64,000 nt of DNA from Malacoraja senta (taxonomy: Eukaryota): positions 5,892,001 to 5,956,000 of the forward strand of contig CM075995.1 of assembly GCA_038087875.1 (NCBI GenBank). Reading direction: 5' to 3'. Positions 1 to 64,000 of the stretch are shown one piece after another; positions within the stretch are counted from its first letter, which is position 1, and each line of letters begins with the position of its first letter. Both the position numbers and the translations under genes were made by a program. The notes beneath the pieces were generated by a model. That model saw only the letters and a list, made by a program, of their open reading frames with translations, was not told where the DNA came from and did not search any database.

Positions 1-2812
1 TGGCTGGTGAATTGACTGCCGTTGTCAGTTAGCAGTCTGCCCTGAGATCCGTGGACTGAAAAATGGCGAGATAACCGAAATCACTCCGCTGGAAGTGGGG
101 CTGCTAAGAAAATCAATGTCAAACCATCCTGAATACGAATCGATGAGTACCAGGTACTGCTTGCCATGCCAAACAAATATGTCATCTGCCACTGTAGACC
201 ACGGGAGTGCAGGTACCAGATGTGAAAGTAATGGTTGCTTTTGTTGATGAGGTATCAAGCTGTTGCACACTGCACAGGATGCCACATTCTCGGTGATGTA
301 GTCGACCATGCCAGGCCAGTAAAACACGCTTTTTGCCCGTAGGACAGTAGCATCAGCGCCTGTGTGCATGGACAGTGTTAAAATACTGGTTGTGCAGCCA
401 GTGTTAAAATACTGGTTGAAACACCGCAGCCTTGTGTTCTTTTAAAACAATGCCATCCTGCAGCACTAGCTCATCACGGACGGCAAAGAAAGGCCGGACT
501 GGCAGCGGAACGTTGTAGTGTTTGTCTGGCCAGCCGCAATGACAGAGGTAAGCGATCGTAGGGTACTGTCCGCAGCAGTGGGCCACCAAATCCACCATAC
601 AGGACAAGGGGATAAAAGACACGGCCATTACGATAAAGTCGTCATTATCCAGCGAGGGCAGATTCTCGCAGGTCTTCCGGGGTGCGTACGAGAGAGTGTC
701 AGCCAGATGCATATACTTACCACGTTTGTGGATCAAAACAATGTCATATTTTTGGAATTGCAACAACATCCGCTGTAGGCGCGCTGGAGAGGCATGGATC
801 GGTTTGTTGAAAATGCTGATCAGAGGTTGGTAGTCAGTTTCAATCATGACCATGTGACCAAAGATGAAATCGTTGAATTTCTTGCAGGTGAAAACAATTG
901 CCAACAGGTCTTTCTCAATTTGGGCATATCGTTGTTCTGTGTCAGTCATGGTGCGCGAGGCATAGGCTTATTGCCGTTGCCATCATTTTGAAGACATGCT
1001 GCGCCTAGTCCGTGTTGTGAGGCATCACAAGTCAGTGTAACCGGTAGTTTAGGATCAAAGTAAGCCAGAGTAGGAGCACTAGACATCTGCTGCTTAAGAA
1101 TGTCGAACGCTTTCTGTTGTTGCTCGTGCCAAGTCCAAGCAGTGTCTTGGCGCAATGGGGCTGATATTTTGCTGAAACACAGAATGAATTTGCTCAAATA
1201 GTTAACCATGCCAAGGAATCTCTGCAAACTTAGCACGTCTGTGGGTGCTGGGAGCTCATTGATAGCACTAGTTTTCGCTGGATCCGTTTTTAGGCCGTCT
1301 TTGGTAAATATATGGCCTATGTATCTCACCTCATTCACTCTGAATTTGCATTTTTGAGGGTTCAGCTTGAGATGGATGGCCTTGGCACGATCCAAGACCT
1401 TTGTCAGATTGGCATCGTGTTCTTGGACCGTTCTTCCAGCAATGAGGATATCATTCACTATGATGGAGCATGGGTAGCCTGCAAACAATTGCTCCATAGC
1501 TTGTTGAAATACTTCACTAGCAGAACTTATTCCAAAGGGCATGCGAAGAAATTTATAACGACCGAACGGAGTGCTGAAAGTGGTCAACTTGGAGGAGTTA
1601 TGTTCCAGCGAAATCTGCCAGAATGAACTCTTGGCAACTAGCACCATGAATACAGTTGCCTCAGCCATCTGTGCAGCAATCTCGTCCACAGTGCGCATGG
1701 GATAGCGGGGTCGTTTAATTGCTGTGTTTAAGTCCTTGGGGTTGATACAAATCCGCATCTCGTCTTTGTTCTTCTTGGTAGCCACGACCATGGTGGAGAG
1801 CCAGTCCGAGGGGTCAATTACAGGAGTAATCACACTTAAAGACACCATTCTGTTAAGTTCACTTTGAACACGGTCCCGCATAGCGTGGGGAATTTTATGA
1901 GCCGGACGAACAACTGGAATTGCCTCAGGGTCAATGGTAATCGTGTACCTGACAGGCAACCTGCCCAGCTTACCGTCAAACAAAACCTTGTATTGTGTTA
2001 GGATTTGATGGTTAAAGTCACAGTCAGAGGACAGACAGAAGGGCTGAAAGTAATCAGATCCATGTCTAGACATGCGTTGGCACCCAGCAGAGATGGTACA
2101 TTTTCACATACCACATAGAAATCCAGGTTATGGACACGTGAGTTAAGACAGCAGCGTAACTCAACTTGACCGATAGGGTGCACTCGACTTCCAGCGAATG
2201 GAACGAGGGATGCAGCCGTTGGAGAAACAGTTTCTGTTTTTCTTAACTTTTGGAACACAGCCAGGCAAATTACATTGCACCGAGCACCCAACTCCACTTT
2301 CAGATAAAGAGTTTTGTCAAAAATGAGCAAGGCAATCTTGCGGGGTCCAGTTGTTTATGCATTAAATCAGACAAAGCATGTACATCGACATGAACACCTT
2401 CGCCAGCAGCCTGTAAATCCATGGGAGCTGGTTGTGAGAATTCCATGATAGCATTTTCATGGCCATGCGAATTAACAGATTGTCTCGTTTGAACTCTGTT
2501 GTTACGTGAGCGACAGGACTTAAGAAAATGATTTATTTTGTTGCAGAATTGACATAATTTTCCATATGCAGGGCAACGGTCACGAACAGTGGCATGTGAA
2601 GCCCCACAGTTAAAGCAATTGTCAATTAGTCTCAACTTGGTATCAGGCACTTGAGAAAAACGAGGAGAGATTTGATAAGACATACCGGCAACATTAACTT
2701 CATGAGCAGTAGAGTGCTCCAGAGCTTTGATGTGAGCATCGGTCATTTCAGCAATGCAACAGCGATTTTCAGCAGTCTCTCGGGTAAGGTCAGCATCCCG
2801 CAGTAGCTTGTC

Positions 2813-3232
2813 ATAGAAACAGAGAAACATAGAAACTAGGTGCAGCAGGAGGCCATTCGGCCCTTCAAGCCAGCACCGCCATTCATTGTGATCATGGCTG
2901 ATCGCCCCCCATCAATAACCCGTGCCTGCCTTCTCCCCATATCCCTTGACTCCACTAGCCCCTAGAGCTCTATCTAACTCTCTCTTAAATCCATCCAGTG
3001 ACTTGGCCTCCACTGCCCTCTGTGGCAGGGAATTCCATAAATTCACAACTCTCTGTGTGAAAACATTTTTTCTCACCTCAGTCTTAAATGACCTCCCCTT
3101 TATTCTAAGACTGTGGCCCCTGGTTCTGGACTCGCCCAACATAGGGAACATTTTTCCTGCATCTAGCTTGTCCAGTCCTTTTATAATTTTATATGTTTCT
3201 ATAAGATCCCCCCCCTTCTAAACTCTAGTGAA
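2813..3232 (-). mobile_element. CR1 LINE, 5'-truncated, nested in Gypsy 1 gag
   Basis: CR1 ORF2 C-terminus (TRGHSLRI...FTQRVVNLWNSLP), 3' UTR and (TTTCTATG)n-type tail. Gag resumes on both sides. Confidence 0.9.
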
Positions 3233-3283
3233 TTTATCATTGCAGATGCCATGGATCAAACGATCACGGATAAGGCTGTCACA

Positions 3284-3775
3284 TATAACCATATAACCAT
3301 ATAACCATATAACAATTACAGCACGGAAACAGGCCATCTCGACCCTTCTAGTCCGTGCCAAACACGTATTCTCCCCTAGTCCCATATACCTGCGCTCAGA
3401 CCATAACCCTCCATTCCTTTCCCGTCCATATAACTATCCAATTTATTTTTAAATGATAAAAATGAACCTGCCTCCACCACCTTCACTGGAAGCTCATTCC
3501 ATACAGCCACCACTCTCTGAGTAAAGAAGTTCCCCCTCATGTTACCCCTAAACTTCTGTCCCTTAATTCTCAAGACATGTCCCCTTGTTTGAATCTTCCC
3601 TACTCTCAGTGGGAAAAGCTTATCCACGTCAACTCTGTCTATCCCTCTCATCATTTTAAAGACCTCTATCAAGTCCCCCCTTAACCTTCTGCGCTCCAAA
3701 GAATAAAGCCCTAACTTGTTCAACCTTTCTCTGTAACTTAGTTGCTGAACTAAGTTACAGAACTAAGTTACAGAA
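3284..3775 (-). mobile_element. CR1 LINE of a second subfamily, 5'-truncated, nested in Gypsy 1 gag
   Basis: ORF 3376-3723 (LGLYSLERRRLRGDLIEVFK) and an (ATGGTTAT)n tail. Confidence 0.9.
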
Positions 3776-4251
3776 CTATATCTCTGAAATCGCACCGACT
3801 TGCGATGTGCTTCAGTGCACTAACATATAACTCCACAGTTTCTCCCTGTCTCTGGCACCATGAAAAAAACAGATGCCACTCAATACTTAAATTAGTCGGA
3901 AACTCAATTGTCGGAATTTGCGCAGTAGGCAGTCAGGGTGACGAATGGATTCAGCAGGAGCAATTTGGACACCAGACTCGTCAAATCTAGCCGGTTCAAA
4001 ATGAAATCTTCTGGCACGACGAGCAGCTTCTGTGCCTGCCAAATTAAGAAGGATTGACGCTCGAACACCATGGTCAGCAGTAGGGTGAGCCGCATCAATG
4101 TAGATTGAGAAATCTTCAAATACACGCCATCGTTCTGCGAGATCCTCATCAAATACCAAGACCTCTGGTTTTCTGAGAGCAGAAGCCATTGCAAAATAGT
4201 TGAAAAAACTAAAATAAAAGCAATAGAATTAAGCAAGGAGTGAGGTCGTAT

Positions 4252-4263
4252 ACTCTGACACCA
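4252..4263 (-). promoter_or_regulatory. Primer-binding site TGGTGTCAGAGT (tRNA-Leu-like)
   Basis: Reverse complement of ACTCTGACACCA, lying between the LTR and gag. Resembles the 3' end of tRNA-Leu (...TTCTGACACCA). Confidence 0.7.
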
Positions 4264-4425
4264 CGTTGTGTTGCGGCTGTCCAAATAACTGAAGCCTTAC
4301 ACCATGATAAAGGTCCAAAGACTTTATTAACGACATAGCACAGGTAACTTCATGCTAGCACGTTTTTCTAATAATGCGGGAGCCAGGCAGGGAGGGTTAC
4401 TGTAAAGCTAGTGGGCGTAACTACA
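4264..4425 (-). repeat. 5' LTR of Gypsy 1 (~160 bp)
   Basis: Minus strand starts TGTAGTTACG, contains AATAAA and ends ...ACACAACG directly before the PBS. Confidence 0.7.
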
Positions 4426-6030
4426 AAAGCATGACTCACAACATGAGTGACACTGATCTACAAATTCTGGTATGAGTTCATCTATAGAAGATAAATCTGC
4501 CTTTCTGTTGAGGAAAATCTTCCTTCTCGGTGGTCTAACTGCTTTGGCTGTCATCTTGGCTTGAACAATAACAGCATCATGGTCCCTTATGCCTGATGTC
4601 ACATTGCAACTTTCTACAAAGGAGGGTTGGCTGGCAAAACATGTCAAGTATATTTCTGTCTCTAGTGGGCTTATCAACCATTTGGGTGAGGTTGAAATCA
4701 TTGGCCGAGTCAGAATCAGAATTTATTCGCCAAGTATGTTTTGCAACATACGAGGAATTTCACTGGCCAGGTCAGTCATACAATTAAGAGCAACAGACTC
4801 AAAAACACATTTTAACATGAACATCCACCACAGTGACTCCTACAGATTCCTCACTGTGATGGAAGGAGAAATAAAGTTTAAGTCCTTCCCTTGTGTTCTT
4901 CCTTGGTCGGGGGCCTCGAGCCTCCATTGACAGGACGGTCTTGACTCCCGTAGCCGGCGGCGTTCGGGCCCTCCATGCCGAGGTGTTCAGCTCCCGCATC
5001 TGGGAGTTGTCAGCTCCCTCGCGCCAGGCGATCGAACCCCGCGTCGGGGCTGGTCGAGCCTTGGTTGGAGTTTCCGACTTGCCTCTCCTGAGACCGTGAG
5101 CCCTTGATGGTAAGTAAGTCCGCAGGCCATGGTGGGAGCGATCCCAGGCAAGGGATCCGCTCCGATGTTAAGTCCGCGCCCCACGGTGGGGCTCACGACA
5201 GCAATGGTAGGCCGCAGAGCTCGGAGAATATGATCCGAAAATCAATCACATCTCCGGGAAGGTAAGAACTTGAAAAAAAGTTTCCCCCGATCCCCCCCAG
5301 CTCCCCCCACATAAAACAAACCGAAGTACATTAAAACAACCTCTTAACAGACGCTAAAAATAACAAAAGATGAAAAAAAAGAACAGACTGGCAGCAGGGC
5401 TGGCCATCTCCCCGGCGCCCCTGGTGGTACATCCAACATAGCAAACAGTACAACAGTAAAACATACAACAGTAAATCCAACATAATCTTGCAACAAGCGG
5501 TATTTCTTCCCCAGTACGAAGAGAATTACTGGACCAGTCTATATCAGGGAGATTAAAATCGCCCAATAGCCATACAGAAGCAGACTTCGGAATCTTGGAT
5601 AAAGAAGCTTCAAGTTTTCTTAAATGTTCCTGTACTGACGATGGAGGGCATTAAAATGTAGGCTTTAGCCCCTTTATATTAATGCTAACCCACAGCACCT
5701 CGCAGTTTGCATCAAGATCTTTTTCTTCAGTAGCAATATACTAATAGTGATGAATACACCCCCCATGAGAGTCCCCTTCCCTGTCTTTTCTAAACACCTG
5801 GTCGAATTTTGGAAATTTTTCACCTGCGGCAATGTCTTTGTTCAACCAAGATTCTGTACCGATTATTATGTCTGGGTTTTCCTTGTCTATAAGAGCCTGG
5901 AATCCTGCTTTCTTTGCTCTAATGCTCTGGTAATTGAGATTAATAATTTTTAAAGTTTCTTGTTTACTATGACCAAACTTCATCCTCTTTGGCTTTGACG
6001 GCCCCGGATTTTCTATTACCACCATTTTTG
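4426..6030 (-). pseudogene. Old LINE (CR1/L2-group) AP-endonuclease remnant, interrupted by a non-coding retroposon
   Basis: APE motifs in the expected order: NLNYQSIR...IIIGTESWL...FRKDR...GG (5741-6025), GDFNLPDIDW (~5560), ...IRDHDAV (~4580). Confidence 0.7.
4710..5427 (-). mobile_element. Non-coding SINE-like retroposon, copy A, (ATTCTG)n tail
   Basis: Similar along its length to 18750-19486. Ends in AATAAA plus a microsatellite tail and interrupts the endonuclease remnant. Confidence 0.75.
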
Positions 6031-6729
6031 CTTTTTTTCAGACTTGTGCTGATCACTGTCTACTATCGGACTAGGGCTAGGTGAAGCTGAGTTAAGACTA
6101 GGTACAATGTCAGAGTCTGCAGATATGTTGAGAAATGTATCCATGTAGCTGTCCAAATGTTTCTTAAACTTTGTGATTGTACCTGCCTCAAGTATATCAT
6201 TCCATGTACCTACCACCCGTTGTGTAAAAAGGTTGCCTCTCAGATTCCTATTAAATCTTTCCCCAATGTTCTCTGGTCCTTGATTCCTTTACTCTGGGTA
6301 AAAGACCCTGTATTTACCCCAGTTATTTATATTGCCCGATCTGTTACAGAGGCCCGAGAGCCGTTGGAGCGGTCGCAGAGGGAGGAGCTACACCCGAGCG
6401 GTAGGGGATAAAGTGGAGCGCGGGGCTTGCTTGTTCCTCACAGAGGCCCGAGAGCCGTTGGAGCGGTCGCAGAGGGAGGAGCCCAAATCTGTAACGTTCC
6501 AAGTTCCACTTCAAAAACAAGTGGGCTTGAGGAAGCCGCTGCTTGGTGGAAGCAGACAAGAGGGAGCAGCTGATTGGGAGTCAGATCCCTGCTGATTGGG
6601 AGTCAGATCCCTGCTGATTGTACTGTATTGTAGCAGTTTGTTTTGTATTGTAGCAGTTTGTTTTGTGTTGTAGCAGTTTGTTTTGTATTGTAGCAGTTTG
6701 TTTTGTATTGTATCCTAGGTAAGGGGAGT

Positions 6730-7665
6730 ATGAGGGCCAGGGCAGTTTACTGTTCTGGATGTCAGATGTGGGAAGTCATGGAGTCTGATAGCCCTCCAGA
6801 CGTCCACATCTGCGCCAGGTGTATCGAGATGGGGCTCCTAATGGACCGTATTAGGAACCTGGAGCAGCAGCTCGATGACCTCCGTCTGGTCAGGGAGAGC
6901 GAGGAAGTCATTGAGAGGAGATACAGGGAGGTGGTCACTCCAAGACCACAGGAGGCAGGCAAGTGGCTCACGGTTGGGAGAGGCAAGGGGCACAGGCAGG
7001 GACTAGAGAGTACCCCGGTGGCTGTACACCTTGACAATAAGTACTCCTGTTTGAGCACTGTTGGGGGGGACAGCCTACCTGGGGGTAGCGACAGCGGCCG
7101 GGCCTCCGGTATAGAGACCGGCCCTGTTGCTCAGAAGGGTAAGGAAAAGAAGAGGAGGGCAATACTAATAGGGGACTCTATAGTTAGGGGGTCAGACAGG
7201 AGATTCTGTGGACGCAGTCGGGAGACCCGGATGGTAGTTTGCCTCCCTGGTGCCAGGGTCTGTGATGTGTCTCAACGTGTCCAAGATATCCTGAAAGGGC
7301 AGGGAGAGGAGCCCGAGGTCGTGGTACATATAGGTACCAATGACATAGGTAAAAAAAGAGAAGAGGTCCTGAAAGGAGAATTTAGGGAGTTAGGAGGGGA
7401 GTTAAAGAGAAGGACAGCAAAGGTAACAATCTCGGGATTACTGCCTGTGCCACGCGACAGTGAGAGTAGGAATGGAGCGAGGTGGAGGATAAATGCGTGG
7501 CTGAAGGACTGGTGCAGAAGGCAGGGATTCAAATTTCTGGATCATTGGGACCTCTTTTGTGGAAGGTGCGACCTGTACAAAAAGGATGGGTTGCACTTGA
7601 ACCTGAGGGGGACCGATATCCTGGCGGGGAGATCTGCAAAGGCTACTGGGGAGACTTTAAACTAG
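6730..7665 (+). CDS. CR1 ORF1p with N-terminal Cys motif, coiled coil and SGNH/GDSL esterase domain
   Basis: Open frame with CSGC...CARC, a heptad region, and SGNH blocks GDSIVRG, HIGTND and DGLH. Confidence 0.88.
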   Translation: MRARAVYCSGCQMWEVMESDSPPDVHICARCIEMGLLMDRIRNLEQQLDDLRLVRESEEVIERRYREVVTPRPQEAGKWLTVGRGKGHRQGLESTPVAVHLDNKYSCLSTVGGDSLPGGSDSGRASGIETGPVAQKGKEKKRRAILIGDSIVRGSDRRFCGRSRETRMVVCLPGARVCDVSQRVQDILKGQGEEPEVVVHIGTNDIGKKREEVLKGEFRELGGELKRRTAKVTISGLLPVPRDSESRNGARWRINAWLKDWCRRQGFKFLDHWDLFCGRCDLYKKDGLHLNLRGTDILAGRSAKATGETLN

Positions 7666-7980
7666 AATGGTTGGGGGGAGCGACTCAAATAGAGAATGCT
7701 ATTAGACAGTGTGTGAGGCAGGAGGCAGAGAAGGAAAGCACTCAGACCCAACATGTAGGGGGGAAAGAAGAAAACAATAATAAACAGAGAATAAGAGGTG
7801 GTGGGGTTCTTAAATGGGTGAGCAGAGAAATAGGGGGTGTAAAATGCGGGCGGAAGCAATAGGTAGTAAGGTGAAAAGTAAAAGTGGCAGGCAGACAAAT
7901 CCAGGGCAAAAATCAAAAGGGCCACTTTTCAACATAATTGTATAAGGGGTAAGAGCGTTGTAAAAACAAGCCTGAAGGCT

Positions 7981-10780
7981 TTGTGTCTCAATGCAAGGAG
8001 CATTCGTAATAAGGTGGATGAGTTGTACGTGCAGATAGCAATTAATGATTATGATATAGTTGGGATCACGGAGACATGGCTCCAGGGTGACCAAGGCTGG
8101 GAGCTGAACATCCAGGGATATTCAATATTCAGGAGGGATAGAGAGAAAGGAAAAGGAGGTGGGGTAGCATTGCTGGTTAGAGAGGAGATTAACGCAGTGG
8201 AAAGGAAGGACATTAGCTTGGAGGATGTGGAATCGGTATGGGTAGAGCTGCGAAACACTAAGGGGCAGAAAACGCTGGTGGGTGTTGTGTACAGGCCACC
8301 TAGCAGTAGTAGTGAAGTTGGGGATGGCATCAAACAGGAAATTAGAAATGCGTGCAACAAAGGCAAAACAGTTATAATGGGTGACTTCAATCTACATATA
8401 GATTGGGTGAATCAAATTGGCAGGGGTGCTGAGGAAGAGGAATTCTTGGAATGTATGCGGGATAGTTATCTAAACCAACATGTAGAGGAACCAACGAGAG
8501 AGCAAGCTATTCTAGACTGGGTATTGAGAAATGAGGAAGGGTTAGTTAGCAGTCTTGCTGTGCGTGCCCCCTTGGCAAGAGTGACCATAATATGGTTGAG
8601 TTCTTCATTAGGATGGAGAGTGACATTGTTAATTCATAAACAACGGTTCTGAACTTAAAGAAAGGTAACTTTGAGGGTATGAGACGTGAATTGGCCAAGA
8701 TTGACTGGCAATTAGTTCTAAAAGGGTTGACGGTGGATATGCAATGGAAGGCATTTAAAGACTGCATGGATGAACTACAAAAATTGTTCATCCCAGTTTG
8801 GCAAAAGAATAAATCAGGGAAGGTAGTGCATCCGTGGATAACAAGGGAAATCAGGGATAGTATCAAAGCAAAAGATGATGCGTACAAATTAGCCAGAAAA
8901 AGCAGCATACCAGAGGACTGGGAGAAATTCAGAGACCAGCAGAGGAGGACAAAGGGCTTAATTAGGAAAGGGAAAATAGATTATGAAAGAAAACTGGCAG
9001 GGAACATAAAAACTGACTGCAAAAGTTTTTATAGATATGTGAAGAGAAAGAGATTAGTTAAAACAAATGTAGGTCCCTTGCAGTCAGAAACAGGTGAATT
9101 GATCATGGGGAACAAGGCTATGGCGGACCAATTGAATAACTACTTTGGTTCCGTCTTCACTAAGGAAGACATAAATAATCTGCCGGAAATAGCAGGGGGC
9201 CGCGGGTCAAAGGAGATGGAGGAACTGAGTGAAATCCAGGTTAGTCGGGAAGTGGTGTTGGGTAAATTGAATGGATTAAAGGCCGATAAATCACCAGGGC
9301 CAGATAGGCTGCATCCCAGAGTACTTAAGGAAGTAGCTCCAGAAATAGTGGATGCATTAGTGATAATTTTTCAAAACTCTTTAGATTCTGGAGTAGTTCC
9401 TGAGGATTGGAGGGTAGCAAACGTAACCCCACTTTTTAAGAAGGGAGAGAGAGAGAAAACGGGGAATTACAGACCAGTTAGTCTAACATCGGCAGTGGGG
9501 AAACTGCTAGAGTCAGTTATTAAAGATGGGATAGCAGCACATTTGGAAAGTGGTGAAATCATTGGACAAAGTCAGCATGGATTTATGAAAGGTAAATCGT
9601 GTCTGACGAATCTTATAGAATTTTTCGAGGATGTAACTAGTAGAGTGGATAGGGAGAACCAGTGGATGTGTTGTATCTGAACTTTCAGAAGGCTTTCGAC
9701 AAGGTACCACATAAGAGATTAGTATACAAACTTAAAGCACACGGTATTGGGGGTTCAGTATTGATGTGGATAGAGAACTGGCTGGCAAACAGGAAGCAAA
9801 GAGTAGGAGTAAACGGGTCCTTTTCACAATGGCAGGCAGTGACTAGTGGGGTACCGCAAGGTTCAGTGCTGGGACCCCAGCTATTTACAATTTATATTAA
9901 TGAACTGGATGAGGGAATTGAAGGCAACATCTCCAAGTTTGCGGATGACACTAAACTGGGGGGCAGTGTTAGCTGTGAGGAGGATGCTAGGAGACTGCAA
10001 GGTGACTTGGATAGGCTGGGTGAGTGGGCAAATGTTTGGCAGATGCAGTATAATGTGGATAAATGTGAGGTTATCCACTTTGGTGGCAAAAACAGGAAAG
10101 CAGACTATTATCTAAATGGTGGCCGATTAGGAAATGGGGAGATGCAACGAGACCTGGGTGTCATGGTACACCAGTCATTGAAAGTAGGCATGCAGGTGCA
10201 GCAGGCAGTGAAGAAAGCGAATGGTATGTTAGCTTCATAGCAAAAGGATTTGAGTATAGGAGCAGGGAGGTTCTACTGCAGTTGTACAGGGTCTTGGTGA
10301 GACCACACCTGGAGTATTGCGTACAGTTTTGGTCTCCAAATCTGAGGAAGGACATTATAGCCATAGAGGGAGTGCAGAGAAGGTTCACCAGACTGATTCC
10401 TGGGATGTCAGGACTATCATATGAAGAAAGACTGGATAGACTTGGCTTATACTCGCTAGAATTTAGGAGATTATTGAGAGGGGATCTTATAGAAACTGAC
10501 AAAATTCTTATGGGGTTGGACAGGCTAGATGCAGGAAGATTGTTCCCGATGTTGGGGAAGTCCAGGACAAGGGGGTCACAGCTTAAGGATAAGGGGGAAA
10601 TCCTTTAAGGCCGAGATGAGGAAAAACGTTTTCACACAGAGAGTGGTGAATCTCTGGAACTCTCTGCCACAGATGGTAGTTGAGGCCAGTTCATTGGCTA
10701 TATTTAAGAGGGAGTTAGATGTGGCCCTTGTGGCTAAAGTGATCAGGGGGTATGGAGAGAAGGCAGGTACGGGATACTGA
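7981..10780 (+). pseudogene. CR1 ORF2 (endonuclease + reverse transcriptase), several frameshifts
   Basis: Split across ORFs 7981-8652, 8679-9680, 9662-10240, 10282-10608 and 10529-10780. Confidence 0.92.
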
Positions 10781-11542
10781 GTTGGATTGATCAGCCATGA
10801 TCATATTGAATGGCGGTGCAGGCTCGAAGGGCCGAATGGCCTACTCCAGCACCTATTGTTCTATGTATCTATGTATCTATGTTACCCTATCTATGTTTGA
10901 TAAAACGGTAATCTCTGAGAATGTGTCTTCATTATCCATGCCCCCACTGCTTGCTCAAACTAATCAGCGTGTTTCATGTGGTTTCTCTGACAGTTTGTTC
11001 TCTGCTTAGTGGCTTACAGTTGCATGCAATTCAGAGCTGTGCAGCTATTACCATTTTAGCATCTGAGCAATAGTTGCGACAAATTGTGAACAGAGCAGTT
11101 TGTTTTGTGCAGCGTGTGATCTCTTCAGAATTTTATATAGTTTATCTTGGAATAGCCCTGTGAAAATTATCGGGAATACTGGATATCGCTCAGTTCCTCA
11201 CCCCAGTCATTGACTATTCTAGGACCCCTATGGCGGTTTCCACACTGCTCAGCCATCACTCGCGAGCAGGAGAGATCGAGTGATTGGCCTTCACAGATGT
11301 TGGTGATGCCTGTCTTGCAGTCTCTCCAAAACAATTTTTTAATCTAAATTCGTCACCTATTCGATCAGACACTCAAGTTTTGGACTGTGATTAGCGTCTT
11401 CTGCACTAATTATACAGATATATTTATCAGCCCACATTAATTGAAATGGACTAATCCAGTGGAACTATAAAACTGAGGAGTAAGTGTGAAAACAGCTTTC
11501 AGTTGAGGGATATGGAGGTTAGGGTTATGATACAATACAATA

Positions 11543-12185
11543 CATAGAAACATAGAAAATAGGTGCAGGAGTAGGCCATTTGGCCCTTCGAGCCAGCATC
11601 GCCATTCAATATGATCATGGCTGATCATCCAAAATCAGTACTCCATTCCTGCTTTCTCCCATATCCCTTGATTCGGTTACCCCTTAAAGCTATATCTAAA
11701 TCTCTTGAAAACATCCAGTGAATTGCCTTCTGTGGCAGAGAATTCCACAAATTCACAACTCTCTAGGTGAAAACGTTTTTCCTCATCTCAGTCCTAAGTG
11801 GCCTACCCCATATTCTAAAACTGTGACCCCTGGTACTGGACTCCCGCAACATGGGGAACATTTTTCCTGCATCTATCCTGTCCAATCCCTTAAGAATTTT
11901 ATATGTTTCTATGAGATCTCCTCTCATCCTTCTAAATTCCAGTGAATATAAGTCCAGTCGATCCATTCTTTCATCATATGTCAGTCCCGCCATCCCGGAA
12001 ATTAACTTGGTGAACCTACGCTGCACTCCCTCAATAGCAAGAATGTCCTTCCACAAATTAGGAGACTAAAACTGCACACAATACTCCGGGTACGGTCTCA
12101 CCAGGGCCCTGTACAACTGCAGTGGGGCCTCCTTGCTCCTATATACTCAAATCCTCTCGCTATGAAGGCCAACATGCCATGAGCA
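11543..12185 (-). mobile_element. CR1 3' fragment
   Basis: ORF 11763-12056 (KDILAIEGVQRRFTKLI), 3' UTR and tail. Confidence 0.88.
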
Positions 12186-12309
12186 TAAGTTGCACATTTT
12201 CAGAAATATATACGTTGGTTCTACGGCCATTGGTTGAGTGGAACAGGCTACAAACAGCAACCGTGCTAATGGATGGTCAGTCTAATGCCCAGCCCATCAC
12301 CACCCTAAT

Positions 12310-12852
12310 GGCCCTGTCCCACGGGCAGGCGGTTACTGGCGGTGACGCGCGGTGTAGCAGGAAGTTGGGACCGCACGTGGACCGCCAGGGGACCGCGCAT
12401 GGCCCGCGGGATCGGTCCCACGCAGATCGCCGGAACCGTATGTAGTTGGTCCTGACATCGCGCGCGGTGCTCAGAAAAACTGACACTGTCCAAAAATCTC
12501 GGCCTGCCGCCCAGCCGCCGCCTCTTCACCGCGAGCACCGCCTGTACGCCACGAGCACCGCCTATACGCCGCAAGCACCGCCTGTACGCCGCGAGCCATC
12601 TCGACGTCATCACCCGACGCCACGCTCGCCGCATGCATTCGCATGCTCGTGGGACAGGCCGTACGGTAAACACTCGGCCTCCGCGTGGCATACCGCTTCC
12701 GGTTAGGTTGCGCTTGCCGCATGCTCATGGGACCGGCCCGTACGGTGAACACTCGGCCCCCCATGCGGCACTCCCGCGGTAGCCGCCCGGTCCCCCGCTT
12801 CCGGGGACGCCGCGCTTCACCGCCTGTTACCGCCTGCCCGTGGGACAGGGCC
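12310..12852. mobile_element. GC-rich MITE, PIF/Harbinger-like
   Basis: TIR GGCCCTGTCCCACGGGCAGGCGGT at both ends, extending imperfectly for ~60 bp. T/A flanks (TAAT left, TTA right). No coding motifs. Confidence 0.8.
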
Positions 12853-12948
12853 TTACATGCTGCCAAAGATTTGTTTCACTGTTTCTAAATGTTTGATAGT
12901 TTGAAACATTTTAAACAGTTGAAACTAAATATCTTTTTAGTATATATA

Positions 12949-15772
12949 CAGTGCCCTCCATAATGTTTGGGACAAAGACCCATTTATTTATTTGCCTCTG
13001 TACTCCACAATTTGAGATTTGTAATAGAAAAGCTCACATGTGGTTAAAGTGCACATTGTCAGATTTTAATAAAGGCCATTTTTATACATTTTGGTTTCAC
13101 CATGTAAAAATTACAGCAGTGTTTATACATAGTCCCCCCATTTCAGGGCACCATAATGTTTGGGACACAGCAATGTAATGTAAATTGAAGCAGTCATGTT
13201 TAGTATTTTGTTGCATATCCTTTGCATGCAATGACTGCCTGAGAGGCCTGCGATTCATGGACATCATCTGTTGCTGGGTGTCTTCTCTGGTGATGCTCTG
13301 CCACGCTTGTATTGCAGCCATCTTTAGCTTATGCTTGTTTTGGGGGCTAGTCCCCTTCAGTTTTCTCTTCAGCATACAAAAGGCATGCTCAATTGGGTTC
13401 AGATTGGGTAATTGACTTGTCACTCAAGAATTGACCTTTTTTAGTTTTGAAAAACTCCTTTGTTGCTTTAGCAGTATGTTTGGGAACCATTGTCTTGCTG
13501 CGGAATGAACCGCCGACCAATGAGTTGTGAGGCATTTGTTTGAACGAGCAGATAGAATGTGTTTACACACTTCAGAATTCATTATGCTACTGCCCATCAG
13601 CAGTTGTATCATCAATGAAGATTATTGAGCCAGTACCTACATGCCCAGGCCATAACACACCCATTTCACAGATGAGGTGATATGTTTTGGATCTTGGGCA
13701 GTTCCTTCTTACCTCCATACTTTGCTCATGCATTCACTCTGGTATAAGTTCATCTTCATCTAGTCTGTCCACAACACCCATTTCCGGAACTGTGGTTGGT
13801 CTTTAAAATACTTCTTGCAAACTGAAATAGACAATAGGTGCAGGAGGAGTAGGTCATTCGGCCCTTCGAACAGCACCGCGCATTCATTTGATTAGTGGAT
13901 TCATCGGTGCTCATCCAATCCTCATTCCATCAGTACCCCGTTCCTGCCTTCTCCCCATATCCCCTGATTCCGCTATCTTTAAGAGCTCTATCTAACTCTC
14001 TCTTGAATACATCCAGAGAACCGGCCTCCACCACCTTCTGAGGCAGAGAATTCCACAGACGCACAATTCTCTGTGTGAAAAAGTGTTTCCTCATTTCCGT
14101 TCTAAATGGCTTACCCCTTATTCTTAAACTGTGGCCCCTGGTTCTGGACTCCCCCAACATCGGGAACATGTTTCCTGCCTCTAGCATTGTCCAAACCGTG
14201 AATAATCTTATATGTTTCAATAAGATCCCCTCTCATCCATCTAAAGCCCAGCCGCTCCATTTTATCAACATATGACAGTCCCGCCACCCCTGGAATTAAC
14301 CTGGTGAACTCAATAGCAAGAATGTCCTTCCTCAAATTTGGAGACCAAAACTGCACACAATACTCCAGGTATGGTCTCACTAGTGGCCATGTACAACTAC
14401 AGAAGGACCTCTTTGCTCCTATACTCAACTCTTCTTGTTATGGAGGCCAACTGGCTATTCGCTTTCTTCAGTGCCTGCTGTATCTGCATGCTTACTTTCA
14501 ATGACTGATGAACAAGGACCCCCAGATCTGGTTGTACTTCCTCTTTTCTCAACTTGACAAAATTTAGATAATAATCTGCCTTCCTGTTTTTGCCACCAAA
14601 GTGGATAACCTCACATTTATCCACATTAAACTGCATCTGCCATGTATCTGCGCACCCACCCAACCTGCCCAAGTCACCCTGCATCCTCATAGCATCCTCT
14701 TCATAGTTCACATTGCCACCCAGCTTTGTGTCATCTGCAAATTTGCTAATGTTACTTTTAATCCCTTCATCTAGATCATGAATGTATATTGTCAATAGCT
14801 GCGGTCGCAGCACCCGAGCCTTGCGGTACACCCACTCATCACTGCCTGCCATTCTGAAAGGAACCCGTTAATCCCTGCTCTTTGTTTCCTGTCTGCCAAC
14901 CAATTTTCTATCCATGTCAGCACCCTACCCCCAATACCATGTGCTCTCATTTTGCCCACTAATCTCCTATGTGGGACCTTATCAAATGCTTTCTGAAAGT
15001 CCAGGCACACTACATCCACTGGCTCTTCCTGGCCATCCTATTTTTGCAGCTAACCAGTGGTTTGCATCTTGCAGTGTAGCATCTTTATTTCTGTTCATGA
15101 AGTCTTCTGCGGACAATGGTCATTGACAAATTCACACCTGACTCCTGAAGAGTGTTTATGATCTGTCGGACAGGTGTTTGGGGATTTTTCTTTATTATAG
15201 AGAGAATTCCGTCATCAGCTGTGGAGGTCTTCCTTGACCTGCCAGTCCCTTTGCGATTAGTAAGCTCACCAGTGCTCTCTTTCTTCTTAATGATATTCCA
15301 ACAGTTGATTTTGGTAAGCCTAAGGTTTGGCTGATGTCTCTAACAGTTTATATTCTTGTTTCTCAGCCTCATAATGGCTTATTTGACCTTCATTGGCACA
15401 ACTTTGGTCCATGTTGATAAACAGCTATAAAAGTTTCCAAAGGTGATGGAAAGACTGGAAGAAAGACGAGGTGCTGAGAGGTCTCTTAAACCTGCATTAA
15501 GGAGGCAATTAAACACACCTGAGCAGTTACAAACGCCTGTGAAGCCATGTGTCCCAAACATTATGGTGCCCTGAAATGGGGGACTATGTATATAACATTG
15601 TTGTAATTTCTACATGGTGAAACCAAAATGTATAAAAACAGCCTTTAATAAAATCTGACAATGTGCACTTTAACTACATGTGATTTTTTTCTATTACAAA
15701 TCTAAAACTGTGGTGTACAAAGGCAAATAAATAAATGATGGGTCTTTGTGCCAAACATTATGGAGGGCACTG
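12949..15772 (-). mobile_element. Tc1-like DNA transposon with IR-DR ends, decayed transposase and a nested CR1
   Basis: TA|CAGTGCCCTCCATAATGTTTGG...CCAAACATTATGGAGGGCACTG|TA. TIRs of ~220 bp with an inner repeat CCATAATGTTTGGGACA (~13150 and ~15555). Transposase motif SQLPNLNPIEHAF (SPDLNPIE-like). Confidence 0.93.
13826..15028 (-). mobile_element. CR1 RT/3' fragment nested in the Tc1
   Basis: ORFs 14792-15019 ([11 protein letters not shown]), 14397-14852 (FADD) and 13930-14220. Confidence 0.9.
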
Positions 15773-15894
15773 TATCCTTTGAAACACTAACCTAACCACA
15801 AACCCCTGCATTTTTATGTTTTTAGTTTAGTTTCTTAATTAACTGAGCCAAACCCACCTTTTTTTATTAAGGTTGGCAATCTCAATGGTTTGGG

Positions 15895-16088
15895 CTCTCT
15901 GGTTCTCTGGATACTTTCAAGAGAGAGCTAGATAGGGCTCTAAAAGATAGCGGAGTCAGGGGATATGGGGAGAAGGGCAGGAACGGGGGTACTGATTGGG
16001 ATGATCAGCCATGATCACATTGAATGGCCGAATGGCCTACTCCTCGAAGGGCCAAATGGCCTACTCCTGCACCTATTGTCTATTGTCT
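15895..16088 (+). mobile_element. CR1 3' end fragment
   Basis: CR1 3' UTR (GATCAGCCATGATC...GGCCTACTCCTGCACC) with a CTATTGT tail. Confidence 0.8.
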
Positions 16089-16914
16089 TATTAGTGCAAA
16101 TTTAGAAATCAACTGGCCCCTTGGCTCAGAAAGTTACACAATACTGTTTGATTCAGAGTGAATGATGAGGTCAGATGAACCTGGAGCCAACCATCTGTGC
16201 ATTCAATACTTTTACATCGTGGTCCCTGGGTACAGAAGTTCAGAATGTGGTGGCATAAACATTGCACTGTGTGGTTTTCTACACAATCACAGGTTAGTTG
16301 TCTGTATCATCCAGTCCAGTATCTTTCACATAAACACCTATTAGTATCTTGGTTTTCAAATTATAGTCACAGTATAACCAACAAAAGTTTCACTTCCTGC
16401 CTTGCAGCATTACCTTTGAAGACCACAGGATATATCTCTTCCTTATCCTAGACCACTCATTATTAGCATAATTTGCAACACATAACGATGGGCCTTTGTC
16501 TGGTGACATTCTCCACACCAGGGCTGCTACCTCTCACGCATTGAGCGTGAGAACCCATTTCACACAGTTCTCACGCTGATCACAGAATCTCTCACGCTCA
16601 AATAAATAAATAAAAAGTGAAAAATGTCACGGACAATTCAATTCGCCCAAGGCTTCCAGATCTCCTCCACATTCCTCCACACTCACCAATGAGATTAGTT
16701 TTCTGTCGGCGGGTTTCCGTGATGAACGAGCAATTTGATTGGCTTAAGCCCATCGCACACTATTAAAAAATGGCAATGTAACTGCAGTACTAATGATTCC
16801 ATTTGACATTCATGAAACCCAAAATCTGTAGGTGCTGAAATTCAAAATAAAGCAAAAATTGTTTTAGAGGTGAGTAACCTCTAAAGGTGAGGCACCTACT
16901 AGTGCACACCTGTA

Positions 16915-17812
16915 CATGGTACTAACACCATCATCAAGTATGCAGATGATACAACGGTGATTGGCCTCATCAGCGACAACGATGTCGGCCTATAGGGAGG
17001 AGGTCCAGCTCCTAGCAGCATGGTGCGCTGACAACAACCTAGCCCTTAACACCAAGAAGACCAAGGAGCTCATTGTGGACTACAGAAGGTCTAGGGACGG
17101 AGGTGGAGAGTGTTTCCAGCTTCAGGTTTCTGGGGGGTCAACATCTCTGATGACCTCTCTTGGACCCACAATATCTCGACACTGATCAAGAAGGCTCACC
17201 AGCGTCTCTTCTTCCTGAGGAGACTAAAGAAGGTCCATCTGTCTCCTCAGATTCTGGTGAACTTCTACTGCTGTGCCATCGAGAGCATCCTTACTAACTG
17301 TATCACAGTATGGTATGGCAACTGCTCTGTCTCCGACCGGAAAGCACTGCAGAGGGTGGTGAAAACTGCCCAATGGCATCACCGGTTCCTCACTCCCCTC
17401 CATTGAGTCTGTCCAAAGCAAGCGATGTCTGCGAAGGGCACGCAGCAATCGTCAAGGACTGCTCTCACCCCAACCACAGACTGTTTACCCTCCTCCCATC
17501 TGGGAAGCGCTACAGGTCTCTCCGTTGCCGGACCAGCAGCTTCAGGGAACAGCTTCTTCCCTGCAGCTGTTACCCTCCTTAACTCTGCACCTTGGTGATT
17601 GCCAGTCACCCCCCCCCCCCCCCGGACACTCCTTCCCCCAGCGACTGATCTCCCCCCCGAAATTTGCACTACTGCTACTGTATATAGATATATATATTTT
17701 ACTGTTCCATTATTCTGTGTTCGCACTTCTGGGTGAGATGCTAACTGCATTTTGTTGTCTCTGTACTTGTACACTGCACAATGACAATAAAGTTTGAATC
17801 TGAATCTGATTC
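16915..17812 (+). mobile_element. Rex1/Babar LINE 3' fragment
   Basis: IKYADDTTV, KKAHQRLFFLRRLKK, ESILTNCITVWYG. Ends AATGACAATAAAG followed by (GAATCT)n. Confidence 0.88.
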
Positions 17813-18484
17813 TGGTATGTGGAATGAGCTGCCAGGGGAAGTAGGCAGGTAAAATGACAGCATTTAAAAGACATTTGGACAGGTACATGGACAGGAAAGG
17901 TTTAAAGGGATATGGGCCAAATGTGGATAAATGGGACTAGTTTAGATGGGGCATCTTGATCTGCATGGACAAGTTGGGATGAAGGGCCTGTTTCCATGCT
18001 GTAAGACTATGACACATTGTAGAAAGGGTGCAATTGCTCTGCAGAGGATCCAGGGGCCATTTATGAAGATGTTGGCAGGGCTGGAATGTTTTTTTCACTT
18101 TGAAGAAAAATGTGATAACTGGGATTGTATTCTCTGCAGCAGCGGAGGTGAAGAAAAGACTCAGTTGAGGTGAATAATATTATGAGAATAGGACCTGTTT
18201 TGCTTAACAAAGAGTGTAGGAAGGAACAGCAGATGCTGGTTTAAACTGAAGATTGACACAAAAATCTGGAATAACTCAGCGGGACAGGCAGCATTTCTGG
18301 AGAGAAAGAATGGGTGATGTTTCGGGTCAAGACCTTCAGACTGAAGAGGTTGAATACCAGCCATATAGATGGAAAACACAATGACTGGAGTTGTGTTATC
18401 CAACTAAGGGCAGAAATCAGAATCATGTGTTCATCTTTATTGACGTGACACCATAATAAATATATTACAGAAAAACAAATTTAA

Positions 18485-18675
18485 TGGGGTGGCACGGTGG
18501 CGCAGCGGTGGAGTTGCTGCCTTACAGCACCACAGACCCAGATTTGATCCTGACAACGGGTGCTGTCTATTCAGAATTTGTACATTCTACCTATGACCAC
18601 ATGGGTTTTCTCCGGATATTTCGGTTTCGCCCACATCCAAAAGAAGTGCAGGTTTGTAGGTTCATTGGCTTTTAA
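18485..18675 (+). mobile_element. tRNA-derived SINE (HE1/V-SINE-like), 3'-truncated
   Basis: Head GGTGGCACGGTGGCGCAGCGG with an A box and a degenerate B box, then a V-domain-like ATGGGTTTTCTCCGG...TTCGGTTTC-CCCACA. Confidence 0.7.
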
Positions 18676-18749
18676 CAGAGAACATAAAACAGTACACCAC
18701 AGGAACAGGCCCTTTCTGCCCACAATGTTTGTGACAAACATAATACGAA

Positions 18750-19486
18750 GGGGCTTCGGGGAGATGGCCAGCCATGCCGGCAGTCTGTTCGTTTTTTCAC
18801 CTTTTTGTTATTTTAGCGTCTGTTAAAAGTTGGTTTTAATGTTCTTCGGTTTGTTTTATGTGGGGGAGGGGATCGGGGGAAACTTTTTTTCAATTTCTCA
18901 CCTTCCCGGAGATGTGATCAATTTTCGGATCACATTCTCCGGGCTCTGCGGCCTACCATCGATGGAGCTGGGAGCCGCATCGGATTGTCATGAGCCCAAC
19001 CGCGGGGCGCGGACTTAACGTCGGAGCGGATCCCTTGCCTGGGATCGCTCCCACCGCGGCCTGCGGACTTACCATCAAGGGCTCGCAGTCGCAGGAGAGG
19101 CTAGTCGGGAGCTCCAACTCCGCAGAAGGTTCGTCCAGCCCCGACGTGAGGTTCGATCGTCCAGCGCGGGGAGCTGACATCCCCCCCGATGCGGGAGTGG
19201 ATCGCCTCGACGCGGAGCGCCCGAACGCCGCCGACTACGGGAGTCAAACCCGTCCCGTCAACGGAGGGCTCGAGGCCCCCGACCGAGGAAGAACAAAAGG
19301 AAGAGACTTGAAATTTATTTCGCCTTCCATCAGTGAGGAATGTGTAGGAGTCACTGTGGTGGATGTTCATGTTAAAATGTGTTTTTGAGTGATCTGTTGC
19401 TTTTAATTGTATGACTGACCTGGCCAGTGAAATTCCTCGTATGCTGCAAAACATACTTGGCGAATAAAATCTGATTCTGATTCTGA
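18750..19486 (+). mobile_element. Non-coding SINE-like retroposon, copy B, inserted in a CR1 3' UTR
   Basis: Paralog of 4710-5427. Ends AATAAAATCTGATTCTGATTCTGA. The minus-strand CR1 3' UTR continues on both sides (18675-18749 and 19487-19830). Confidence 0.78.
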
Positions 19487-20092
19487 ACTGATCTCATCTG
19501 CCTGTACATGATCCATATCCCTCTATTCCCTGCTCTTCCATGTGCCTATCTAAAAGTCTCTTCAACATCACCATCTAAGCTGCCTCCACCACCACCCCAG
19601 ACAGCGCGTTCCAGACCCCCACCACCCTCTGTGCAAAAAAACTTGCCCCACACATCCATTAACCTTTCCCCCTCTCACCTTATAGCTATGCCCTCTAATG
19701 TTGAACATTCTCACCCTGGGAAAAAGGTTCTGACTGTCTACCATTTCCCTATATTATGCCTCATAATTTTATATACTTCCATAATTTTTCCCCTCAAGCT
19801 CTGACATTCCAGAGAAAACAATCCAAGTATAATTGGGGACATTTTATGGATGTTCCCGCTGCAATCCCATCGCAGTAGAGCGCCAACTGTATATATCTAT
19901 CGCATATAGTTATCACCACTATCGCTAGGACTCCTCATCTATTCTAGCTGGTGAACAGTAGGGATCACTCCCAACTACCAGTACAACTTAGTGGTGAGTA
20001 GGAATAGCTTTAAATTCTTACACTCCAAAGGAATTAAGTGATCAATGAACCTTGCAGGGCAACTTACCGTTGTAACAAAGAACATGGTCAGG

Positions 20093-20293
20093 TTAGAAAC
20101 ATAGAAACATAGAAAATAGGTGCAGGAGTAGGCCATTCGGCCCTTCGAGCCTGCACCGCCATTCAATATGATCATGGCTGATCATCCAACTCAGTATCCT
20201 GTACCTGCTTTCTCTCCATTCCCCCTGATCCCTTTAGCCACAAGGGCCACATCTAACTCCCTCATAAATATAGCCAATGAACTGGCCCCAACT
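20093..20293 (-). mobile_element. CR1 3' end fragment
   Basis: (TAGAAACA)n tail on the plus strand, followed by CR1 3' UTR. Confidence 0.85.
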
Positions 20294-21613
20294 ACGGCCG
20301 AAGGTTAAGAGATTCATGGACATAAAATTAAGAACCCAGAGTCCATTCAGACCAAATTTCACAGATTAGAGAAAGTGAACCTTGTACAAAGCTGGTCACA
20401 TATTAATGATGGAACTTTTAGAACATTCAGCTTCAATGGGGTTCTGTGGAAAGACAATTTTACATATATATCTTAATTTCATTGAACCATATACTTGGTT
20501 GAATATGTGCCATAATTTTCATCTTGTTTCCATAGTCAAAGGGTAAGGTTGATTAATTGATTTGTACAGAACAGTGATGGAAGTCCGACTCCTCTTGCCT
20601 TGTTTCTATGTTTTTATTCCTCTATATATATGCATAACAGCATGAATTATAATCTGATTTCCATACATGAATATACTAAGGTCATTCATGTGCTGCACCT
20701 GTTGATCAGAGCCCGACTCTACTGTGGAATGTAATTAGGAATGTAATTTAGCCTAACCTTATTCATACCTAATCCAATTTAAATCATAAATGTTGCATCC
20801 AAGTGTAAGTTAAACGACTCGCTACAGTATGCGCTAGATTGCACAATTTCAAGCTGAAAAATCCAAAAGCCCTACCGTAGGAGGGGGGACACCGACCTCA
20901 CACACCCTCCCCCCCCCTCAGTCTCTGCGCTGCCTCGCAATTTCTCACTCTCAACTCTCACCCACTGTTGGCAGCCCTGCCTACTCCTTCGCTCCATAGA
21001 TGCTGCCTCACCCGCTGAGTTTCTCCAGCTTTTTTGTCAACCTTTGATTTTTCCAGCATCTGCAGTTCTTTCTTAAACGTAGGAATCTGAGGGGTAACTT
21101 TTCCACACAGAGGGTGGGTGTATGGAACGAGCTGCCGGAGGAGGTAGTTGAGGCAGGGACTATCGCAATGTTTAAAAGACACTTGGACAGGTACATGGAT
21201 AGGACAGGTTTAGAGGGACATGGGGCATTGTGAGCAGTTTTGGGTCCCATAAATGAGGAAGGATGTGCTTGGCACTGCAGAGGAGATTTACCAGAACGGT
21301 CCCAGGAATGAGTGGGTTCATGTACGATGAGCGTTTGTCTGCACTGGGCCTGGACTTGCTGGAGTTTAGAAGAATGAGGGGGTGGGATCCTCATTAAAAC
21401 TTTCCCGAAAAGTGAAAGGCTTGTGTTGTGTCTGAGTAAGACTGTCCATACAGTCACCACTAGAGGGCTCTGCCCCTATATGTATGTTTTCTGGGAATGA
21501 GTCCACAGCCATCTTGGCTGGAGTCACGCAGCCATTTTGGTAGGAATAAACCGACTTACTGACACCATATAACATGAGTCTGTATTGAGTTACGATCCAT
21601 CAAATACTAAATC

Positions 21614-21628
21614 TGGCGACGAGGATGG
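21614..21628 (+). promoter_or_regulatory. Primer-binding site TGGCGACGAGGATGG (tRNA-Ser GCT-like)
   Basis: Directly follows the 5' LTR. Complementary to ...CCATCCTCGTCGCCA. Confidence 0.8.
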
Positions 21629-23156
21629 CTAGTTTAACTCTTGCTGCCCGATCTCCATTCTTGGAAAGTCCAGGAGAACCTCCTGTACCATGGACACGAT
21701 GGTTCGAAAGTTTCACCACATACTTATCGCAAGCAGCCTGGAAGGCGAGGTCCTAAGCTTGCCGCCGAGCGATCCTGCTGCATTGCCTCAGAACGGAGGG
21801 ACAGCGGATCTTCGCGCAGTTTGACAGTGCTGCAACGAGTAAGTACAGTGATGCTGTTATTGCACTTGGCAAATATTTTGGCCCAAAGTGTGATGATAGA
21901 GAGATACCGTTTTCCTCAACATTCACAGGGGCATTCAGAAACAGTAAAAAAACAATCGCTCAAACAAGCAGTGACTGAATTGTGGCCGGACACACGCTCC
22001 CAAGGAATGACCAGCTTACGGTAAACGGTGCAACGCGTGTTCAAAGCTGAATCACTTCGTGAAAGTCTGCCGGTCGTCGAAGAAGAAAGTGTCATCTGTC
22101 CTCCATGTAGACGATGAATCTCCGGGTGGACACGACGTATACTCCATAAAGGACAGGGCTGACCAGGATGTTCGGTCAACAGGTGCTTTCAAAGACTGCA
22201 GGGTCGAGATCGCTGGGACCTCGGTATCGCTTCTCATAGATGTGGGGACGAAGGTTTCTATTTTGAGCATAGATCTCTACAATAGGTCTTTTTCGGACTA
22301 CCCACTTGCTCCCCCAAGGGACACTCTTCGCTCTTATGATGGTTCAACCATACCGACGATAGGGCTAGTGACTGTTCCTGTTTTCTACAAACGAGTTAAG
22401 CTCGATAGCTTCACATTCTATGTCGCAGAAGGAAAGAGTCTGATGGGAGTCAATCTGTTTGATCGACTAGGTTTCAAGCTTCAGGACTCAACCGGCACGA
22501 ACATCAATGTGATCAGCGACGCGGACTTTGGGCATGAATATCCTTCCCTTTTCTCTGGTTTTGGGGTAGTTAAAGGTACTGCCACGCACCTCGTGTAGAC
22601 ACATCAGTCCCGACTGTTTCACAACGCCTAAGGCATCTACCATTTTCCATTCGCTCGGAAGCTTCAACTGAACTGAAGCTACTCGAAAATTATGGCAACA
22701 TTGAACGCATCGATTCATCCCCTTGGATATCGAATGTTGTCATCGCGCAACGCAAGAACGGTGAACTCAGACTTTGCATCGATCTCAAATCGGTCAACAA
22801 ATCCATCATTCCGGACAAATATCCTTTGCCAACAATGCAAGAGCTATTTGCATCGTTCCACAGTTCAACAGTGTTCACAAAACTAGACATGCGCCGAAGC
22901 TACCTTCAGGTACCACTAGCAGAACACAGTCGAGAGTTGACAGCTTTCCTCACACATGAAGGAATATTTCAGTACCGTAGGATGCTGTATGGACTGTGCT
23001 CAGCGCCTAGTGCATTTCAAAAAATCGTGACGTTGGTTCTGTCAGGCATTGACGGAACACTCAACCTCCTCGACGATGTCGTCATCCATGTCAGGGACAG
23101 GAGGAACACGATTGACAACTGGATGCAGTGTTAGCTCGTCTCGCACAACACAACTT

Positions 23157-26118
23157 TCAATTCAATTCAATTCAATTCAACTTTAATGTCATTGCACAAA
23201 TACTGAGTATGGGTACAACGAAATGCAGTTTTGCGTCAGTCCGTAGTAGTAGTAGTGCAATATAGAAATTTTATTTAAAAAAAAATTTAAAAAGAGGATA
23301 CAGAATAATCAAAAATACAGAATAATTAACAATGGGGACGGAGGGACCGGAGGAATCGATCGGCGGGACTCCGAGTTCAGCAATGCGACGGTATAATTGT
23401 AGAAGCTGTTCCTCATCCTACTGGTACGAGACCTGAGGCTCCTGTACTGCCTCCCTGATGGGAGGAGGGCAAACAGTCCATGGTTGGGGTGGGAGGGGTC
23501 TTTAATGATCTTCCCAGCCCGTTTCAGACACCGTTTTCGGTGGAGGGCATCCATGGCAGGGAGCGGGGCACCGATGATGTGCTGCGCGGTTTTCACCACC
23601 CGTTGTAGTGCCTTCCTGTCCGCAACAGTGCAGCTGCTGTACCATACCGTGAAGCAGGTGGTCAGGATGCTCTCGATGGTACACCGGTAGAAGTTGGTCA
23701 GGATCTGGGGGGACAGGTGGGCTTTCTTGAGCCTCCTCAGGAAGTAAAGGCGCTGCTGTGCCTTTTTGATCAGCTTGGAGGTGTTGAGGGACCAGGACAA
23801 ATCCTCCGAGATGTGTACCCCGAGGAATTTGTAGCTGGAGACGCGCTCCACCTCAGTCCCGTTTATATGGATGGGGGTATGTCTGGCCCCTCTGACCTTC
23901 CTGAAGTCGACAATAATTTCCTTCGTCTTCTTGGAGTTGAGGACGAGGTTATTGTTGGCACACCAGGTTGTCAGGTGCTGGACCTCCTCTCTGTAGGCTG
24001 ACTCATCGTTGTCACTGATCAGTCCTACCACCGTGGTGTCGTCAGCAAACTTAATGATGGCGTTGGATCCGTACTTAGGGATGCAGTCGTGGGTGAAGAG
24101 GGAGTAGAGGAGAGGGCTGAGCACACAGTCCTGTGGAACAGTGTTATAATGGAGGAGGTGAGGTTGTTGACCCTAACAGACTGTGGTCTGTTGGTGAGGA
24201 AATCCAGTGTCCAGTTGCAGAGGGAGGTGGAGATGCCAAGCCCGCTGAGTTTGGTGATCAAGCTGGCGGGGATGACAGTGTTAAAAGCGGAGCTGAAATC
24301 AATGAACAGCAACCTGATGTAGGAGTTCTTGTTGTCCAGGTGGGTCAGGGCAGAGTGTAGGGCCGCCGATATGGCATCCTCTGTAGACCTGTTGGCCCGG
24401 TAGGCAAACTGATGGGGGTCCAGTGTGGGGGGGGAGGCTGGCTTTGAGGTGAGCCAAGATCAGCCGCTCAAAGCACTTAGCAATGACAGGGGTGAGTGCC
24501 ACTGGGCGGAAATCGTTGAGGCTCCCTGTGGCTGACTGTTTGGGCACTGGCACGATGGTTGATGTCTTGAGGCAAGTGGGGACAACACCCTGGGCCAGTG
24601 AGAGATTGAAAATGTCGGTAAAGACTGGGGATAGTTGTCCAGCACATGCCCTAAGCACCCGGCCAGGGATGCCATCGGATTCCTTGCCACATGCGCCTGG
24701 GGTCAGAGTTGTTTTGGAAGTGCTCCTCAATCCGCCGTTTGTGATTGAGTTTGGCATTCCTAATTCCCATTTTCAGATTGGCCCTGGATGAGCTGTATCC
24801 CTCAGCGTCGCCAGATCTGAAAGCGGCATCGCGAGCCTTCAGTAGGAGTCTGACCTCCCTGCTCATCCACGGCTTCTGGTTAGGGAAGGTCTTTATTTCT
24901 TTGTGGGTAGTGACATTATCGGTGCAGAATTTTATATAGTCCATAACTGTTGAGGTGTATGAGTTGATGTCCACTTGTGAATTGAAGGTGGACTGAGTAG
25001 CAAACAGACTCCAGTCTGTCTGCTGAAACTGCTGCTGTAAAACAGAGACAGCCCCCTCAGGCCAGACCTTCACTGTCCTCGTGGTAGGTTTCACACGTCT
25101 GATCAGAGGTGTGTATTTGGGGAGCAGGAACAGAGAGAGGTGGTCAGACTGACCAAGGTGGGGGAGGGGGAGGGCTTTGTAGGCTTCAGTAATATTAGTG
25201 TAAACTAAGTCCAGAATATTGTTTCCTCTGGTTGGGCAGGAAACATGCTGATGGAACCTGGGGAGTACAGTTTTAAGGTCGGAGTGGTTGAAATCACCCG
25301 CAACAATAAATGCCCCCTCAAGGTGAGCAGATAGATGTTTGCTGATAGCAGCTTGCAGCTCTTCCATTGCTAGCCTGGCATTAGCGTCCGGGGGTACATA
25401 GACTGCCGTGATAACAGTCAATGTGAATTCTCTGGGCAAATAGAAGGGCCTGCACTTTAACATCAGGTATTCCAGGTCAGCAGAGCAGTGACTACCAATC
25501 CTAACAACGTCCGTGCACCATGTGTTATTCACATAGATGCACAGTCCGCCGCCCTTGGTCTTACCGGAGTCCTCCGCTGTTCTGTCGGCCCTGAAGACAG
25601 TGCGCCCCTCCAGCTCGATGGCGTTGTCCGGGATGTTGCCGTTGAGCCATGTTTCAGTAAAGACCATGGCGTTGCAGTCGGCGATCCGTCTGTGTGTGGT
25701 GATCCGCAGCCTTAGTTCATCGATTTTACTCACCAGGGACTGGACACTCGCGAGGAAAATGCTGGGCAGAGCTGGCTGGTGAGGATTTAATTTCAGCCTA
25801 GCTAGATGTCCTCCCCACTTCCCACGTCTTTGTTTGCGGTCCCTACGCCGCCTCCGGGCACTTCCTGTCGGGGGAGCTGGCCCGCTAGACCACGGTGTCC
25901 TGGCGATCTCCGGCGGCAGTTGAAAGTCGCTTCTGGGGCTCGTTACGCAGAGACGGCCGAGCTCTAATAGCTCCTGACGGCCGTATAGAGTCTTCGCTCG
26001 GGTGCTCCGGGCGAAAACGAAGGTAATTATTAACAGAAAAATAACTAAATTACAAAAACTACGGAGACGCAGAGCCTCGCGTTGTGCACGCGACGCCATC
26101 TTGTGTTTATGTGGCAAG
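23157..26118 (-). mobile_element. Rex1/Babar LINE, apparently with both ends, nested in the Gypsy 2 RT
   Basis: APE ORF 24651-26117 (FTETWL, GDFN, SDH), RT ([12 protein letters not shown]) and an (ATTGA)n tail. CAACTT is duplicated at 23151-23156 and 26119-26124, and removing the insert restores Gypsy LAQHNLTLNAAKC. Confidence 0.93.
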
Positions 26119-28393
26119 CAACTTGACGCTCAACGCAGCAAAGTGTACATTTGCAGCATCCGAGATCAATTTTCTCGGGTACAGACTGGACAATGTCCAA
26201 GCCATCAACGCGCTCCCCACCCCAACTGACGTGAAAGAGTAAGCTTCATTTCTGGGCACCACCAACTTCTACCGCAAGTTCGTGCCGCAGTACGCGCAGA
26301 TCGCAGAATCGCTACAGAAGTTGCTACGGAAAGACACACAGTGGGAATGGACAAGTGAGCAGGACATCGCGTTCAACACGCTGAAAGACAAAATAGCATC
26401 TCCGCCTGTTCTCGCGCACTTCGACCCAAGTGCTGAAACGTATGTCACAACAGACGCTTCCTGTATCGCGATCGAAGCGGTGTTATCGCAGTGCATCGAT
26501 GCAAGCGAACAACCGATCGCATTTGTGTCCCGTCCCTTGACTGCAACCAAACGCAAGTACTGCACCAGGGAACGCGAAGCATTAGCGTGCATCTACGCGT
26601 GTGAACACTGGCACGTATACCTATACTCTCCGTACGGATCACCAAGCGCTGACTACGTTACTGGACATGTCAGGCTCACGACATCGCCCGCTCCGGATCT
26701 ACAGATGGTCCGATCGCCTTCATCAGTACAACTTCGAAGTTGAATACCTCGCAGGTTCATGCAATCGCATCGTAGACATGCTCAGTCGCGTCCCAACATG
26801 ACACCCACACGTACACGCGATAGCGACGCTTCAAGCAACATCGACTACTACATTCTCGCGGTGATTTCGCACGCGATGACGAATCTAGTAACGCGGGAAG
26901 AGCTGAAAGCAGAGTCGACAGCTGACAGCACACTGCAAACCATCTGCCAGTATCTCGACTGACTGGCCCAAGGAGATAGCAGACGACTTTGTTCCGTACC
27001 ACCGGGTACGCCACGAACTGGCAGTGTTTGACGATACATGTGTCACGCGCGGAACTCGAGAGGTTATACCCAAATCACTGCAACACCGCGTGTTACAACT
27101 GGCACATGAAGGACACCCGGGCGTTGATAAGATGAAACAATGGTGTCGCGAGGCAGTGTGGTGGCCAGCAATAGATCGTCGCGTAGATTTAGTCAAAAAT
27201 TGTGAAGCATGCACAATTAGCAAGAAGTCAACAAAACCACGTCCTGCTCCTCTTCAGCCAATCCCATGGCCGGCCAAACCATGGAAGCACTTGCAAGTCG
27301 ACATCTTCGGAGAGGTGCAAGCTATGCCAAGAAGCCAGCGGTTTCTACTTGTAGTACATGATCTCCACAGCAAGTGGCCTGAGATCGCAACTACTTCTTC
27401 TGTCACGACAAGCTCGATCATCGCGATTCTCGAAAAGCTGTTTACCAAGTGGGGACTGCCGGAGGTCATAACGACAGACAACAGCCCACAGTTCATATCT
27501 GAACAGTTCTCCACCTTCCTTGCGAGGTACGACATTCAACATCAGCGGACGTCACGATACAACCCCCAATTGAACGGCGGGGTTGAACGATTCAATTGCG
27601 TGATCAAAGAAAGCATAAAAGCGAGCATGTCGGAGGGGAAAACATTCGAACAGTCAATCCATATCCTCCTCCGATCCTACAGATCCACACCGCACAAGCT
27701 GACTGGGAAAACGCCAGCAGAGCTGATGATAGGGCGAAAAACATGCGAACGAAACTGAATGCTCTTCAATCAACATCGCACCCAAATCCAGACACAAAAG
27801 CGAGGGCGGAAACGATAGCACACAGACAAGCGAAAGGGAAAGCGTACTGTGATGCCAAACGCAGAGTACGAGTGCCGCGGTTCAAGGTCAGTGACTGGGT
27901 ACGAATCAGCCGCCCAAACAGACAGCATAAGCTCGCAAGCGCACTCTCAAAGCCAATACAGATCAAATGGTGACTCGGCAAGAACGTGTACCTCCTCCAA
28001 GACGACACCAGACGGAGGCGAGGCGTCTTATCGCAAGCAGACAGAGACAGGAAGAAGACGAACCGGACGCTTTTCCTTTCCCGATATCCAGTCAAGACAG
28101 CGATCGCGGTCAGCATACAGCAGAGCAGCCAAATCCCAGCTTGACTCTCTCAGCGACAGAAGAGGAGACCTCAGTATCTGCAAGATTTTCAGCTGTGAAG
28201 CTATAAACAGTTATATTCACTGAGCAGTTATTTTTTTGGACTTCCGTTTATTAATAGAGGACATGAAATTTGAAAGGACGTTGGACTGATTTCATATGGA
28301 CTTATATTTGATTTGATAACTGGACTTAAATGATCACCTTCATTTACAAGGAGGGGTAAATATGTTGTGTCTGGGTAAGACTGTCCGTACAGT

Positions 28394-28685
28394 TGATAAT
28401 TGCTCGTTTCTAAGCTTCCCCCCCAGTCTAGTTTCAGTAAAAACACTGAATCAAGCACTTGAATCAACTAAATTTTATTTTACCAAAAGCGCATCACAGA
28501 TCACACACTGTACCTATCCCACTGCGGGTTCGACCCCTGCGTCTATCTGTTCAAGCCCTCTAGGCCTCACGCAGGCAGAAGCACTCCAGAAGCTCTTCCA
28601 GATGATCGACCCTGAGCCTCGTGACCACGGACTTTTATATACCCTGCAAACTCGAGGGCCAAACCACACGGGGGTTGTCTCTTAA
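28394..28685 (-). repeat. Possible retroviral-type LTR fragment
   Basis: Starts TGATAA exactly where the Gypsy 2 3' LTR stops. The minus strand has TATATAAAAG (~28635), AATAAA (~28475) and ends in ...TATCA. Confidence 0.4.
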
Positions 28686-28849
28686 AGGCCTGTCTCACGA
28701 GTCTGCGGACATTGGCGGCGAAACAGGAACTATCTACCGCTCCTGGGCCGCCAGAGACCGCGGGCTCGGTCAAACGCACAATTCAGGGGCCGTGTGGCGT
28801 TGTTCCCAACACCGCATGGTGCTAAAAAAAAACAACACTGTCCAAAAAT

Positions 28850-29203
28850 ATGTTCCTACCACACAGCCGCCGCCAGTGAGGCACGAGTGCGGCACGGTCA
28901 CCGCCACAGCCGCCGCCAGTGAGGCACGAGCGCCGTGAGTCGAACCTGCACCGCCACAGCCTCCGCCAGTGAGGCACGTGTGCGGCACGGCCGCCGCCAC
29001 AGCCGCCGCCGGAGGAAAGACGCATCTCCGACCAGATAGGGACTGAGAAAAAACAGTCTCCCCTTACCCCCCCCCCCCCCACCACCCCCCACATAAAAAG
29101 ACTAGACCTCCAAAACAAAACTTTTTAACATACTAAAAATAAAAAGAAGGGTGAAAGGACGAACAGCTCCAGGCTGGGCAGCCATACTCGATGGCGGCCG
29201 CAC
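28850..29203 (-). mobile_element. Non-coding retroposon, copy C (5' part only)
   Basis: GC head, T tract, G tract and GC body as in copies A and B. Internal repeat CCGCCAGTGAGGCACG occurs three times. Confidence 0.5.
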
Positions 29204-29857
29204 AAGAGAGTGGCATAACATAAAACTACAGTGAATGGGCGATTGATAGTCGGCATCGACAGTGGACCGAAGGGCATGTTTCCATGCTGTATCTCTCTAA
29301 ACTCTCTCCCGAAGATCTCCCTTCAATCTCTAATGCTCCAGATGAAACAATCCAAGTTTGTCTAACCTCTCCTTATAGTCTGAAGAAGGATCTCGACCCG
29401 AAGCGTTGCCCATTCCTTCTCTCCAGAGATGCTGCCTCACCCGCTGAGTTACTCCAGCATTTTTTGTCTCTCCTTATCGCTAATACCCTCAATCTGGGCA
29501 GCATTCCAGTAAACCTCTTCTGCATCCTCTCCAAAGCCTTCACATTCTTACTATGATGAGGCGACCAGAACAGCATATAACACTCCAAATGCAGTCTATC
29601 CAAAGTTTTATAACATGACTTCCTGACTCTTATACTCAATACTCCTAAAGATGAATTTTGCATAAATAATACAGACACTCGCAAATTCTGCAAGACAAAA
29701 ATAATGGGAAGCCTGCACAGAAAAACTGGACATATGTGCAAAATACAATTAGAAAAATCAAGTCCATGGTAGTATTAGAGGTGGTCCGTAATGTTCAAGG
29801 TACAAGCTGGTACTAATGGACCGACTGGGCTTATATTCACTGGAAAAATGGATCAAA

Positions 29858-32600
29858 TGAAACATAGAAACGAAACATAGAAAATAGGTGCAGCAGGAGG
29901 CCATTCGGCCCTTCGAGCCAGCACCGCCATTCATTGTGATCATGGCTGATCGTCCCCTATCAATAACCCGTGCCTGCCTTCTCCCCATATCCCTTGACTC
30001 CACTAGCCCCTAGAGCTCTATCTAACTCTCTCTTAAATCCATCCAGTGACTTGGCCTCCACTGCCCTCTGTGGCAGGGAATTCCATAAATTCACAACTCT
30101 CTGGGTGAAAAAGTTTTTTTCTCACCTCAGTCTTAAATGACCTCCCCTTTATTCTAAGACTGTGGCCCCTGGTTCTGGACTCGCCCAACATTGGGAATTT
30201 TTTTCCTGCATCTAGCTTGTCCAGTCCTTTTATAATTTTATTTGTCTCTATAAGATCCCCCTCATCCTTCTAAACTCCAGTGAATACAAGCCTAGTCTTT
30301 TCAATCTTTTTTTATTTTATTTATTTATCATTATACTTATGGGCGCCTTTCAAAGGCTCTCAAGGACGCCTTGCAGATAAGCAGATTACAAAACATATAA
30401 GCAGAATAAAAAATAAAAAAAAATAGTAGGGACATCAACAACATCACAATACACAAATTAAGGACAGAATTCATTCCAAAGGCACAAAAAAGAAAATCAG
30501 AAACAATTTGAGGCGAGTGCAGCGGCAGCTAAACCGCGCCAGCGTCCACTCTCCCCTCCGACCGCTATCTTGAACACAGACCAACAAAGACACAGCACAC
30601 AAAAATCATCCCCCCACAATGATTACCACTGTGGGGGAAGGCACAATGTCCAGTCCCCAACCCCAGTTCACCCAAAGTCAGGCCTATTGAGGCCTCCGCT
30701 ATTGCCTCTACGGAGGCCCGATACTCCTGTCCGTTTTCACTGGGTGATGTTGCCCCAGCGCCAGGAGAGTCCACTCAGCGGCTGGGCCACCTGGAACGGC
30801 CGCATTCCTTACCGGAGGCCGCGGCTTCCGAAGCCGACAAGGCCGCGCCGGTTTGGAGCTCCCAGGCTCCCGATGGTGAAGTCGGCGCCGCCCACTCTTC
30901 TCCGCAGACCCGCAGCCCGGAGGTGTCGAACGCACGGTCACAGCTCACCAGAGCTCTAGCGCGGCGACCCAGGCAAGGCATCGCCCGCTCCGCTCCGCGA
31001 TAGCGCTCCAGCGCTGTGCCGCCACCGAAGCCGAGGTGCTGGGCGGCCCCCGCCAGGAAACGGCGCTCCAAGCCCGCTGGTAGGCCACGAGGAAGGGTCG
31101 ACGGGGCAGCCCGGAGAAAAAGCTGCCTCACCGACCTAGAAATGAGGTTACCCCCTTCACCCCACATTAAAAGTCGGATTACTCCCACAGGACAAACGCA
31201 GGACTCACTAAAAACTATTAAAAAAGTGAATTAAACGGACGGCTGCTGATTAGCAGCCGTCCCCCAAGATCCTCCCTCATATGACAGTCCCGCCATCCCA
31301 GGGATCAATCTCGTGAACCTACGCTGCACTGCCTCAATCACAAGGATGTCCTTCCTCAAATTAGGAGACCAAAACTGTACACAATACTCCAGATGTGGTC
31401 TCACCAGAGCCCTATACAACTGCAGAAGAACCTCTTTACTCCTATACTGAAATCCTCTTGTTATGAAGGCCAACATTCCATCAGCTTTCTTCACTGCCTG
31501 CTGTACCTATAAGCCAACTTTCAGTGACCGGTGTCTCGCTGCACCTCCCCCTTACCTACCCTAACCCCATTGAGATAATAATCTGCCCCTTGTTTTTGCT
31601 GCCAAAGTGGATAACCTCACATTTATCTATATTATACTGCATCTGCCACGCATCTGCCCACTCACTCAACCTGTCCAGGTCACCCTGCAACCTCCTAACA
31701 TCCTCTTCACAGTTCACACTGCCACCCAGCTTTGTGTCATCCGCAAACTTGCTATTGTTGCTCCTAATTCCCTCTTCCAAATCATTAATATATATGGTAA
31801 ACAGTTGCGGCCCCAACACCGAGCCTTGCGGCACTCCACTCGCCACTGCCTGCCATTCTGAAAAGGACCCGTTCGCTCCTACTCTTTGCTTCCGGTCTGC
31901 CAACCAATTTTCTATCCACGTCAACACCCTAACCCCAATACCATGTGCTCTAATTTTAGTCACCAGTCTCCCATGCGGGACCTTATCAAAGGCTTTCTGA
32001 AAGTCTAGATACACTACATCCACTGGCTCCCCTTCATCCATTTTACTTGTCACATCCTCAAAAAACTCCAGAAGATTAGTCAAGCATGATTTCCCTTTCA
32101 TAAATCCATGTTAACTCGGATTAATCCTTTTACTGCTATCCAAACGCCCCATTATTACCTCTTTAATAATTACCTTTTACTGCTATCCAAACGCCCCATT
32201 ATTACCTCTTTAAAACTCCAGCATCTTTCCCACCACCGGTCAGGCTAACTCGTCTGTAATTCCCCGTTTTCTCTCTCGCTCCTTTCTTGAAAAGTGGGAT
32301 AACATTAGCTATCCTCCAATCCACAGGAACTGATCCTGAATCTATTGAACATTGGAAAATGATCACCAATGCATCCACTATTTCTAGAGCCACCTCCCTG
32401 AGGACCCTGGGATGCAGACCATCAGGCCCAGGGGATTTATCATCCTTCAGTCCTATTAGCCTACCCAATACTATTTCTCGCCTAATGAAAATATCTTTCA
32501 GTTCCTCTACCCTCTTAGATCCTCTGTCTTCCAGTACATCTGGGAGATTGTTTGTGTCTTCCTCAGTGAAGACAGTGAAGTACCTATTCAACTCTTCTGC
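29858..32600 (-). mobile_element. CR1 LINE, 5'-truncated, interrupted by retroposon D
   Basis: RT ORFs 32202-32591, 31556-32101 and 31231-31494, plus the 3' end at 29858-30308. The sequence is continuous across the insertion. Confidence 0.92.
30309..31270 (-). mobile_element. Non-coding retroposon, copy D, with an L2-type 3' tail
   Basis: Minus-strand 3' end GCAAGGCGTCCTTGAG...GAAAGGCGCCCATAA followed by (TAAA)n. Interrupts a CR1. Confidence 0.7.
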
Positions 32601-32684
32601 CAGAATGGGCTTATATTCACTGGAATAATAGATCGACTGGGCTTATATTGACTGGAATTTAGGATGAGAGGGGATCTTATAGAA

Positions 32685-35600
32685 GCAATAGAAAGGAAGG
32701 ACATTAGCTTGGAGGATGTGGAATCGATATGGGTAGAGCTGCGAAACATTAAGGGGCAGAAAACGCTAGTGTGTGTTGTGTACAGGCCACCTAACAGTAG
32801 TAGTGGAGTTGGGGATGGCATCAAACAGGAAATTAAAAATGCGTGCAACAAAGGTAAAACAGTTATAATAGGTGACTTCAATCTACATATAGATTGGGTG
32901 AATCAAATTGGCAGGGGTGCTGAGGAAGAGGATTTCTTGGAATGTATGCGGGATAGTTTTCTAAACCAACATGTAGAGGAACCAACGAGAGAGCAGGCTA
33001 TTCTAGACTGGGTATTGAGTAATGAGGAAGGGTTAGTTAGCAGTCTTGTTGTGCGTGGCCCCTTGGGCAAGAGTGACCATAATATGGTTGAGTTCTTCAT
33101 TAGGATGGAGAGTGACATTGTTAATTCAGAAACAAGGGTTCTGAACTTAAAGAAAGGTAACTGAGGGTATGAGATGTGAATTGGCCAAGATTGACTGGCA
33201 ATTGATTCTTAAAGGGTTGACGGTGGATATACAATGGAAGGCATTTAAAGACTGCATGGATGAACTACAACAATTGTTCATCCCAGTTTGGCAAAAGAAT
33301 AAATCAGGGAAGGTAGTGCATCCGTGGATAACAAGGGTAATCAGGGGTAGTATCAAAACAAAAGATGAAGCGTACAAATTAGCCAGAAAAAACAGCCTAC
33401 CAGAGGACTGGGAGAAATTCAGAGTCCAGCAGAGGAGGACAAAGGGCTTAATTAGGAAAGGGAAAATAGATTATGAAAGAAAACTGGCAAGGAACATAAA
33501 AACTGACTGCAAAAGTTTTTATAGATATGTGAAGAGAAAAAGATTAGTTAAAACAAATGTAGGTCCCTTGCAGTCAGAAACAGGTGAATTGACCATGGGG
33601 AACAAGGACATGGCAGACCAATTGAATAACTACTTTGGTTCTGTCTTCACTAAGGAAGACATAAATAATCTGCCGGAAATAGCAGGGGACCGCAGGTCAA
33701 ATGGGATGGAGGAACTGAGTGAAATCCAGGTTAGCCGGGAAGTGGTGTTAGGTAAATTGAATGGATTAAAGGCCGATAAATCCCCAGGGCCAGATAGGCT
33801 GCATCCCAGAGTACTTAAGGAACTAGCTCCAGAAATAGTGGATGCATTAGTAATAATTTTTCAAAACTCCTTAGATTCTGGAGTAGTTCCTGAGGATTGG
33901 AGGGTAGCTAATGTAACCCTACTTTTTAAAAAGGGAGGGAGAGAGAAAATGGGGAATTACAGACCAGTTAGTCTAACATCGGTAGTGGGGAAACTGCTAG
34001 TCAGTTATTAAAGATGGGATAGCAGCACATTTGGAAAGTGGTAAAATCATTGGACAAAGTCAGCATGGATTTACGAAAGGTAAATCATGTCTGACGAATC
34101 TTATAGATTTTTTGAGAATGTAACTAGTAGAGTAGATACATTGTTGGCGGCGCTGTCGAACAGCAGCGGCTCGCCTGCAGTCCGTCTGTTTTTACTTTTT
34201 TTGTTGTTTTCTTTTGTCCTGTTTTATTTAAATTTTAGTTTATTGGGTTGTGTATGTGTGGGGTGGGGGGGTGAAACATTATTTTTGTCTCTTCCTTCGG
34301 GGGAATGCGACTTTTTCTTGTCGTATCCCCCTTCTCTGCCTCCGTGTGCGCCGAGGCCTAATGGCGGAGCTGCCGGCCTCCAACTCCAACTGCGAGCGAC
34401 CGACCTCGAAGCTCCGGAGGCAGAGCCAGGACTTACCAGCGCGGGGCTGGCCGGCTTCGGGGCTGTGGTGGCGACCGAGGACACTGGTGGCGACCTGAAT
34501 CTGTAGGCTCGGCCGCGGGCCCGGTGGACGACATCGTTGGGAGCTTGCAGGTCACAGGTGGGTGACCTGTTTTTCTGGAGCTCCCGCAACTACAGCTGCG
34601 TCCGCTGGACTGGAGGGCGGCAGCTTCGGCAGCTTCGGCCACCCCGGGCCGCGGAGTTTGAACCGGCCCATCGCGGAGCACGGATTCAGCCGCGGGATTG
34701 ACTTACCATCACCCGGCGGGGTCACAACATCAGAAGCCTGGATCGCCTCGGCGCAGAGGAAGAACAAAGCGGGAAGAGACAGAGACTTTAAGACTTTTGC
34801 CTCCATCACAGTGAGGAGGTGCCTGGTGAACTCACTGTGGTGGATGTTAATTTGTGTTTATTGTGTGTTTTGTTATTTATTATTATATGTATGACTGCAG
34901 GCAACGAAATTTCGTTCAGACCGAAAGGTCTGAATGACAAATAAAGGAATCTCTAATCTCTAAGATAAGGGAGAACCAGTGGATGTGTTATATCTGGACT
35001 TTCAGAAGGCTTTCGACAAGGTCCCACATAAGAGATTAGTATACAAACTTAAAGCACACGGTATTGGGGGTTCAGTATTGATGTGGATAGAGAACTGGCT
35101 GGCAAACAGGAAGCAAAGAGTAGGAGTAAACGGGTCCTTTTCAGAATGGCAGGCAGTGACTAGTGGGGTACCACAAGGCTCAGTGCTGGGACCCCAGCCA
35201 TTTACAATATATATTAATGATTTGGACGAGGGAATTGAATGCAACATCTCCAAGTTTGCGGATGACACAAAGCTGGGGGGCAGTGTTAGCTGTGAGGAGG
35301 ATGCTAGGAGGCTGCAAGGTGACTTGGATAGGCTGGGTGAGTGGGCAAATGCATGGCAGATGCAGTATAATGTGGATAAATGTGAGGTTATCCACTTTGG
35401 TGGCAAAAACAGGAAATAGACTATTATCTGAATGGTGGCCGATTAGGAAAAGGGGAGATGCAACGAGACATGGGTGTCATGGTACACCTGTCATTGAAAG
35501 TAGGCATGCAGGTGCAGCAGGCAGTGAAGAAAGCGAATGGTATGTTAGCATGCATAGCAAAAGGATTTGAGTATAGGAGTAGGGAGATTCTACTGCAGTT

Positions 35601-36155
35601 GTAGAGGGTCTTAGTGAGACCACACCTGGAGTATTGCGTACAGTTTTTGTCTCCAAATCTGAGGAAAGACATTCTTGCCATAGAGGGAGTACAGAGAAGG
35701 TTCACCAGACTGATTCCTGGGATGTCGGGACTTTCATATGAAGAAAGACTGGATAGACTCGGCTTGTACTCGCTAGAATTTAGAAGATTGAGGGGGGATC
35801 TTATAGAAACTTACAAAATTCTTAAGGGGTTGGACAGGCTAGATGCAGGAAGATTGTTCCTGATGTTGGGGAAGTCCAGGACAAGGGGTCACAGTTTAAG
35901 GATAAAGGGGAAATCTTTTAGGACCGAGATGAGAAAAACATTTTTCACACAGATGCAGTATAATCTCAGGAATTCTCTGCCACAGAAGGTAGTTGAGGCC
36001 AGTTCATTGGCTATATTTAAGAGGGAGTTAGATGTGGCCCTTGTGGCTAAAGGGATCTGGGGGTATGGAGAGCAGGCAGGTACAGGATACTGAGTTGGAT
36101 GATCAACCATGAAGGGCCGAATGGCCTACTCCCGCACCTATTTTCTATGTTTCTA
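32685..36155 (+). mobile_element. CR1 ORF2 and 3' end (same subfamily as 6344-10881), interrupted by retroposon E
   Basis: ORFs 32664-33164, 33169-34011, 34979-35419 and 35614-36093 closely match the first CR1. Confidence 0.93.
34139..34962 (+). mobile_element. Non-coding retroposon, copy E, with a Rex1-type 3' tail
   Basis: TSD AGATA (34134-34138 and 34963-34967). 3' stem-loop TTCAGACC-GAAA-GGTCTGAA, then ATGACAAATAAAG and (AATCTCT)n. Confidence 0.8.
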
Positions 36156-36487
36156 TATAAAATACTTAAGGGATTGGACAGGCTAGATGCAGGAAAATGT
36201 TCCCGATGTTGGTGGATTCCAGAACCAGGGGTCACAGTTTAAGAATAAGGGGTAGGCCATTTTGGACTGAGATGAGGAAAAACCTTTTCACCCAGAGAGT
36301 GGTGAATCTGTGGGATTTCAAGAGAGAGTTAGATATATCTCTTGGGACTAATGGAATCAAGGGATTATGGGGAGAAAGCAGGAACAGGGTACTGATTTTG
36401 GATGATCAGCCATGATCATATTGAATGACAGTGCTGGCTCGAAGGGCCGAATGATCTCCTGCACCTATTTTCTGTGTTTCTATGTTT
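36156..36487 (+). mobile_element. CR1 3' fragment
   Basis: TRGHSLRIRGRPF motif, 3' UTR and tail. Confidence 0.85.
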
Positions 36488-37011
36488 CAGCAGCAGACAG
36501 GAGAGCACTGCAGAGGGTGATCAAAACTGCCCAGAAAATTATCAGCTGCCCTCTGCCTTCCCTGGAAGACATCTCCAGCTCTCGGTGCCTCTGTAGAGCC
36601 AGGAAAATAATCAAAGACCCCTCCCATCCTGGACAGTTCCTGTTCAACGTCCTGGCCTCTGGTAGGCGGTACAGGTGCGTCAAAAGCCGGACAAGCAGAC
36701 TGAAGAACAGTTCTTTCCCTGGGCCATTAGAACTCTAAATTCCTCAAATATCCACACAACATGAGAATGCTGTTATCCATTCCACTATAAAACAGACCAC
36801 TCAGCTAATATTTCTTCTTTTTTAACTCTTTTAAAGTATTTATTAAATTTTAAAGTGTAATATTCTCCCAGTGCAATGTTCTACCTAGGTGTGATAATTA
36901 TAATTTATCTACTATTTTAAGCAGTTAAATAACGTATTGAATGTATTGGATGTCTTTTTATCTTGTTTGGACTTGCTTTGCTTGCACTGATCAGGGGTAG
37001 CTCTCCTAATT
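36488..37011 (+). mobile_element. Rex1/Babar 3' fragment
   Basis: ADRRALQRVIKTAQKII...DPSHPG...SGRRYR followed by an AT-rich 3' UTR. Confidence 0.8.
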
Positions 37012-40000
37012 TTACTTCGGAGTCACAGTGATTCCGTGAAGAAGACCCGTCAGGGCGCATGCGCGTCATTACGTCTGATGCATTGGCGCACGGACCAGCG
37101 GGAGGTCAGAGCTCCTGTGGTAAGTACTTTTAAAGTAATTTTAAACCCAGCTAAGTGGGAAAACTTAGCTGGAGTAACAAGTTGTTTTGTTGTGGTGCCG
37201 TGCTTTGTTTTTACAGGGCACCATGGTTGAAGACGACCAGGGGGAGGCGAGCCGCTGGTAAACAGGAGAGCCGCGGGAGTGCGGTCTGTGAGCGGCTGCC
37301 TCTTACCCCTGCACAGTCGCCGACCGGGAGCGGGGCGACTGCAGACTTGGTGCTACAAAGCACCAAAGCCAACGCCAGTTGGTCATAAGGCCAACGGAAA
37401 AGTCTGGGAGGCCCTCGGACTCAAATGGAGCACCTCATACAGAGGTTGCTCCAGCAATGCACACTCCAGGGGGAGGAGTCGTGTGGGCGGCAGGCTGCAG
37501 AAGAGGCCGCGCCGGCAGCACCTAGTAGAGGGCTGCTTGATAGCACCCTCATGGATGAGGTGAGTGCAGAGGGTCAGCTAAGTTCTGACCCCGACTCTGA
37601 CGGTGACTTGGAACTTAGCGAAGATGGCCGTTGTCAGAGGTCCCATCTCTGGCAGCACGATTCGCTGTCCCGTCAGAGTCTGGAGTGCCACTGGGAGATG
37701 AGCTGGCCTCCACGATATAGAGGCTGCTCGATAGCACCCTCATTGAAAAGGCGACTGCAAAGGGTCAGCTGAGTTCTGACCCCGACTCTGACGGTGAGTT
37801 CGAGCCTAGCGAAGACGGCCGTTGTCAGAGGTCTTATCTCTGGCAGCACGATTCGCTGTCCCGTCAGAGTCTGGTACCGCCAAGAAACAGGAGACCCGGG
37901 GAACTGCGTGTTGCTGAAGGTGCCAGCAGTGAACCGGGTGATATGGAGCCAGATGGGCGTGGGCAGGTGTGCCCAGGAGATGAAGCTGCAGAGAATCCTG
38001 AAACTACTTGGCTCAGGAATCACGGCGTTCGCTAGAATGGTGGATGGAGGGCATATGTCGGAGACGCAGCAAGACGTACTAGGGTTGCTTTGTAGCGCCC
38101 ATTTTGAGATAAATTGTCTCAGGGAAAGTGCCATTCAGCCCACCATTAATCCCAAGGTTGCAGCCCTCTGCCAGCCCAGCAACATACAGCCGGCCAACCT
38201 ACTCTTCGGAGAGGACCTAGCCAAGCGTGTCAAGGAGATAGATGACGAGGCAAAGATGGTGGGCTTGATCAAGCCACCGGCTGTCGGCAAGTTTCCAAAA
38301 AGGAAAGTACCCCTACGAACGAGGGACAGATTGGTCTGGACCAGGAACAAGTCGGCCAGCAATGCAGATGCGCAGGTGGCATTCTGCAGCGGGAACACGG
38401 TCAAACGTCGGCTTTCCTGCCAGGAGCCGGGAACAACGTGATCCACCAGGTACCAAGGAGGTAGGTGGGCCTGGTTCTCAGGTGCACATATCAAATGTGA
38501 CACAACTAAAATCTGGGGGTACATTACATCTGTTCCGGGATGAATGGAAGCAAATTACCTCAGCTCTGTTTATACTGAGTGTTATTCAAGGGTTTCGAAT
38601 GGAGTTCAATCCAAATTGTGATTTGCACATTCAGCATGTTCCAGGGAGAACTCTTCAGTTTTTATTAACAGAACAGATGGAGGTTCAGACTGTGCTTGGA
38701 AGCTTATGTGATAAAGGTGGAATTGGAAAGTCGGTTCACCAACCCATCAATTTGTGTCTAATATTTTCCCAGGCCAAAAAAGGATGGGGGATGCAGTATA
38801 GACATTGTAAGATGGAATTGTCACTGCCAAGCAACTGGGTCAAGAGGATGCTATATGGCGACTATAGAGCTTAAATATGCGGATTACTCAATGTCTGTTC
38901 ATTTGCAGGATAGAGGATATTTGAAATTCACCTGGATGGATCAACTATGGCACAAAATTGTTAAAACCTATAATAGGCATGCTGAGAGACCAGGGTCAGG
39001 TGCTCATGGCTTATCCCAATGATATCTTGATTACAGGGGTATCCAAGAGAACAGCTGAAGTACCGTGGTAGTTGTTAAATCCAATTTTCAAAGATTGGGC
39101 ATTATTGATCCAGAGAAATCCAAATTAACACCTGACTATTTGGGTCACAATTGATTCAATTAAGTGACTGCCCAGGGAGAAAGGGTAGAGCTAATTGACA
39201 GCTGTATCAAGCTAATGGAGGCACTAAGGATACATTCGGGTCATTATAATAGACCCATGCAGTTATCAGCAGAGGCTGTTTCTGATTTGCAATGGTGGAT
39301 TCACCATGTGTCCAGGAGTTCTAGCAAGGTAGTGCTTGACCAGCCTTCCATGATTTTGCAGATGAATGTCAGTGCACTCGGCTGGGGTGTCACGGATACG
39401 AGTTTCAGCTGTGGAGGCAGATGGACTGAGCAAGAGGCATCGCTTCTGCAGACATGGGGAATTAACTATTAAGAGCTTTTTATGGTTAAGGCTTATTGCT
39501 CTAACAAAGGTAACCTGCATGTTCAGTTTCAGATTGACAATACTACGGCAGTGGCATATATATTAATCACATCGGTGGAATCAAGTCGGTATCTTGTGAC
39601 AGATTGGCTAATCAAAGTTGGGCCTGGTCCATTGAAAAAGATATTTGGTTTTCAGCTATTTATCTACCAGGTAGATTCAACATAGTAGCAGACGCCAGGT
39701 CACGAAAGTTCCATGACAACACAGATTGGATGTTGAACCAGGAGGTGTTCAATAATATAGTACTTATATATGAATGTCAGATATCAATTTGTTTTGCATC
39801 GAGGTTTAACCACCAGCTGCCTAAATATGTTTCAATTGATGCTTTCTCGCTACATTGGTGTGGTATGTTTTTATATATTTTCCCACCATTCTGCCTCATA
39901 GGTCGGAGTCTGCAAAAAATCAAGCAGTATGTCGCTTCGGGGATGCCTGTAATACCTAATTGCCAGACTCGAGCATGGTTCCCTTTGATGTTACAGTTAG

Positions 40001-40333
40001 CGATCCAACCTCCTTTGGTGGTTCCCAAGCATAGGAATATACTGGAGCATCCGCTGACACGGGAAAGTCATCCGTTATGTGATCGTATTGACTTGTTCAT
40101 TTGCAGGTTTTAAGAAGGCCATACCTGGGGCGAGGACTGTCTGGGCGAACGGTGGACATGCTCACTGCAGCCTGGAGAAAGAGTACTCAAAAGCGGTATA
40201 TTACTTATGTAAAAAAAATGGGAGCAATATTGTGTACAAAATAATATTGACTATAGTACTGCAGGTATTGTGGATATTTTAGAGTTCCTGTCGACAGTCT
40301 ACGATGATGAGGGGCTCAGATACAGCACCATTA
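37012..40333 (+). mobile_element. DIRS1-like tyrosine-recombinase retrotransposon, decayed and 3'-truncated
   Basis: Gag-like segment (LLFGEDLAKRVKEI), RT start (GGTLHLFRDEWKQIT), RNase H (SALGWG, QIDNTTAVAYI, YLPGRFNIVADARSR), methyltransferase-like domain (FASRFN...DAFSLHW...YIFPPF), and the start of the YR (LEFLSTVYDDEGLRYSTIN). Confidence 0.88.
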
Positions 40334-43015
40334 ATATGGCGACACGCCCAGATATGGCGACATTCCCAGATATGGCGACACGCCTGGATATGGCGACATT
40401 CCCGGATATGGCGACACCCCCCGATATGGCGAGTTACCCGGGTATGGCGACATTCCCTGATATGGCGACATTCCCGGATATGACGACATTCCCGGATATG
40501 ACGACATTCCCGGATATGGCGACTTGCCCGGATATGGCGACTTGCCCGGATAGGGCGACACGCCCAGATATGGCGACACGCCCGGATATGGCGACACGTC
40601 CGGATATGGAGACACACCCAGATATGGCAACTTACCCGGGTATGGCGACATTCCCGGATATGGCGACGCCCGGATATTGCGAACTACCCTGGTATGGCGA
40701 CATTCACGGATATGGCGACATTCACGGATATGGCGACATTCACGGATATGGCGACATTTCCGGATCTGACGACATTCCCAGATATGGCGACATACCCGGA
40801 TATGGCCACATCCCCGGATATGGCGACATTCCCGGATATGGCGACATTCCCGGATATGGCGACAATCCCTGATATGGTGACACGCCCGCATATGGGAACA
40901 TGCCTGGATATGGCAACTTACTCGGATATGGCGACTTTCACGGATATGGCGACACGCCCGGATATGGCGACAATACCGGATATGGCGACATGCCAGGATA
41001 TGGCGACATACCCATATATGGCGACTTGCCGGGATATGGCGACAGGCCCGGATATGGCGACACGCCCGCATATGGCGACATTCCCGGATATGGCGACATT
41101 CCCGGATATGGCGACATTGCCGGATATGGCAACATTGCCGGATGTGGCGACATTCCCGGATATGGCGACATTCCCGGATATGGCGATGCCCAGATATGGC
41201 GACATTCCCGGATATGGCGACATTCCCGGATATGGCGACATGCCCGGATATGGCGACATGCCCGGATATGCTGACATTCCCGGATATGGCGACATCCCCG
41301 GATATGGTGACATTCCCGGATATGGTGACATTCCCAGATATGGCGACCATCCCTGATATGGTGACACGCCCGGATATGGGATCATGCCTGGATATGGCGA
41401 CACGCCCGGATATGGCAACTTACCCGGATATGGCGACTTTCCCGGATATGGCAACATACCCGGATATAGCGACACGCCCGGTATGGTGACAGGCCCGGAT
41501 ATGGTGACACGCCCGGATATGGCGACACGCCCGGATATGGCGACATTCTTGGATATGGCGACACTCCCGGATATGGAGACTTACCCGGGTATGGCGACAT
41601 TCCCGGATATGGCGACATTACCGGATATGGCGACATTCCCGGATGTGGCGACATACCCGGATATGGCGACTTGCCCGGATATGGCGACACGCCCGGATAT
41701 GGCGACACGCCCGGACATGGCGACACGCCCAGATATGGCGACACGCCCGGATATGGCGACATTCCCGGATATGGCGACATTCCCGGGTATGGCGACATTC
41801 CCGGATATGGCGACATTCCCGGGTATGGCGACATTCCCGGATATGGCGACATTACCGGATATGGCGACATTCCCGGATATTGCGATATTGCCGGATATGG
41901 CGACATTCCCGGATGTGGCGACATTCCCGGATGTGGCGACATTCCCGGATGTGGCGACATTCCCGGATATGGCGACTTGCCCAGATATGGCGACATTCCC
42001 GGATATGGCGACATGCCCGGATATGGCAATATGCCCGGATATGCTGACATTCCCGGATATGGCGACATGCCCAGATATGGCGACATGCCCGGATATGGCG
42101 ACATTCCCGGATATGGCGCCATTCCCAGATATGGCGACATACCCAGATATGGTGACATTCCCGGATATGGCGACGTCCGGATATTGCGAACTACCCGACT
42201 ATGGCCACATTCCCGGATATGGCGATATTCCTGGATATGGCGACATTCCCGGATATGGCGACATTCCCGGATATGGCAACATTCCTGGTTATGGTGACAT
42301 TCCCGGATATGGCGACTTGCCTGGATATGGCAAAATTCCCGGATATAGCAACATTCCCAGATTTGGCGAAATTCCCGGATATCGCGACATGCCCAGATAT
42401 GGCGACATTCCCGGATATGGCGACAAGCCCGGATATGGCGCCATTCCCGGATATGGCGACATTCCCGGATGTGGCGACTTACCCGGATATGGCGACTTAC
42501 CCGATATGGCGATATTCCTGGATATGGCGACATTCCCGGATATGTCGACATTCCCGGATATGGCGACTTACCCGGATATGGCGACTTACCCGGATATGGC
42601 GACTTACCTGGATATTGCGAACTACCCGGGTATGGCGACATGCCCAGATATGGCGACATTGTCGGATATGGCGACATTGTCGGATATGGCGACATTCCCG
42701 GATGTGGCGACATTCCCGGATATGGCGACTTGCCCAGATATGGCGACATTCCCGGTTATGTCGACACGCCCGGATATGGCGACATTCCCGGATATGGCGA
42801 CATTCCCGGATATGGCGACTTTCCCGGATATGGCGACTTACCCGGATATGGCGACTTACCCGATATGGCGATATTCCCGGATATGGCAACATTCCCGGAT
42901 ATGTCGACATTCCCGGATATGGCGACTTACCCGGATATGGCGACTTACCCGGATATGGCGACTTACCCGGATATGGCGACTTACCTGGATATGGCGACTG
43001 GCCCGGATATGGCGA
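40334..43015. repeat. 18-bp tandem satellite, left arm (~150 units)
   Basis: Consensus GGATATGGCGACATTCCC with variants ...GACACGCCC, ...GACTTACCC and ...GACATGCCC. Confidence 0.98.
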
Positions 43016-43804
43016 TGAAAAAGTTACTTTTATAACTACTAAACCAGGTTCGCTTCTCAATAAACAGACACCACACAAACTGTTTGGTAGACCAGTTCAA
43101 AACTTTACTTAACATCGGCCGATGGAAGGGAGCGAGAATTCCAGCTAAGTGACCAATGTAGACACTCGACTGTCCTCGGTCCCCTTCTCTGAACAACAGA
43201 ATTACATCGCATTATATAGTGTTTCTTTGTCACATTAGCACATTCTACAGACATTAGTCATGGTCAGAGGTACAGGAAAAGGCATCACATCAAAGGCCTT
43301 TTGTTTACAGGTTATGATACACTAAAAACATTGGCCTTTTGTTTTAGGTCATTTTATCTTCAAAGAGATCTTTCGCTGTTTCCTCTCTGTCACTTGGTCC
43401 TTCATAACCATAGGCCATTTGTTTTATGGCATCTTATCTTCAAAGAGATCACCCTAGCTCTTTCGCTGTTTCCTCTCTGTCACTTGGTCCTTCATAAACA
43501 TAGGCCATTTGTTTTATGGCATCTTATCTTTCCACTTCCCTGGATCCTCTCTCATCACTTCGCCCCTCCTAAACATTGGTCATTTGGTTTACGGCATCTT
43601 ACTTCAAAGATGTGACTAGCTGTTTCTTTCTCTGTCACTTCCTCACTTGGGAGACAATGTTATGGTATTTATTATCTCAATACCCCAAAACCCGAGGCAA
43701 CTTAACTTGCCTTTCTGTATTATTCTACTGGAGAAAAGCCTGATTTGAGACTAAATATAAGCTGTAAGCTTTTCTTATATTTTTAACATAATTCAGCTTT
43801 ATCA
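43016..43804 (-). repeat. ERV 3' LTR (~789 bp)
   Basis: Direct repeat of 47725-48524. Preceded on the minus strand by the PPT AAAAGGATGGAA (43805-43816). Confidence 0.95.
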
Positions 43805-45299
43805 TTCCATCCTTTTATCAAAATCTTGATAATAACTACAGTCCTTGCCGAGTACATACGAAAGACCATAAGCATCTCATCAGGCAAATTATCTCACTGT
43901 CTGTAGTCAGGGTATCTTTGCTGCATTTGTCATGTTTGACTCCAATCTTGTTTAAAAGGATGTGTGTACCATCCTTTAAATGTGGGTTAGTCCGCAAGTT
44001 TGCCATTCTGAAGAAAGTCCAGTCCATGTGGGCCACCCCAGAATAAAAGAGGGTCAATAGCTCCACAAACCGTTCACAGTCAATCAAATGTATCCAACGA
44101 CGATGATCTTCAATCTTCACAGCAGTTTATGTTGTTGATAGCACTTGGTTTTTCCTTTCAACACAATCTCAATTTCTTCTTGTCCCAGCACATGGTCATT
44201 TTGTAGCCTTTATGGACTCGTCCCTGTGCTCACAGCTCCTCTAACCTGGGAATGCAGATCTGGCAAGACCTGGGTTAATTGCTGTCCATACATAATTAGT
44301 TAATTGCCCAGGGCCTGTAGTTGGCTTCCCCCCACTCTCCAGGGGGTGGGCACAGCAGCCTTTCCTGTATCAATAAAAAAGTTGTAAATTCTGTTTCTCT
44401 AGCTGCAGTTGAATGACCCCAATCTACTCTGAAGAAGGGCTTCGGCCCAAAATGATGCCTATTTCCTTCGCTCCTTTGATGCTGCTTCATCCCCTGAGTT
44501 TCTCCAGCACTTTTGTCTACCTTTGATTTTCCAGCATCTGCAGTTCCTTCTTAAACACTAAATTCTCCAAATATGTTCTCTTCCCCAATCTACTTATCTT
44601 CTCACCTTTTATCCCTCATTGTGAGATCCCTCAAACCCCCTTTTGTAAGCCATAAGACAATTTTACATGTACATTCATTTCCCTTACACAGCACATGCTT
44701 CAACACCTTTGTTCGTCTGCAGACCGTAATCTTGCTTCATTTGCATTTTAAAGGACAACCTCTGTTATCACATCAAAACAATCTTTCCCAAAAGAACTCA
44801 CTCAGAATCAGTAATCAATAATACATTTTCTTTTTCTCTGTAATTTTGACATTTCCAATCTCATTTAACACTTTAATTGGGATGAGTCTCTTTTTGAACT
44901 CGGCTCAAAAGATTTATAACAACCAACACATTTTATCATTTGAGTATAGCTCCACCCCCCATTCATGGCAGTGTCTTAAAGGAACACACCATAACCTGCC
45001 TGTTCATTTGCATTTTAAAGGACAAACTGTTCTTAAAGGGACACACACCTTTGCTCATTGCTTCAAATTTCACACATTCCACATACAAAAAACATTGTTT
45101 TACAAGCAGTACATACACACAAAAAAATTGTTTTACCAGCAGTATATAATATTTCATCTTCAAAGACATCTCTTTGTAATTTACTTTCCCTTTTTCTGAC
45201 AAGACCCGTTTACCAGAATCCTGGTTACCTAACCCTAATTGGACTTTGATCCAGATCATGATTAGTCAGACTCCCCGTGACGTTTCAGTCTCCCTATCC

Positions 45300-45976
45300 T
45301 ATCCTCATTTCTCCACCGAATTTGTCTTCATCCCCAATTTTTCTATAACATAGTTGCTTGTCAGAAAAAGGATTCCCCCGGGGTAATTTTGTTTTGCAAT
45401 GCCCCATAGGCTCTTTCGACCATCCCAGATGCCTGTGGGTGATGTACACAGTGAAATTGCTGTCGGATATAAAAATGTGTACATATTTCCTTATTAATAG
45501 TGGCAATAAAATGGGGACCATTGTCCAAGCTTATGACAGTAGGTAGGCCAAACCTGGGAATAACTTCCCTTAACACCAATGTTACTGTAGTCTCAGCAGT
45601 ATCATTAGTGGTTGGTAGAGCTTCAATCCACCTGCTAAATAAATCAAAAAATAACTAAGCAATATTTATAACACTGGGCCCTTGGCATTTCAATAAAATC
45701 AATCTGTATGCATTCAAACGGTCGTGATGGCATTGGTGTCACCCCTGAGGGTATCCTAATTGGTTTGCCTGGATTCTTTCGTTGGCAAATTTTACATTCA
45801 GAGGCCTGCTTCAGTGCCTCTTGCCGGATTTTTGGGTGCCACCACGTCTCTTTTGTCATCCTTATCATTCCATCCTTACCAGCATGGGTAAGTGAGTGAA
45901 TATATGTTAGTAAAACAGGTAAAAATGCATCAGATACACCAACTTGTCCAAGCGGGGTGAGCCGAATCAATGGCAC
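45300..45976 (-). pseudogene. pol: Retroviral integrase, frameshifted
   Basis: HSLTHAG...CKIC zinc-binding motif, IQIDFIEMP, IPRFGLPTVISLDNGPHF and HPQASGMVER. A detached C-terminal piece TAVKIEDHRRWIH lies at ~44080-44150. Confidence 0.88.
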
Positions 45977-46080
45977 AGCCCTCTTGTTTCCATAGTTATT
46001 TTTATATATGAGAGGCGTCCCTCTGTAATGTACATACCTCCCTCATGTTTGGCAGGACCGTTCTATTTGCTAGTATCTGT

Positions 46081-46914
46081 TTACCAGATGTCACTAAGCA
46101 TTTGGATGCAATAGGCTGTTTGTTTGGCTACACTATCGGCAAATGCATTGCCTTTTGTTATAGGGTCCCCAGCACCAGTGTGTGCAGCACATTTAATAAT
46201 GGTCAGCTGTTCTGGTATCATCAATGCCTTAAGCAAATAACGCACAGAAAGGCATTCCCGTGCTCCCAATCCTGGGGAGCTTTGTAAGGTCAGAACTTCA
46301 AGGTATAGGGATATTACTGACGGAGCTGTCACAGGTAAGTATGCCATCGCTACTGGTAGGACGTAGGGAGGTGGACATCTCCCAGGATTATCTAACTCCT
46401 CATCTTCACTACCAAACAAGGTCGTCGTGCCAGACATGAAGTCTCCTCCAGAGGATTTACCAGTACTGAGGTTATTTTTACTAACCATCACCTGTTTCTC
46501 ACCTCCTGCCTGTCTCTTAATTATTTTCTCTTGTTCCTCTGCCCACTGGCATTCTAGTTGCAATACTTTCCATCCTTTCATAGTGCCATCATTATTTCGT
46601 AACTCTATCCCTTGTTTACACGCCGTATCCATCCAACTTCGATCTCTACTCTCCTCGTGCTTCTTTTCTGCTTCTGCTTTCCACGTTTTAATTCCCTTCT
46701 TCCATTTCTTTCCTGCCTTCCTTTCCCATATCAACATTTCTGCTTTTTTAATTGTCTCGACATTCCATGTGCCCCCCACTGGCCAGGCTTCATCCCCCAA
46801 CCGTTTGGTCAACTTGTAACTTAACATTCTAAATTTCTTATTATACTTAGGATTCAAATAACACATATGTTGGACGGGGGTTCCCCCCTCACTGTTATCC
46901 AGAGCATTACCCAT
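46081..46914 (-). CDS. gag: Truncated Gag (matrix + late domain) fused in frame to the RNase H C-terminus, 277 aa
   Basis: MGNALD start, WPVGGTW matrix motif and PPPY, then IIKCAAHT...KGNAFADSVAK. Confidence 0.75.
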   Translation of the reverse strand: MGNALDNSEGGTPVQHMCYLNPKYNKKFRMLSYKLTKRLGDEAWPVGGTWNVETIKKAEMLIWERKAGKKWKKGIKTWKAEAEKKHEESRDRSWMDTACKQGIELRNNDGTMKGWKVLQLECQWAEEQEKIIKRQAGGEKQVMVSKNNLSTGKSSGGDFMSGTTTLFGSEDEELDNPGRCPPPYVLPVAMAYLPVTAPSVISLYLEVLTLQSSPGLGARECLSVRYLLKALMIPEQLTIIKCAAHTGAGDPITKGNAFADSVAKQTAYCIQMLSDIW

Positions 46915-47705
46915 AGATAGATAGAGAGAAAGAGAAAGAGAAAGCAGACTTCTGAATTCCGAATCGTTCCAAATATATCAACCAGGCCGACTCGCTACTC
47001 GAGACCCCAGTTTCTCAATTTGGCTGATTTTTTATTTTTCTTTACCTCTTTGATATACGACCCAAGTGTCTCAACAAGGCCGACTCACTAACCGAAACCC
47101 CCGTTTCTCAACCTGGCAGACCTAAAATAAGCCCCATGTGTCTCAACGAAGCAGACCCGCTAACCGAGACCCCGTTTCTCAACCTGGCAGACTTCTTACT
47201 CTTTAATATACAACGCCACTTATTTCTCAATCTGACAACTCTTCGGATGTCTCAATAAGCCAGATGCACACCTCAACCCCCGTATCTCAACCCGACAAAT
47301 CACGGATATCTCAACGAGGCCGATGAGCCCTTAGTAGAGAGAGAGAGAGAAGAAAAAAACAAAGAGAGATAGACAGAGAGAGAGAAACAGAAACCACTCA
47401 CGTCCTTCTTAACAATATACACAAGCCCATCTTAAAAATACATGCACAATTCTGTCTTAAAAATACATACACAATCCCTTCTTAAAAAAAAAACCTATAA
47501 AGCCCAACTGGTCTTACCTTGGTCTGTTTCTAAGAACCTCGGCAGGGAACCTGGATCAACCTCTGATGAAGGATCACAGACGTTCCCGGGAGTTTCTAGG
47601 GAGTCGGTCTTACAAGGGGGCCGATAGAGCTCAGTTATCTCCCTTCCAATCCCGGCAACCTCTGCAACCTCTTGCACAGTCAGCCGTTGATGTGGTCCCA
47701 GCGAG

Positions 47706-47723
47706 GCCTGCATAACTACGCCA
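47706..47723 (-). promoter_or_regulatory. ERV primer-binding site TGGCGTAGTTATGCAGGC (tRNA-Ser-like, imperfect)
   Basis: Adjacent to the 5' LTR. Its first 9 nt are complementary to the tRNA-Ser 3' end (...ACTACGCCA). Confidence 0.7.
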
Positions 47724-47724
47724 A

Positions 47725-48524
47725 TGAAAAAGTTACTTTTATAACTACTAAACCAGGTTCGCTTCTCAATAAACAGACACCACACAAACTGTTTGGTAGA
47801 CCAGTTTCAAAACTTTACTTAACATCGGCCGATGGAAGGGAGCGAGAATTCCAGCTAAGTGACCAACGTAGACACTCGACTGTCCTCGGTCCCCTTCTCT
47901 GAACAACAGAATTACATCGCATTATATAGTGTTTCTTTGTCACATTAGCACATTCCACAGACATTAGTCATGGTCAGAGGTACAGGAAAAGGCATCACAT
48001 CAAAGGCCTTTTGTTTACAGGTTATGATATACTAAAAACATTGGCCTTTTGTTTTAGGTCATTTTATCTTCAAAGAGATCACCCTAGCTCTTTCGCTGTT
48101 TCCTCTCTGTCACTTGGTCCTTCATAACCATAGGCCATTTGTTTTATGGCATCTTATCTTCAAAGAGATCACCCTAGCTCTTTCGCTGTTTCCTCTCTGT
48201 CACTTGGTCCTTCATAAACATAGGCCATTTGTTTTATGGCATCTTATCTTTCCACTTCCCTGGATCCTCTCTCATCACTTCGCCCCTCCTAAACATTGGT
48301 CATTTGGTTTACGGCATCTTACTTCAAAGATGTGACTAGCTGTTTCTTTCTCTGTCACTTCCTCACTTGGGAGACAATGTTATGGTATTTATTATCTCAA
48401 TACCCCAAAACCCGAGGCAACTTAACTTGCCTTTCTGTATTATTCTACTGGAGAAAAGCCTGATTTGAGACTAAATATAAGCTGTAAGCTTTTCTTATAT
48501 TTTTAACATAATTCAGCTTTATCA
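47725..48524 (-). repeat. ERV 5' LTR (~800 bp)
   Basis: Direct repeat of 43016-43804. Followed on the minus strand by the PBS. Confidence 0.95.
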
Positions 48525-51500
48525 GCGACATGCCCAGACATGGCGACTTACCCGGATATGGCGACACGCCCGGATATGGCGACACGCCCGGATATGGCGA
48601 CACGCCCGGATTTGGGGACATGCCCGGATATGGCGGCACGCCCGGATATGACGTCTTTCACGGATATGGCGACATACCTGGATATAGCGACACGCCCGGT
48701 ATGGTGACACGCCCGGATATGGTGACACGCCCGGATATGGCGACACGCCCGGATATGGCGACATTCTCGGATATGGCGACACCCCCGGATATGACGACTT
48801 ACCCGGGTATGGCAACATTCCCGGATATGGCGACATTCCCGGATATGGCGACATTCCCGGATATTGCGACACCCGGATATTGCGAACTACCCGGGTATGG
48901 CGACATTCCCAGATATGGCGACATTGTCGGATATGGCGACATTCCCGGATGTGGCGACATTCCCGGATATGGCGACATTCCTGGATACGGCGACTTGCCC
49001 AGTTATGGCGACATTCCCGGTTATGGCGACATGCCCGGATATGGCGACATGACCGGATATGCTGACATTCCCGGATATGGCGACATGCCCGAATACGGCG
49101 ACATTCCCGGATATGGCAACATTCCCGGATATGGCAACATTCCCGGATGTGGCGACATACCCAGATATGGCAACATTCCCGGATATGGCGACATTCCCGG
49201 ATATGGCGACATTCCCGGATATGGCGACATTCCCGGATATGGCGACATTACCGGATATGGCGACATTCCCGGATATGGCGACATATCCAGATATGACGAC
49301 TTGCCCGGATATGGCGACACGCCCGGATATGGCGACATGCCCTGATATGGCGACACGCCCGCATATGGCGACATTCCCGGATATGGCGACATTCCCGGAT
49401 ATGGCGACATTCCCGGATATGGCGACGTCCGGATATTGCGAACTACCCGGGTATGGCGACATTTCCGGATATGGCGACATTTCCGGATCTGACGACATTC
49501 CCGGATATGGCGACATACACGGCTATGGCCACATTCCCGGATATGGCGACATTCCCGGATATGGTGACATCCCCAGATATGTCGACATTCCCGGATATGG
49601 CGACATTCCTGGTTATGGCGACATTCACGGATATGGCGACTTGCCTGGATATGGCAAAATTCCCGAATATAGCAACATTCCCAGATTTGGCGACATTCCC
49701 GGATATGGCGACTTACCCGGATATGGCGACATTCCTAGATATGGTAACATTCCCGGATATGGCGGCGTACCTGGATATGGCGACATTCCCGGATATGGTG
49801 ACTTACCCGGATATGGCCACATTCCCAGATATGGCGACATTCCCGGATATGGCGACATGCCCGGATATGGCGACATTCCCGGATATCGCGACATTCCCGG
49901 ATATGGCGACTTACCCGGATATGGCGACTTACCCGGATATGGCGACTTACCCGGATATGGCGACCGGCCCGGATATGGCGACATGCCCAGATATGGCGAC
50001 TTACCCGGATATGGCGACACGCCCGGATATGGCGACACGCCCGGATATGGCGACACGCCCGGATATGACGACTTTCCCGGATATGGCGACATACCCGGAT
50101 ATAGCGACACGCCCGGTATGGTGACACGCCCGGATATGGCCACATTCCCAGATATGGCGACATTCACGGATATGGCGACACGCCCGGATATGGCGACATT
50201 CCCGGATATCGCGACATTCCCGGATATGGCGACATTTCCGGATCTGACGACATTCCCGGTATATGGCGACATACACGGCTATGGCTACATTCCTGGATAT
50301 GGCCACATTCCCGGATATGGCGACATTCCCGGATATGGTGACATTCCCGGATATGTCGACATTCCCGGATATGGCGACATTCCTGGTTTTGGCGACATTC
50401 ACGGATATGGTGACTTGCCTGGATATGGCAAAATTCCCGAATATAGCAACATTCCCAGATTTGGCGACATTCCCGGATATGGCGACTTACCCGGATATGG
50501 CGACATTCCTAGATATGGTAACATTCCCGGATATGGCGACGTACCTGGATATGGCGACATTCCCGGATATGGTGACTTACCCGGATATGGCCATATTCCC
50601 AGATATGGTGACATTCCCGGATATGGCGAGACGCCCGGATATGGCGACATTCCCGGATATCGCGACTTACCCGGATATGGCGACTTACCCGGATATGGCG
50701 ACTTACCCGGATATGGCGACCGGCCCGGATATGGCGACATGCCCAGATATGGCGACTTACCCGGATATGGCGACTTACCCGGATATGGCGACTTACCCGG
50801 ATATGGCGACCGGCCCGGATATGGCGACATGCCCAGATATGGCGACTTACCCGGATATGGCGACAGGCCCGGATATGGCGACACGCCCGGATATGGCGAC
50901 ACGCCCGGATATGACGACTTTCCCGGATATGGCGACATACCCGGATATAGCGACACGCCCGGTATGGTGACACGCCCGGATATGGGCACATTCCCAGATA
51001 TGGCGACATTCCCGGATATGGCGACACGCCCGGATATGGCGACATTCCCGGATATCGCGACATTCCCGGATATGGCGACTTACCCGGATATGGCGACTTA
51101 CCCGGATATGGCGACTTACCCGGATATGGCGACCGGCCCGGATATGGCGACATGCCCAGATATGGCGACTTACCCGGATATGGCGACAGGCCCGGATATG
51201 GCGACACGCCCGGATATGGCGACACGCCCGGATATGACTTTCACGGATATGGCGACATACCCGGATATAGCGACACGTCCGGTATGGTGACACGCCTGCA
51301 TATGGTGACACGCCCGGATATGGCGCCACGCCCGGATATGACGACTTTCCCGGATATGGCGACATACCCGGATATAGCGACACGCCCGGTATGGTGACAC
51401 GCCCGGATATGGTGACACACCCGGATATGGCGACACGCCCGGATATGGCGACATTCTCGGATATGGCAACACCCCCGGATATGGCGACTTACCCGGGTAT

Positions 51501-53264
51501 GGCGACATTCCTGGATATGGCGACATTACCGGATATGGCGACGCCCGGATATTGCGAACTACCCGGGTATGGCGACATTCCTGGATATGGCGACATTTCC
51601 GAATCTGGCGACATTCCCGGATATGGCGACATTCCCGGATATCGCGACATTCCCGGATATGGCGACATTTCCGGATCTGACGACATTCCCGGTATATGGC
51701 GACATACACGGCTATGGCGACATTCCCAGATATGGTGACATTCCCGGATATGGCGACATTCCTGGTTATGGCGACATTCACGGATATGGCGACTTGCCTG
51801 GATATGGCAAAATTCCCGAATATAGCAACATTCCCAGATTTGGCGACATTCCCGGATATGGCGACTTACCCGGATATGGCGACATTCCTAGATATGGTAA
51901 CATTCCCGGATATGGCGACGTACCTGGATATGGCAACATTCCCGGATATGGTGACTTACCCGGATATGGCCACATTCCCAGATACGGCGACATTCCCAGA
52001 TATGGCGACATTCCCGGATATGGCGAGACGCCCGGATATGGCGACATTCCCGGATATGGCGACATTCCCGGATATGGCGACTTACCCGGATATGGCGACT
52101 TACCCGGATATGGCGACTTACCCGGATATGGCGACACGCCCGGATATGGCGACACGCCCGGATATGACGACTTTCCCGGATATGGCGACATTCCCGGATA
52201 TAGCGACACGCCCGGTATGGTGACACGCCCGGATATGGCCACATTCCCAGATATGGCGACATTCCCGGATATGGCGACACGCCCGGATATGGCGACATTC
52301 CCGGATATGGCGACATTCCCGGATATGGCGACTTACCCGGATATGGCGACTTACCCGGATATGGCGACTTACCCGGATATGGCGACCGGCCCGGATATGG
52401 CGACATGCCCAGATATGGCGACTTACCCGGATATGTCGACAGGCCCGGATATGGCGACACGCTCGGATATGGCGACACGCCCGGATATGACGACTTTCAC
52501 GGATATGGCGACATGCCCGGATATAGCGACACGCCCGGTATGGTGACACGCCTGGATATGGTGACACGCCCGGATATGGCGCCACGCCCGGATATGACGA
52601 CTTTCCCGGATATGGCGACATACCCGGATATAGCGACACGCCCGGTATGGTGACACGCCCGGTATGGTGCCACGCCCGGATATGGTGACACACCCGGATA
52701 TGGCGACACGCCCGGATATGGCGACATTCTCGGATATGGCAACACCCCCGGATATGGCGACTTACCCGGGTATGGCGACATTCCTGGATATGGCGACATT
52801 ACTGGATATGGCGACGCCCGGATATTGCGAACTACCCGGGTATGGCGACATTCCTGGATATGGCGACATTTCCGGATCTGGCGACATTCCCGGATATGGC
52901 GACATTCCCGGATATGGAGACACTCCCTGATATGGTGACACGCCCGGATATTCAGACATGCCCGGATATGGCGACACGCCCGGATATGGCGACATTCCCG
53001 GATATGGCGACTTACCCGGATATGGCCACATTCCCAGATATGGCGACATTCCCGGATATGGCGACTTACCCAGATATGGCGACATCCCCGGATATGGCGA
53101 CATGCTCGGATATGGTGACATGCCCGGATATGGCGACACTCCCGGATATGGCGACACGCCCGGATCTAGCGACACGCCCAGATAGGGCGACACACCCGGA
53201 TATGGCGACACGCCCAGATATGGCGACATTCCCGGATATGGCGACACGCCCGGATATGGCGACA
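48525..53264. repeat. 18-bp tandem satellite, right arm (~260 units)
   Basis: Same unit and same diagnostic variants as the left arm. Confidence 0.98.
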
Positions 53265-54171
53265 ATTCATGTCGCCATTCCTTCACTCTTTGAACAGACT
53301 TTCTTATTTACAGTACAATTAACTGCATGTTGTAAGCCTGGACTTATTCCCCTCTCTGCCTCCAACTAATTGGCTGATAATTCTGTCAATACTCTTGTTT
53401 CTTTCAGCCACATGAACATGCGTTACTGTTCCACATCAGTAGGTGTCCTACATGCACCTTCCCATCATATTGCTGCATCTAGCCCCATATCAAGATGCAG
53501 TCCTTGTGGTAAACCTGTATTAACAAGCCTGAATTACACATTCTGACGTTGTGTCATTTGCCTTCGTACGCTTAATACAAACAGATAGAATTGGCAGTTT
53601 ATTTTATGAATGTGTGACTCAATTGAATAAAGGCAAATTACAATTAAACTGTTTCTGCTACATTGTGAGTGCAAGGTTCCTCATTTTACCAATGCACTCT
53701 GCTACCAATAATAATGCTGTTATGCAGAACTGCAGATGGCCAGTTATTTACCACGGTTGTTGAGCTTAAATTTTGAAAGCTATTGCAAACAATGTATAGC
53801 AGACAATACATCTAGTTTTTATCTTGTAGATCATATGCTCTATAAAACTCGGTTTCTCTGTCAGCTTTATTGGCGGTGTGCGTGATCTATTTACATGTTT
53901 TTTTCTTGCAAATTTCTAACAATTCTTAGTTTAAATAATGGGAACAGAATGTAGAACAGTACACCACAGGAACAGGCCCTTTGGCTCACTGTCAGTGTTG
54001 ACGATGCCAAGTTAAACTAATCTACTCTGCCTGCATGTGAACCATACCCCAACATATGCTGCACATACACTACCATATCTGACTCCACCACTATCCCTGA
54101 CATGGCATTCAAGGCACCCACCTCTCTGTGTAAAAACACTTGCCCGCACATCTATGTATATTCTTTTAAAA

Positions 54172-54244
54172 GTGTGTGTGTGTGTGTGTGTGTGCCCGCG
54201 CGCGCGCGCGCGTGCGTGCGTGCGTGCGTGTGCTTGCGTGTGTG
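54172..54244. repeat. (TG)n/(CG)n/(TGCG)n microsatellite in the Helitron head
   Basis: Directly visible alternating purine-pyrimidine tract. Confidence 0.9.
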
Positions 54245-56425
54245 AAAAGCTTATCCACGTCAACTCTGTCTATCCCTCTCATTAACCTTCTGCGCTCCAA
54301 AGAATAAAGCCCTAACTTGTTCAACCCTTCTCTGTAACTTAGTTGCTGAAACCCAGGCAACATTCTAGTAAATCCCCTCTGTACTCTCTCTATTTTGTTG
54401 ACATCCTTCCTATAATTAGGCGACCAAAATTGTACACAATACTCCAGAATTGGCCTCACCAATGCCTTGTACAATTTTAACATTACATCCCAACTTCTAT
54501 ACTCAATGCTCTGATTTATAAAAGCCAGCACACCAAAAGCTTTCTTTACCACCCTATCTACATGAGATTCCACTTTCAGGGAACTGTGCACAGTTATTCC
54601 AAGATCCCTCTGTTCACCTGCATTCTTCAATTCCCTACCATTTACCATGTACGTCCTATTTTGATTTGTCCTGCCAAGATGTAGCACCTCACACTTATCA
54701 GCATTAAACTCCATCTGCCATCTTTCAGCCCACTCTTCCAACCGGCATAAATCTCTCTGTAGACTTTGAAAATCTACTTCATTATCCACAGCCCCTCCTA
54801 TCTTAGTATCATCTGCATACTTACTAATCCAATTTACCACACCATCATCCAGATCATTGATGTACATGACAAACAACAGTGGACCCAACACAGATCCCTG
54901 TGGCACCCCACTAGTCACTGGCCTCCAACCTGACAAACAACCATCCACCATTACTCTCTGGCATCTCCCATTCAGCCACTGTTGAATCCATCTTGCTACT
55001 CCACCATTAATACCCAACCATTGAACCTTCTTAACCAACCTTCCGTGAGGAACCTTGTCAAATGCCTTACTGAAGTCCATATATACAACATCCATGGCTT
55101 TACCCTCATCAATTTCCCGACTAACCTCTTCAAAAAATTCCAGAAGATTAGTCAAACATGACCTTCCAGGCACAAATCCATGTTGACTGTTCCTAATCAG
55201 CCCCTGTTTATCCAGATGCTTATATATATTATCTCTAAGTATCCTTTCCATTAATGTGCCCACCACTGACGTCAAACTAACAGGTCTATAATTGCTAGGT
55301 TTATTCTTAGACCTCTTTTTAAACAATGGAACAACATGCGCAGTACGCCAATCCTCCGGCACTATTGCCGTTTCCAATGACATTTGAAATATTTCTGTCA
55401 TAGCCCCTGCTATTTCTACACTAACTTCCCTCAATGTCCTAGGGAATATCCTGTCCGGACCTGGAGACTTATCCACTTTTATATTTCTCAAAAGTGTCAG
55501 TACTTCCTCTTCTTTGAATCTCATAGTTTCCATAGCTACTGTACTTGTTTCCCTTACCTCACATAATTCAATATCCTTCTCCTTGGTGAATACCGAAGAA
55601 AAGAAATTGTTCAATATCTCCCCCATCTCTTTTTGGCTCTGCAGATAGCTGTCCACTCTCACTCTCTAATGGACCAATTTTATCCCTCGTTATCCTTTTG
55701 CTATTAATATAGCTGTAGAAACCCTTTGAATTTACTTTCACCTTACTTGCCAAAGCAACCTCATATCTTCTTTTAGCTTTTCTAATTTCTTTCTTAAGAC
55801 ACTTTTTACATTTTTTATACTCCTCAAGCACCTCATTTACTCCATGCTGCCTATAATGATTGTAGATCTCTCTCTTTTTCCGAACTAAGTGTCCAATTTC
55901 CCTTGAAAACCATGGCTCTTTCCAATTTTTACTATTTCCTTTCAACCGAACAGGGACATAAAGATTCTGTACTCTTAAAATTTCACCTTTAAATGTCCTC
56001 CATTTCTCTTCCACATCTTTCCCATAAAACAAACTGTCCCAATTTACTCATTTTAAATCCTTTCGCATCTCCTCAAAGTTAGCCTTTCTCCAATCAAAAA
56101 TCTCAACCCTAGGTCCAGTTCTGAACCTCTCCATAATGATATTGAAACTAATGGTATTGTGATCACTGGTCCCGAACTGTTCCCCAACGCATACCTCTGC
56201 CACCTGACCCGTCTCATTTCCTAACAGGAGGTCCAGCACCGCCCCTTCTCTAGTAGGTACTTCTATGTATTGCTGCAAAAAACTATCCTGCACACATTTT
56301 ACAAACTCCAACCCATCCAGCCCATTTACAGAATGTGTTTCCCAGTCTATGTGTGGAAAATTGAAATCTCCCACAATCACTACCTTGTGCTTACTACTAA
56401 TATCTGCAATCTCCTTACAGATATT
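54245..56425 (-). pseudogene. CR1 ORF2 fragment (end of APE through RT) inside the Helitron; no 3' UTR or tail
   Basis: ORFs 56048-56518, 55568-56032 and 54166-55662 ([14 protein letters not shown]). Confidence 0.9.
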
Positions 56426-56892
56426 ACTCATGTTACCCCTAAACTTCTGTCCCTTAATTCTCAAATCATGTCCTCTTGTTTGAATCTTCCCTACTCTCAA
56501 TGGAAAAAGCTTATCCACGTCAACTCTGTCAATCTCATCATTTTAAAGACCTCTATCCAAGTCCCCCCTTAACCTTCTGCGCTCCAAACAATAAAGATCT
56601 AACTTGTTCAACCTTTCTCTGTAACTTAGTTGCTGAAACCCAGGCAACATTCTAGTAAATCTCCTCTGTACTCTCTCTATTTTGTTGACATCCTTCCTAT
56701 AATTAGGCGACCAAAATTGTACTCCATACTCCAGAATTGGCCTCACCAATGCCTTGTACAATTTTAACATTACATCCCAACTTCTATATTCAATGCTCTG
56801 ATTTATAAAGGCCAGCACACCAAAAGCTTTCTTTACCACCCTATCTACATGAGATTCCACCTTCAGGAAACTATGCACAGTTATTCCTAGAT
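56426..56892 (-). pseudogene. Second, overlapping CR1 ORF2 C-terminal fragment inside the Helitron
   Basis: Repeats 54245-54605 (LGITVHS...ERRRLRGD) with point differences. No tail. Confidence 0.88.
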
Positions 56893-59397
56893 GGTTAGTG
56901 TGTGTGTGACGCGGCAGGCTGCTCCCCTGAATTCCATAGAGCTGCCGACAGCTTTTGTGCATGAGACGCGCACGCTTCATTTCCAGAACATTCTGAACGC
57001 GTGACGCACGGTTGCATTTCGCTCTCTGTCTCTCCCTCTCTCTCTGCCCCATCTTTCTCTCCCCCCTCTCCCTCTCCCCTCTCTTTCTCCCCCCTCTCCC
57101 CCACCCCCTGCCCTCCCCACCATCCCTCCCCTAAACCCCCTTCCCCCCCAACCCATCCCCTCCCCACCCTCCCTTCCTCCCCTCTCCCCCTTCCCTTCCC
57201 CCCCCTCTCACACCCCCTCCCTCTCTCTCTCCTCCCATCTCTCACACCCCTCCTCCCCCACCCTCCCCCCCTCACCCACCCTCCCTCACCTCCTCCCTCC
57301 ACCCCCTCTGTCTCTTGCCCTTCTGTCTCTGCCCCTTTCTCTCTGTCTCTCCCCATTCTCTCTCTGCCCTCATTCTCTACCCCCCCCCCTCTCCCTCTCT
57401 AGACGCGTCTGCGAGTTGGGGGCTATGCGTCAGTGGATAGGGCGGTTATGGGGTAAAAGGAGCAAATTAATAATATTAATATATCAAGGGGGGTAGTTAG
57501 CGCATGTGCGGGGGTAGTTAGTGTGTGTGACGCCGCATGCCGCCCCCCAGCCACCCCTCTCCCGCAACCACACGTTGGGGGAACAGACCCAACGGGTCTG
57601 CACTTGGTCTCGTATTCTTTTAAAACTCTGTGTGTGTGTGTGGGTGTACGGCATTTTGCTTTTGAAACGTATCTCCTCGAAAACCAGACGCAAAAACGCG
57701 GAGATTTTTACAATTTCGGTAGGGATTTAACATGTTCGGAAATCCACTCCTTGGTCAATTATTTCCCCAGATTTTGAATAAAATTGTTCACAAAACTCAA
57801 TTTTTAAAATATAAACACCGCTCACAGCTGCCGACATCACAATGCCCACATGCCCACCAATCCAGGCCCACCTGCGTCCTGGCCCCGCCCCCCGGCGCTA
57901 TGGATTAAAGGCGCAGAAATATCAAGAAAGTTCTGCAGAACAAAGATTCTACAGCTGCGTTCCACTACAGCTTCTTTGTTCTACAGATCTCGGGGCAGCG
58001 ACTCCTCACGCTCTGAACTTCTCCTCATAAGTTCCGCTGAACTTTCTCCTCACAGCCGGCGCAGCTCGCGAAGCCCCGCCCGCCTGCGAGCCCCTCCTAT
58101 CCCCTGCGCGCTCATTCCAGCTGTGGGTTTCCAGAGAGTCAGAAGCTGGTGCTTCTTTGCTGTGAACGCTCGCTCCTGGGCGAACGCGTCTTGCCTTAGC
58201 GGCTTTAAAGGGCTGTTGTCAGCTAGCAGTTATCAACGGCTGCGGGCGTCGCGAGGCCGAGTTACGTCAACACCCCCCCCCCTCGACGCGCGCTGGCATT
58301 TGGCTCTCTGACTCCTCCCTGTTCTGTGTTCCTTTCTGGGAACGAGCAAGTTCTGCAGATCCGGAGGACAGGCGAGATCCTGGGGCGGTGAAGAGGGGTA
58401 GTGGGGGGATTGAGGGAGAGGAGGGAGAGGGGGGAATGGGGGAGGTGAGGACGGAGAGTGTGGGAATAGAGGGAGAGGAGTGGGGGTGATAGGGAATGGG
58501 GAATAGATGGACTGCCCCCACCCCTCTCCCTCCCCCTCTCCGCCTCCCTCCCCACTCATCCCCCTCTCTACCCTAACCCTCTCCCCCTCCCTCCCCACAC
58601 TCCCCCCTCTCTCCCCTACCCCATCTCCCTCTCCCCCCTACCCCTCTCGCCCTCCCTCCCCACTCTCCCCCTCTCTCCCTCCCCACTCTTCCCCTCCCTC
58701 CACACTTCCCCCTCTCTCCCTACCCCACCCCCTCCTGCCCTCCCTCCGCCCCTCCACCCTCCCCTACCCCTTCCCTCCATCCCACCCTCCCTCCCCCCCC
58801 CACCTCTCCCCTCCCTTCCTCACCCCCTTCCCTTCCCCCTCTCAGCCCCCCTCTCTCCCCCCTCTCTCCTCCCATCTCTCTCACCCCTCCTCCCCCACCC
58901 TCCACCCCCTCTCCCTCTGTCTCTTGCCCTTCTGTCTCTGCCCCTTTCTCTCTGTCTCTCCCCCATTCTCTCTCTGTTCTCACTCTCTACCCCCTCCCTC
59001 TCTAGACGTGCCTGCGAGTTGGGGGCTATGCGTCAGTGGATAGGGCGGTTATGGGGTAAAAGGAGCAAATGAATAATATTAATATAATATCAAGGGAGGG
59101 TAGTTAGCGTGGGTGCGGGGGGTAGTTAGTGTGTGTGACGCCACATGCCGCCCCCACCCGCAACCACACGTTGGGGGAACAGACCCAACGGGTCTGCACT
59201 TGGTCTAGTCTCCATTAAACTTTGCCACTCTCACATTAAAGTTATAGGTAGACAAAAATGCTGGAGAAACTCAGCGGATGAGGCAGCATCTATGGAATGA
59301 AGGAATGGGTGACGTTTCGGGTGAGAGAGGAGGAGAATTTCTTCAAGGTAGGCATACCTTGAGGAATTTTGCAGTGGTTGCAGTGGAGTAGATGAAA

Positions 59398-59545
59398 TGT
59401 TTAAGAAAGAACTGCAGATGCTGGAAAAATCGAAGGTAGACTAAAATGCTGGATTCGCTCCATAGATGCTGCCTCACCCGCTGAGTTCCTCCAGCATTTT
59501 TGTCTACCTTCGATTTTTCCAGCATCTGCAGTTCTTTCTTAAATA
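59398..59545. mobile_element. Penelope-like terminal repeat in inverted configuration
   Basis: Arms of ~55 bp, TTTAAGAAAGAACTGCAGATGCTGGAAAAATCGAAGG..., arranged as an inverted repeat. Related dispersed fragments lie at ~18225, 20980, 29376, 44427, 59245, 61090, 62745 and 63095. Confidence 0.55.
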
Positions 59546-60390
59546 CCTTAAAGTTATGCTCTCTCGGCTTTGATATTTCCATCCTGAAACAAGATTCTGA
59601 TTGTTTACCCTATCTTTGCCTCTCATAATTTTATAAACCTCTATCAGGTCTTCCATCAGCCTCTGATTCTCCAGAAAAAACCCCAATCCAAGTTTGTTCA
59701 ACTTTCCCTTCTAAATATTGCCACCTAATCTAGGCAGCATTCTGACAAACCTCCTCTGCACCCTCTCAAAAGCCTCCACATCCTTCCTATAATAGGGACC
59801 AGAAACGCACACACTTCAAATGCAGCCTTACCAAAGTCTTATAAAGCTGCAACATGACTTCCTGACTCTTATATTCAATGCCATAACCATTGAAGGCAAG
59901 CATACCATACCCCTTCTTTACGACTATCTACTTGTGTTGCACTTTCTTGGAGGTAAGGACATGTATTTGAAGATCCTCTGTACAATGCTTTTTGGACTCT
60001 TGCCATTAACTGCATACTTTCACTTTTCATTCAACCGCCCAAAGTGCAACACCTCCATCTGCTATTTCTCCACCCATAGTTGATCTATATCCTGCTAAAA
60101 TACTTTGCTCACTGTCCGTAACTCCACCAATATCACAAACAACAGAGGTCCCAGCTTTGACCCCTGCGGAACTTCACCGGTCACAGGAATCTAGCCAGAA
60201 TTATACCCTTCCACCACAGTCTTCAATGATTAAGTCAGTTCTGAATCCAAATGACCAAGTCACCATGAATCCCATCCATCTTAATCTTCTGGATCAGCCT
60301 ATCACAAAGGACCTCATAAAATGCCTTACTAAAATCCATGTGGACAACATCCACTGCCCTGCCCTTATCGATCACCATCATTACATCCTC
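59546..60390 (-). mobile_element. Old, degenerate CR1 ORF2 fragments
   Basis: MNKLGLGFFLENQRLMEDLIEVYKIMRG, plus a decayed DFSKAF-like segment at ~60320. Confidence 0.65.
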
Positions 60391-61608
60391 AAATCACTAA
60401 CTCTCCAGAAAATGACTTATCATTGCAATGGCATTTGGAATATTCAGTTCCCTATTCAGATGGAAGAATCATTTTCAGATTGGGTACTGAAGCTGGAAAG
60501 CGTGAAAGAAAAAACACAATCTCTTCAGGATAGTCTATCGCATATCATCTAGTCATATAGATTCCCAATAGTAACTTGGATATTTACCTTGCTCAAATCT
60601 GAAGATCTAAATCCCCTTATTGAGCTGTCTTGAGAACGCTGTGCAAGATGACTTAACCTGGTGCGAGTCATATAGTTATACAGCGTGGAAAAAGCCCTTT
60701 CAGCCTGATTTGCCCATGTCTCCCGATATTCTGGAGATCATAGTCTTTTTGATACACATGAATTCATCAACAACCATGAGTTTTGTGACACATCAACAAA
60801 AAGAACTAGATTCGGTTTCCATTTGTAAAATCTTAGAAGGCAGCACTTCATTTCAAACATGGAATAGTGCAACACTGGACGGCACCTGTGGCCCACAATG
60901 TTACTGTGATATTTTCCCCAAATGGCATTGTGAGGGGCTAATGCATATTGATGTTCCATTTCCAGAGCCTGCACTCTGTAGGTAAGTCGATCATTATACA
61001 TTGGCCCGGGCACTAAAGATTCTCAAGCAGATGAATCTTCAAAGTGGAATTCCAATCCATTTTCACTTGAATCACTTTACATTTGGTGTCTGAAAATAAA
61101 ACAAAAAATGCTGGAAACACTCAGCATTTGTAGCAAAGAAACAGTTAGTGTTTTAGGTTGAAGACCCTTCAGCAGAAAATTAAAGTTGTCCACATTTTTA
61201 CAAACAAATGATTGCCTATCAATTTAAATTATTTTGTTAATAACAGGAGGGGCTGAGCTATAGGAAGAGGTTGGACAAGCTAGGACTATATTCGTGGGGT
61301 GCAGAAGGACGGTGGGGGTGATCTTATAGAGGTGTATAAGATCATGCAGGAAATAAATAGGGATGATTGTACAGAGTCATTTACCAAGGGTAGGGGAATC
61401 AAGAACCACAGGAAATAATAAAAGCACCAGAGGATATGGAAAGAGTTGCCAGAGGATCACAATTATGAGACACTTGGACAGGTACATGGATACGAAAGGT
61501 TTAGAGGGCTAAATGCATGCAGGTGGGACTAGAGTAGATGGGGCATCTTTGTTGACATTGGCAAGTTTGGCCGAAAGAATTGTTTCCATGCTGTATGACT
61601 ATGACACT

Positions 61609-62745
61609 AAGATTCAAGATTCAAGAGAGTTTATTGTCATGTGTCCCTGATAGGACAATGAAATTCTTGCTTTGCTTCAGCACAACAGAACATAGTAGGC
61701 ATTGACTACAAAACAGATCAGTGTGTCCATATACCATTATATACGTATATACACACATGAATAAATAAACTGATAAAGTGAAAATAACAGATAATGGGCT
61801 ATTAATGTTCAGAGTTTTGTCCGAGCCAAGTTTAATAGCCTGATGGCTGTGGGGAAGTAGCTATTCCTGAACCTAGTCGTTGCAGTCTTCAGGCTCCTGT
61901 ACCTTCTAAAGTCGGCCTCTGTGACTGAGACTGAAATACCATCACAGCGAATGGGGGCTCGGGAAGGCACATCAAAGCGTGCGTAAAACGCATTGAGCTC
62001 ATCAGGGAGTGATGTTTCACCGACATTCGAGCTGCCTCCTGGTTTCGCCTTGTAGGAGGTGATTGCATTCAGGTCCCGCCACAGCTGCCGAGCATCTGTC
62101 TCATCCTCCAGTTTGGAGCAGAAGTCCCTTTTGGCCTTTTTGATGGCCTTACCAAGGTCATATCTGGACTTCTTGTAGACCACTGTATCATCAGACATGA
62201 ATGCCCGGTGTCTGGTCTTCAGAAAGGTGCAGATCTCAAAGTTCATCCAAGGTTTCTGATTGGGAAACACTCGGAAGGTTTTTGTGGGGATGCAGTCCTC
62301 CACACATTTCTTAATGAAGTCTGTAACGACTGTGGCGTATTCGTTCAAGTTCGTTGCCGAGTCCTTGAACATTGCCCAGTCTACAGCAAACAGTCCTGGA
62401 GTTGTTCCTCTGCCCCCCCCCCCCCCCCACCCCCGACCAGCTCTGTACTGTCCTCACCTCTGGGGGTGCGCTCTTTAATTGCTGCCTGTAGGCAGGAAGA
62501 AGCAGCACCGCGGTATGGTCGGATTTACCGAAGTGAGGGCGAGGGATAGAGCGATAGGCATTCTTGATGGTGGTGTAGCATTGGTAGAGGGTGTTTGGTC
62601 CTCTGGTGCAGCAGGAGACATGTTGATGGAAGTTAGGGAGTGATTTCTTTAGGTTTGCCTTATTGAAGTCCCCAGCAATGGTGGTAAATGCCTCAGGGTA
62701 AGACGTCTGGTGTTTGTTGACCACTGCGTGCAGCTCCTCCAGTGC
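61609..62745 (-). mobile_element. Rex1/Babar LINE with its RT deleted
   Basis: APE (AGDFNKANL, FGKSDH) and linker (FPNQKPWM, LPDELNAFYARFD) joined to the C-terminal RRYRSLKTATTRFRNSYFP. Ends in an (ATCTTGA)n tail. Confidence 0.85.
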
Positions 62746-62944
62746 CCTGATGAAGGAACTTTAATCTGAAACATTAGTTGTTTCTCTTCCCACAGATGCA
62801 GCTTGACCTGCTGAATGTTTCCAGCATCTGCGTTATTTTTAAAGTTACATTTGGAAACATTACCAATCAAAGGAAAGAAAACTTGCATTCTATATGAACA
62901 TTCACCTCAGGACATCACATAGATATCCATAGCTTATGAAAACA

Positions 62945-63095
62945 AATTAGTTTAGTTTAGTTTTTTAGTTTAGAGATACAGCCTGGAAACAGGCCCTTAG
63001 GCCTACCATGCCGACTAGCGATCCCTGCACACCAAAACTATCTTACACACTAGGGACAATTTACAATTTTACCCAGCCAATTAACCGACAAACCT
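62945..63095 (-). mobile_element. HE1/V-SINE-like 3' fragment with a CR1-type (CTAAA)n tail
   Basis: Plus strand TAGTTTAGTT...AGATACAGC-TGGAAACAGGCCC...CACACTAGGGACAATTTAC. Confidence 0.55.
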
Positions 63096-64000
63096 GAGAT
63101 AGACACAAAATGTGAGACAGGCAGCATCTCTAGAGAAGGAATGGGTGACCCTTCTTCAGTCTGCAAAAATGAAACACGGTTTACTTCTAAGGTTTTGATA
63201 TTCCCAAAGGTTTATTCTTAGGCCAACTGAAATTATACTTTTATCACTTGTCCTCCCCAACCCCTTTCCAACTACACAGTCGTCTGTGTCCACTTTCTCT
63301 CCTATTTTAGTTATACAATGCACTTTCAAAATTTTAACGGTGTTGCTTTACATCACAATTGTGATCTTTCATCACAATTTTTTCTGTCAAGTACCAATCA
63401 GGTCAAACATATCCTTACCTCTTCCTTTGGTACCCTGATGCAAACAAGATTCTAAAGCAGACCATTAAAGTGACTCGTCAGCATGTGTGGAGGGTGAAAC
63501 ACTTAATATTTCAAATAAGTGTGTTTTGTCACGCTTGTATTGTGCTTCATTAGACCAACGTGGGAGTCCATGGATAGAGGTGACACTTGTCGTGGAACAG
63601 AAAATCAAAGTATCCAGTATCTGTGGTTCCAGGACACTCAATTTAAAGGCATAAAGCTCATCTTTTTATACACAGTGTGACTGTCTTCTGACCTTAGCAT
63701 CAAGCTTAATAAGGATACAACAGATTGTAACCATTTACGCACCTTGTGGATCCACCTTTTTCTTTATGCCTCATTATCAGGTCGATTTGCCTGACTTCAG
63801 AGATTTTGATATTCCAGTCCTCATAGACTTTGTTCTTTACCTGAACTATTTGCTGGCTCTGCAAACGCTTTAAAGTTGCCTTTCACTTTCATCTTCCTGG
63901 AGCAAGGTCATCAACCTGAAATAGCCAACTAAATTCTTCTCTCAGCAGATATTGTTTGATCGTCCAAGTATTTTTAGCACTTTTAATTTATCCATAGTCA

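Follow-up and report, generated by a model that had tools for sequence, protein, structure and literature searches.

The 64-kb window analysed here (64,000 nucleotides of Malacoraja senta contig CM075995.1) contains several dispersed GC-rich copies, for which the initial annotation proposed a SINE-like superfamily that changes its partner LINE by swapping tails. We asked whether these copies are related beyond composition, how they are transcribed and mobilised, and whether their tails have been exchanged. The copies, an adjoining repeat and a reference LINE are as follows.

4707..5424, minus strand: complete element A of family AB, about 718 nt
18749..19487, plus strand: complete element B of family AB, about 739 nt
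23170..26104, minus strand: near full-length Rex1-type LINE with EN, RT and ALKBH8_N matches, frameshifted; tail-type reference
28660..29000, no strand assigned: GC-rich repeat adjoining the C head, unrelated to the superfamily body; aligns with 12300-12860
28998..29203, minus strand: C, superfamily head alone (GC hairpin, T-tract, G-tract)
30310..31274, minus strand: element D, a remote member of 965 nt whose 3' third differs, inside CR1
34139..34963, plus strand: element E, 825 nt, inside CR1

The Rex1 clade name of the reference LINEs is a putative assignment by domain layout. Alignment confirmed where, and on which strands, the initial annotation had placed the copies, together with the order they have in common, in which a GC head is followed by a T-tract, a G-tract and a CpG-rich body; the observed/expected ratio of CpG was 0.78-1.06 in the elements against 0.66 for the window. 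A body of 350-440 nt separates the head from a subterminal hairpin. The elements are dispersed, non-tandem and 718-965 nt long, which agrees with the SINEBase description of a SINE as a short (<1 kb) interspersed non-tandem repeat and exceeds its stricter wording of <700 bp (PMC3531059). The reading of C as a partial copy held for a head of about 200 nt (29196-29018, E 6.7e-10 by nhmmer with an A/B/E profile), but its GC-rich "body" is the unrelated repeat, the bin of which had a depth of 8e5 in run X1, 6e3 in X7 and 3e4 in X3.

A and B were 84% identical over 751 columns and form one family. E is likewise full length but only distantly related to them; nhmmer aligned it with B 25-721 at E 1.9e-24. 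D gave no BLAST or nhmmer match to the other copies (best E 0.59-6.2); it is placed in the superfamily by global alignment against shuffles, by colinear short motifs and by the hairpin. When whole elements were aligned globally and compared with block-wise dinucleotide shuffles that preserve composition (200 per pair), z was 8.9 for B-E, 5.1 for B-D, 5.8 for E-D and 3.8 for A-D, with no shuffle reaching any of these scores, whereas all 12 control pairs lay between -1.3 and 1.8. The copies therefore align beyond compositional similarity. By segment, the signal in the D body was modest (z 2.2-2.5, reached by 6-9 of 300 shuffles), and the A-D head alignment gave z 1.7. The colinear 8-mer chain of B-D scored 77, a value reached in none of 300 shuffles, and that of A-D was matched by 2 of 300; 9-11-mers common to D and AB/E occur in the same order. 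The motif G[AG]C[CT]TA[AC]CA, picked after inspection, had seven of its nine window matches inside A, B, D and E, all in sense. The depth of D in X1 was highly uneven (2.35M at 30985, 33k at 30761), so that the middle of D may be atypical or D may be a mosaic. The same module order recurred in translations from one named skate gene model and one further contig, which represent independent copies.

The elements are very abundant, mobile insertions with fixed ends. The empty site of D (joint 30309->31275) was present in 161 RNA reads and in 28-50 contigs per run, and that of E (joint 34133->34965) in 2 contigs per run. GATA stands on both sides of E (34135-34138 and 34964-34967) as a target duplication of 4 nt, and an uninterrupted CR1 paralog near 9650 carries a single GATA; no clear target duplication was seen at A, B or D. 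A is inserted in an old LINE on the minus strand, within its endonuclease region; the frame of this LINE carries a GDFN motif on one side of the insertion and a PTR..ILD motif on the other, and B sits antisense within a repeated LINE-type 3' end. The elements are discrete insertions with a LINE-type 3' end (stem-loop plus microsatellite) and a short target duplication or none. The read data used here exclude runs X19 and X20, whose shares were small. Summed contig depth, which is not a copy count, was 1e5-1e6 for the elements, 30-60 for low-copy pieces and 1-4e3 for a gypsy interior. In X1, E had a depth of 1.08M near its 5' end and 1.37M near its 3' end, indicating little 5' truncation; the depth of the Rex-type LINE dropped from about 144k to about 2-5k.

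The elements have no protein-coding capacity. Pfam gave no match in any of the five element frames scanned, the reading frames of A and B differ by indels, and of the 23 and 244 candidates brought up by protein searches with the E and D frames, none was a homologue. The longest frame of B had two matches (228 and 165 aa) among 1.84 billion proteins. ARAGORN detected no tRNA in the elements. In Rfam, no family reached the gathering score, U1, telomerase RNA and ribozymes included; eight weak matches (E 0.9-5) were at chance level, and no tRNA, 5S, 7SL or snRNA match appeared even at E up to 5-10. SINEBase asks for Pol III transcription and for a head with 60% or more identity to tRNA, 5S or 7SL across 60 nt (PMC3531059); judging from their sequences, the elements appear to have neither. 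A YY1-like word occurs in the heads of A and B only. A U1-like word, ACTTACC, had 58 window matches and was dropped. The hairpin and tail patterns had no match in JGI metagenomes or in viral contigs, and a 16-mer found at eight viral loci was put down to chance because the upstream arm was present at none of them.

Poly(A) RNA from the elements was mostly of the sense strand and 5'-weighted, with a sense bias of 7-10:1 in 5' bins; library orientation was deduced from LINE controls, and the RNA run may stem from another species than the window. In X21, sense:antisense counts were 810:78 in the B 5' bin, 631:86 in a bin wholly inside D and 1333:127 in the E 5' bin, compared with ratios of 1.4-2.8:1 in CR1 control bins and 2.5:1 in the Rex 3' bin. 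RNA per DNA depth, a rough measure, was 8-100 at element points (one outlier, 618) and 1-4 at CR1/Rex points. No sharp RNA start was seen in the read data. Every head carries several runs of at least four T, with 4-8 in the first 200 nt; these runs, annotated as terminators of Pol III, were borne out and argue against Pol III. The accompanying claim that tRNA A and B boxes are missing stood for the A-box, which had no match in any element, but a B-box-like 9-mer lies in the D body, about 350 nt inside D, and has 12 matches across the window. Words with one mismatch to the B-box are visible in A, B and E. Given the sense-biased, 5'-weighted poly(A) RNA and the T-runs of the heads, transcription by Pol II is plausible.

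The subterminal hairpin was found at the following positions.

4824..4863, minus strand: hairpin of A, with a stem of 13 bp and the core CACAGTG/CACTGTG, 122 nt ahead of the 3' end
30609..30639, minus strand: hairpin of D, with the core as in A and a loop of 5 nt, 305 nt ahead of the 3' end
34802..34844, plus strand: hairpin of E, with a stem of 14 bp, 125 nt ahead of the 3' end

The core CACAGTG..CAYTGTG, a pattern derived from these same copies, occurred at three loci in 64 kb, one each in A, D and E, against 0.01 expected from 100 shuffles. All five differences between the D and A stems keep pairing (one double, A-T to C-G, and four one-sided). Folding was better than in shuffles for D (z -2.46) and E (z -2.94), the A hairpin window alone was not significant (z -1.33), and the sense strand folded about 5 kcal/mol better than the antisense strand. 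The hairpin had been ascribed to A, B, D and E; it is intact in A, D and E, but the B copy lacks 2 nt and folds no better than shuffles (z 0.17). Since the CA absent from B is present in 241 of 324 RNA reads, the intact hairpin is the family form. A reading of the CACAGTG arms as V(D)J signals was dropped, as no correctly placed nonamer was apparent by eye.

The 3' ends consist of the following parts.

4707..4785, minus strand: tail of A, stem-loop, AATAAA and (ATTCTG)n, homologous to the E tail
30310..30600, minus strand: D-specific 3' module, second GC hairpin and T-tract (about 30572-30480), then GGCGTCC..AGGCGCC stem and (TAAA)n
34885..34963, plus strand: tail of E, ATTTCGTT, GAAA stem-loop, ATGACA..TAAA and (AATCTCT)n, Rex1-type

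Three types of tail are present as annotated, and that of D is indeed different; their description as three swapped tails was overstated. The A/B and E tails differ solely in the terminal stem-loop and microsatellite and, on alignment (z 4.4-4.6, A-E 4.4; 0/1000 shuffles), are homologous and diverged rather than swapped. They form one diverged tail lineage, so that exchange is seen in D alone and rests on this one copy. The assignment of tails to Rex-type 3' ends held within the window for E: ATTTCGTT occurs at four window places, namely E and three Rex-type LINE ends, and the E tail matched those three tails with z 2.7-3.5. The A/B tail had no direct match to them (z 0.5-0.9), and its link to the Rex-type tails runs via the E tail. 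The D module was unrelated to the A and E tails (z 0.5 and 1.6), and the part of D behind the hairpin was not alignable with A/B (z -0.7 and -0.2). From its pattern, the D tail is presumably L2-like; no L2 element was identified within the window, and D gave z 2.5 with one Rex tail (14/1000 shuffles; one of six comparisons). The D loop differs from the GGAUA loop of the UnaL2/HAmoL2 tails (PMC2653535). Among the 15 joints listed (10,646 further), none connected one body with a different tail. In at least one branch, that of D, the helper-recruiting tail appears to have been swapped.

On balance, we think it somewhat probable that A/B, E, D and the C head belong to one old non-coding, LINE-dependent retroposon superfamily, probably Pol II-driven, with one tail exchange; the SINE-like character proposed initially is retained in that the elements are non-coding, multi-copy and LINE-dependent and have a non-tRNA head. 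It is improbable that AB/E and D are independent look-alikes that converged on a CpG-island promoter, T-tract and hairpin with no tail exchange. The lack of any BLAST or nhmmer match for D, its body z of about 2.2-2.5 and the choice of the shared motifs after inspection would fit convergence; against it, none of 200 shuffles reached the whole-element scores in three pairings while the 12 control pairs were null, the hairpin core is common to both with pairing preserved, and the 9-11-mers keep their order. Still less credible is an origin as Pol III SINEs whose small-RNA head has eroded or escapes recognition, or as retrocopies of a host non-coding RNA that was joined to LINE ends: the B-box-like 9-mer of D and the one-mismatch words in A, B and E could be cited in their favour, but the 9-mer is frequent in the window and lies deep inside D, there is no A-box, T-runs crowd the first 200 nt, and tRNA, 5S, 7SL and snRNA matches are lacking even at E up to 5-10.

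It is also rather unlikely that the elements are bipartite ORF-less deletion derivatives of autonomous CR1-group LINEs, with head and body from the parent 5' UTR (Pol II promoter) and hairpin and tail from the 3' UTR; they would work in the same way, but as LINE derivatives instead of an independent superfamily. The Rex-type LINE at 23170..26104, the single full-length candidate for 5'-end comparison in the window, likewise opens with a GC hairpin and T-tract, and resembles the heads of B (z 3.1, 3/1000) and A (z 2.2). According to PMC5786205, bipartite LINEs are probably transcribed by Pol II and give rise to SINE bodies, and the D 3' module looks like a second head plus tail. However, the 5' region of about 100-200 nt ahead of the LINE reading frame has neither the body nor the hairpin of the elements, the heads of C, D and E did not match it (z -0.3 to 0.7), and whole elements did not match the LINE (z 0.3-1.8). 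The second head of D matched neither the Rex-type 5' end nor other heads (z at most 1.9) and is thus a visual impression. Within the window, the hairpin core occurs in A, D and E alone; the protein matches to the B frame are too short for a LINE ORF2, in a search to which untranslated parents are invisible; and PMC5786205 reports bipartite forms that have no ORF from RTE, Ingi, Vingi and R2 only.

For the superfamily reading, we propose that Pol II would transcribe the entire unit of 0.72-0.97 kb from a CpG-rich internal promoter in the head, that the ORF2 protein of a CR1-group LINE would bind the 3' stem-loop and microsatellite, and that target-primed reverse transcription would copy the element RNA. 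A Rex1-type tail would have drifted into two forms in A/B and E. In the D branch, everything 3' of the hairpin would have been replaced, by template switch or recombination, with a module of about 300 nt bearing an L2-like tail, which may have changed the partner LINE; the hairpin, which lies directly 5' of the point of exchange, would be kept at the RNA level, whichever the partner. The strong sense, 5'-weighted transcription and one copy exonised in a skate gene model suggest that the elements also scatter CpG-island promoters. In its widest form, that of an undescribed, abundant Pol II-transcribed skate/ray SINE-like superfamily that brings a CpG-island promoter of its own, conserves an RNA hairpin irrespective of the partner, moves between Rex1 and L2 by replacing all that lies 3' of the hairpin and seeds promoters and exons genome-wide, the proposal is tentative and perhaps does not hold in full.

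By its working definition, a SINE is bound to a small-RNA head of the Pol III kind, and in the 2018 survey PMC5786205 the Pol II parasites without an ORF come from four LINE clades only. A superfamily of 0.7-1 kb that relies on partners of the Rex1 and L2 types would add to these in a basal jawed-vertebrate lineage, in which repeats make up over 60% of the genome according to bioRxiv 10.64898/2026.10.27.761883, and the hairpin would make it possible to test directly which RNA elements, besides the tail, a LINE parasite requires. Tail exchange is already known for tRNA SINEs; a head of this kind was not found in the literature searched. CORE-SINEs partner with RSg-1, CiLINE2 or UnaL2, and DeuSINEs with RSg-1 or CR1-4_DR (table in PMC3747384). 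Like CORE-, Deu- and V-SINEs (in sharks and rays, HE1 and SacSINE1), the elements are non-coding and LINE-dependent, with a conserved internal part and varied LINE tails. Those families have tRNA or 5S heads with Pol III promoters and keep a domain just behind the head, whereas the elements have no such head, keep a subterminal hairpin and, at 0.72-0.97 kb with T-runs, are set apart by the descriptions. Two bird SINE families share a GC-rich non-tRNA head and an unproven transcription mechanism, but have bipartite RTE tails and belong to the bird lineage, and the available parts of PMC7245038 and PMC5786205 describe no shared hairpin or Rex1/L2 partners for them. RIME, NARTc, Bov-A, RTE-N and Vingi-N, the bipartite ORF-less LINEs in PMC5786205 (2018), are alike in being non-coding, in having a LINE-like head and tail and in mobilisation in trans, and are probably Pol II-transcribed, as we propose for the elements. 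Unlike these bipartite forms of RTE, Ingi, Vingi and R2, for the elements no parent 5' UTR was found in the window, and they carry Rex1-type or L2-like tails and a 350-440 nt body between head and hairpin.

Repeats made up nearly the whole window: CR1, Rex1-type and gypsy elements, short SINEs, a DIRS-like piece and a satellite. Among them were four non-coding retroposon copies (A, B, D and E; A and B form family AB) and an isolated element head (C). The element layout is a GC head, T-tract, G-tract, CpG-rich body, subterminal hairpin (core CACAGTG..CAYTGTG) and 3' tail.

4707-5424, minus strand: copy A
6330-10880: near full-length CR1 with esterase-type ORF1 (Lipase_GDSL_2, E 2e-13), EN and RT
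12300-12860 and 28660-29000: MITE-like GC-rich repeat bounded by inverted ends; the second stretch is joined to the head of C
18749-19487, plus strand: copy B
21430-28400: gypsy-type element, split by a Rex1-type LINE at 23170-26104
28998-29203, minus strand: C, head only
30310-31274, minus strand: copy D
34139-34963, plus strand: copy E
36990-40330: degenerate DIRS-like element, recognised by eye
40334-43015 and 48525-53264: 18-bp tandem repeat (~7.4 kb) with long open frames
43015-48524, minus strand: provirus-like remnant with two long terminal repeats of ~800 nt (98% identity)
61612-62760: Rex1-type piece lacking an RT match, its endonuclease region almost abutting the C-terminal end and tail

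The last piece is, judging by its layout, an internally deleted copy. Coding sequence is mostly absent from the provirus-like remnant, whose RNase H and integrase zinc-binding matches were weak. The satellite surrounding it is the 18-bp repeat, which starts where the DIRS-like fragment ends; Pfam matches in the repeat frames (Cytadhesin_P30, LED_rpt) are probably compositional, and no Pfam match was obtained in the scanned frames of the DIRS-like element.

A and B showed 84% identity over 751 columns. BLAST of E against A/B returned only 95-147 nt around the hairpin (71-75% identity), and nhmmer aligned B 25-721 with E (E-value 1.9e-24). The match of C was limited to the first ~200 nt (nhmmer E 6.7e-10), the remainder aligning with the unrelated GC-rich repeat at 12300-12860. 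In bin 28518-29068, the depth in sequencing run X1 was 30-150 times that in X3 or X7, hinting at a lineage-specific burst of this repeat. At the 5' junction of A (5425-5470), two copies of a 10-nt host word flank ~35 nt of filler, which suggests an error-prone 5' join. Each element body carries the module G(G/A)C(C/T)TA(C/A)CA once or twice, in every case in sense; it resembles an antisense 5' splice site.

D was not detected by nhmmer, and its local alignments were at the margin of chance (z 2.8-4.1). We aligned D globally against block-wise dinucleotide shuffles preserving the head/T-tract/G-tract/body layout, and obtained z 5.1 (B), 3.8 (A) and 5.8 (E), each score being reached by 0 of 200 shuffles; all 12 control pairs from other GC-rich stretches of the window gave z -1.3 to 1.8. 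The words TTCTCCGGGCT, GGCCTACCA, CGGAGCGGA, CCTTGCCTGGG and GGGAGCTCCAA are common and colinear in D and its relatives, and shuffles reached the word chains B-D and E-D in 0 of 300 cases and A-D in two of 300. Segment by segment, D gave a modest signal: z was 1.7-3.9 for the head, 2.2-2.5 for the body and 2.3-3.5 for the hairpin. A, B, D and E with the head of C are a real superfamily, as the initial annotation had proposed.

The hairpin core occurred at three loci in 64 kb (A, D and E), where 0.01 would be expected; because the pattern was derived from these same copies, D is its only near-independent test. In core-anchored comparison of D with A, five stem pairs differed and all five kept pairing (n = 3 informative sequences), by one two-sided change (A-T to C-G) and four one-sided changes (T-G to C-G, G-C to G-T, T-A to T-G and A-T to G-T). 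G-U pairs give the sense hairpin a stability advantage of ~5 kcal/mol over its antisense counterpart. Fold z was -2.9 (E), -2.5 (D), -1.3 (A) and 0.2 (B); the B hairpin lacks two bases that are present in 241 of 324 RNA reads. The distance from hairpin to 3' end is 122-125 nt in A and E and 305 nt in D.

The tail motif ATTTYRTT..ATGACA..TAAA occurred four times in the window, once in E and once at the end of each of three LINE pieces that tblastn linked to the EN-RT element 23170-26104. We take these pieces and that element to be probably Rex1-type, judging by domain layout. The E tail scored z 2.7-3.5 against Rex1-type tails; the A tail scored 0.5-0.9 against them and 4.4 against the E tail. 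Since A and E match despite the weak A-Rex1 scores, A/B and E constitute one tail lineage, and on the sequence their difference reads as drift in stem-loop and microsatellite, with no swap. The D tail was unrelated to those of A and E (z 0.5 and 1.6) and presumably resembles fish L2 ends, although no L2 element was recognised in the window. Past the hairpin, D gave no signal against A/B (z -0.7, -0.2) and 2.8 against the T-rich stretch of E; its additional ~180 nt have the look of a second GC-hairpin and T-tract head, with no statistical match. The proposed swapping of partner LINE (Rex1 versus L2) through three tail types is thus reduced to one probable exchange, that of D, the A/B and E tails being homologous. 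No joint between one body and the other tail was among the 15 joints listed of >10,000.

We mapped region 18600-35100 at 85% likeness against one poly(A) RNA run (~6% read) and three contig sets. The empty site of D (joint 30309->31275 in CR1 copies) was supported by 161 RNA reads and, in each run, by 28-50 contigs; that of E, with a 4-nt duplication, was found in two contigs per run and the window's own paralog, CR1 6330-10880. Summed depth, which is not copy number, was 1e5-1e6 for the elements, 1-4e3 for the gypsy interior and 30-60 for low-copy pieces. In X1, depth was even from head to tail of E (1.08M, 1.37M), and that of the Rex-type LINE fell from ~144k to a few thousand toward the 5' end; in X7, the E head was 4.6-fold below the E 3' part. 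D was uneven (2.35M at 30985, 33k at 30761). With library orientation inferred from LINE controls, RNA sense:antisense ratios were 10:1 in the B 5' bin, 7:1 inside D and 10:1 in the E 5' bin, 1.5:1, 4:1 and 3:1 in 3' bins including flanking repeats, and 1.4-2.8:1 in CR1 bins. RNA depth rose toward the head (E, 3304 vs 1244), a pattern that favours a promoter in the head over capture of poly(A) at the tail; the mapped poly(A) reads showed no sharp start. Translated, the B body had two matches among 1.84 billion proteins, a predicted protein of the skate Rhinoraja longicauda and a contig frame; on these matches the window is probably skate-like. The skate gene model LOC144607144 (two isoforms; P0001 / P0003) encodes two tandem AB body modules, a possible exonisation or mispredicted gene.

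The elements are discrete non-coding insertions with LINE-type ends and abundant sense RNA. No tRNA or Rfam match was obtained for them, and every head carries 4-8 T-runs within its first 200 nt. We propose that Pol II would initiate in the CpG-rich head, that the tail would capture ORF2 of a CR1-group LINE for target-primed reverse transcription, and that a single tail exchange may have taken place immediately 3' of a hairpin whose RNA role would be independent of the LINE partner; taken jointly, we consider this somewhat better than an even bet. The main rival, that head/body and hairpin/tail are UTRs of a parent LINE, draws on the similar head style of the only full-length LINE candidate in the window (z 3.1 with B, 2.2 with A), but that LINE lacks the element body and hairpin, and we regard this explanation as rather unlikely.

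The superfamily was undescribed in the partly covered literature searched, including passages of PMC2653535, PMC6274825 and bioRxiv 10.64898/2026.10.27.761883; supplements of the cited papers may list these repeats, and automated library entries (Dfam/Repbase) may well exist. Tail exchange has been described, and bipartite LINEs are probably transcribed by Pol II, with only RTE, Ingi, Vingi and R2 listed for ORF-less forms (PMC5786205). Bird SINEs have GC-rich heads and RTE tails (available sections of PMC7245038). In the accessible part of PMC3747384, CORE- and Deu-SINEs are listed with differing partners, as are HE1 and SacSINE1 for sharks and rays; every one of these families has a small-RNA head, a feature not found in A, B, D or E. 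As the SINE definition in the available text of PMC3531059 demands a tRNA, 5S or 7SL head, the elements are not SINEs under it, though they operate like SINEs.

Follow-up and report, generated by a model that had tools for sequence, protein, structure and literature searches.

How did a retroviral genome that lacks most of its genes, and whose integrase is broken, come to stand between two nearly identical long terminal repeats (LTRs)? This question is raised by a minus-strand endogenous retrovirus (ERV) of the window, i.e., the whole stretch of 64,000 nucleotides that was analysed. The results make it very probable that the element belongs, as one copy among many, to an old non-autonomous class I ERV family and was mobilised in trans.

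The provirus and its interior

The features of the locus are the following:

40334-43015, no strand: 18-bp satellite array, left arm, 149.5 copies
43012-43015, no strand: 4-bp target-site duplication (TSD) GCGA, left copy
43016-43804, minus: 3' LTR, 789 bp, with tandem repeats of ~90 bp inside
43805-43816, minus: polypurine tract (PPT), 11 purines of 12
43817-44060, minus: ~245 bp at the expected place of env, with no env match
44061-44415, minus: decayed integrase C-terminal part, at least one frameshift, stops near 44300, 44210 and 44127
44428-44557, plus: 130-bp high-copy interspersed repeat, Penelope-type by motif resemblance only
44558-45381, no strand: ~820-bp AT-rich segment splitting the integrase, origin unassigned
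45382-46110, minus: integrase zinc-binding and core domains, broken (frameshifts near 46110, 45960 and 45649; stops at 46002 and 45996)
46084-46914, minus: 277-aa open frame in which a Gag matrix-type N-terminus with PPPY is followed, in frame, by the RNase H C-terminal tail
46251-46280, minus: gag/RNase H deletion junction (contig breakpoints at 46251-46252, protein matches switching near 46280)
46915-47705, minus: 5' leader with short imperfect repeats
47706-47723, minus: stretch resembling a primer binding site (PBS), with a TGG start at the expected place
47725-48524, minus: 5' LTR, 800 bp
48525-48528, no strand: 4-bp TSD GCGA, right copy
48525-53264, no strand: 18-bp satellite array, right arm, 264 copies

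Paired LTRs, TG...CA ends and a short TSD define the element as a provirus. Once aligned, the two LTRs differ by 3 substitutions upon 788 bases (0.38%, with a Poisson 95% range of 0.08-1.1%) and by two indels, of 1 bp and 10 bp, as a preliminary description had counted by eye. The duplication of GCGA on either side of the element, within the satellite, is likewise confirmed: among ~306 GCGA-to-GCGA intervals listed, a spacing of 4 occurs just once, at the insertion site, the remaining ones being 18 or a multiple of 18 almost everywhere. The TSD is thus no by-product of the satellite repeat. A DIRS-like identity was considered for the open reading frames left of the satellite, and Pfam gave no confirmation.

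The cis signals are retained, i.e., two LTRs, a PBS-like site, a leader and a PPT. The PBS-like stretch lies one base past the 5' LTR; the PPT, which had been claimed and is clear, adjoins the 3' LTR on its upstream side. The 5' leader is likely the packaging region. ARAGORN found no tRNA gene in the window.

Neither Pfam nor tblastn with 173 relatives gave any match to capsid, protease, reverse transcriptase (RT) or env in the interior, which agrees with the initial claim. Nucleocapsid is also missing. The element is non-autonomous in its coding capacity: capsid, RT and a working integrase are not encoded. A candidate env remnant (43839-44054) was rejected, Pfam giving a sub-cutoff adenovirus match, ESM Atlas unrelated matches (≤0.90) and tblastn none.

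What remains of gag and pol is of two kinds. On the one hand, a single uninterrupted frame of 277 codons runs from Gag matrix/PPPY straight into the RNase H tail, the join being in frame, with both the N-terminal Gly and PPPY retained, i.e., a Gag-Pol fusion of the type known from mouse IAP 1Δ1. Relative to P0007 and P0030, ~3.8 kb are absent at this deletion. The top PDB matches of the tail are XMRV/MLV-type RNase H. On the other hand, the integrase carries about 9 breaks. It had been called frameshifted, which is correct (three frameshifts in 46110-45382) and understated: the same part contains two stops, an insert of ~960 bp divides the gene, and the C-terminal part is decayed, although still recognisable (9/9 relatives score 72-107 vs. 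shuffle maxima of 45-59).

The 130-bp repeat differs from its closest copies in the window at 8 of 64 bases, far above the LTR-pair difference. By eye, it holds at 44438-44464 what we take to be a hammerhead-like core. Rfam gave no hammerhead match, and only two matches, at chance level, over 43700-47800. The insert that the earlier reading called decayed and Penelope-like is a very high-copy repeat, the Penelope label being a motif resemblance only; Penelope-like elements carry minimal hammerheads according to the available text of PMC6155905.

The ~820-bp segment is covered in 4/4 runs, with a depth 0.5-1.25 times that of the remaining interior bins; its linkage to its neighbours in other copies is indicated by this even depth, no listed contig bridging 45382. 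As inverted or diverged pol or gag it was rejected: minus-strand scores (31-48) are within or at the edge of the shuffle maxima, and the best plus-strand score is 74 vs. a shuffle maximum of 71. Integrase helix residues read by eye at ~44650-44560 obtained no support from alignment scores.

It must be noted that LTRs only 0.38% apart enclose the integrase breaks, the gag/RNase H deletion, the loss of env and two inserts, which was counted in favour of old defects.

Relatives and other copies

The order gag, RNase H, integrase, with an MLV-type RNase H and integrase C-terminus, is that of a class I ERV, and the integrase C-terminal part aligns to MLVIN_C-bearing proteins. RT is deleted; the tree is one of integrase (38 rows, all class I-type, with no class II or III outgroup). 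There, the element and pols of skates and sharks form a clade of 5 rows (support 100/98), outside the gammaretrovirus clade; WEHV1 is not resolved beside it. Judged from sequence, the element probably belongs to a class I (epsilon-like) ERV family of skates, «epsilon-like» having the wide meaning that PMC4977317 gives it for fish class I ERVs.

The nearest named relatives are skate ERVs. In an alignment that spans RNase H and the integrase N-terminus, P0052 (Amblyraja radiata) agrees with the element at 103 of 127 residues. Both P0052 and P0009 (Leucoraja erinacea) retain the upstream RNase H, whereas the element has lost that part. The same set of close class I ERVs also includes P0059, again from Leucoraja erinacea. 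The predicted P0004 (Rhinoraja longicauda) has a Gag matrix joined straight to the integrase C-terminus which, provided that its gene model is unspliced, makes it another deletion than that of the element.

Contig evidence on other copies comes from 32 listed pieces upon ~123,700, 40 of 287 variants and 12 indels, and contig depth is not convertible to copy number. All 30 bins are covered in 4/4 runs. No RNA run was listed as containing the element, a result without bearing on expression; the RNA rows X15-X20, of small share, are not part of the evidence. Three of the 32 listed pieces, 9-11% diverged from the window, span the gag/RNase H junction: X3 record 20 (organism B, 24 differences upon 230), X8 record 30 (organism D, 31 upon 273) and X2 record 12 (organism A, 26 upon 284), the last one only if the junction is at ~46252. 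None of the 8 listed pieces of X1 bridges it. An unrelated protein record, P0003, has 78% identity over residues 160-275 and an identical junction peptide; by eye, its tail is frame-shifted as in the element. Defects are thus shared among several copies and the deletion is not unique to this locus.

Four of the 32 listed pieces (X1 records 2, 4 and 5; X2 record 13) depart from the window sequence at a junction and continue unlike it; consequently, undeleted relatives exist. The undeleted fragments diverge by 10-14% from the window. Open Gag relatives are P0002 and P0007. No full-length pol close to the element was found: with the skate RNase H as query, the best matches reach 48-53% identity. 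A homolog search started from the zinc piece of the integrase retained 0 of 14 candidates at 1e-10 (weak evidence), and relatives of P0001 were confirmed neither among 9 pattern matches in viral contigs nor among 265 in metagenome contigs.

Among the variants and indels listed, 4/40 and 2/12, respectively, are near-fixed in organisms B and D and rare or absent in A, which suggests, at the level of these sequences, a separate amplification per lineage. The LTR : interior depth ratio in contigs is 3-6, depth not being a copy number, and hints at solo LTRs.

Order of decay and integration

At the shark rate implied in the available text of PMC4422223, the LTR difference corresponds to about 9 My (range 2-25). 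The qualification of the element as young and recently active is thus acceptable for its LTRs in a relative sense only. The LTR clock predicts 1.45 breaks in the integrase stretch; P(≥9) is 2e-5 at the point estimate and 0.08 at the upper 95% bound. The defects predate the integration, since the junction is common to contigs 9-11% diverged in other organisms and to P0003; and because they are older than the integration, enzymes in trans were needed. Both proposals made at the outset, i.e., an interior defective before integration and a non-autonomous copy made in trans, are supported by these data. The third, a helper retrovirus, is logically required, but no intact one was identified, only the diverged undeleted fragments.

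A defective master copy would have been transcribed from its own 5' LTR, and its RNA packaged, reverse-transcribed and integrated by the Gag-Pol of a related intact ERV (candidate helper). After that round, which probably took place a few million years ago, the two LTRs would have been identical again, and the satellite would have carried the 4-bp TSD.

An addition compatible with mobilisation in trans, possible although doubtful, is that selection keeps the fusion frame open, its putative product aiding its own RNA in cis. The fused frame has 0 breaks upon 831 nt vs. 9 upon 1075 nt for integrase (P = 0.006 if breaks are uniform, 0.018 with 7 breaks), its deletion is in frame, Gly and PPPY persist, and 4/8 of its listed variants are synonymous vs. 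1/8 in integrase, numbers too few for significance. On the contrary, (i) an in-frame join has a 1-in-3 chance regardless; (ii) integrase may have died before gag, or recombination with the helper may have refreshed the 5' part; (iii) P0003, P0007, P0011 and P0055 begin only at residue 160, and P0011 and P0055 end after 45 aa; (iv) a 1-bp insertion at 46474 represents ~15-17% of depth in X3 and X8; (v) the frame has no capsid.

It is improbable that an old defective provirus decayed in situ, its LTRs being later homogenised by gene conversion or assembly collapse and the other copies arising by DNA-level duplication, e.g., unequal crossing-over in the satellite. The 7.4-kb satellite setting does make recombination plausible, and the flanks of other copies fall outside the listed contig pieces (1752 loose ends). 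Nevertheless, interior and LTRs are equally young: the share of the interior's words present is 0.60 in X1 and 0.57 in X2, i.e., a divergence of at most about 1.6-1.8%, and one contig (X2 record 10, 44726-45015) is identical across 290 bp at a depth of 363, five of the eight listed X2 pieces being at depth 2-11. Collapse of the LTRs, which had been named as a possible source of their identity, is contradicted by the differences at 47805 and 47867, private to the right LTR and absent from nearly all X1 and X2 depth. The left and right satellite arms have no exact 90-mer in common.

A loss of gag-pol and env from an intact virus during the one reverse transcription that produced this copy, the rest decaying later, is most improbable: retroviruses are known to undergo large deletions at that step, but this scenario is largely refuted by the junction shared with diverged contigs of other organisms and P0003, and the ~9 breaks plus two inserts far exceed the expectation of the LTR clock.

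Comparison with known systems

Mobilisation in trans of such an element is a new example of a mechanism already known from mice, not a new mechanism, since non-autonomous ERVs are well known in mice. The closest is IAP 1Δ1, a class II ERV. In the available text of PMC6466679 and PMC7411935, an internal gag-pol deletion of 1.9 kb leads to an in-frame Gag-Pol fusion ORF, Gag and Pol are needed in trans, and the fusion product is described as aiding mobilisation in cis. The element resembles it by the fusion and by the dependence on Gag and Pol in trans. It differs by its class (I) and probable skate host, by a larger deletion (~3.8 kb) and by a broken and split integrase; moreover, any present-day activity of the element and the cis role of its fusion are putative.

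As in mouse ETn/MusD (PMC6466679, same portion), an LTR element without useful coding capacity is mobilised by a related coding ERV, but the skate element keeps clear gag and pol remnants and its helper is only deduced. The deleted insertion 23 of coelacanth CoeERV1-1, as presented in the accessible part of PMC4255032, is also an epsilon-like fish ERV with TSDs of 3-5 nt, loss of major Gag and Pol parts and internal sequence without known similarity. That part describes one deleted insertion, whereas the skate deletion is common to several organisms, in a shark/skate clade.

No description of such a skate ERV family was found in the open literature (subscription journals, Repbase and Dfam being outside the scope). 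The family appears to have amplified in several related species. Its value is taxonomic and temporal: the LTRs are 0.38% apart vs. 2.4-3.3% for the LTR pairs of elephant shark CmiERV, the old cartilaginous-fish ERVs described in PMC4422223 (available text). Its many dateable insertions can serve as lineage markers, and the family is a test case for truncated Gag fusions as a recurring trick of parasitic ERVs. A wider reading, unlikely at present, is that for tens of millions of years a skate ERV lineage has persisted in several species as a hyperparasite, with a separate amplification in each and with selection keeping the capsid-less Gag matrix/PPPY-RNase H frame for cis action. If so, some copies may still be insertionally polymorphic, and cartilaginous fish would have their own class I counterpart of mouse IAP 1Δ1.

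LTRs, target site and age of the copy

47725-48524, minus strand: 5' LTR, ends TG...CA
43016-43804, minus strand: 3' LTR, ends TG...CA
40334-43015 and 48525-53264: two arms of the 18-bp satellite hosting the ERV

The near-identical LTRs, GCGA duplication and PPT of the preliminary description are recovered, as is a candidate PBS. Alignment of the LTRs gives 0.38% substitutions (3 of 788 aligned bases; Poisson 95% range 0.08-1.1%), one 10-bp and one 1-bp indel. GCGA is present on both flanks of the ERV (4-bp TSD). Since the satellite itself holds GCGA, spacings of this motif were counted: among about 306 satellite intervals listed, the insertion site is the only one with a spacing of 4. A putative PBS and a PPT (11/12 purines) lie at the expected positions. 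Several reading frames of the satellite, with GYGDIP and PDMATF repeats, run through hundreds of codons without a stop; within its right arm, unlike the left, long stretches are duplicated (161 repeated 126-mers).

At 47805 and 47867 the right LTR carries differences of its own, thus the LTRs have not been collapsed into one in the assembly. In PMC4422223, an LTR divergence of 0.033 is dated to 75 My (~2.2e-10/site/year, called uncertain by its author). At this rate 0.38% would correspond to about 9 My (range 2-25 My): the small divergence stands, and «recently active» holds in a relative sense only.

Contig sets X1 and X2 (organism A) contain 0.60 and 0.57 of the element's words, respectively, hence a divergence of at most about 1.6-1.8% from the copies of organism A. 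One X2 piece (rec 10) matches 290 bp of the integrase-splitting segment identically at depth 363, five of the eight listed X2 pieces being at 2-11; contig depth is not equal to copy number and is taken solely as an indication of multiple copies. Among the 40 variant rows shown (of 287), 14 have the window at odds with 90% or more of the depth in X1 and also in X2; 12 of the 14 fall in the interior and set a minimum of 0.3%, in agreement with the LTR clock. Variants near-fixed in organisms B and D and rare or absent in A (4 of 40 shown variant rows, 2 of 12 shown indel rows) suggest that the family amplified separately after the lineages split.

Gag-RNase H fusion and integrase

46914-46084, minus strand: single open frame of 277 codons, Gag start plus RNase H tail
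near 46110, 45960 and 45649, minus strand: integrase frameshifts
46002 and 45996, minus strand: integrase stops (all five breaks in 4/6 alignments)

The interior is gutted, as first described: ~3.8 kb is missing, i.e., the remaining Gag, protease, RT and most of RNase H (computed against proteins P0007 and P0030), and no env match was found in the only ~245 bp separating integrase from PPT. The first ~210 residues of the fused frame match Gag (53% over 214 columns to P0002, a Gag of 566 aa that has a zinc knuckle; 43/53 identical to P0007, which continues into the remaining Gag) and the last ~55 match the RNase H tail. Contig breakpoints place the junction at 46251-46252; protein matches switch near 46280. 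In P0004, a predicted protein of Rhinoraja longicauda, the same Gag matrix is joined straight to the integrase C-terminus; it is possibly a second deleted derivative of the lineage, or a spliced gene model.

The integrase is frameshifted, as reported, but the damage is larger. It also has stops, breaks off at 45382 and picks up again at ~44415-44070, where 9/9 relatives score 72-107 (shuffle maxima 45-59). This C-terminal part is decayed: it has one frameshift or more, and stops lie near 44127 (9/9 relatives), 44210 (7/9) and 44300 (5/9). The gap holds a 130-bp repeat and a segment of ~820 bp, the latter without match among 173 fetched proteins. The repeat has five further copies in the window (8/64 bases differ from the nearest of the five compared) and a depth of hundreds of thousands to millions in 4/4 runs. 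At its site, contigs of X2 (organism A, at 44552) and X8 (organism D, at 44561) run into different sequence; family versions without the insert seem to exist. A 26-bp motif with the octamer ATGCAAAT (minus strand) occurs twice in the segment (44736-44761 and 45003-45028) and could represent an enhancer or a piece of an LTR. Next to the break-off point, two 15-bp stretches separated by 153 bp form a perfect inverted repeat (45189-45371); a small inversion or a MITE-like piece is possible, and neither strand matches pol.

Parts of the stretch occur in public runs of eight organisms (20 rows, 11 studies). Four of these rows (X1, X2, X3 and X8), each a set of contigs, were mapped on 43620-48030. 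Among the 32 pieces listed of about 123,700, the junction is bridged by X3 rec 20 (organism B; 24 differences/230), by X8 rec 30 (organism D; 31/273) and, only if it lies at ~46252, by X2 rec 12 (organism A; 26/284); 0 of 8 listed X1 pieces bridge it. Independently of contigs, protein P0003 has 78% identity over residues 160-275 with the same junction peptide, its tail being frame-shifted alike by eye. The integrase stretch has 9 breaks against 1.45 expected on the LTR clock (P = 2e-5; P = 0.08 at the upper bound of that clock). From the bridging contigs, P0003, the 130-bp insert and the excess of breaks, it follows that a copy with LTRs 0.38% apart carries defects common to copies about 10% away. 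The interior was thus defective before integration, as had been proposed, and the deletion is not unique to this locus.

Lineage and surroundings

By its integrase and RNase H sequences the element is assigned to class I, and, RT being deleted, to a class and not to a genus. In the integrase tree, built from 38 rows (the window and 37 proteins; 39 had been hand-picked from 173, two of which overlapped too little), it groups with pols of skates and sharks in a clade of 5 rows (support 100/98), outside gammaretroviruses. Epsilon-like ERVs are described as a major class in fish in PMC4977317. The relatives that bear a species name come from skates (Amblyraja radiata, Leucoraja erinacea, Rhinoraja longicauda), e.g., P0052 of Amblyraja radiata with 103/127 aligned residues matching; a skate is therefore the probable host. 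Two-thirds of P0052, which is annotated as «myc-associated zinc finger protein-like», consist of ERV RNase H/integrase, joined to C2H2 fingers; the protein is probably a gene-model artefact and possibly an ERV-host chimera.

37773-40333, plus strand: ORF fragments, the last frame of which passes straight into the satellite at 40334
25-2911, 6694-10608, 22011-27758, 31467-36093 and 54166-57130: dense remains of ORFs, Gypsy-like and LINE-like (endonuclease/RT), decayed, judged by eye

By eye the former resemble a DIRS-type retroelement, with pieces like RNase H, a methyltransferase and the N-terminus of a recombinase; Pfam gave for these ORFs a sub-cutoff PCIF1_WW match only.

Helper, alternatives and known systems

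On established retroviral biology such a copy requires a helper, a related ERV being the candidate. Cis signals are present, enzymes are absent, defects are shared and the copy is young. Very probably, a defective master RNA would have been packaged by the Gag-Pol of a related ERV, then reverse-transcribed and integrated by it. Four of the 32 listed pieces depart from the window sequence and are then unlike it, at 46251-46252 (X1 recs 4 and 5, X2 rec 13) or at 45382 (X1 rec 2); they are 10-14% diverged. Open Gag relatives exist (P0002, P0007). A close full-length pol was found neither among the best matches (48-53% identical to the skate query) nor by a further homologue search. Overall, the first observation is real and its interpretation mostly borne out, recent activity being weakened.

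Selection keeping the fused frame open, an addition to trans mobilisation and not exclusive of it, is rather unlikely. In its favour, no break falls within the 831 nt of the frame, against 9 over the 1075 nt of integrase (P = 0.006), and synonymous changes make up 4 of the 8 variants shown for the frame and 1 of the 8 for integrase. However, several protein records begin at residue 160 or end early, an insertion at 46474, common in X3 and X8, shifts the reading frame, and the integrase possibly just died earlier. Beside trans mobilisation of a master with shared defects, LTR conversion or duplication at the DNA level has little probability, and deletion in one step hardly any.

The paper listings and abstract openings searched gave no description of this skate family. 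A heavily deleted epsilon-like copy is on record in coelacanth (PMC4255032). In mouse IAP 1Δ1, according to PMC6466679 and PMC7411935, a gag-pol deletion creates a fusion ORF, Gag and Pol act in trans and the fusion aids in cis. The window ERV, with its gag-pol deletion and fusion ORF, probably works in the same manner as regards supply in trans, and its fusion may help in cis; it probably works like ETn/MusD too. It is a further example of an already known kind of element.

Follow-up and report, generated by a model that had tools for sequence, protein, structure and literature searches.

Helitrons of the Helibat and Helraiser type have a 5′ TC and a 3′ CTAG, insert between A and T, and carry a hairpin 11–12 nt before the 3′ end (PMC4778049); in Helraiser, this hairpin is the main stop signal (PMC4778049). 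The same source documents, for Myotis, one Helitron's 5′ end abutting another's 3′ end (PMC4778049), and retroposition into Helitrons is documented for bats in a second source (PMC4224331). For bats, abutting Helitrons, retroposition into Helitrons, and compound Helitrons formed when an end is bypassed have all been published. CR1 copies, the second component of the locus described here, are usually truncated at the 5′ end (PMC4316615). The locus occupies 54151–59208 of the window (the whole analyzed stretch of 64,000 nucleotides), where two head-to-tail units, the first containing CR1 sequence, lie within an old CR1 copy (Table 1).

Table 1. Features of the composite locus and its flanks (positions in the window)
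Feature	Position	Strand	Basis
Left flank, from the old host CR1: ORF2 3′ part (C-terminal codons) plus sequence downstream of it	53946..54150	-	alignment, translation
Unit 1 head: TC start, TATTCTTTTAAAA, (TG)n/(CG)n microsatellite	54151..54244	+	
Piece A: CR1 ORF2, end of endonuclease domain through RT	54245..56425	-	Pfam
Piece B: CR1 ORF2, C-terminal region, 5′-truncated	56426..56892	-	similarity to sister copy
Unit 1 interior remnant	56893..57021	+	loose-end consensus
3′ region of unit 1, with C/T-rich tract and tail, an intact hairpin (57584–57600), and an imperfect end	57022..57612	+	
Unit 2: head, (TG)n, CpG-rich interior, C/T-rich tract, tail, hairpin (59180–59196), CTAG	57608..59208	+	
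Right flank: old host CR1 ORF2 continues	59209..60393	-	alignment

Termini, class and abundance of the units

The outer ends are those given in the original prediction: TC at 54151, preceded by A, and a hairpin followed by CTAG at 59205–59208, which fits the CTRR of Helitron1 and is followed by T. The 17-nt palindrome CAGACCCAACGGGTCTG occurs in exactly two copies (the hairpins of Table 1), folds into a 7-bp stem, and is separated from the 3′ end by 12 nt in both; at up to 3 mismatches, there are four strand-matches against 0.16 expected (0/100 shuffles). The 13-mer TATTCTTTTAAAA is found at positions 54159 and 57613 only. There are no terminal inverted repeats (TIRs; 0 bp) at 54151–59208, and a Helitron domain is absent from the 60 window ORFs scanned. 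The assignment of both units to the non-autonomous Helitrons is supported by these features. A looser hairpin-end pattern also occurs at two unrelated minus-strand sites, and alone is not sufficient for a Helitron call.

The possibility of 3-bp sliding of the insertion boundary would suit an element that duplicates a 3-bp TCT target, or one that is Helentron/DINE-1-like, but membership of such a class is very improbable given the hairpin 12 nt before CTAG combined with the TC start, the second head that is likewise alignable from TCT, the absence of terminal or subterminal inverted repeats of at least 7 bp, and 0 matches in an Rfam scan of the window. Helentron/DINE-1 elements have subterminal inverted repeats and target the site between T and T; membership of this group was rejected on both counts, the target here lying between A and T. 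An LTR or TRIM reading of the repeated 3′ regions was also rejected: TG..CA ends are lacking, and other upstream modules share the hairpin end.

Contigs matching 57395–58385 number 3,821–8,356 per run in all four runs, which are labelled as four organisms, and this stretch is part of an abundant repeat family in those runs. Summed depth is maximal in the hairpin bin and 3.8–21.7x lower at 57667–57700, with loose ends around 57616–57653 left out of the contig comparison. Other upstream modules attach at 57573–57575, as expected for subfamilies with a common 3′ end. The family is dispersed and has a common 3′ end, its exact ends being known from this locus; exact tail patterns gave 0 matches in each of the metagenome, viral, and prokaryote collections.

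Two abutting units in an old CR1 copy

The left flank is 74.5% identical to the CR1 copy at 19480–19652, and its translation shows ORF2 C-terminal motifs. The alignment of the left flank ends at 19652 and that of the right flank resumes at 19655 (= 59211), with two mismatched bases in between; the empty site rebuilt from the flanks has no net gain or loss of bases, and at this one locus the target lies between A and T. Such an A-T insertion without target site duplication (TSD) had been proposed for a CR1 3′ UTR. The A-T site stands, and alignment and translated motifs move the target into the last coding part of ORF2; the missing TSD is not provable from the locus, because the element and the right flank both open with TCT, so that the boundary can slide by 3 bp. 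Within the right flank lies a further insertion (59236–59557), an element of ~310 bp whose TSD is 10 bp long.

Two tails and two heads are present, in the head-to-tail layout predicted. The tails of the units are ~97% identical, and similarity between the units is limited to ~35 bp in the head and ~580 bp in the 3′ region; their interiors are unrelated, and that of unit 2 has no Pfam matches. The interior remnant of unit 1 opens with a third GTTAG(TG)nACGC copy, the other copies lying ~80 bp before tails. The two units are a heterodimer of different non-autonomous Helitrons. A rolling-circle concatemer was rejected because the unit interiors are unrelated; the junction is also imprecise, and tandem Helitron concatemers have precise CTAG-TC junctions (PMC4778049). 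Head 2 can be aligned to head 1 starting at its TC, with CG opposite TG, and starts either with TC at 57608 or with TATTC at 57613. Correspondingly, the internal end of unit 1 reads CTCG, or TCT common to the tail and head 2: the letters fit the suggestion of an internal CTAG mutated to CTCG, but 57608–57625 can also be read as a shared TCT plus a TC-starting head 2.

The units may have been joined elsewhere, with mutation or bypass of their internal CTAG, before the entire 5-kb element, with or without its CR1 cargo, moved here as the single unit of the original prediction; we give this a good deal less than an even chance. A prior abutting event would still be required, which adds one step, and the internal hairpin, of the kind that acts as the main stop signal in Helraiser, is intact. 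Furthermore, none of the 32 listed contig pieces (of 24,253) bridges the junction and depth drops beyond it, an observation of little weight given the small share of pieces listed and the repeat filter there. Joint movement is not needed, because insertion of unit 1 at the 5′ A-T of unit 2 gives the same precise empty site. Counting against such sequential insertion is the low prior of a precise insertion at one given A-T.

By sequential insertion, two copies, each from a different subfamily of a single abundant family of non-autonomous Helitron1-type elements, would have been mobilized in trans by a putative RepHel protein, via a nick at the 5′ TC, strand displacement, a pause at the hairpin, a nick at CTAG, and insertion at A-T. 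Most likely, unit 2 inserted first, into the end of the old CR1 ORF2, and unit 1 next, at the A-T recreated by the 5′ junction of unit 2. A few bases at the CTAG-TC junction would have been lost afterwards; slippage by 5 bp from one TCT triplet to another would yield the present letters, provided that head 2 belongs to the variant starting with TC, at 57608. Loss of the internal CTAG is predicted to favor read-through to 59208 upon remobilization.

Origin of the CR1 pieces in unit 1

Piece A matches RVT_1 (1e-33) and Exo_endo_phos_2 (5e-10) in Pfam, is truncated at both the 5′ and 3′ ends, and contains one stop, one frameshift, and a 30-bp deletion. Piece B is 93.5% identical to a tailed sister copy (over 3536–3749), which spans 3282–3749 and has an octamer microsatellite tail at 3282–3313. 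The 2.6 kb of CR1 ORF2 in two overlapping, tail-less pieces described in the original prediction amounts to 2648 bp, with an overlap of 324 ungapped bp (13 differences) and no octamer tail in either; measured against the sister copy, A stops about 300 bp and B 222 bp before the octamer tail. Both pieces are 49–58% identical to the near full-length element with an esterase ORF1 (6694–10768). CR1 relatives from metagenomes (50 loci, 33–61% identity) include none with Helitron modules.

A and B have a common orientation, and their missing 3′ ends adjoin each other. After the Helitron insertions, unit 1 would have taken two 5′-truncated CR1 copies via ordinary retrotransposition, first B and then A into the 3′ part of B. 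A single deletion, with an endpoint in the (TG)n microsatellite, would then have removed the tail of A, the remaining 3′ end of B, and the 5′ interior of unit 1. Because no intact copy of unit 1 was seen, we infer this lost Helitron interior and the lost CR1 tails. Capture is not required: with both pieces in one orientation and both tails missing from the same side, ordinary insertion plus one deletion suffices. Some event at the DNA level removed the tails, but the proposed gain of the CR1 pieces at that level is not needed.

DNA-level acquisition, whether a microsatellite break was repaired with filler DNA or a nested CR1 locus was captured by read-through, is rather unlikely, although several observations would suit it. 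Both pieces lack a tail, and among the CR1 C-terminal fragments here 12/17 reach the end of ORF2, such that 3′ loss is the minority state (5/17); the head/A junction shows imperfect microhomology (GTG.G) with the sister copy, which speaks for insertion plus deletion as well; A and B are equally decayed; and bat Helitrons carry retrotransposon sequence (PMC4224331). Against it, both missing tails are accounted for by one deletion, and the 5′ end of B lies directly against Helitron sequence with no host DNA in between. A protein search across the B-A junction, which is in frame, found that 0/7 matches (25 candidates) span both sides, a result of limited weight with so sparse a database. Counting against ordinary retrotransposition, neither A nor B retains a TSD at the locus. 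A literature search on CR1 5′ junction features found nothing.

Template switching occurs in LINEs, and A and B might be a single template-switched reverse transcript of which only the tail of A was lost later. Their same orientation without a spacer, their like decay, and four bases at the B-A junction that match neither the continuation of B nor the Q codon that should precede A would agree with this, but the switch would have to land inside a second RNA, 222 nt ahead of its tail, and we consider it quite improbable.

The differences between A and B look neutral (5/13 synonymous, p=0.12), which speaks for the insertion-plus-deletion account. Over 102 three-way columns, no derived change is common to A and B, likewise in its favor; A has one private change, and B has four; at the amino-acid level, polarized by eye against P0006 (with an indel), each has three, indicating about equal decay. 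A greater age of B, suggested by the four private changes vs. one, was rejected on the three vs. three amino-acid changes. Given this near-equal decay, the B-then-A order is unsupported, and a duplication that accompanied capture would be just as compatible. Overall, we infer the order of events, the single deletion, and the RepHel partner, and regard the whole account of abutting insertions, two CR1 insertions, and one deletion as having about an even chance of being correct.

Significance and comparison with known systems

The locus illustrates the building of composite repeats from abutting Helitrons and nested LINEs, although a single locus matters little. The more useful by-product is an abundant non-autonomous Helitron family that is common to several related organisms and worth curating; because vertebrate Helitron biology is known mostly from bats, the family merits a search for its RepHel partner. 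In the literature searched, a young, very abundant Helitron family is not described for this vertebrate lineage, probably the cartilaginous fishes. Recurrence of the cargo junctions would make this a traceable case of LINE ORF2 amplified by a Helitron; there is a slim chance that the 5-kb compound element with its nearly complete CR1 ORF2 is an amplified subfamily, and hence that LINE coding DNA spreads by rolling circle in this lineage.

Like CR1 clade LINEs (PMC4316615), the CR1 sequences here have an ORF2 with EN and RT, heavy 5′ truncation, and, in the sister copy, an octamer tail; unlike them, neither A nor B keeps its 3′ end. The HelibatN424 and N544 retrogenes (PMC4224331) are likewise 5′-truncated retroposed sequences in non-autonomous Helitrons, but keep their poly-A and TSDs and have amplified copies, whereas tails and TSDs are gone here. 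HelibatN539 (PMC4224331) is also a larger unit bracketed by one Helitron's 5′ end and another's 3′ end; its parental locus has been traced, and its elements are separated by captured host DNA, where this locus has no spacer. Composite FoHeli elements with multiple termini (PMC5148889) similarly arise by self-insertion beside the 5′ terminus, but are fungal non-canonical Helitrons with subterminal inverted repeats. In features rather than sequences, the locus also resembles Helibat1/HelibatN and Helraiser: although the host here is a CR1-rich vertebrate and the 60 window ORFs scanned include no autonomous partner, the locus shares with them TC, CTAG, the hairpin, the A-T target, the lack of TIRs, and the probable gain of new 3′ ends through insertion abutting another Helitron.

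Insert ends and target site

The composite Helitron arrangement is real: two non-autonomous units lie head (5' end) to tail (3' end) within an older CR1 (Table). The insert (5058 bp) begins with TC, preceded by A, and ends in CTAG, followed by T, with a 17-nt palindrome (7-bp stem) whose last base lies 12 nt before the 3' end, in agreement with the original prediction. This palindrome has exactly two sites in the window (four strand-matches vs. 0.16 expected), and the head 13-mer also occurs only twice there. The insert has no terminal or subterminal inverted repeats of at least 7 bp, and Rfam gave zero matches in the window.

Each flank was aligned on its own to a CR1 fragment (19480–19830); the left alignment stops at 19652 and the right picks up at 19653–19655, with two mismatched bases and zero net gain or loss. 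The flanks are thus contiguous, indicating a clean insertion in the older CR1 and bearing out their predicted rejoining at A and T. The target is not the 3' UTR, as had been proposed, but the last coding part of ORF2: when translated, both flanks show ORF2 C-terminal motifs, and in intact relatives the coding sequence goes on for ~55 codons past the insertion site. As TCT opens both the insert and the right flank, the boundary can be shifted by 3 bp, and thus the absence of a TSD is not provable from one locus.

Features of the window (window positions)
Feature	Position	Strand	Remarks
Insert	54151–59208		
Unit 1	54151–57612		
Unit 2	57608 or 57613–59208		
Palindrome	57584; 59180		
Head 13-mer	54159; 57613		
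CR1 piece A	54245–56425	-	
CR1 piece B	56426–56892	-	
Chimeric frame	56048–56542	-	164 codons between stops
Host CR1, left flank	53946–54150	-	
Host CR1, right flank	59209–60393	-	
Short repeat	59236–59557		~310 bp; 10-bp TSD; 144-bp palindrome (59400–59543); related pieces near 18.2, 21.0, 29.4 and 44.5 kb
Sister CR1 copy	3282–3749		
CR1-like element	6694–10768		Near full-length; GDSL esterase ORF1, EN/RT ORF2
LTR-retrotransposon pol fragments	25–2103; 26243–27758; 45644–46042		RT, RNase H, integrase domains
18-bp minisatellite	40334–43015		149.5 copies; open frames >200 codons
18-bp minisatellite	48525–53264		264.3 copies; open frames >200 codons
Repeated segments	43015–43804; 47724–48524		98% identical

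Internal junction and order of insertion

The units have in common a head of ~35 bp and a 3' region of ~580 bp, the tail of which shows 7 substitutions across 204 non-repetitive columns. Because their interiors differ, a rolling-circle concatemer, the junctions of which are described in parts of PMC4778049 and PMC5876387 as precise CTAG-to-TC joins of one element, was ruled out. An internal end with CTCG for CTAG, followed by a second head, survives as one reading of the junction (an A-to-C change plus loss of eight head bases), but not as the sole one: on the letters, a second head starting at TC 57608, alignable to the first with CG opposite TG, is equally good. A perfect junction losing five bases between two TCT triplets would yield the observed letters in one step.

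The 5' junction of any Helitron is itself an A–T site. Unit 1 may have inserted later, at that site in unit 2's 5' junction, which would leave the same outer empty site as the predicted movement of the dimer as one unit; we slightly favour sequential insertion. Joint transposition falls slightly behind, given that the internal hairpin is intact, the hairpin being the main terminator in Helraiser (PMC4778049, in part), and that, among the 32 contig pieces listed out of 24,253, none bridges the internal junction, which is weak evidence. Each step of either history is already published, in the sections cited: abutting insertion in Myotis (PMC4778049 section 12), compound transposition of HelibatN539 (PMC4224331 section 15), and self-insertion producing composite elements in Fusarium (part of PMC5148889).

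Origin of the CR1 cargo

Of the two CR1 pieces, A (2181 bp) starts in the endonuclease domain, continues through RT and carries a single stop, a single frameshift and a 30-bp deletion; B (467 bp) covers the ORF2 C-terminal region. As predicted, neither has a 3' tail: they end ~300 and 222 bp short, respectively, of the (CATATAAC)4 tail of the sister copy, a short, 5'-truncated member of the same young subfamily. The ORF2 end is reached by 12 of 17 CR1 C-terminal fragments in the window, and three of the five falling short belong to this locus; 3' loss being the minority state, a DNA-level event did occur. DNA-level acquisition, also predicted, does not follow. Because A and B are co-oriented and both lost their left ends, two ordinary 5'-truncated insertions into unit 1, plus one deletion into microsatellite that took both 3' ends, would explain everything. 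Truncation at the 5' end is the norm for CR1 (PMC4316615, in part), and there are documented cases of sequence retroposed into Helitrons and later amplified (PMC4224331 section 16).

Of 324 sites compared, 13 distinguish A from B (five synonymous; p = 0.12); the two pieces have no derived changes in common over 102 columns, and decay has gone about equally far in both, a pattern compatible with independent insertions. It fits duplication at capture as well, so capture is a live rival. Consistent with such a deletion, the head/A junction has imperfect microhomology to the sister copy, and a motif at 56892–56912, which elsewhere sits deep in the Helitron, suggests lost Helitron interior. None of seven protein matches crosses the junction of B and A (weak evidence), which is in frame. 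Relative to the Helitron target in the host CR1 (54150/59209), the 3' break of B (56426) is offset by ~6 nt in homologous coordinates, probably by coincidence.

Family abundance and affinities

Between 33 and 48% of sampled words of 57400–58400 were present in 20 of 21 listed runs (12 studies, 9 organism labels). Contigs from four of those runs were mapped to 57395–58385 only, one fifth of the insert; 3,821–8,356 fitted per run, covering 30 of 30 bins. In all four, summed contig depth, which is not copy number, was highest in the hairpin bin and 3.8–21.7 times lower at 57667–57700, and differing upstream sequences joined at 57573–57575; pieces near 57616–57653 were left out of the contig listing. 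This pattern fits an abundant family with one 3' end common to its subfamilies. The repeat content suggests a cartilaginous fish as host.

CpG observed/expected is 0.79–1.13 in Helitron modules vs. 0.22–0.49 in CR1 and flanks. The unit 2 interior (57648–58380; 0.97) has no Pfam matches and could be captured promoter-like DNA or merely young sequence. RepHel, the protein expected from an autonomous partner, was not found in the subset of 60 window ORFs scanned. The literature searched, including portions of PMC6817897, PMC4350176, PMC10468316 and PMC10115646, yielded no detailed account of this family or of chondrichthyan Helitrons, although Repbase, Dfam, subscription papers and genome-paper supplements may well list it. 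Judged by its sequence, the insert would work like a Helibat-type non-autonomous Helitron1, with which it has its terminal hallmarks in common.
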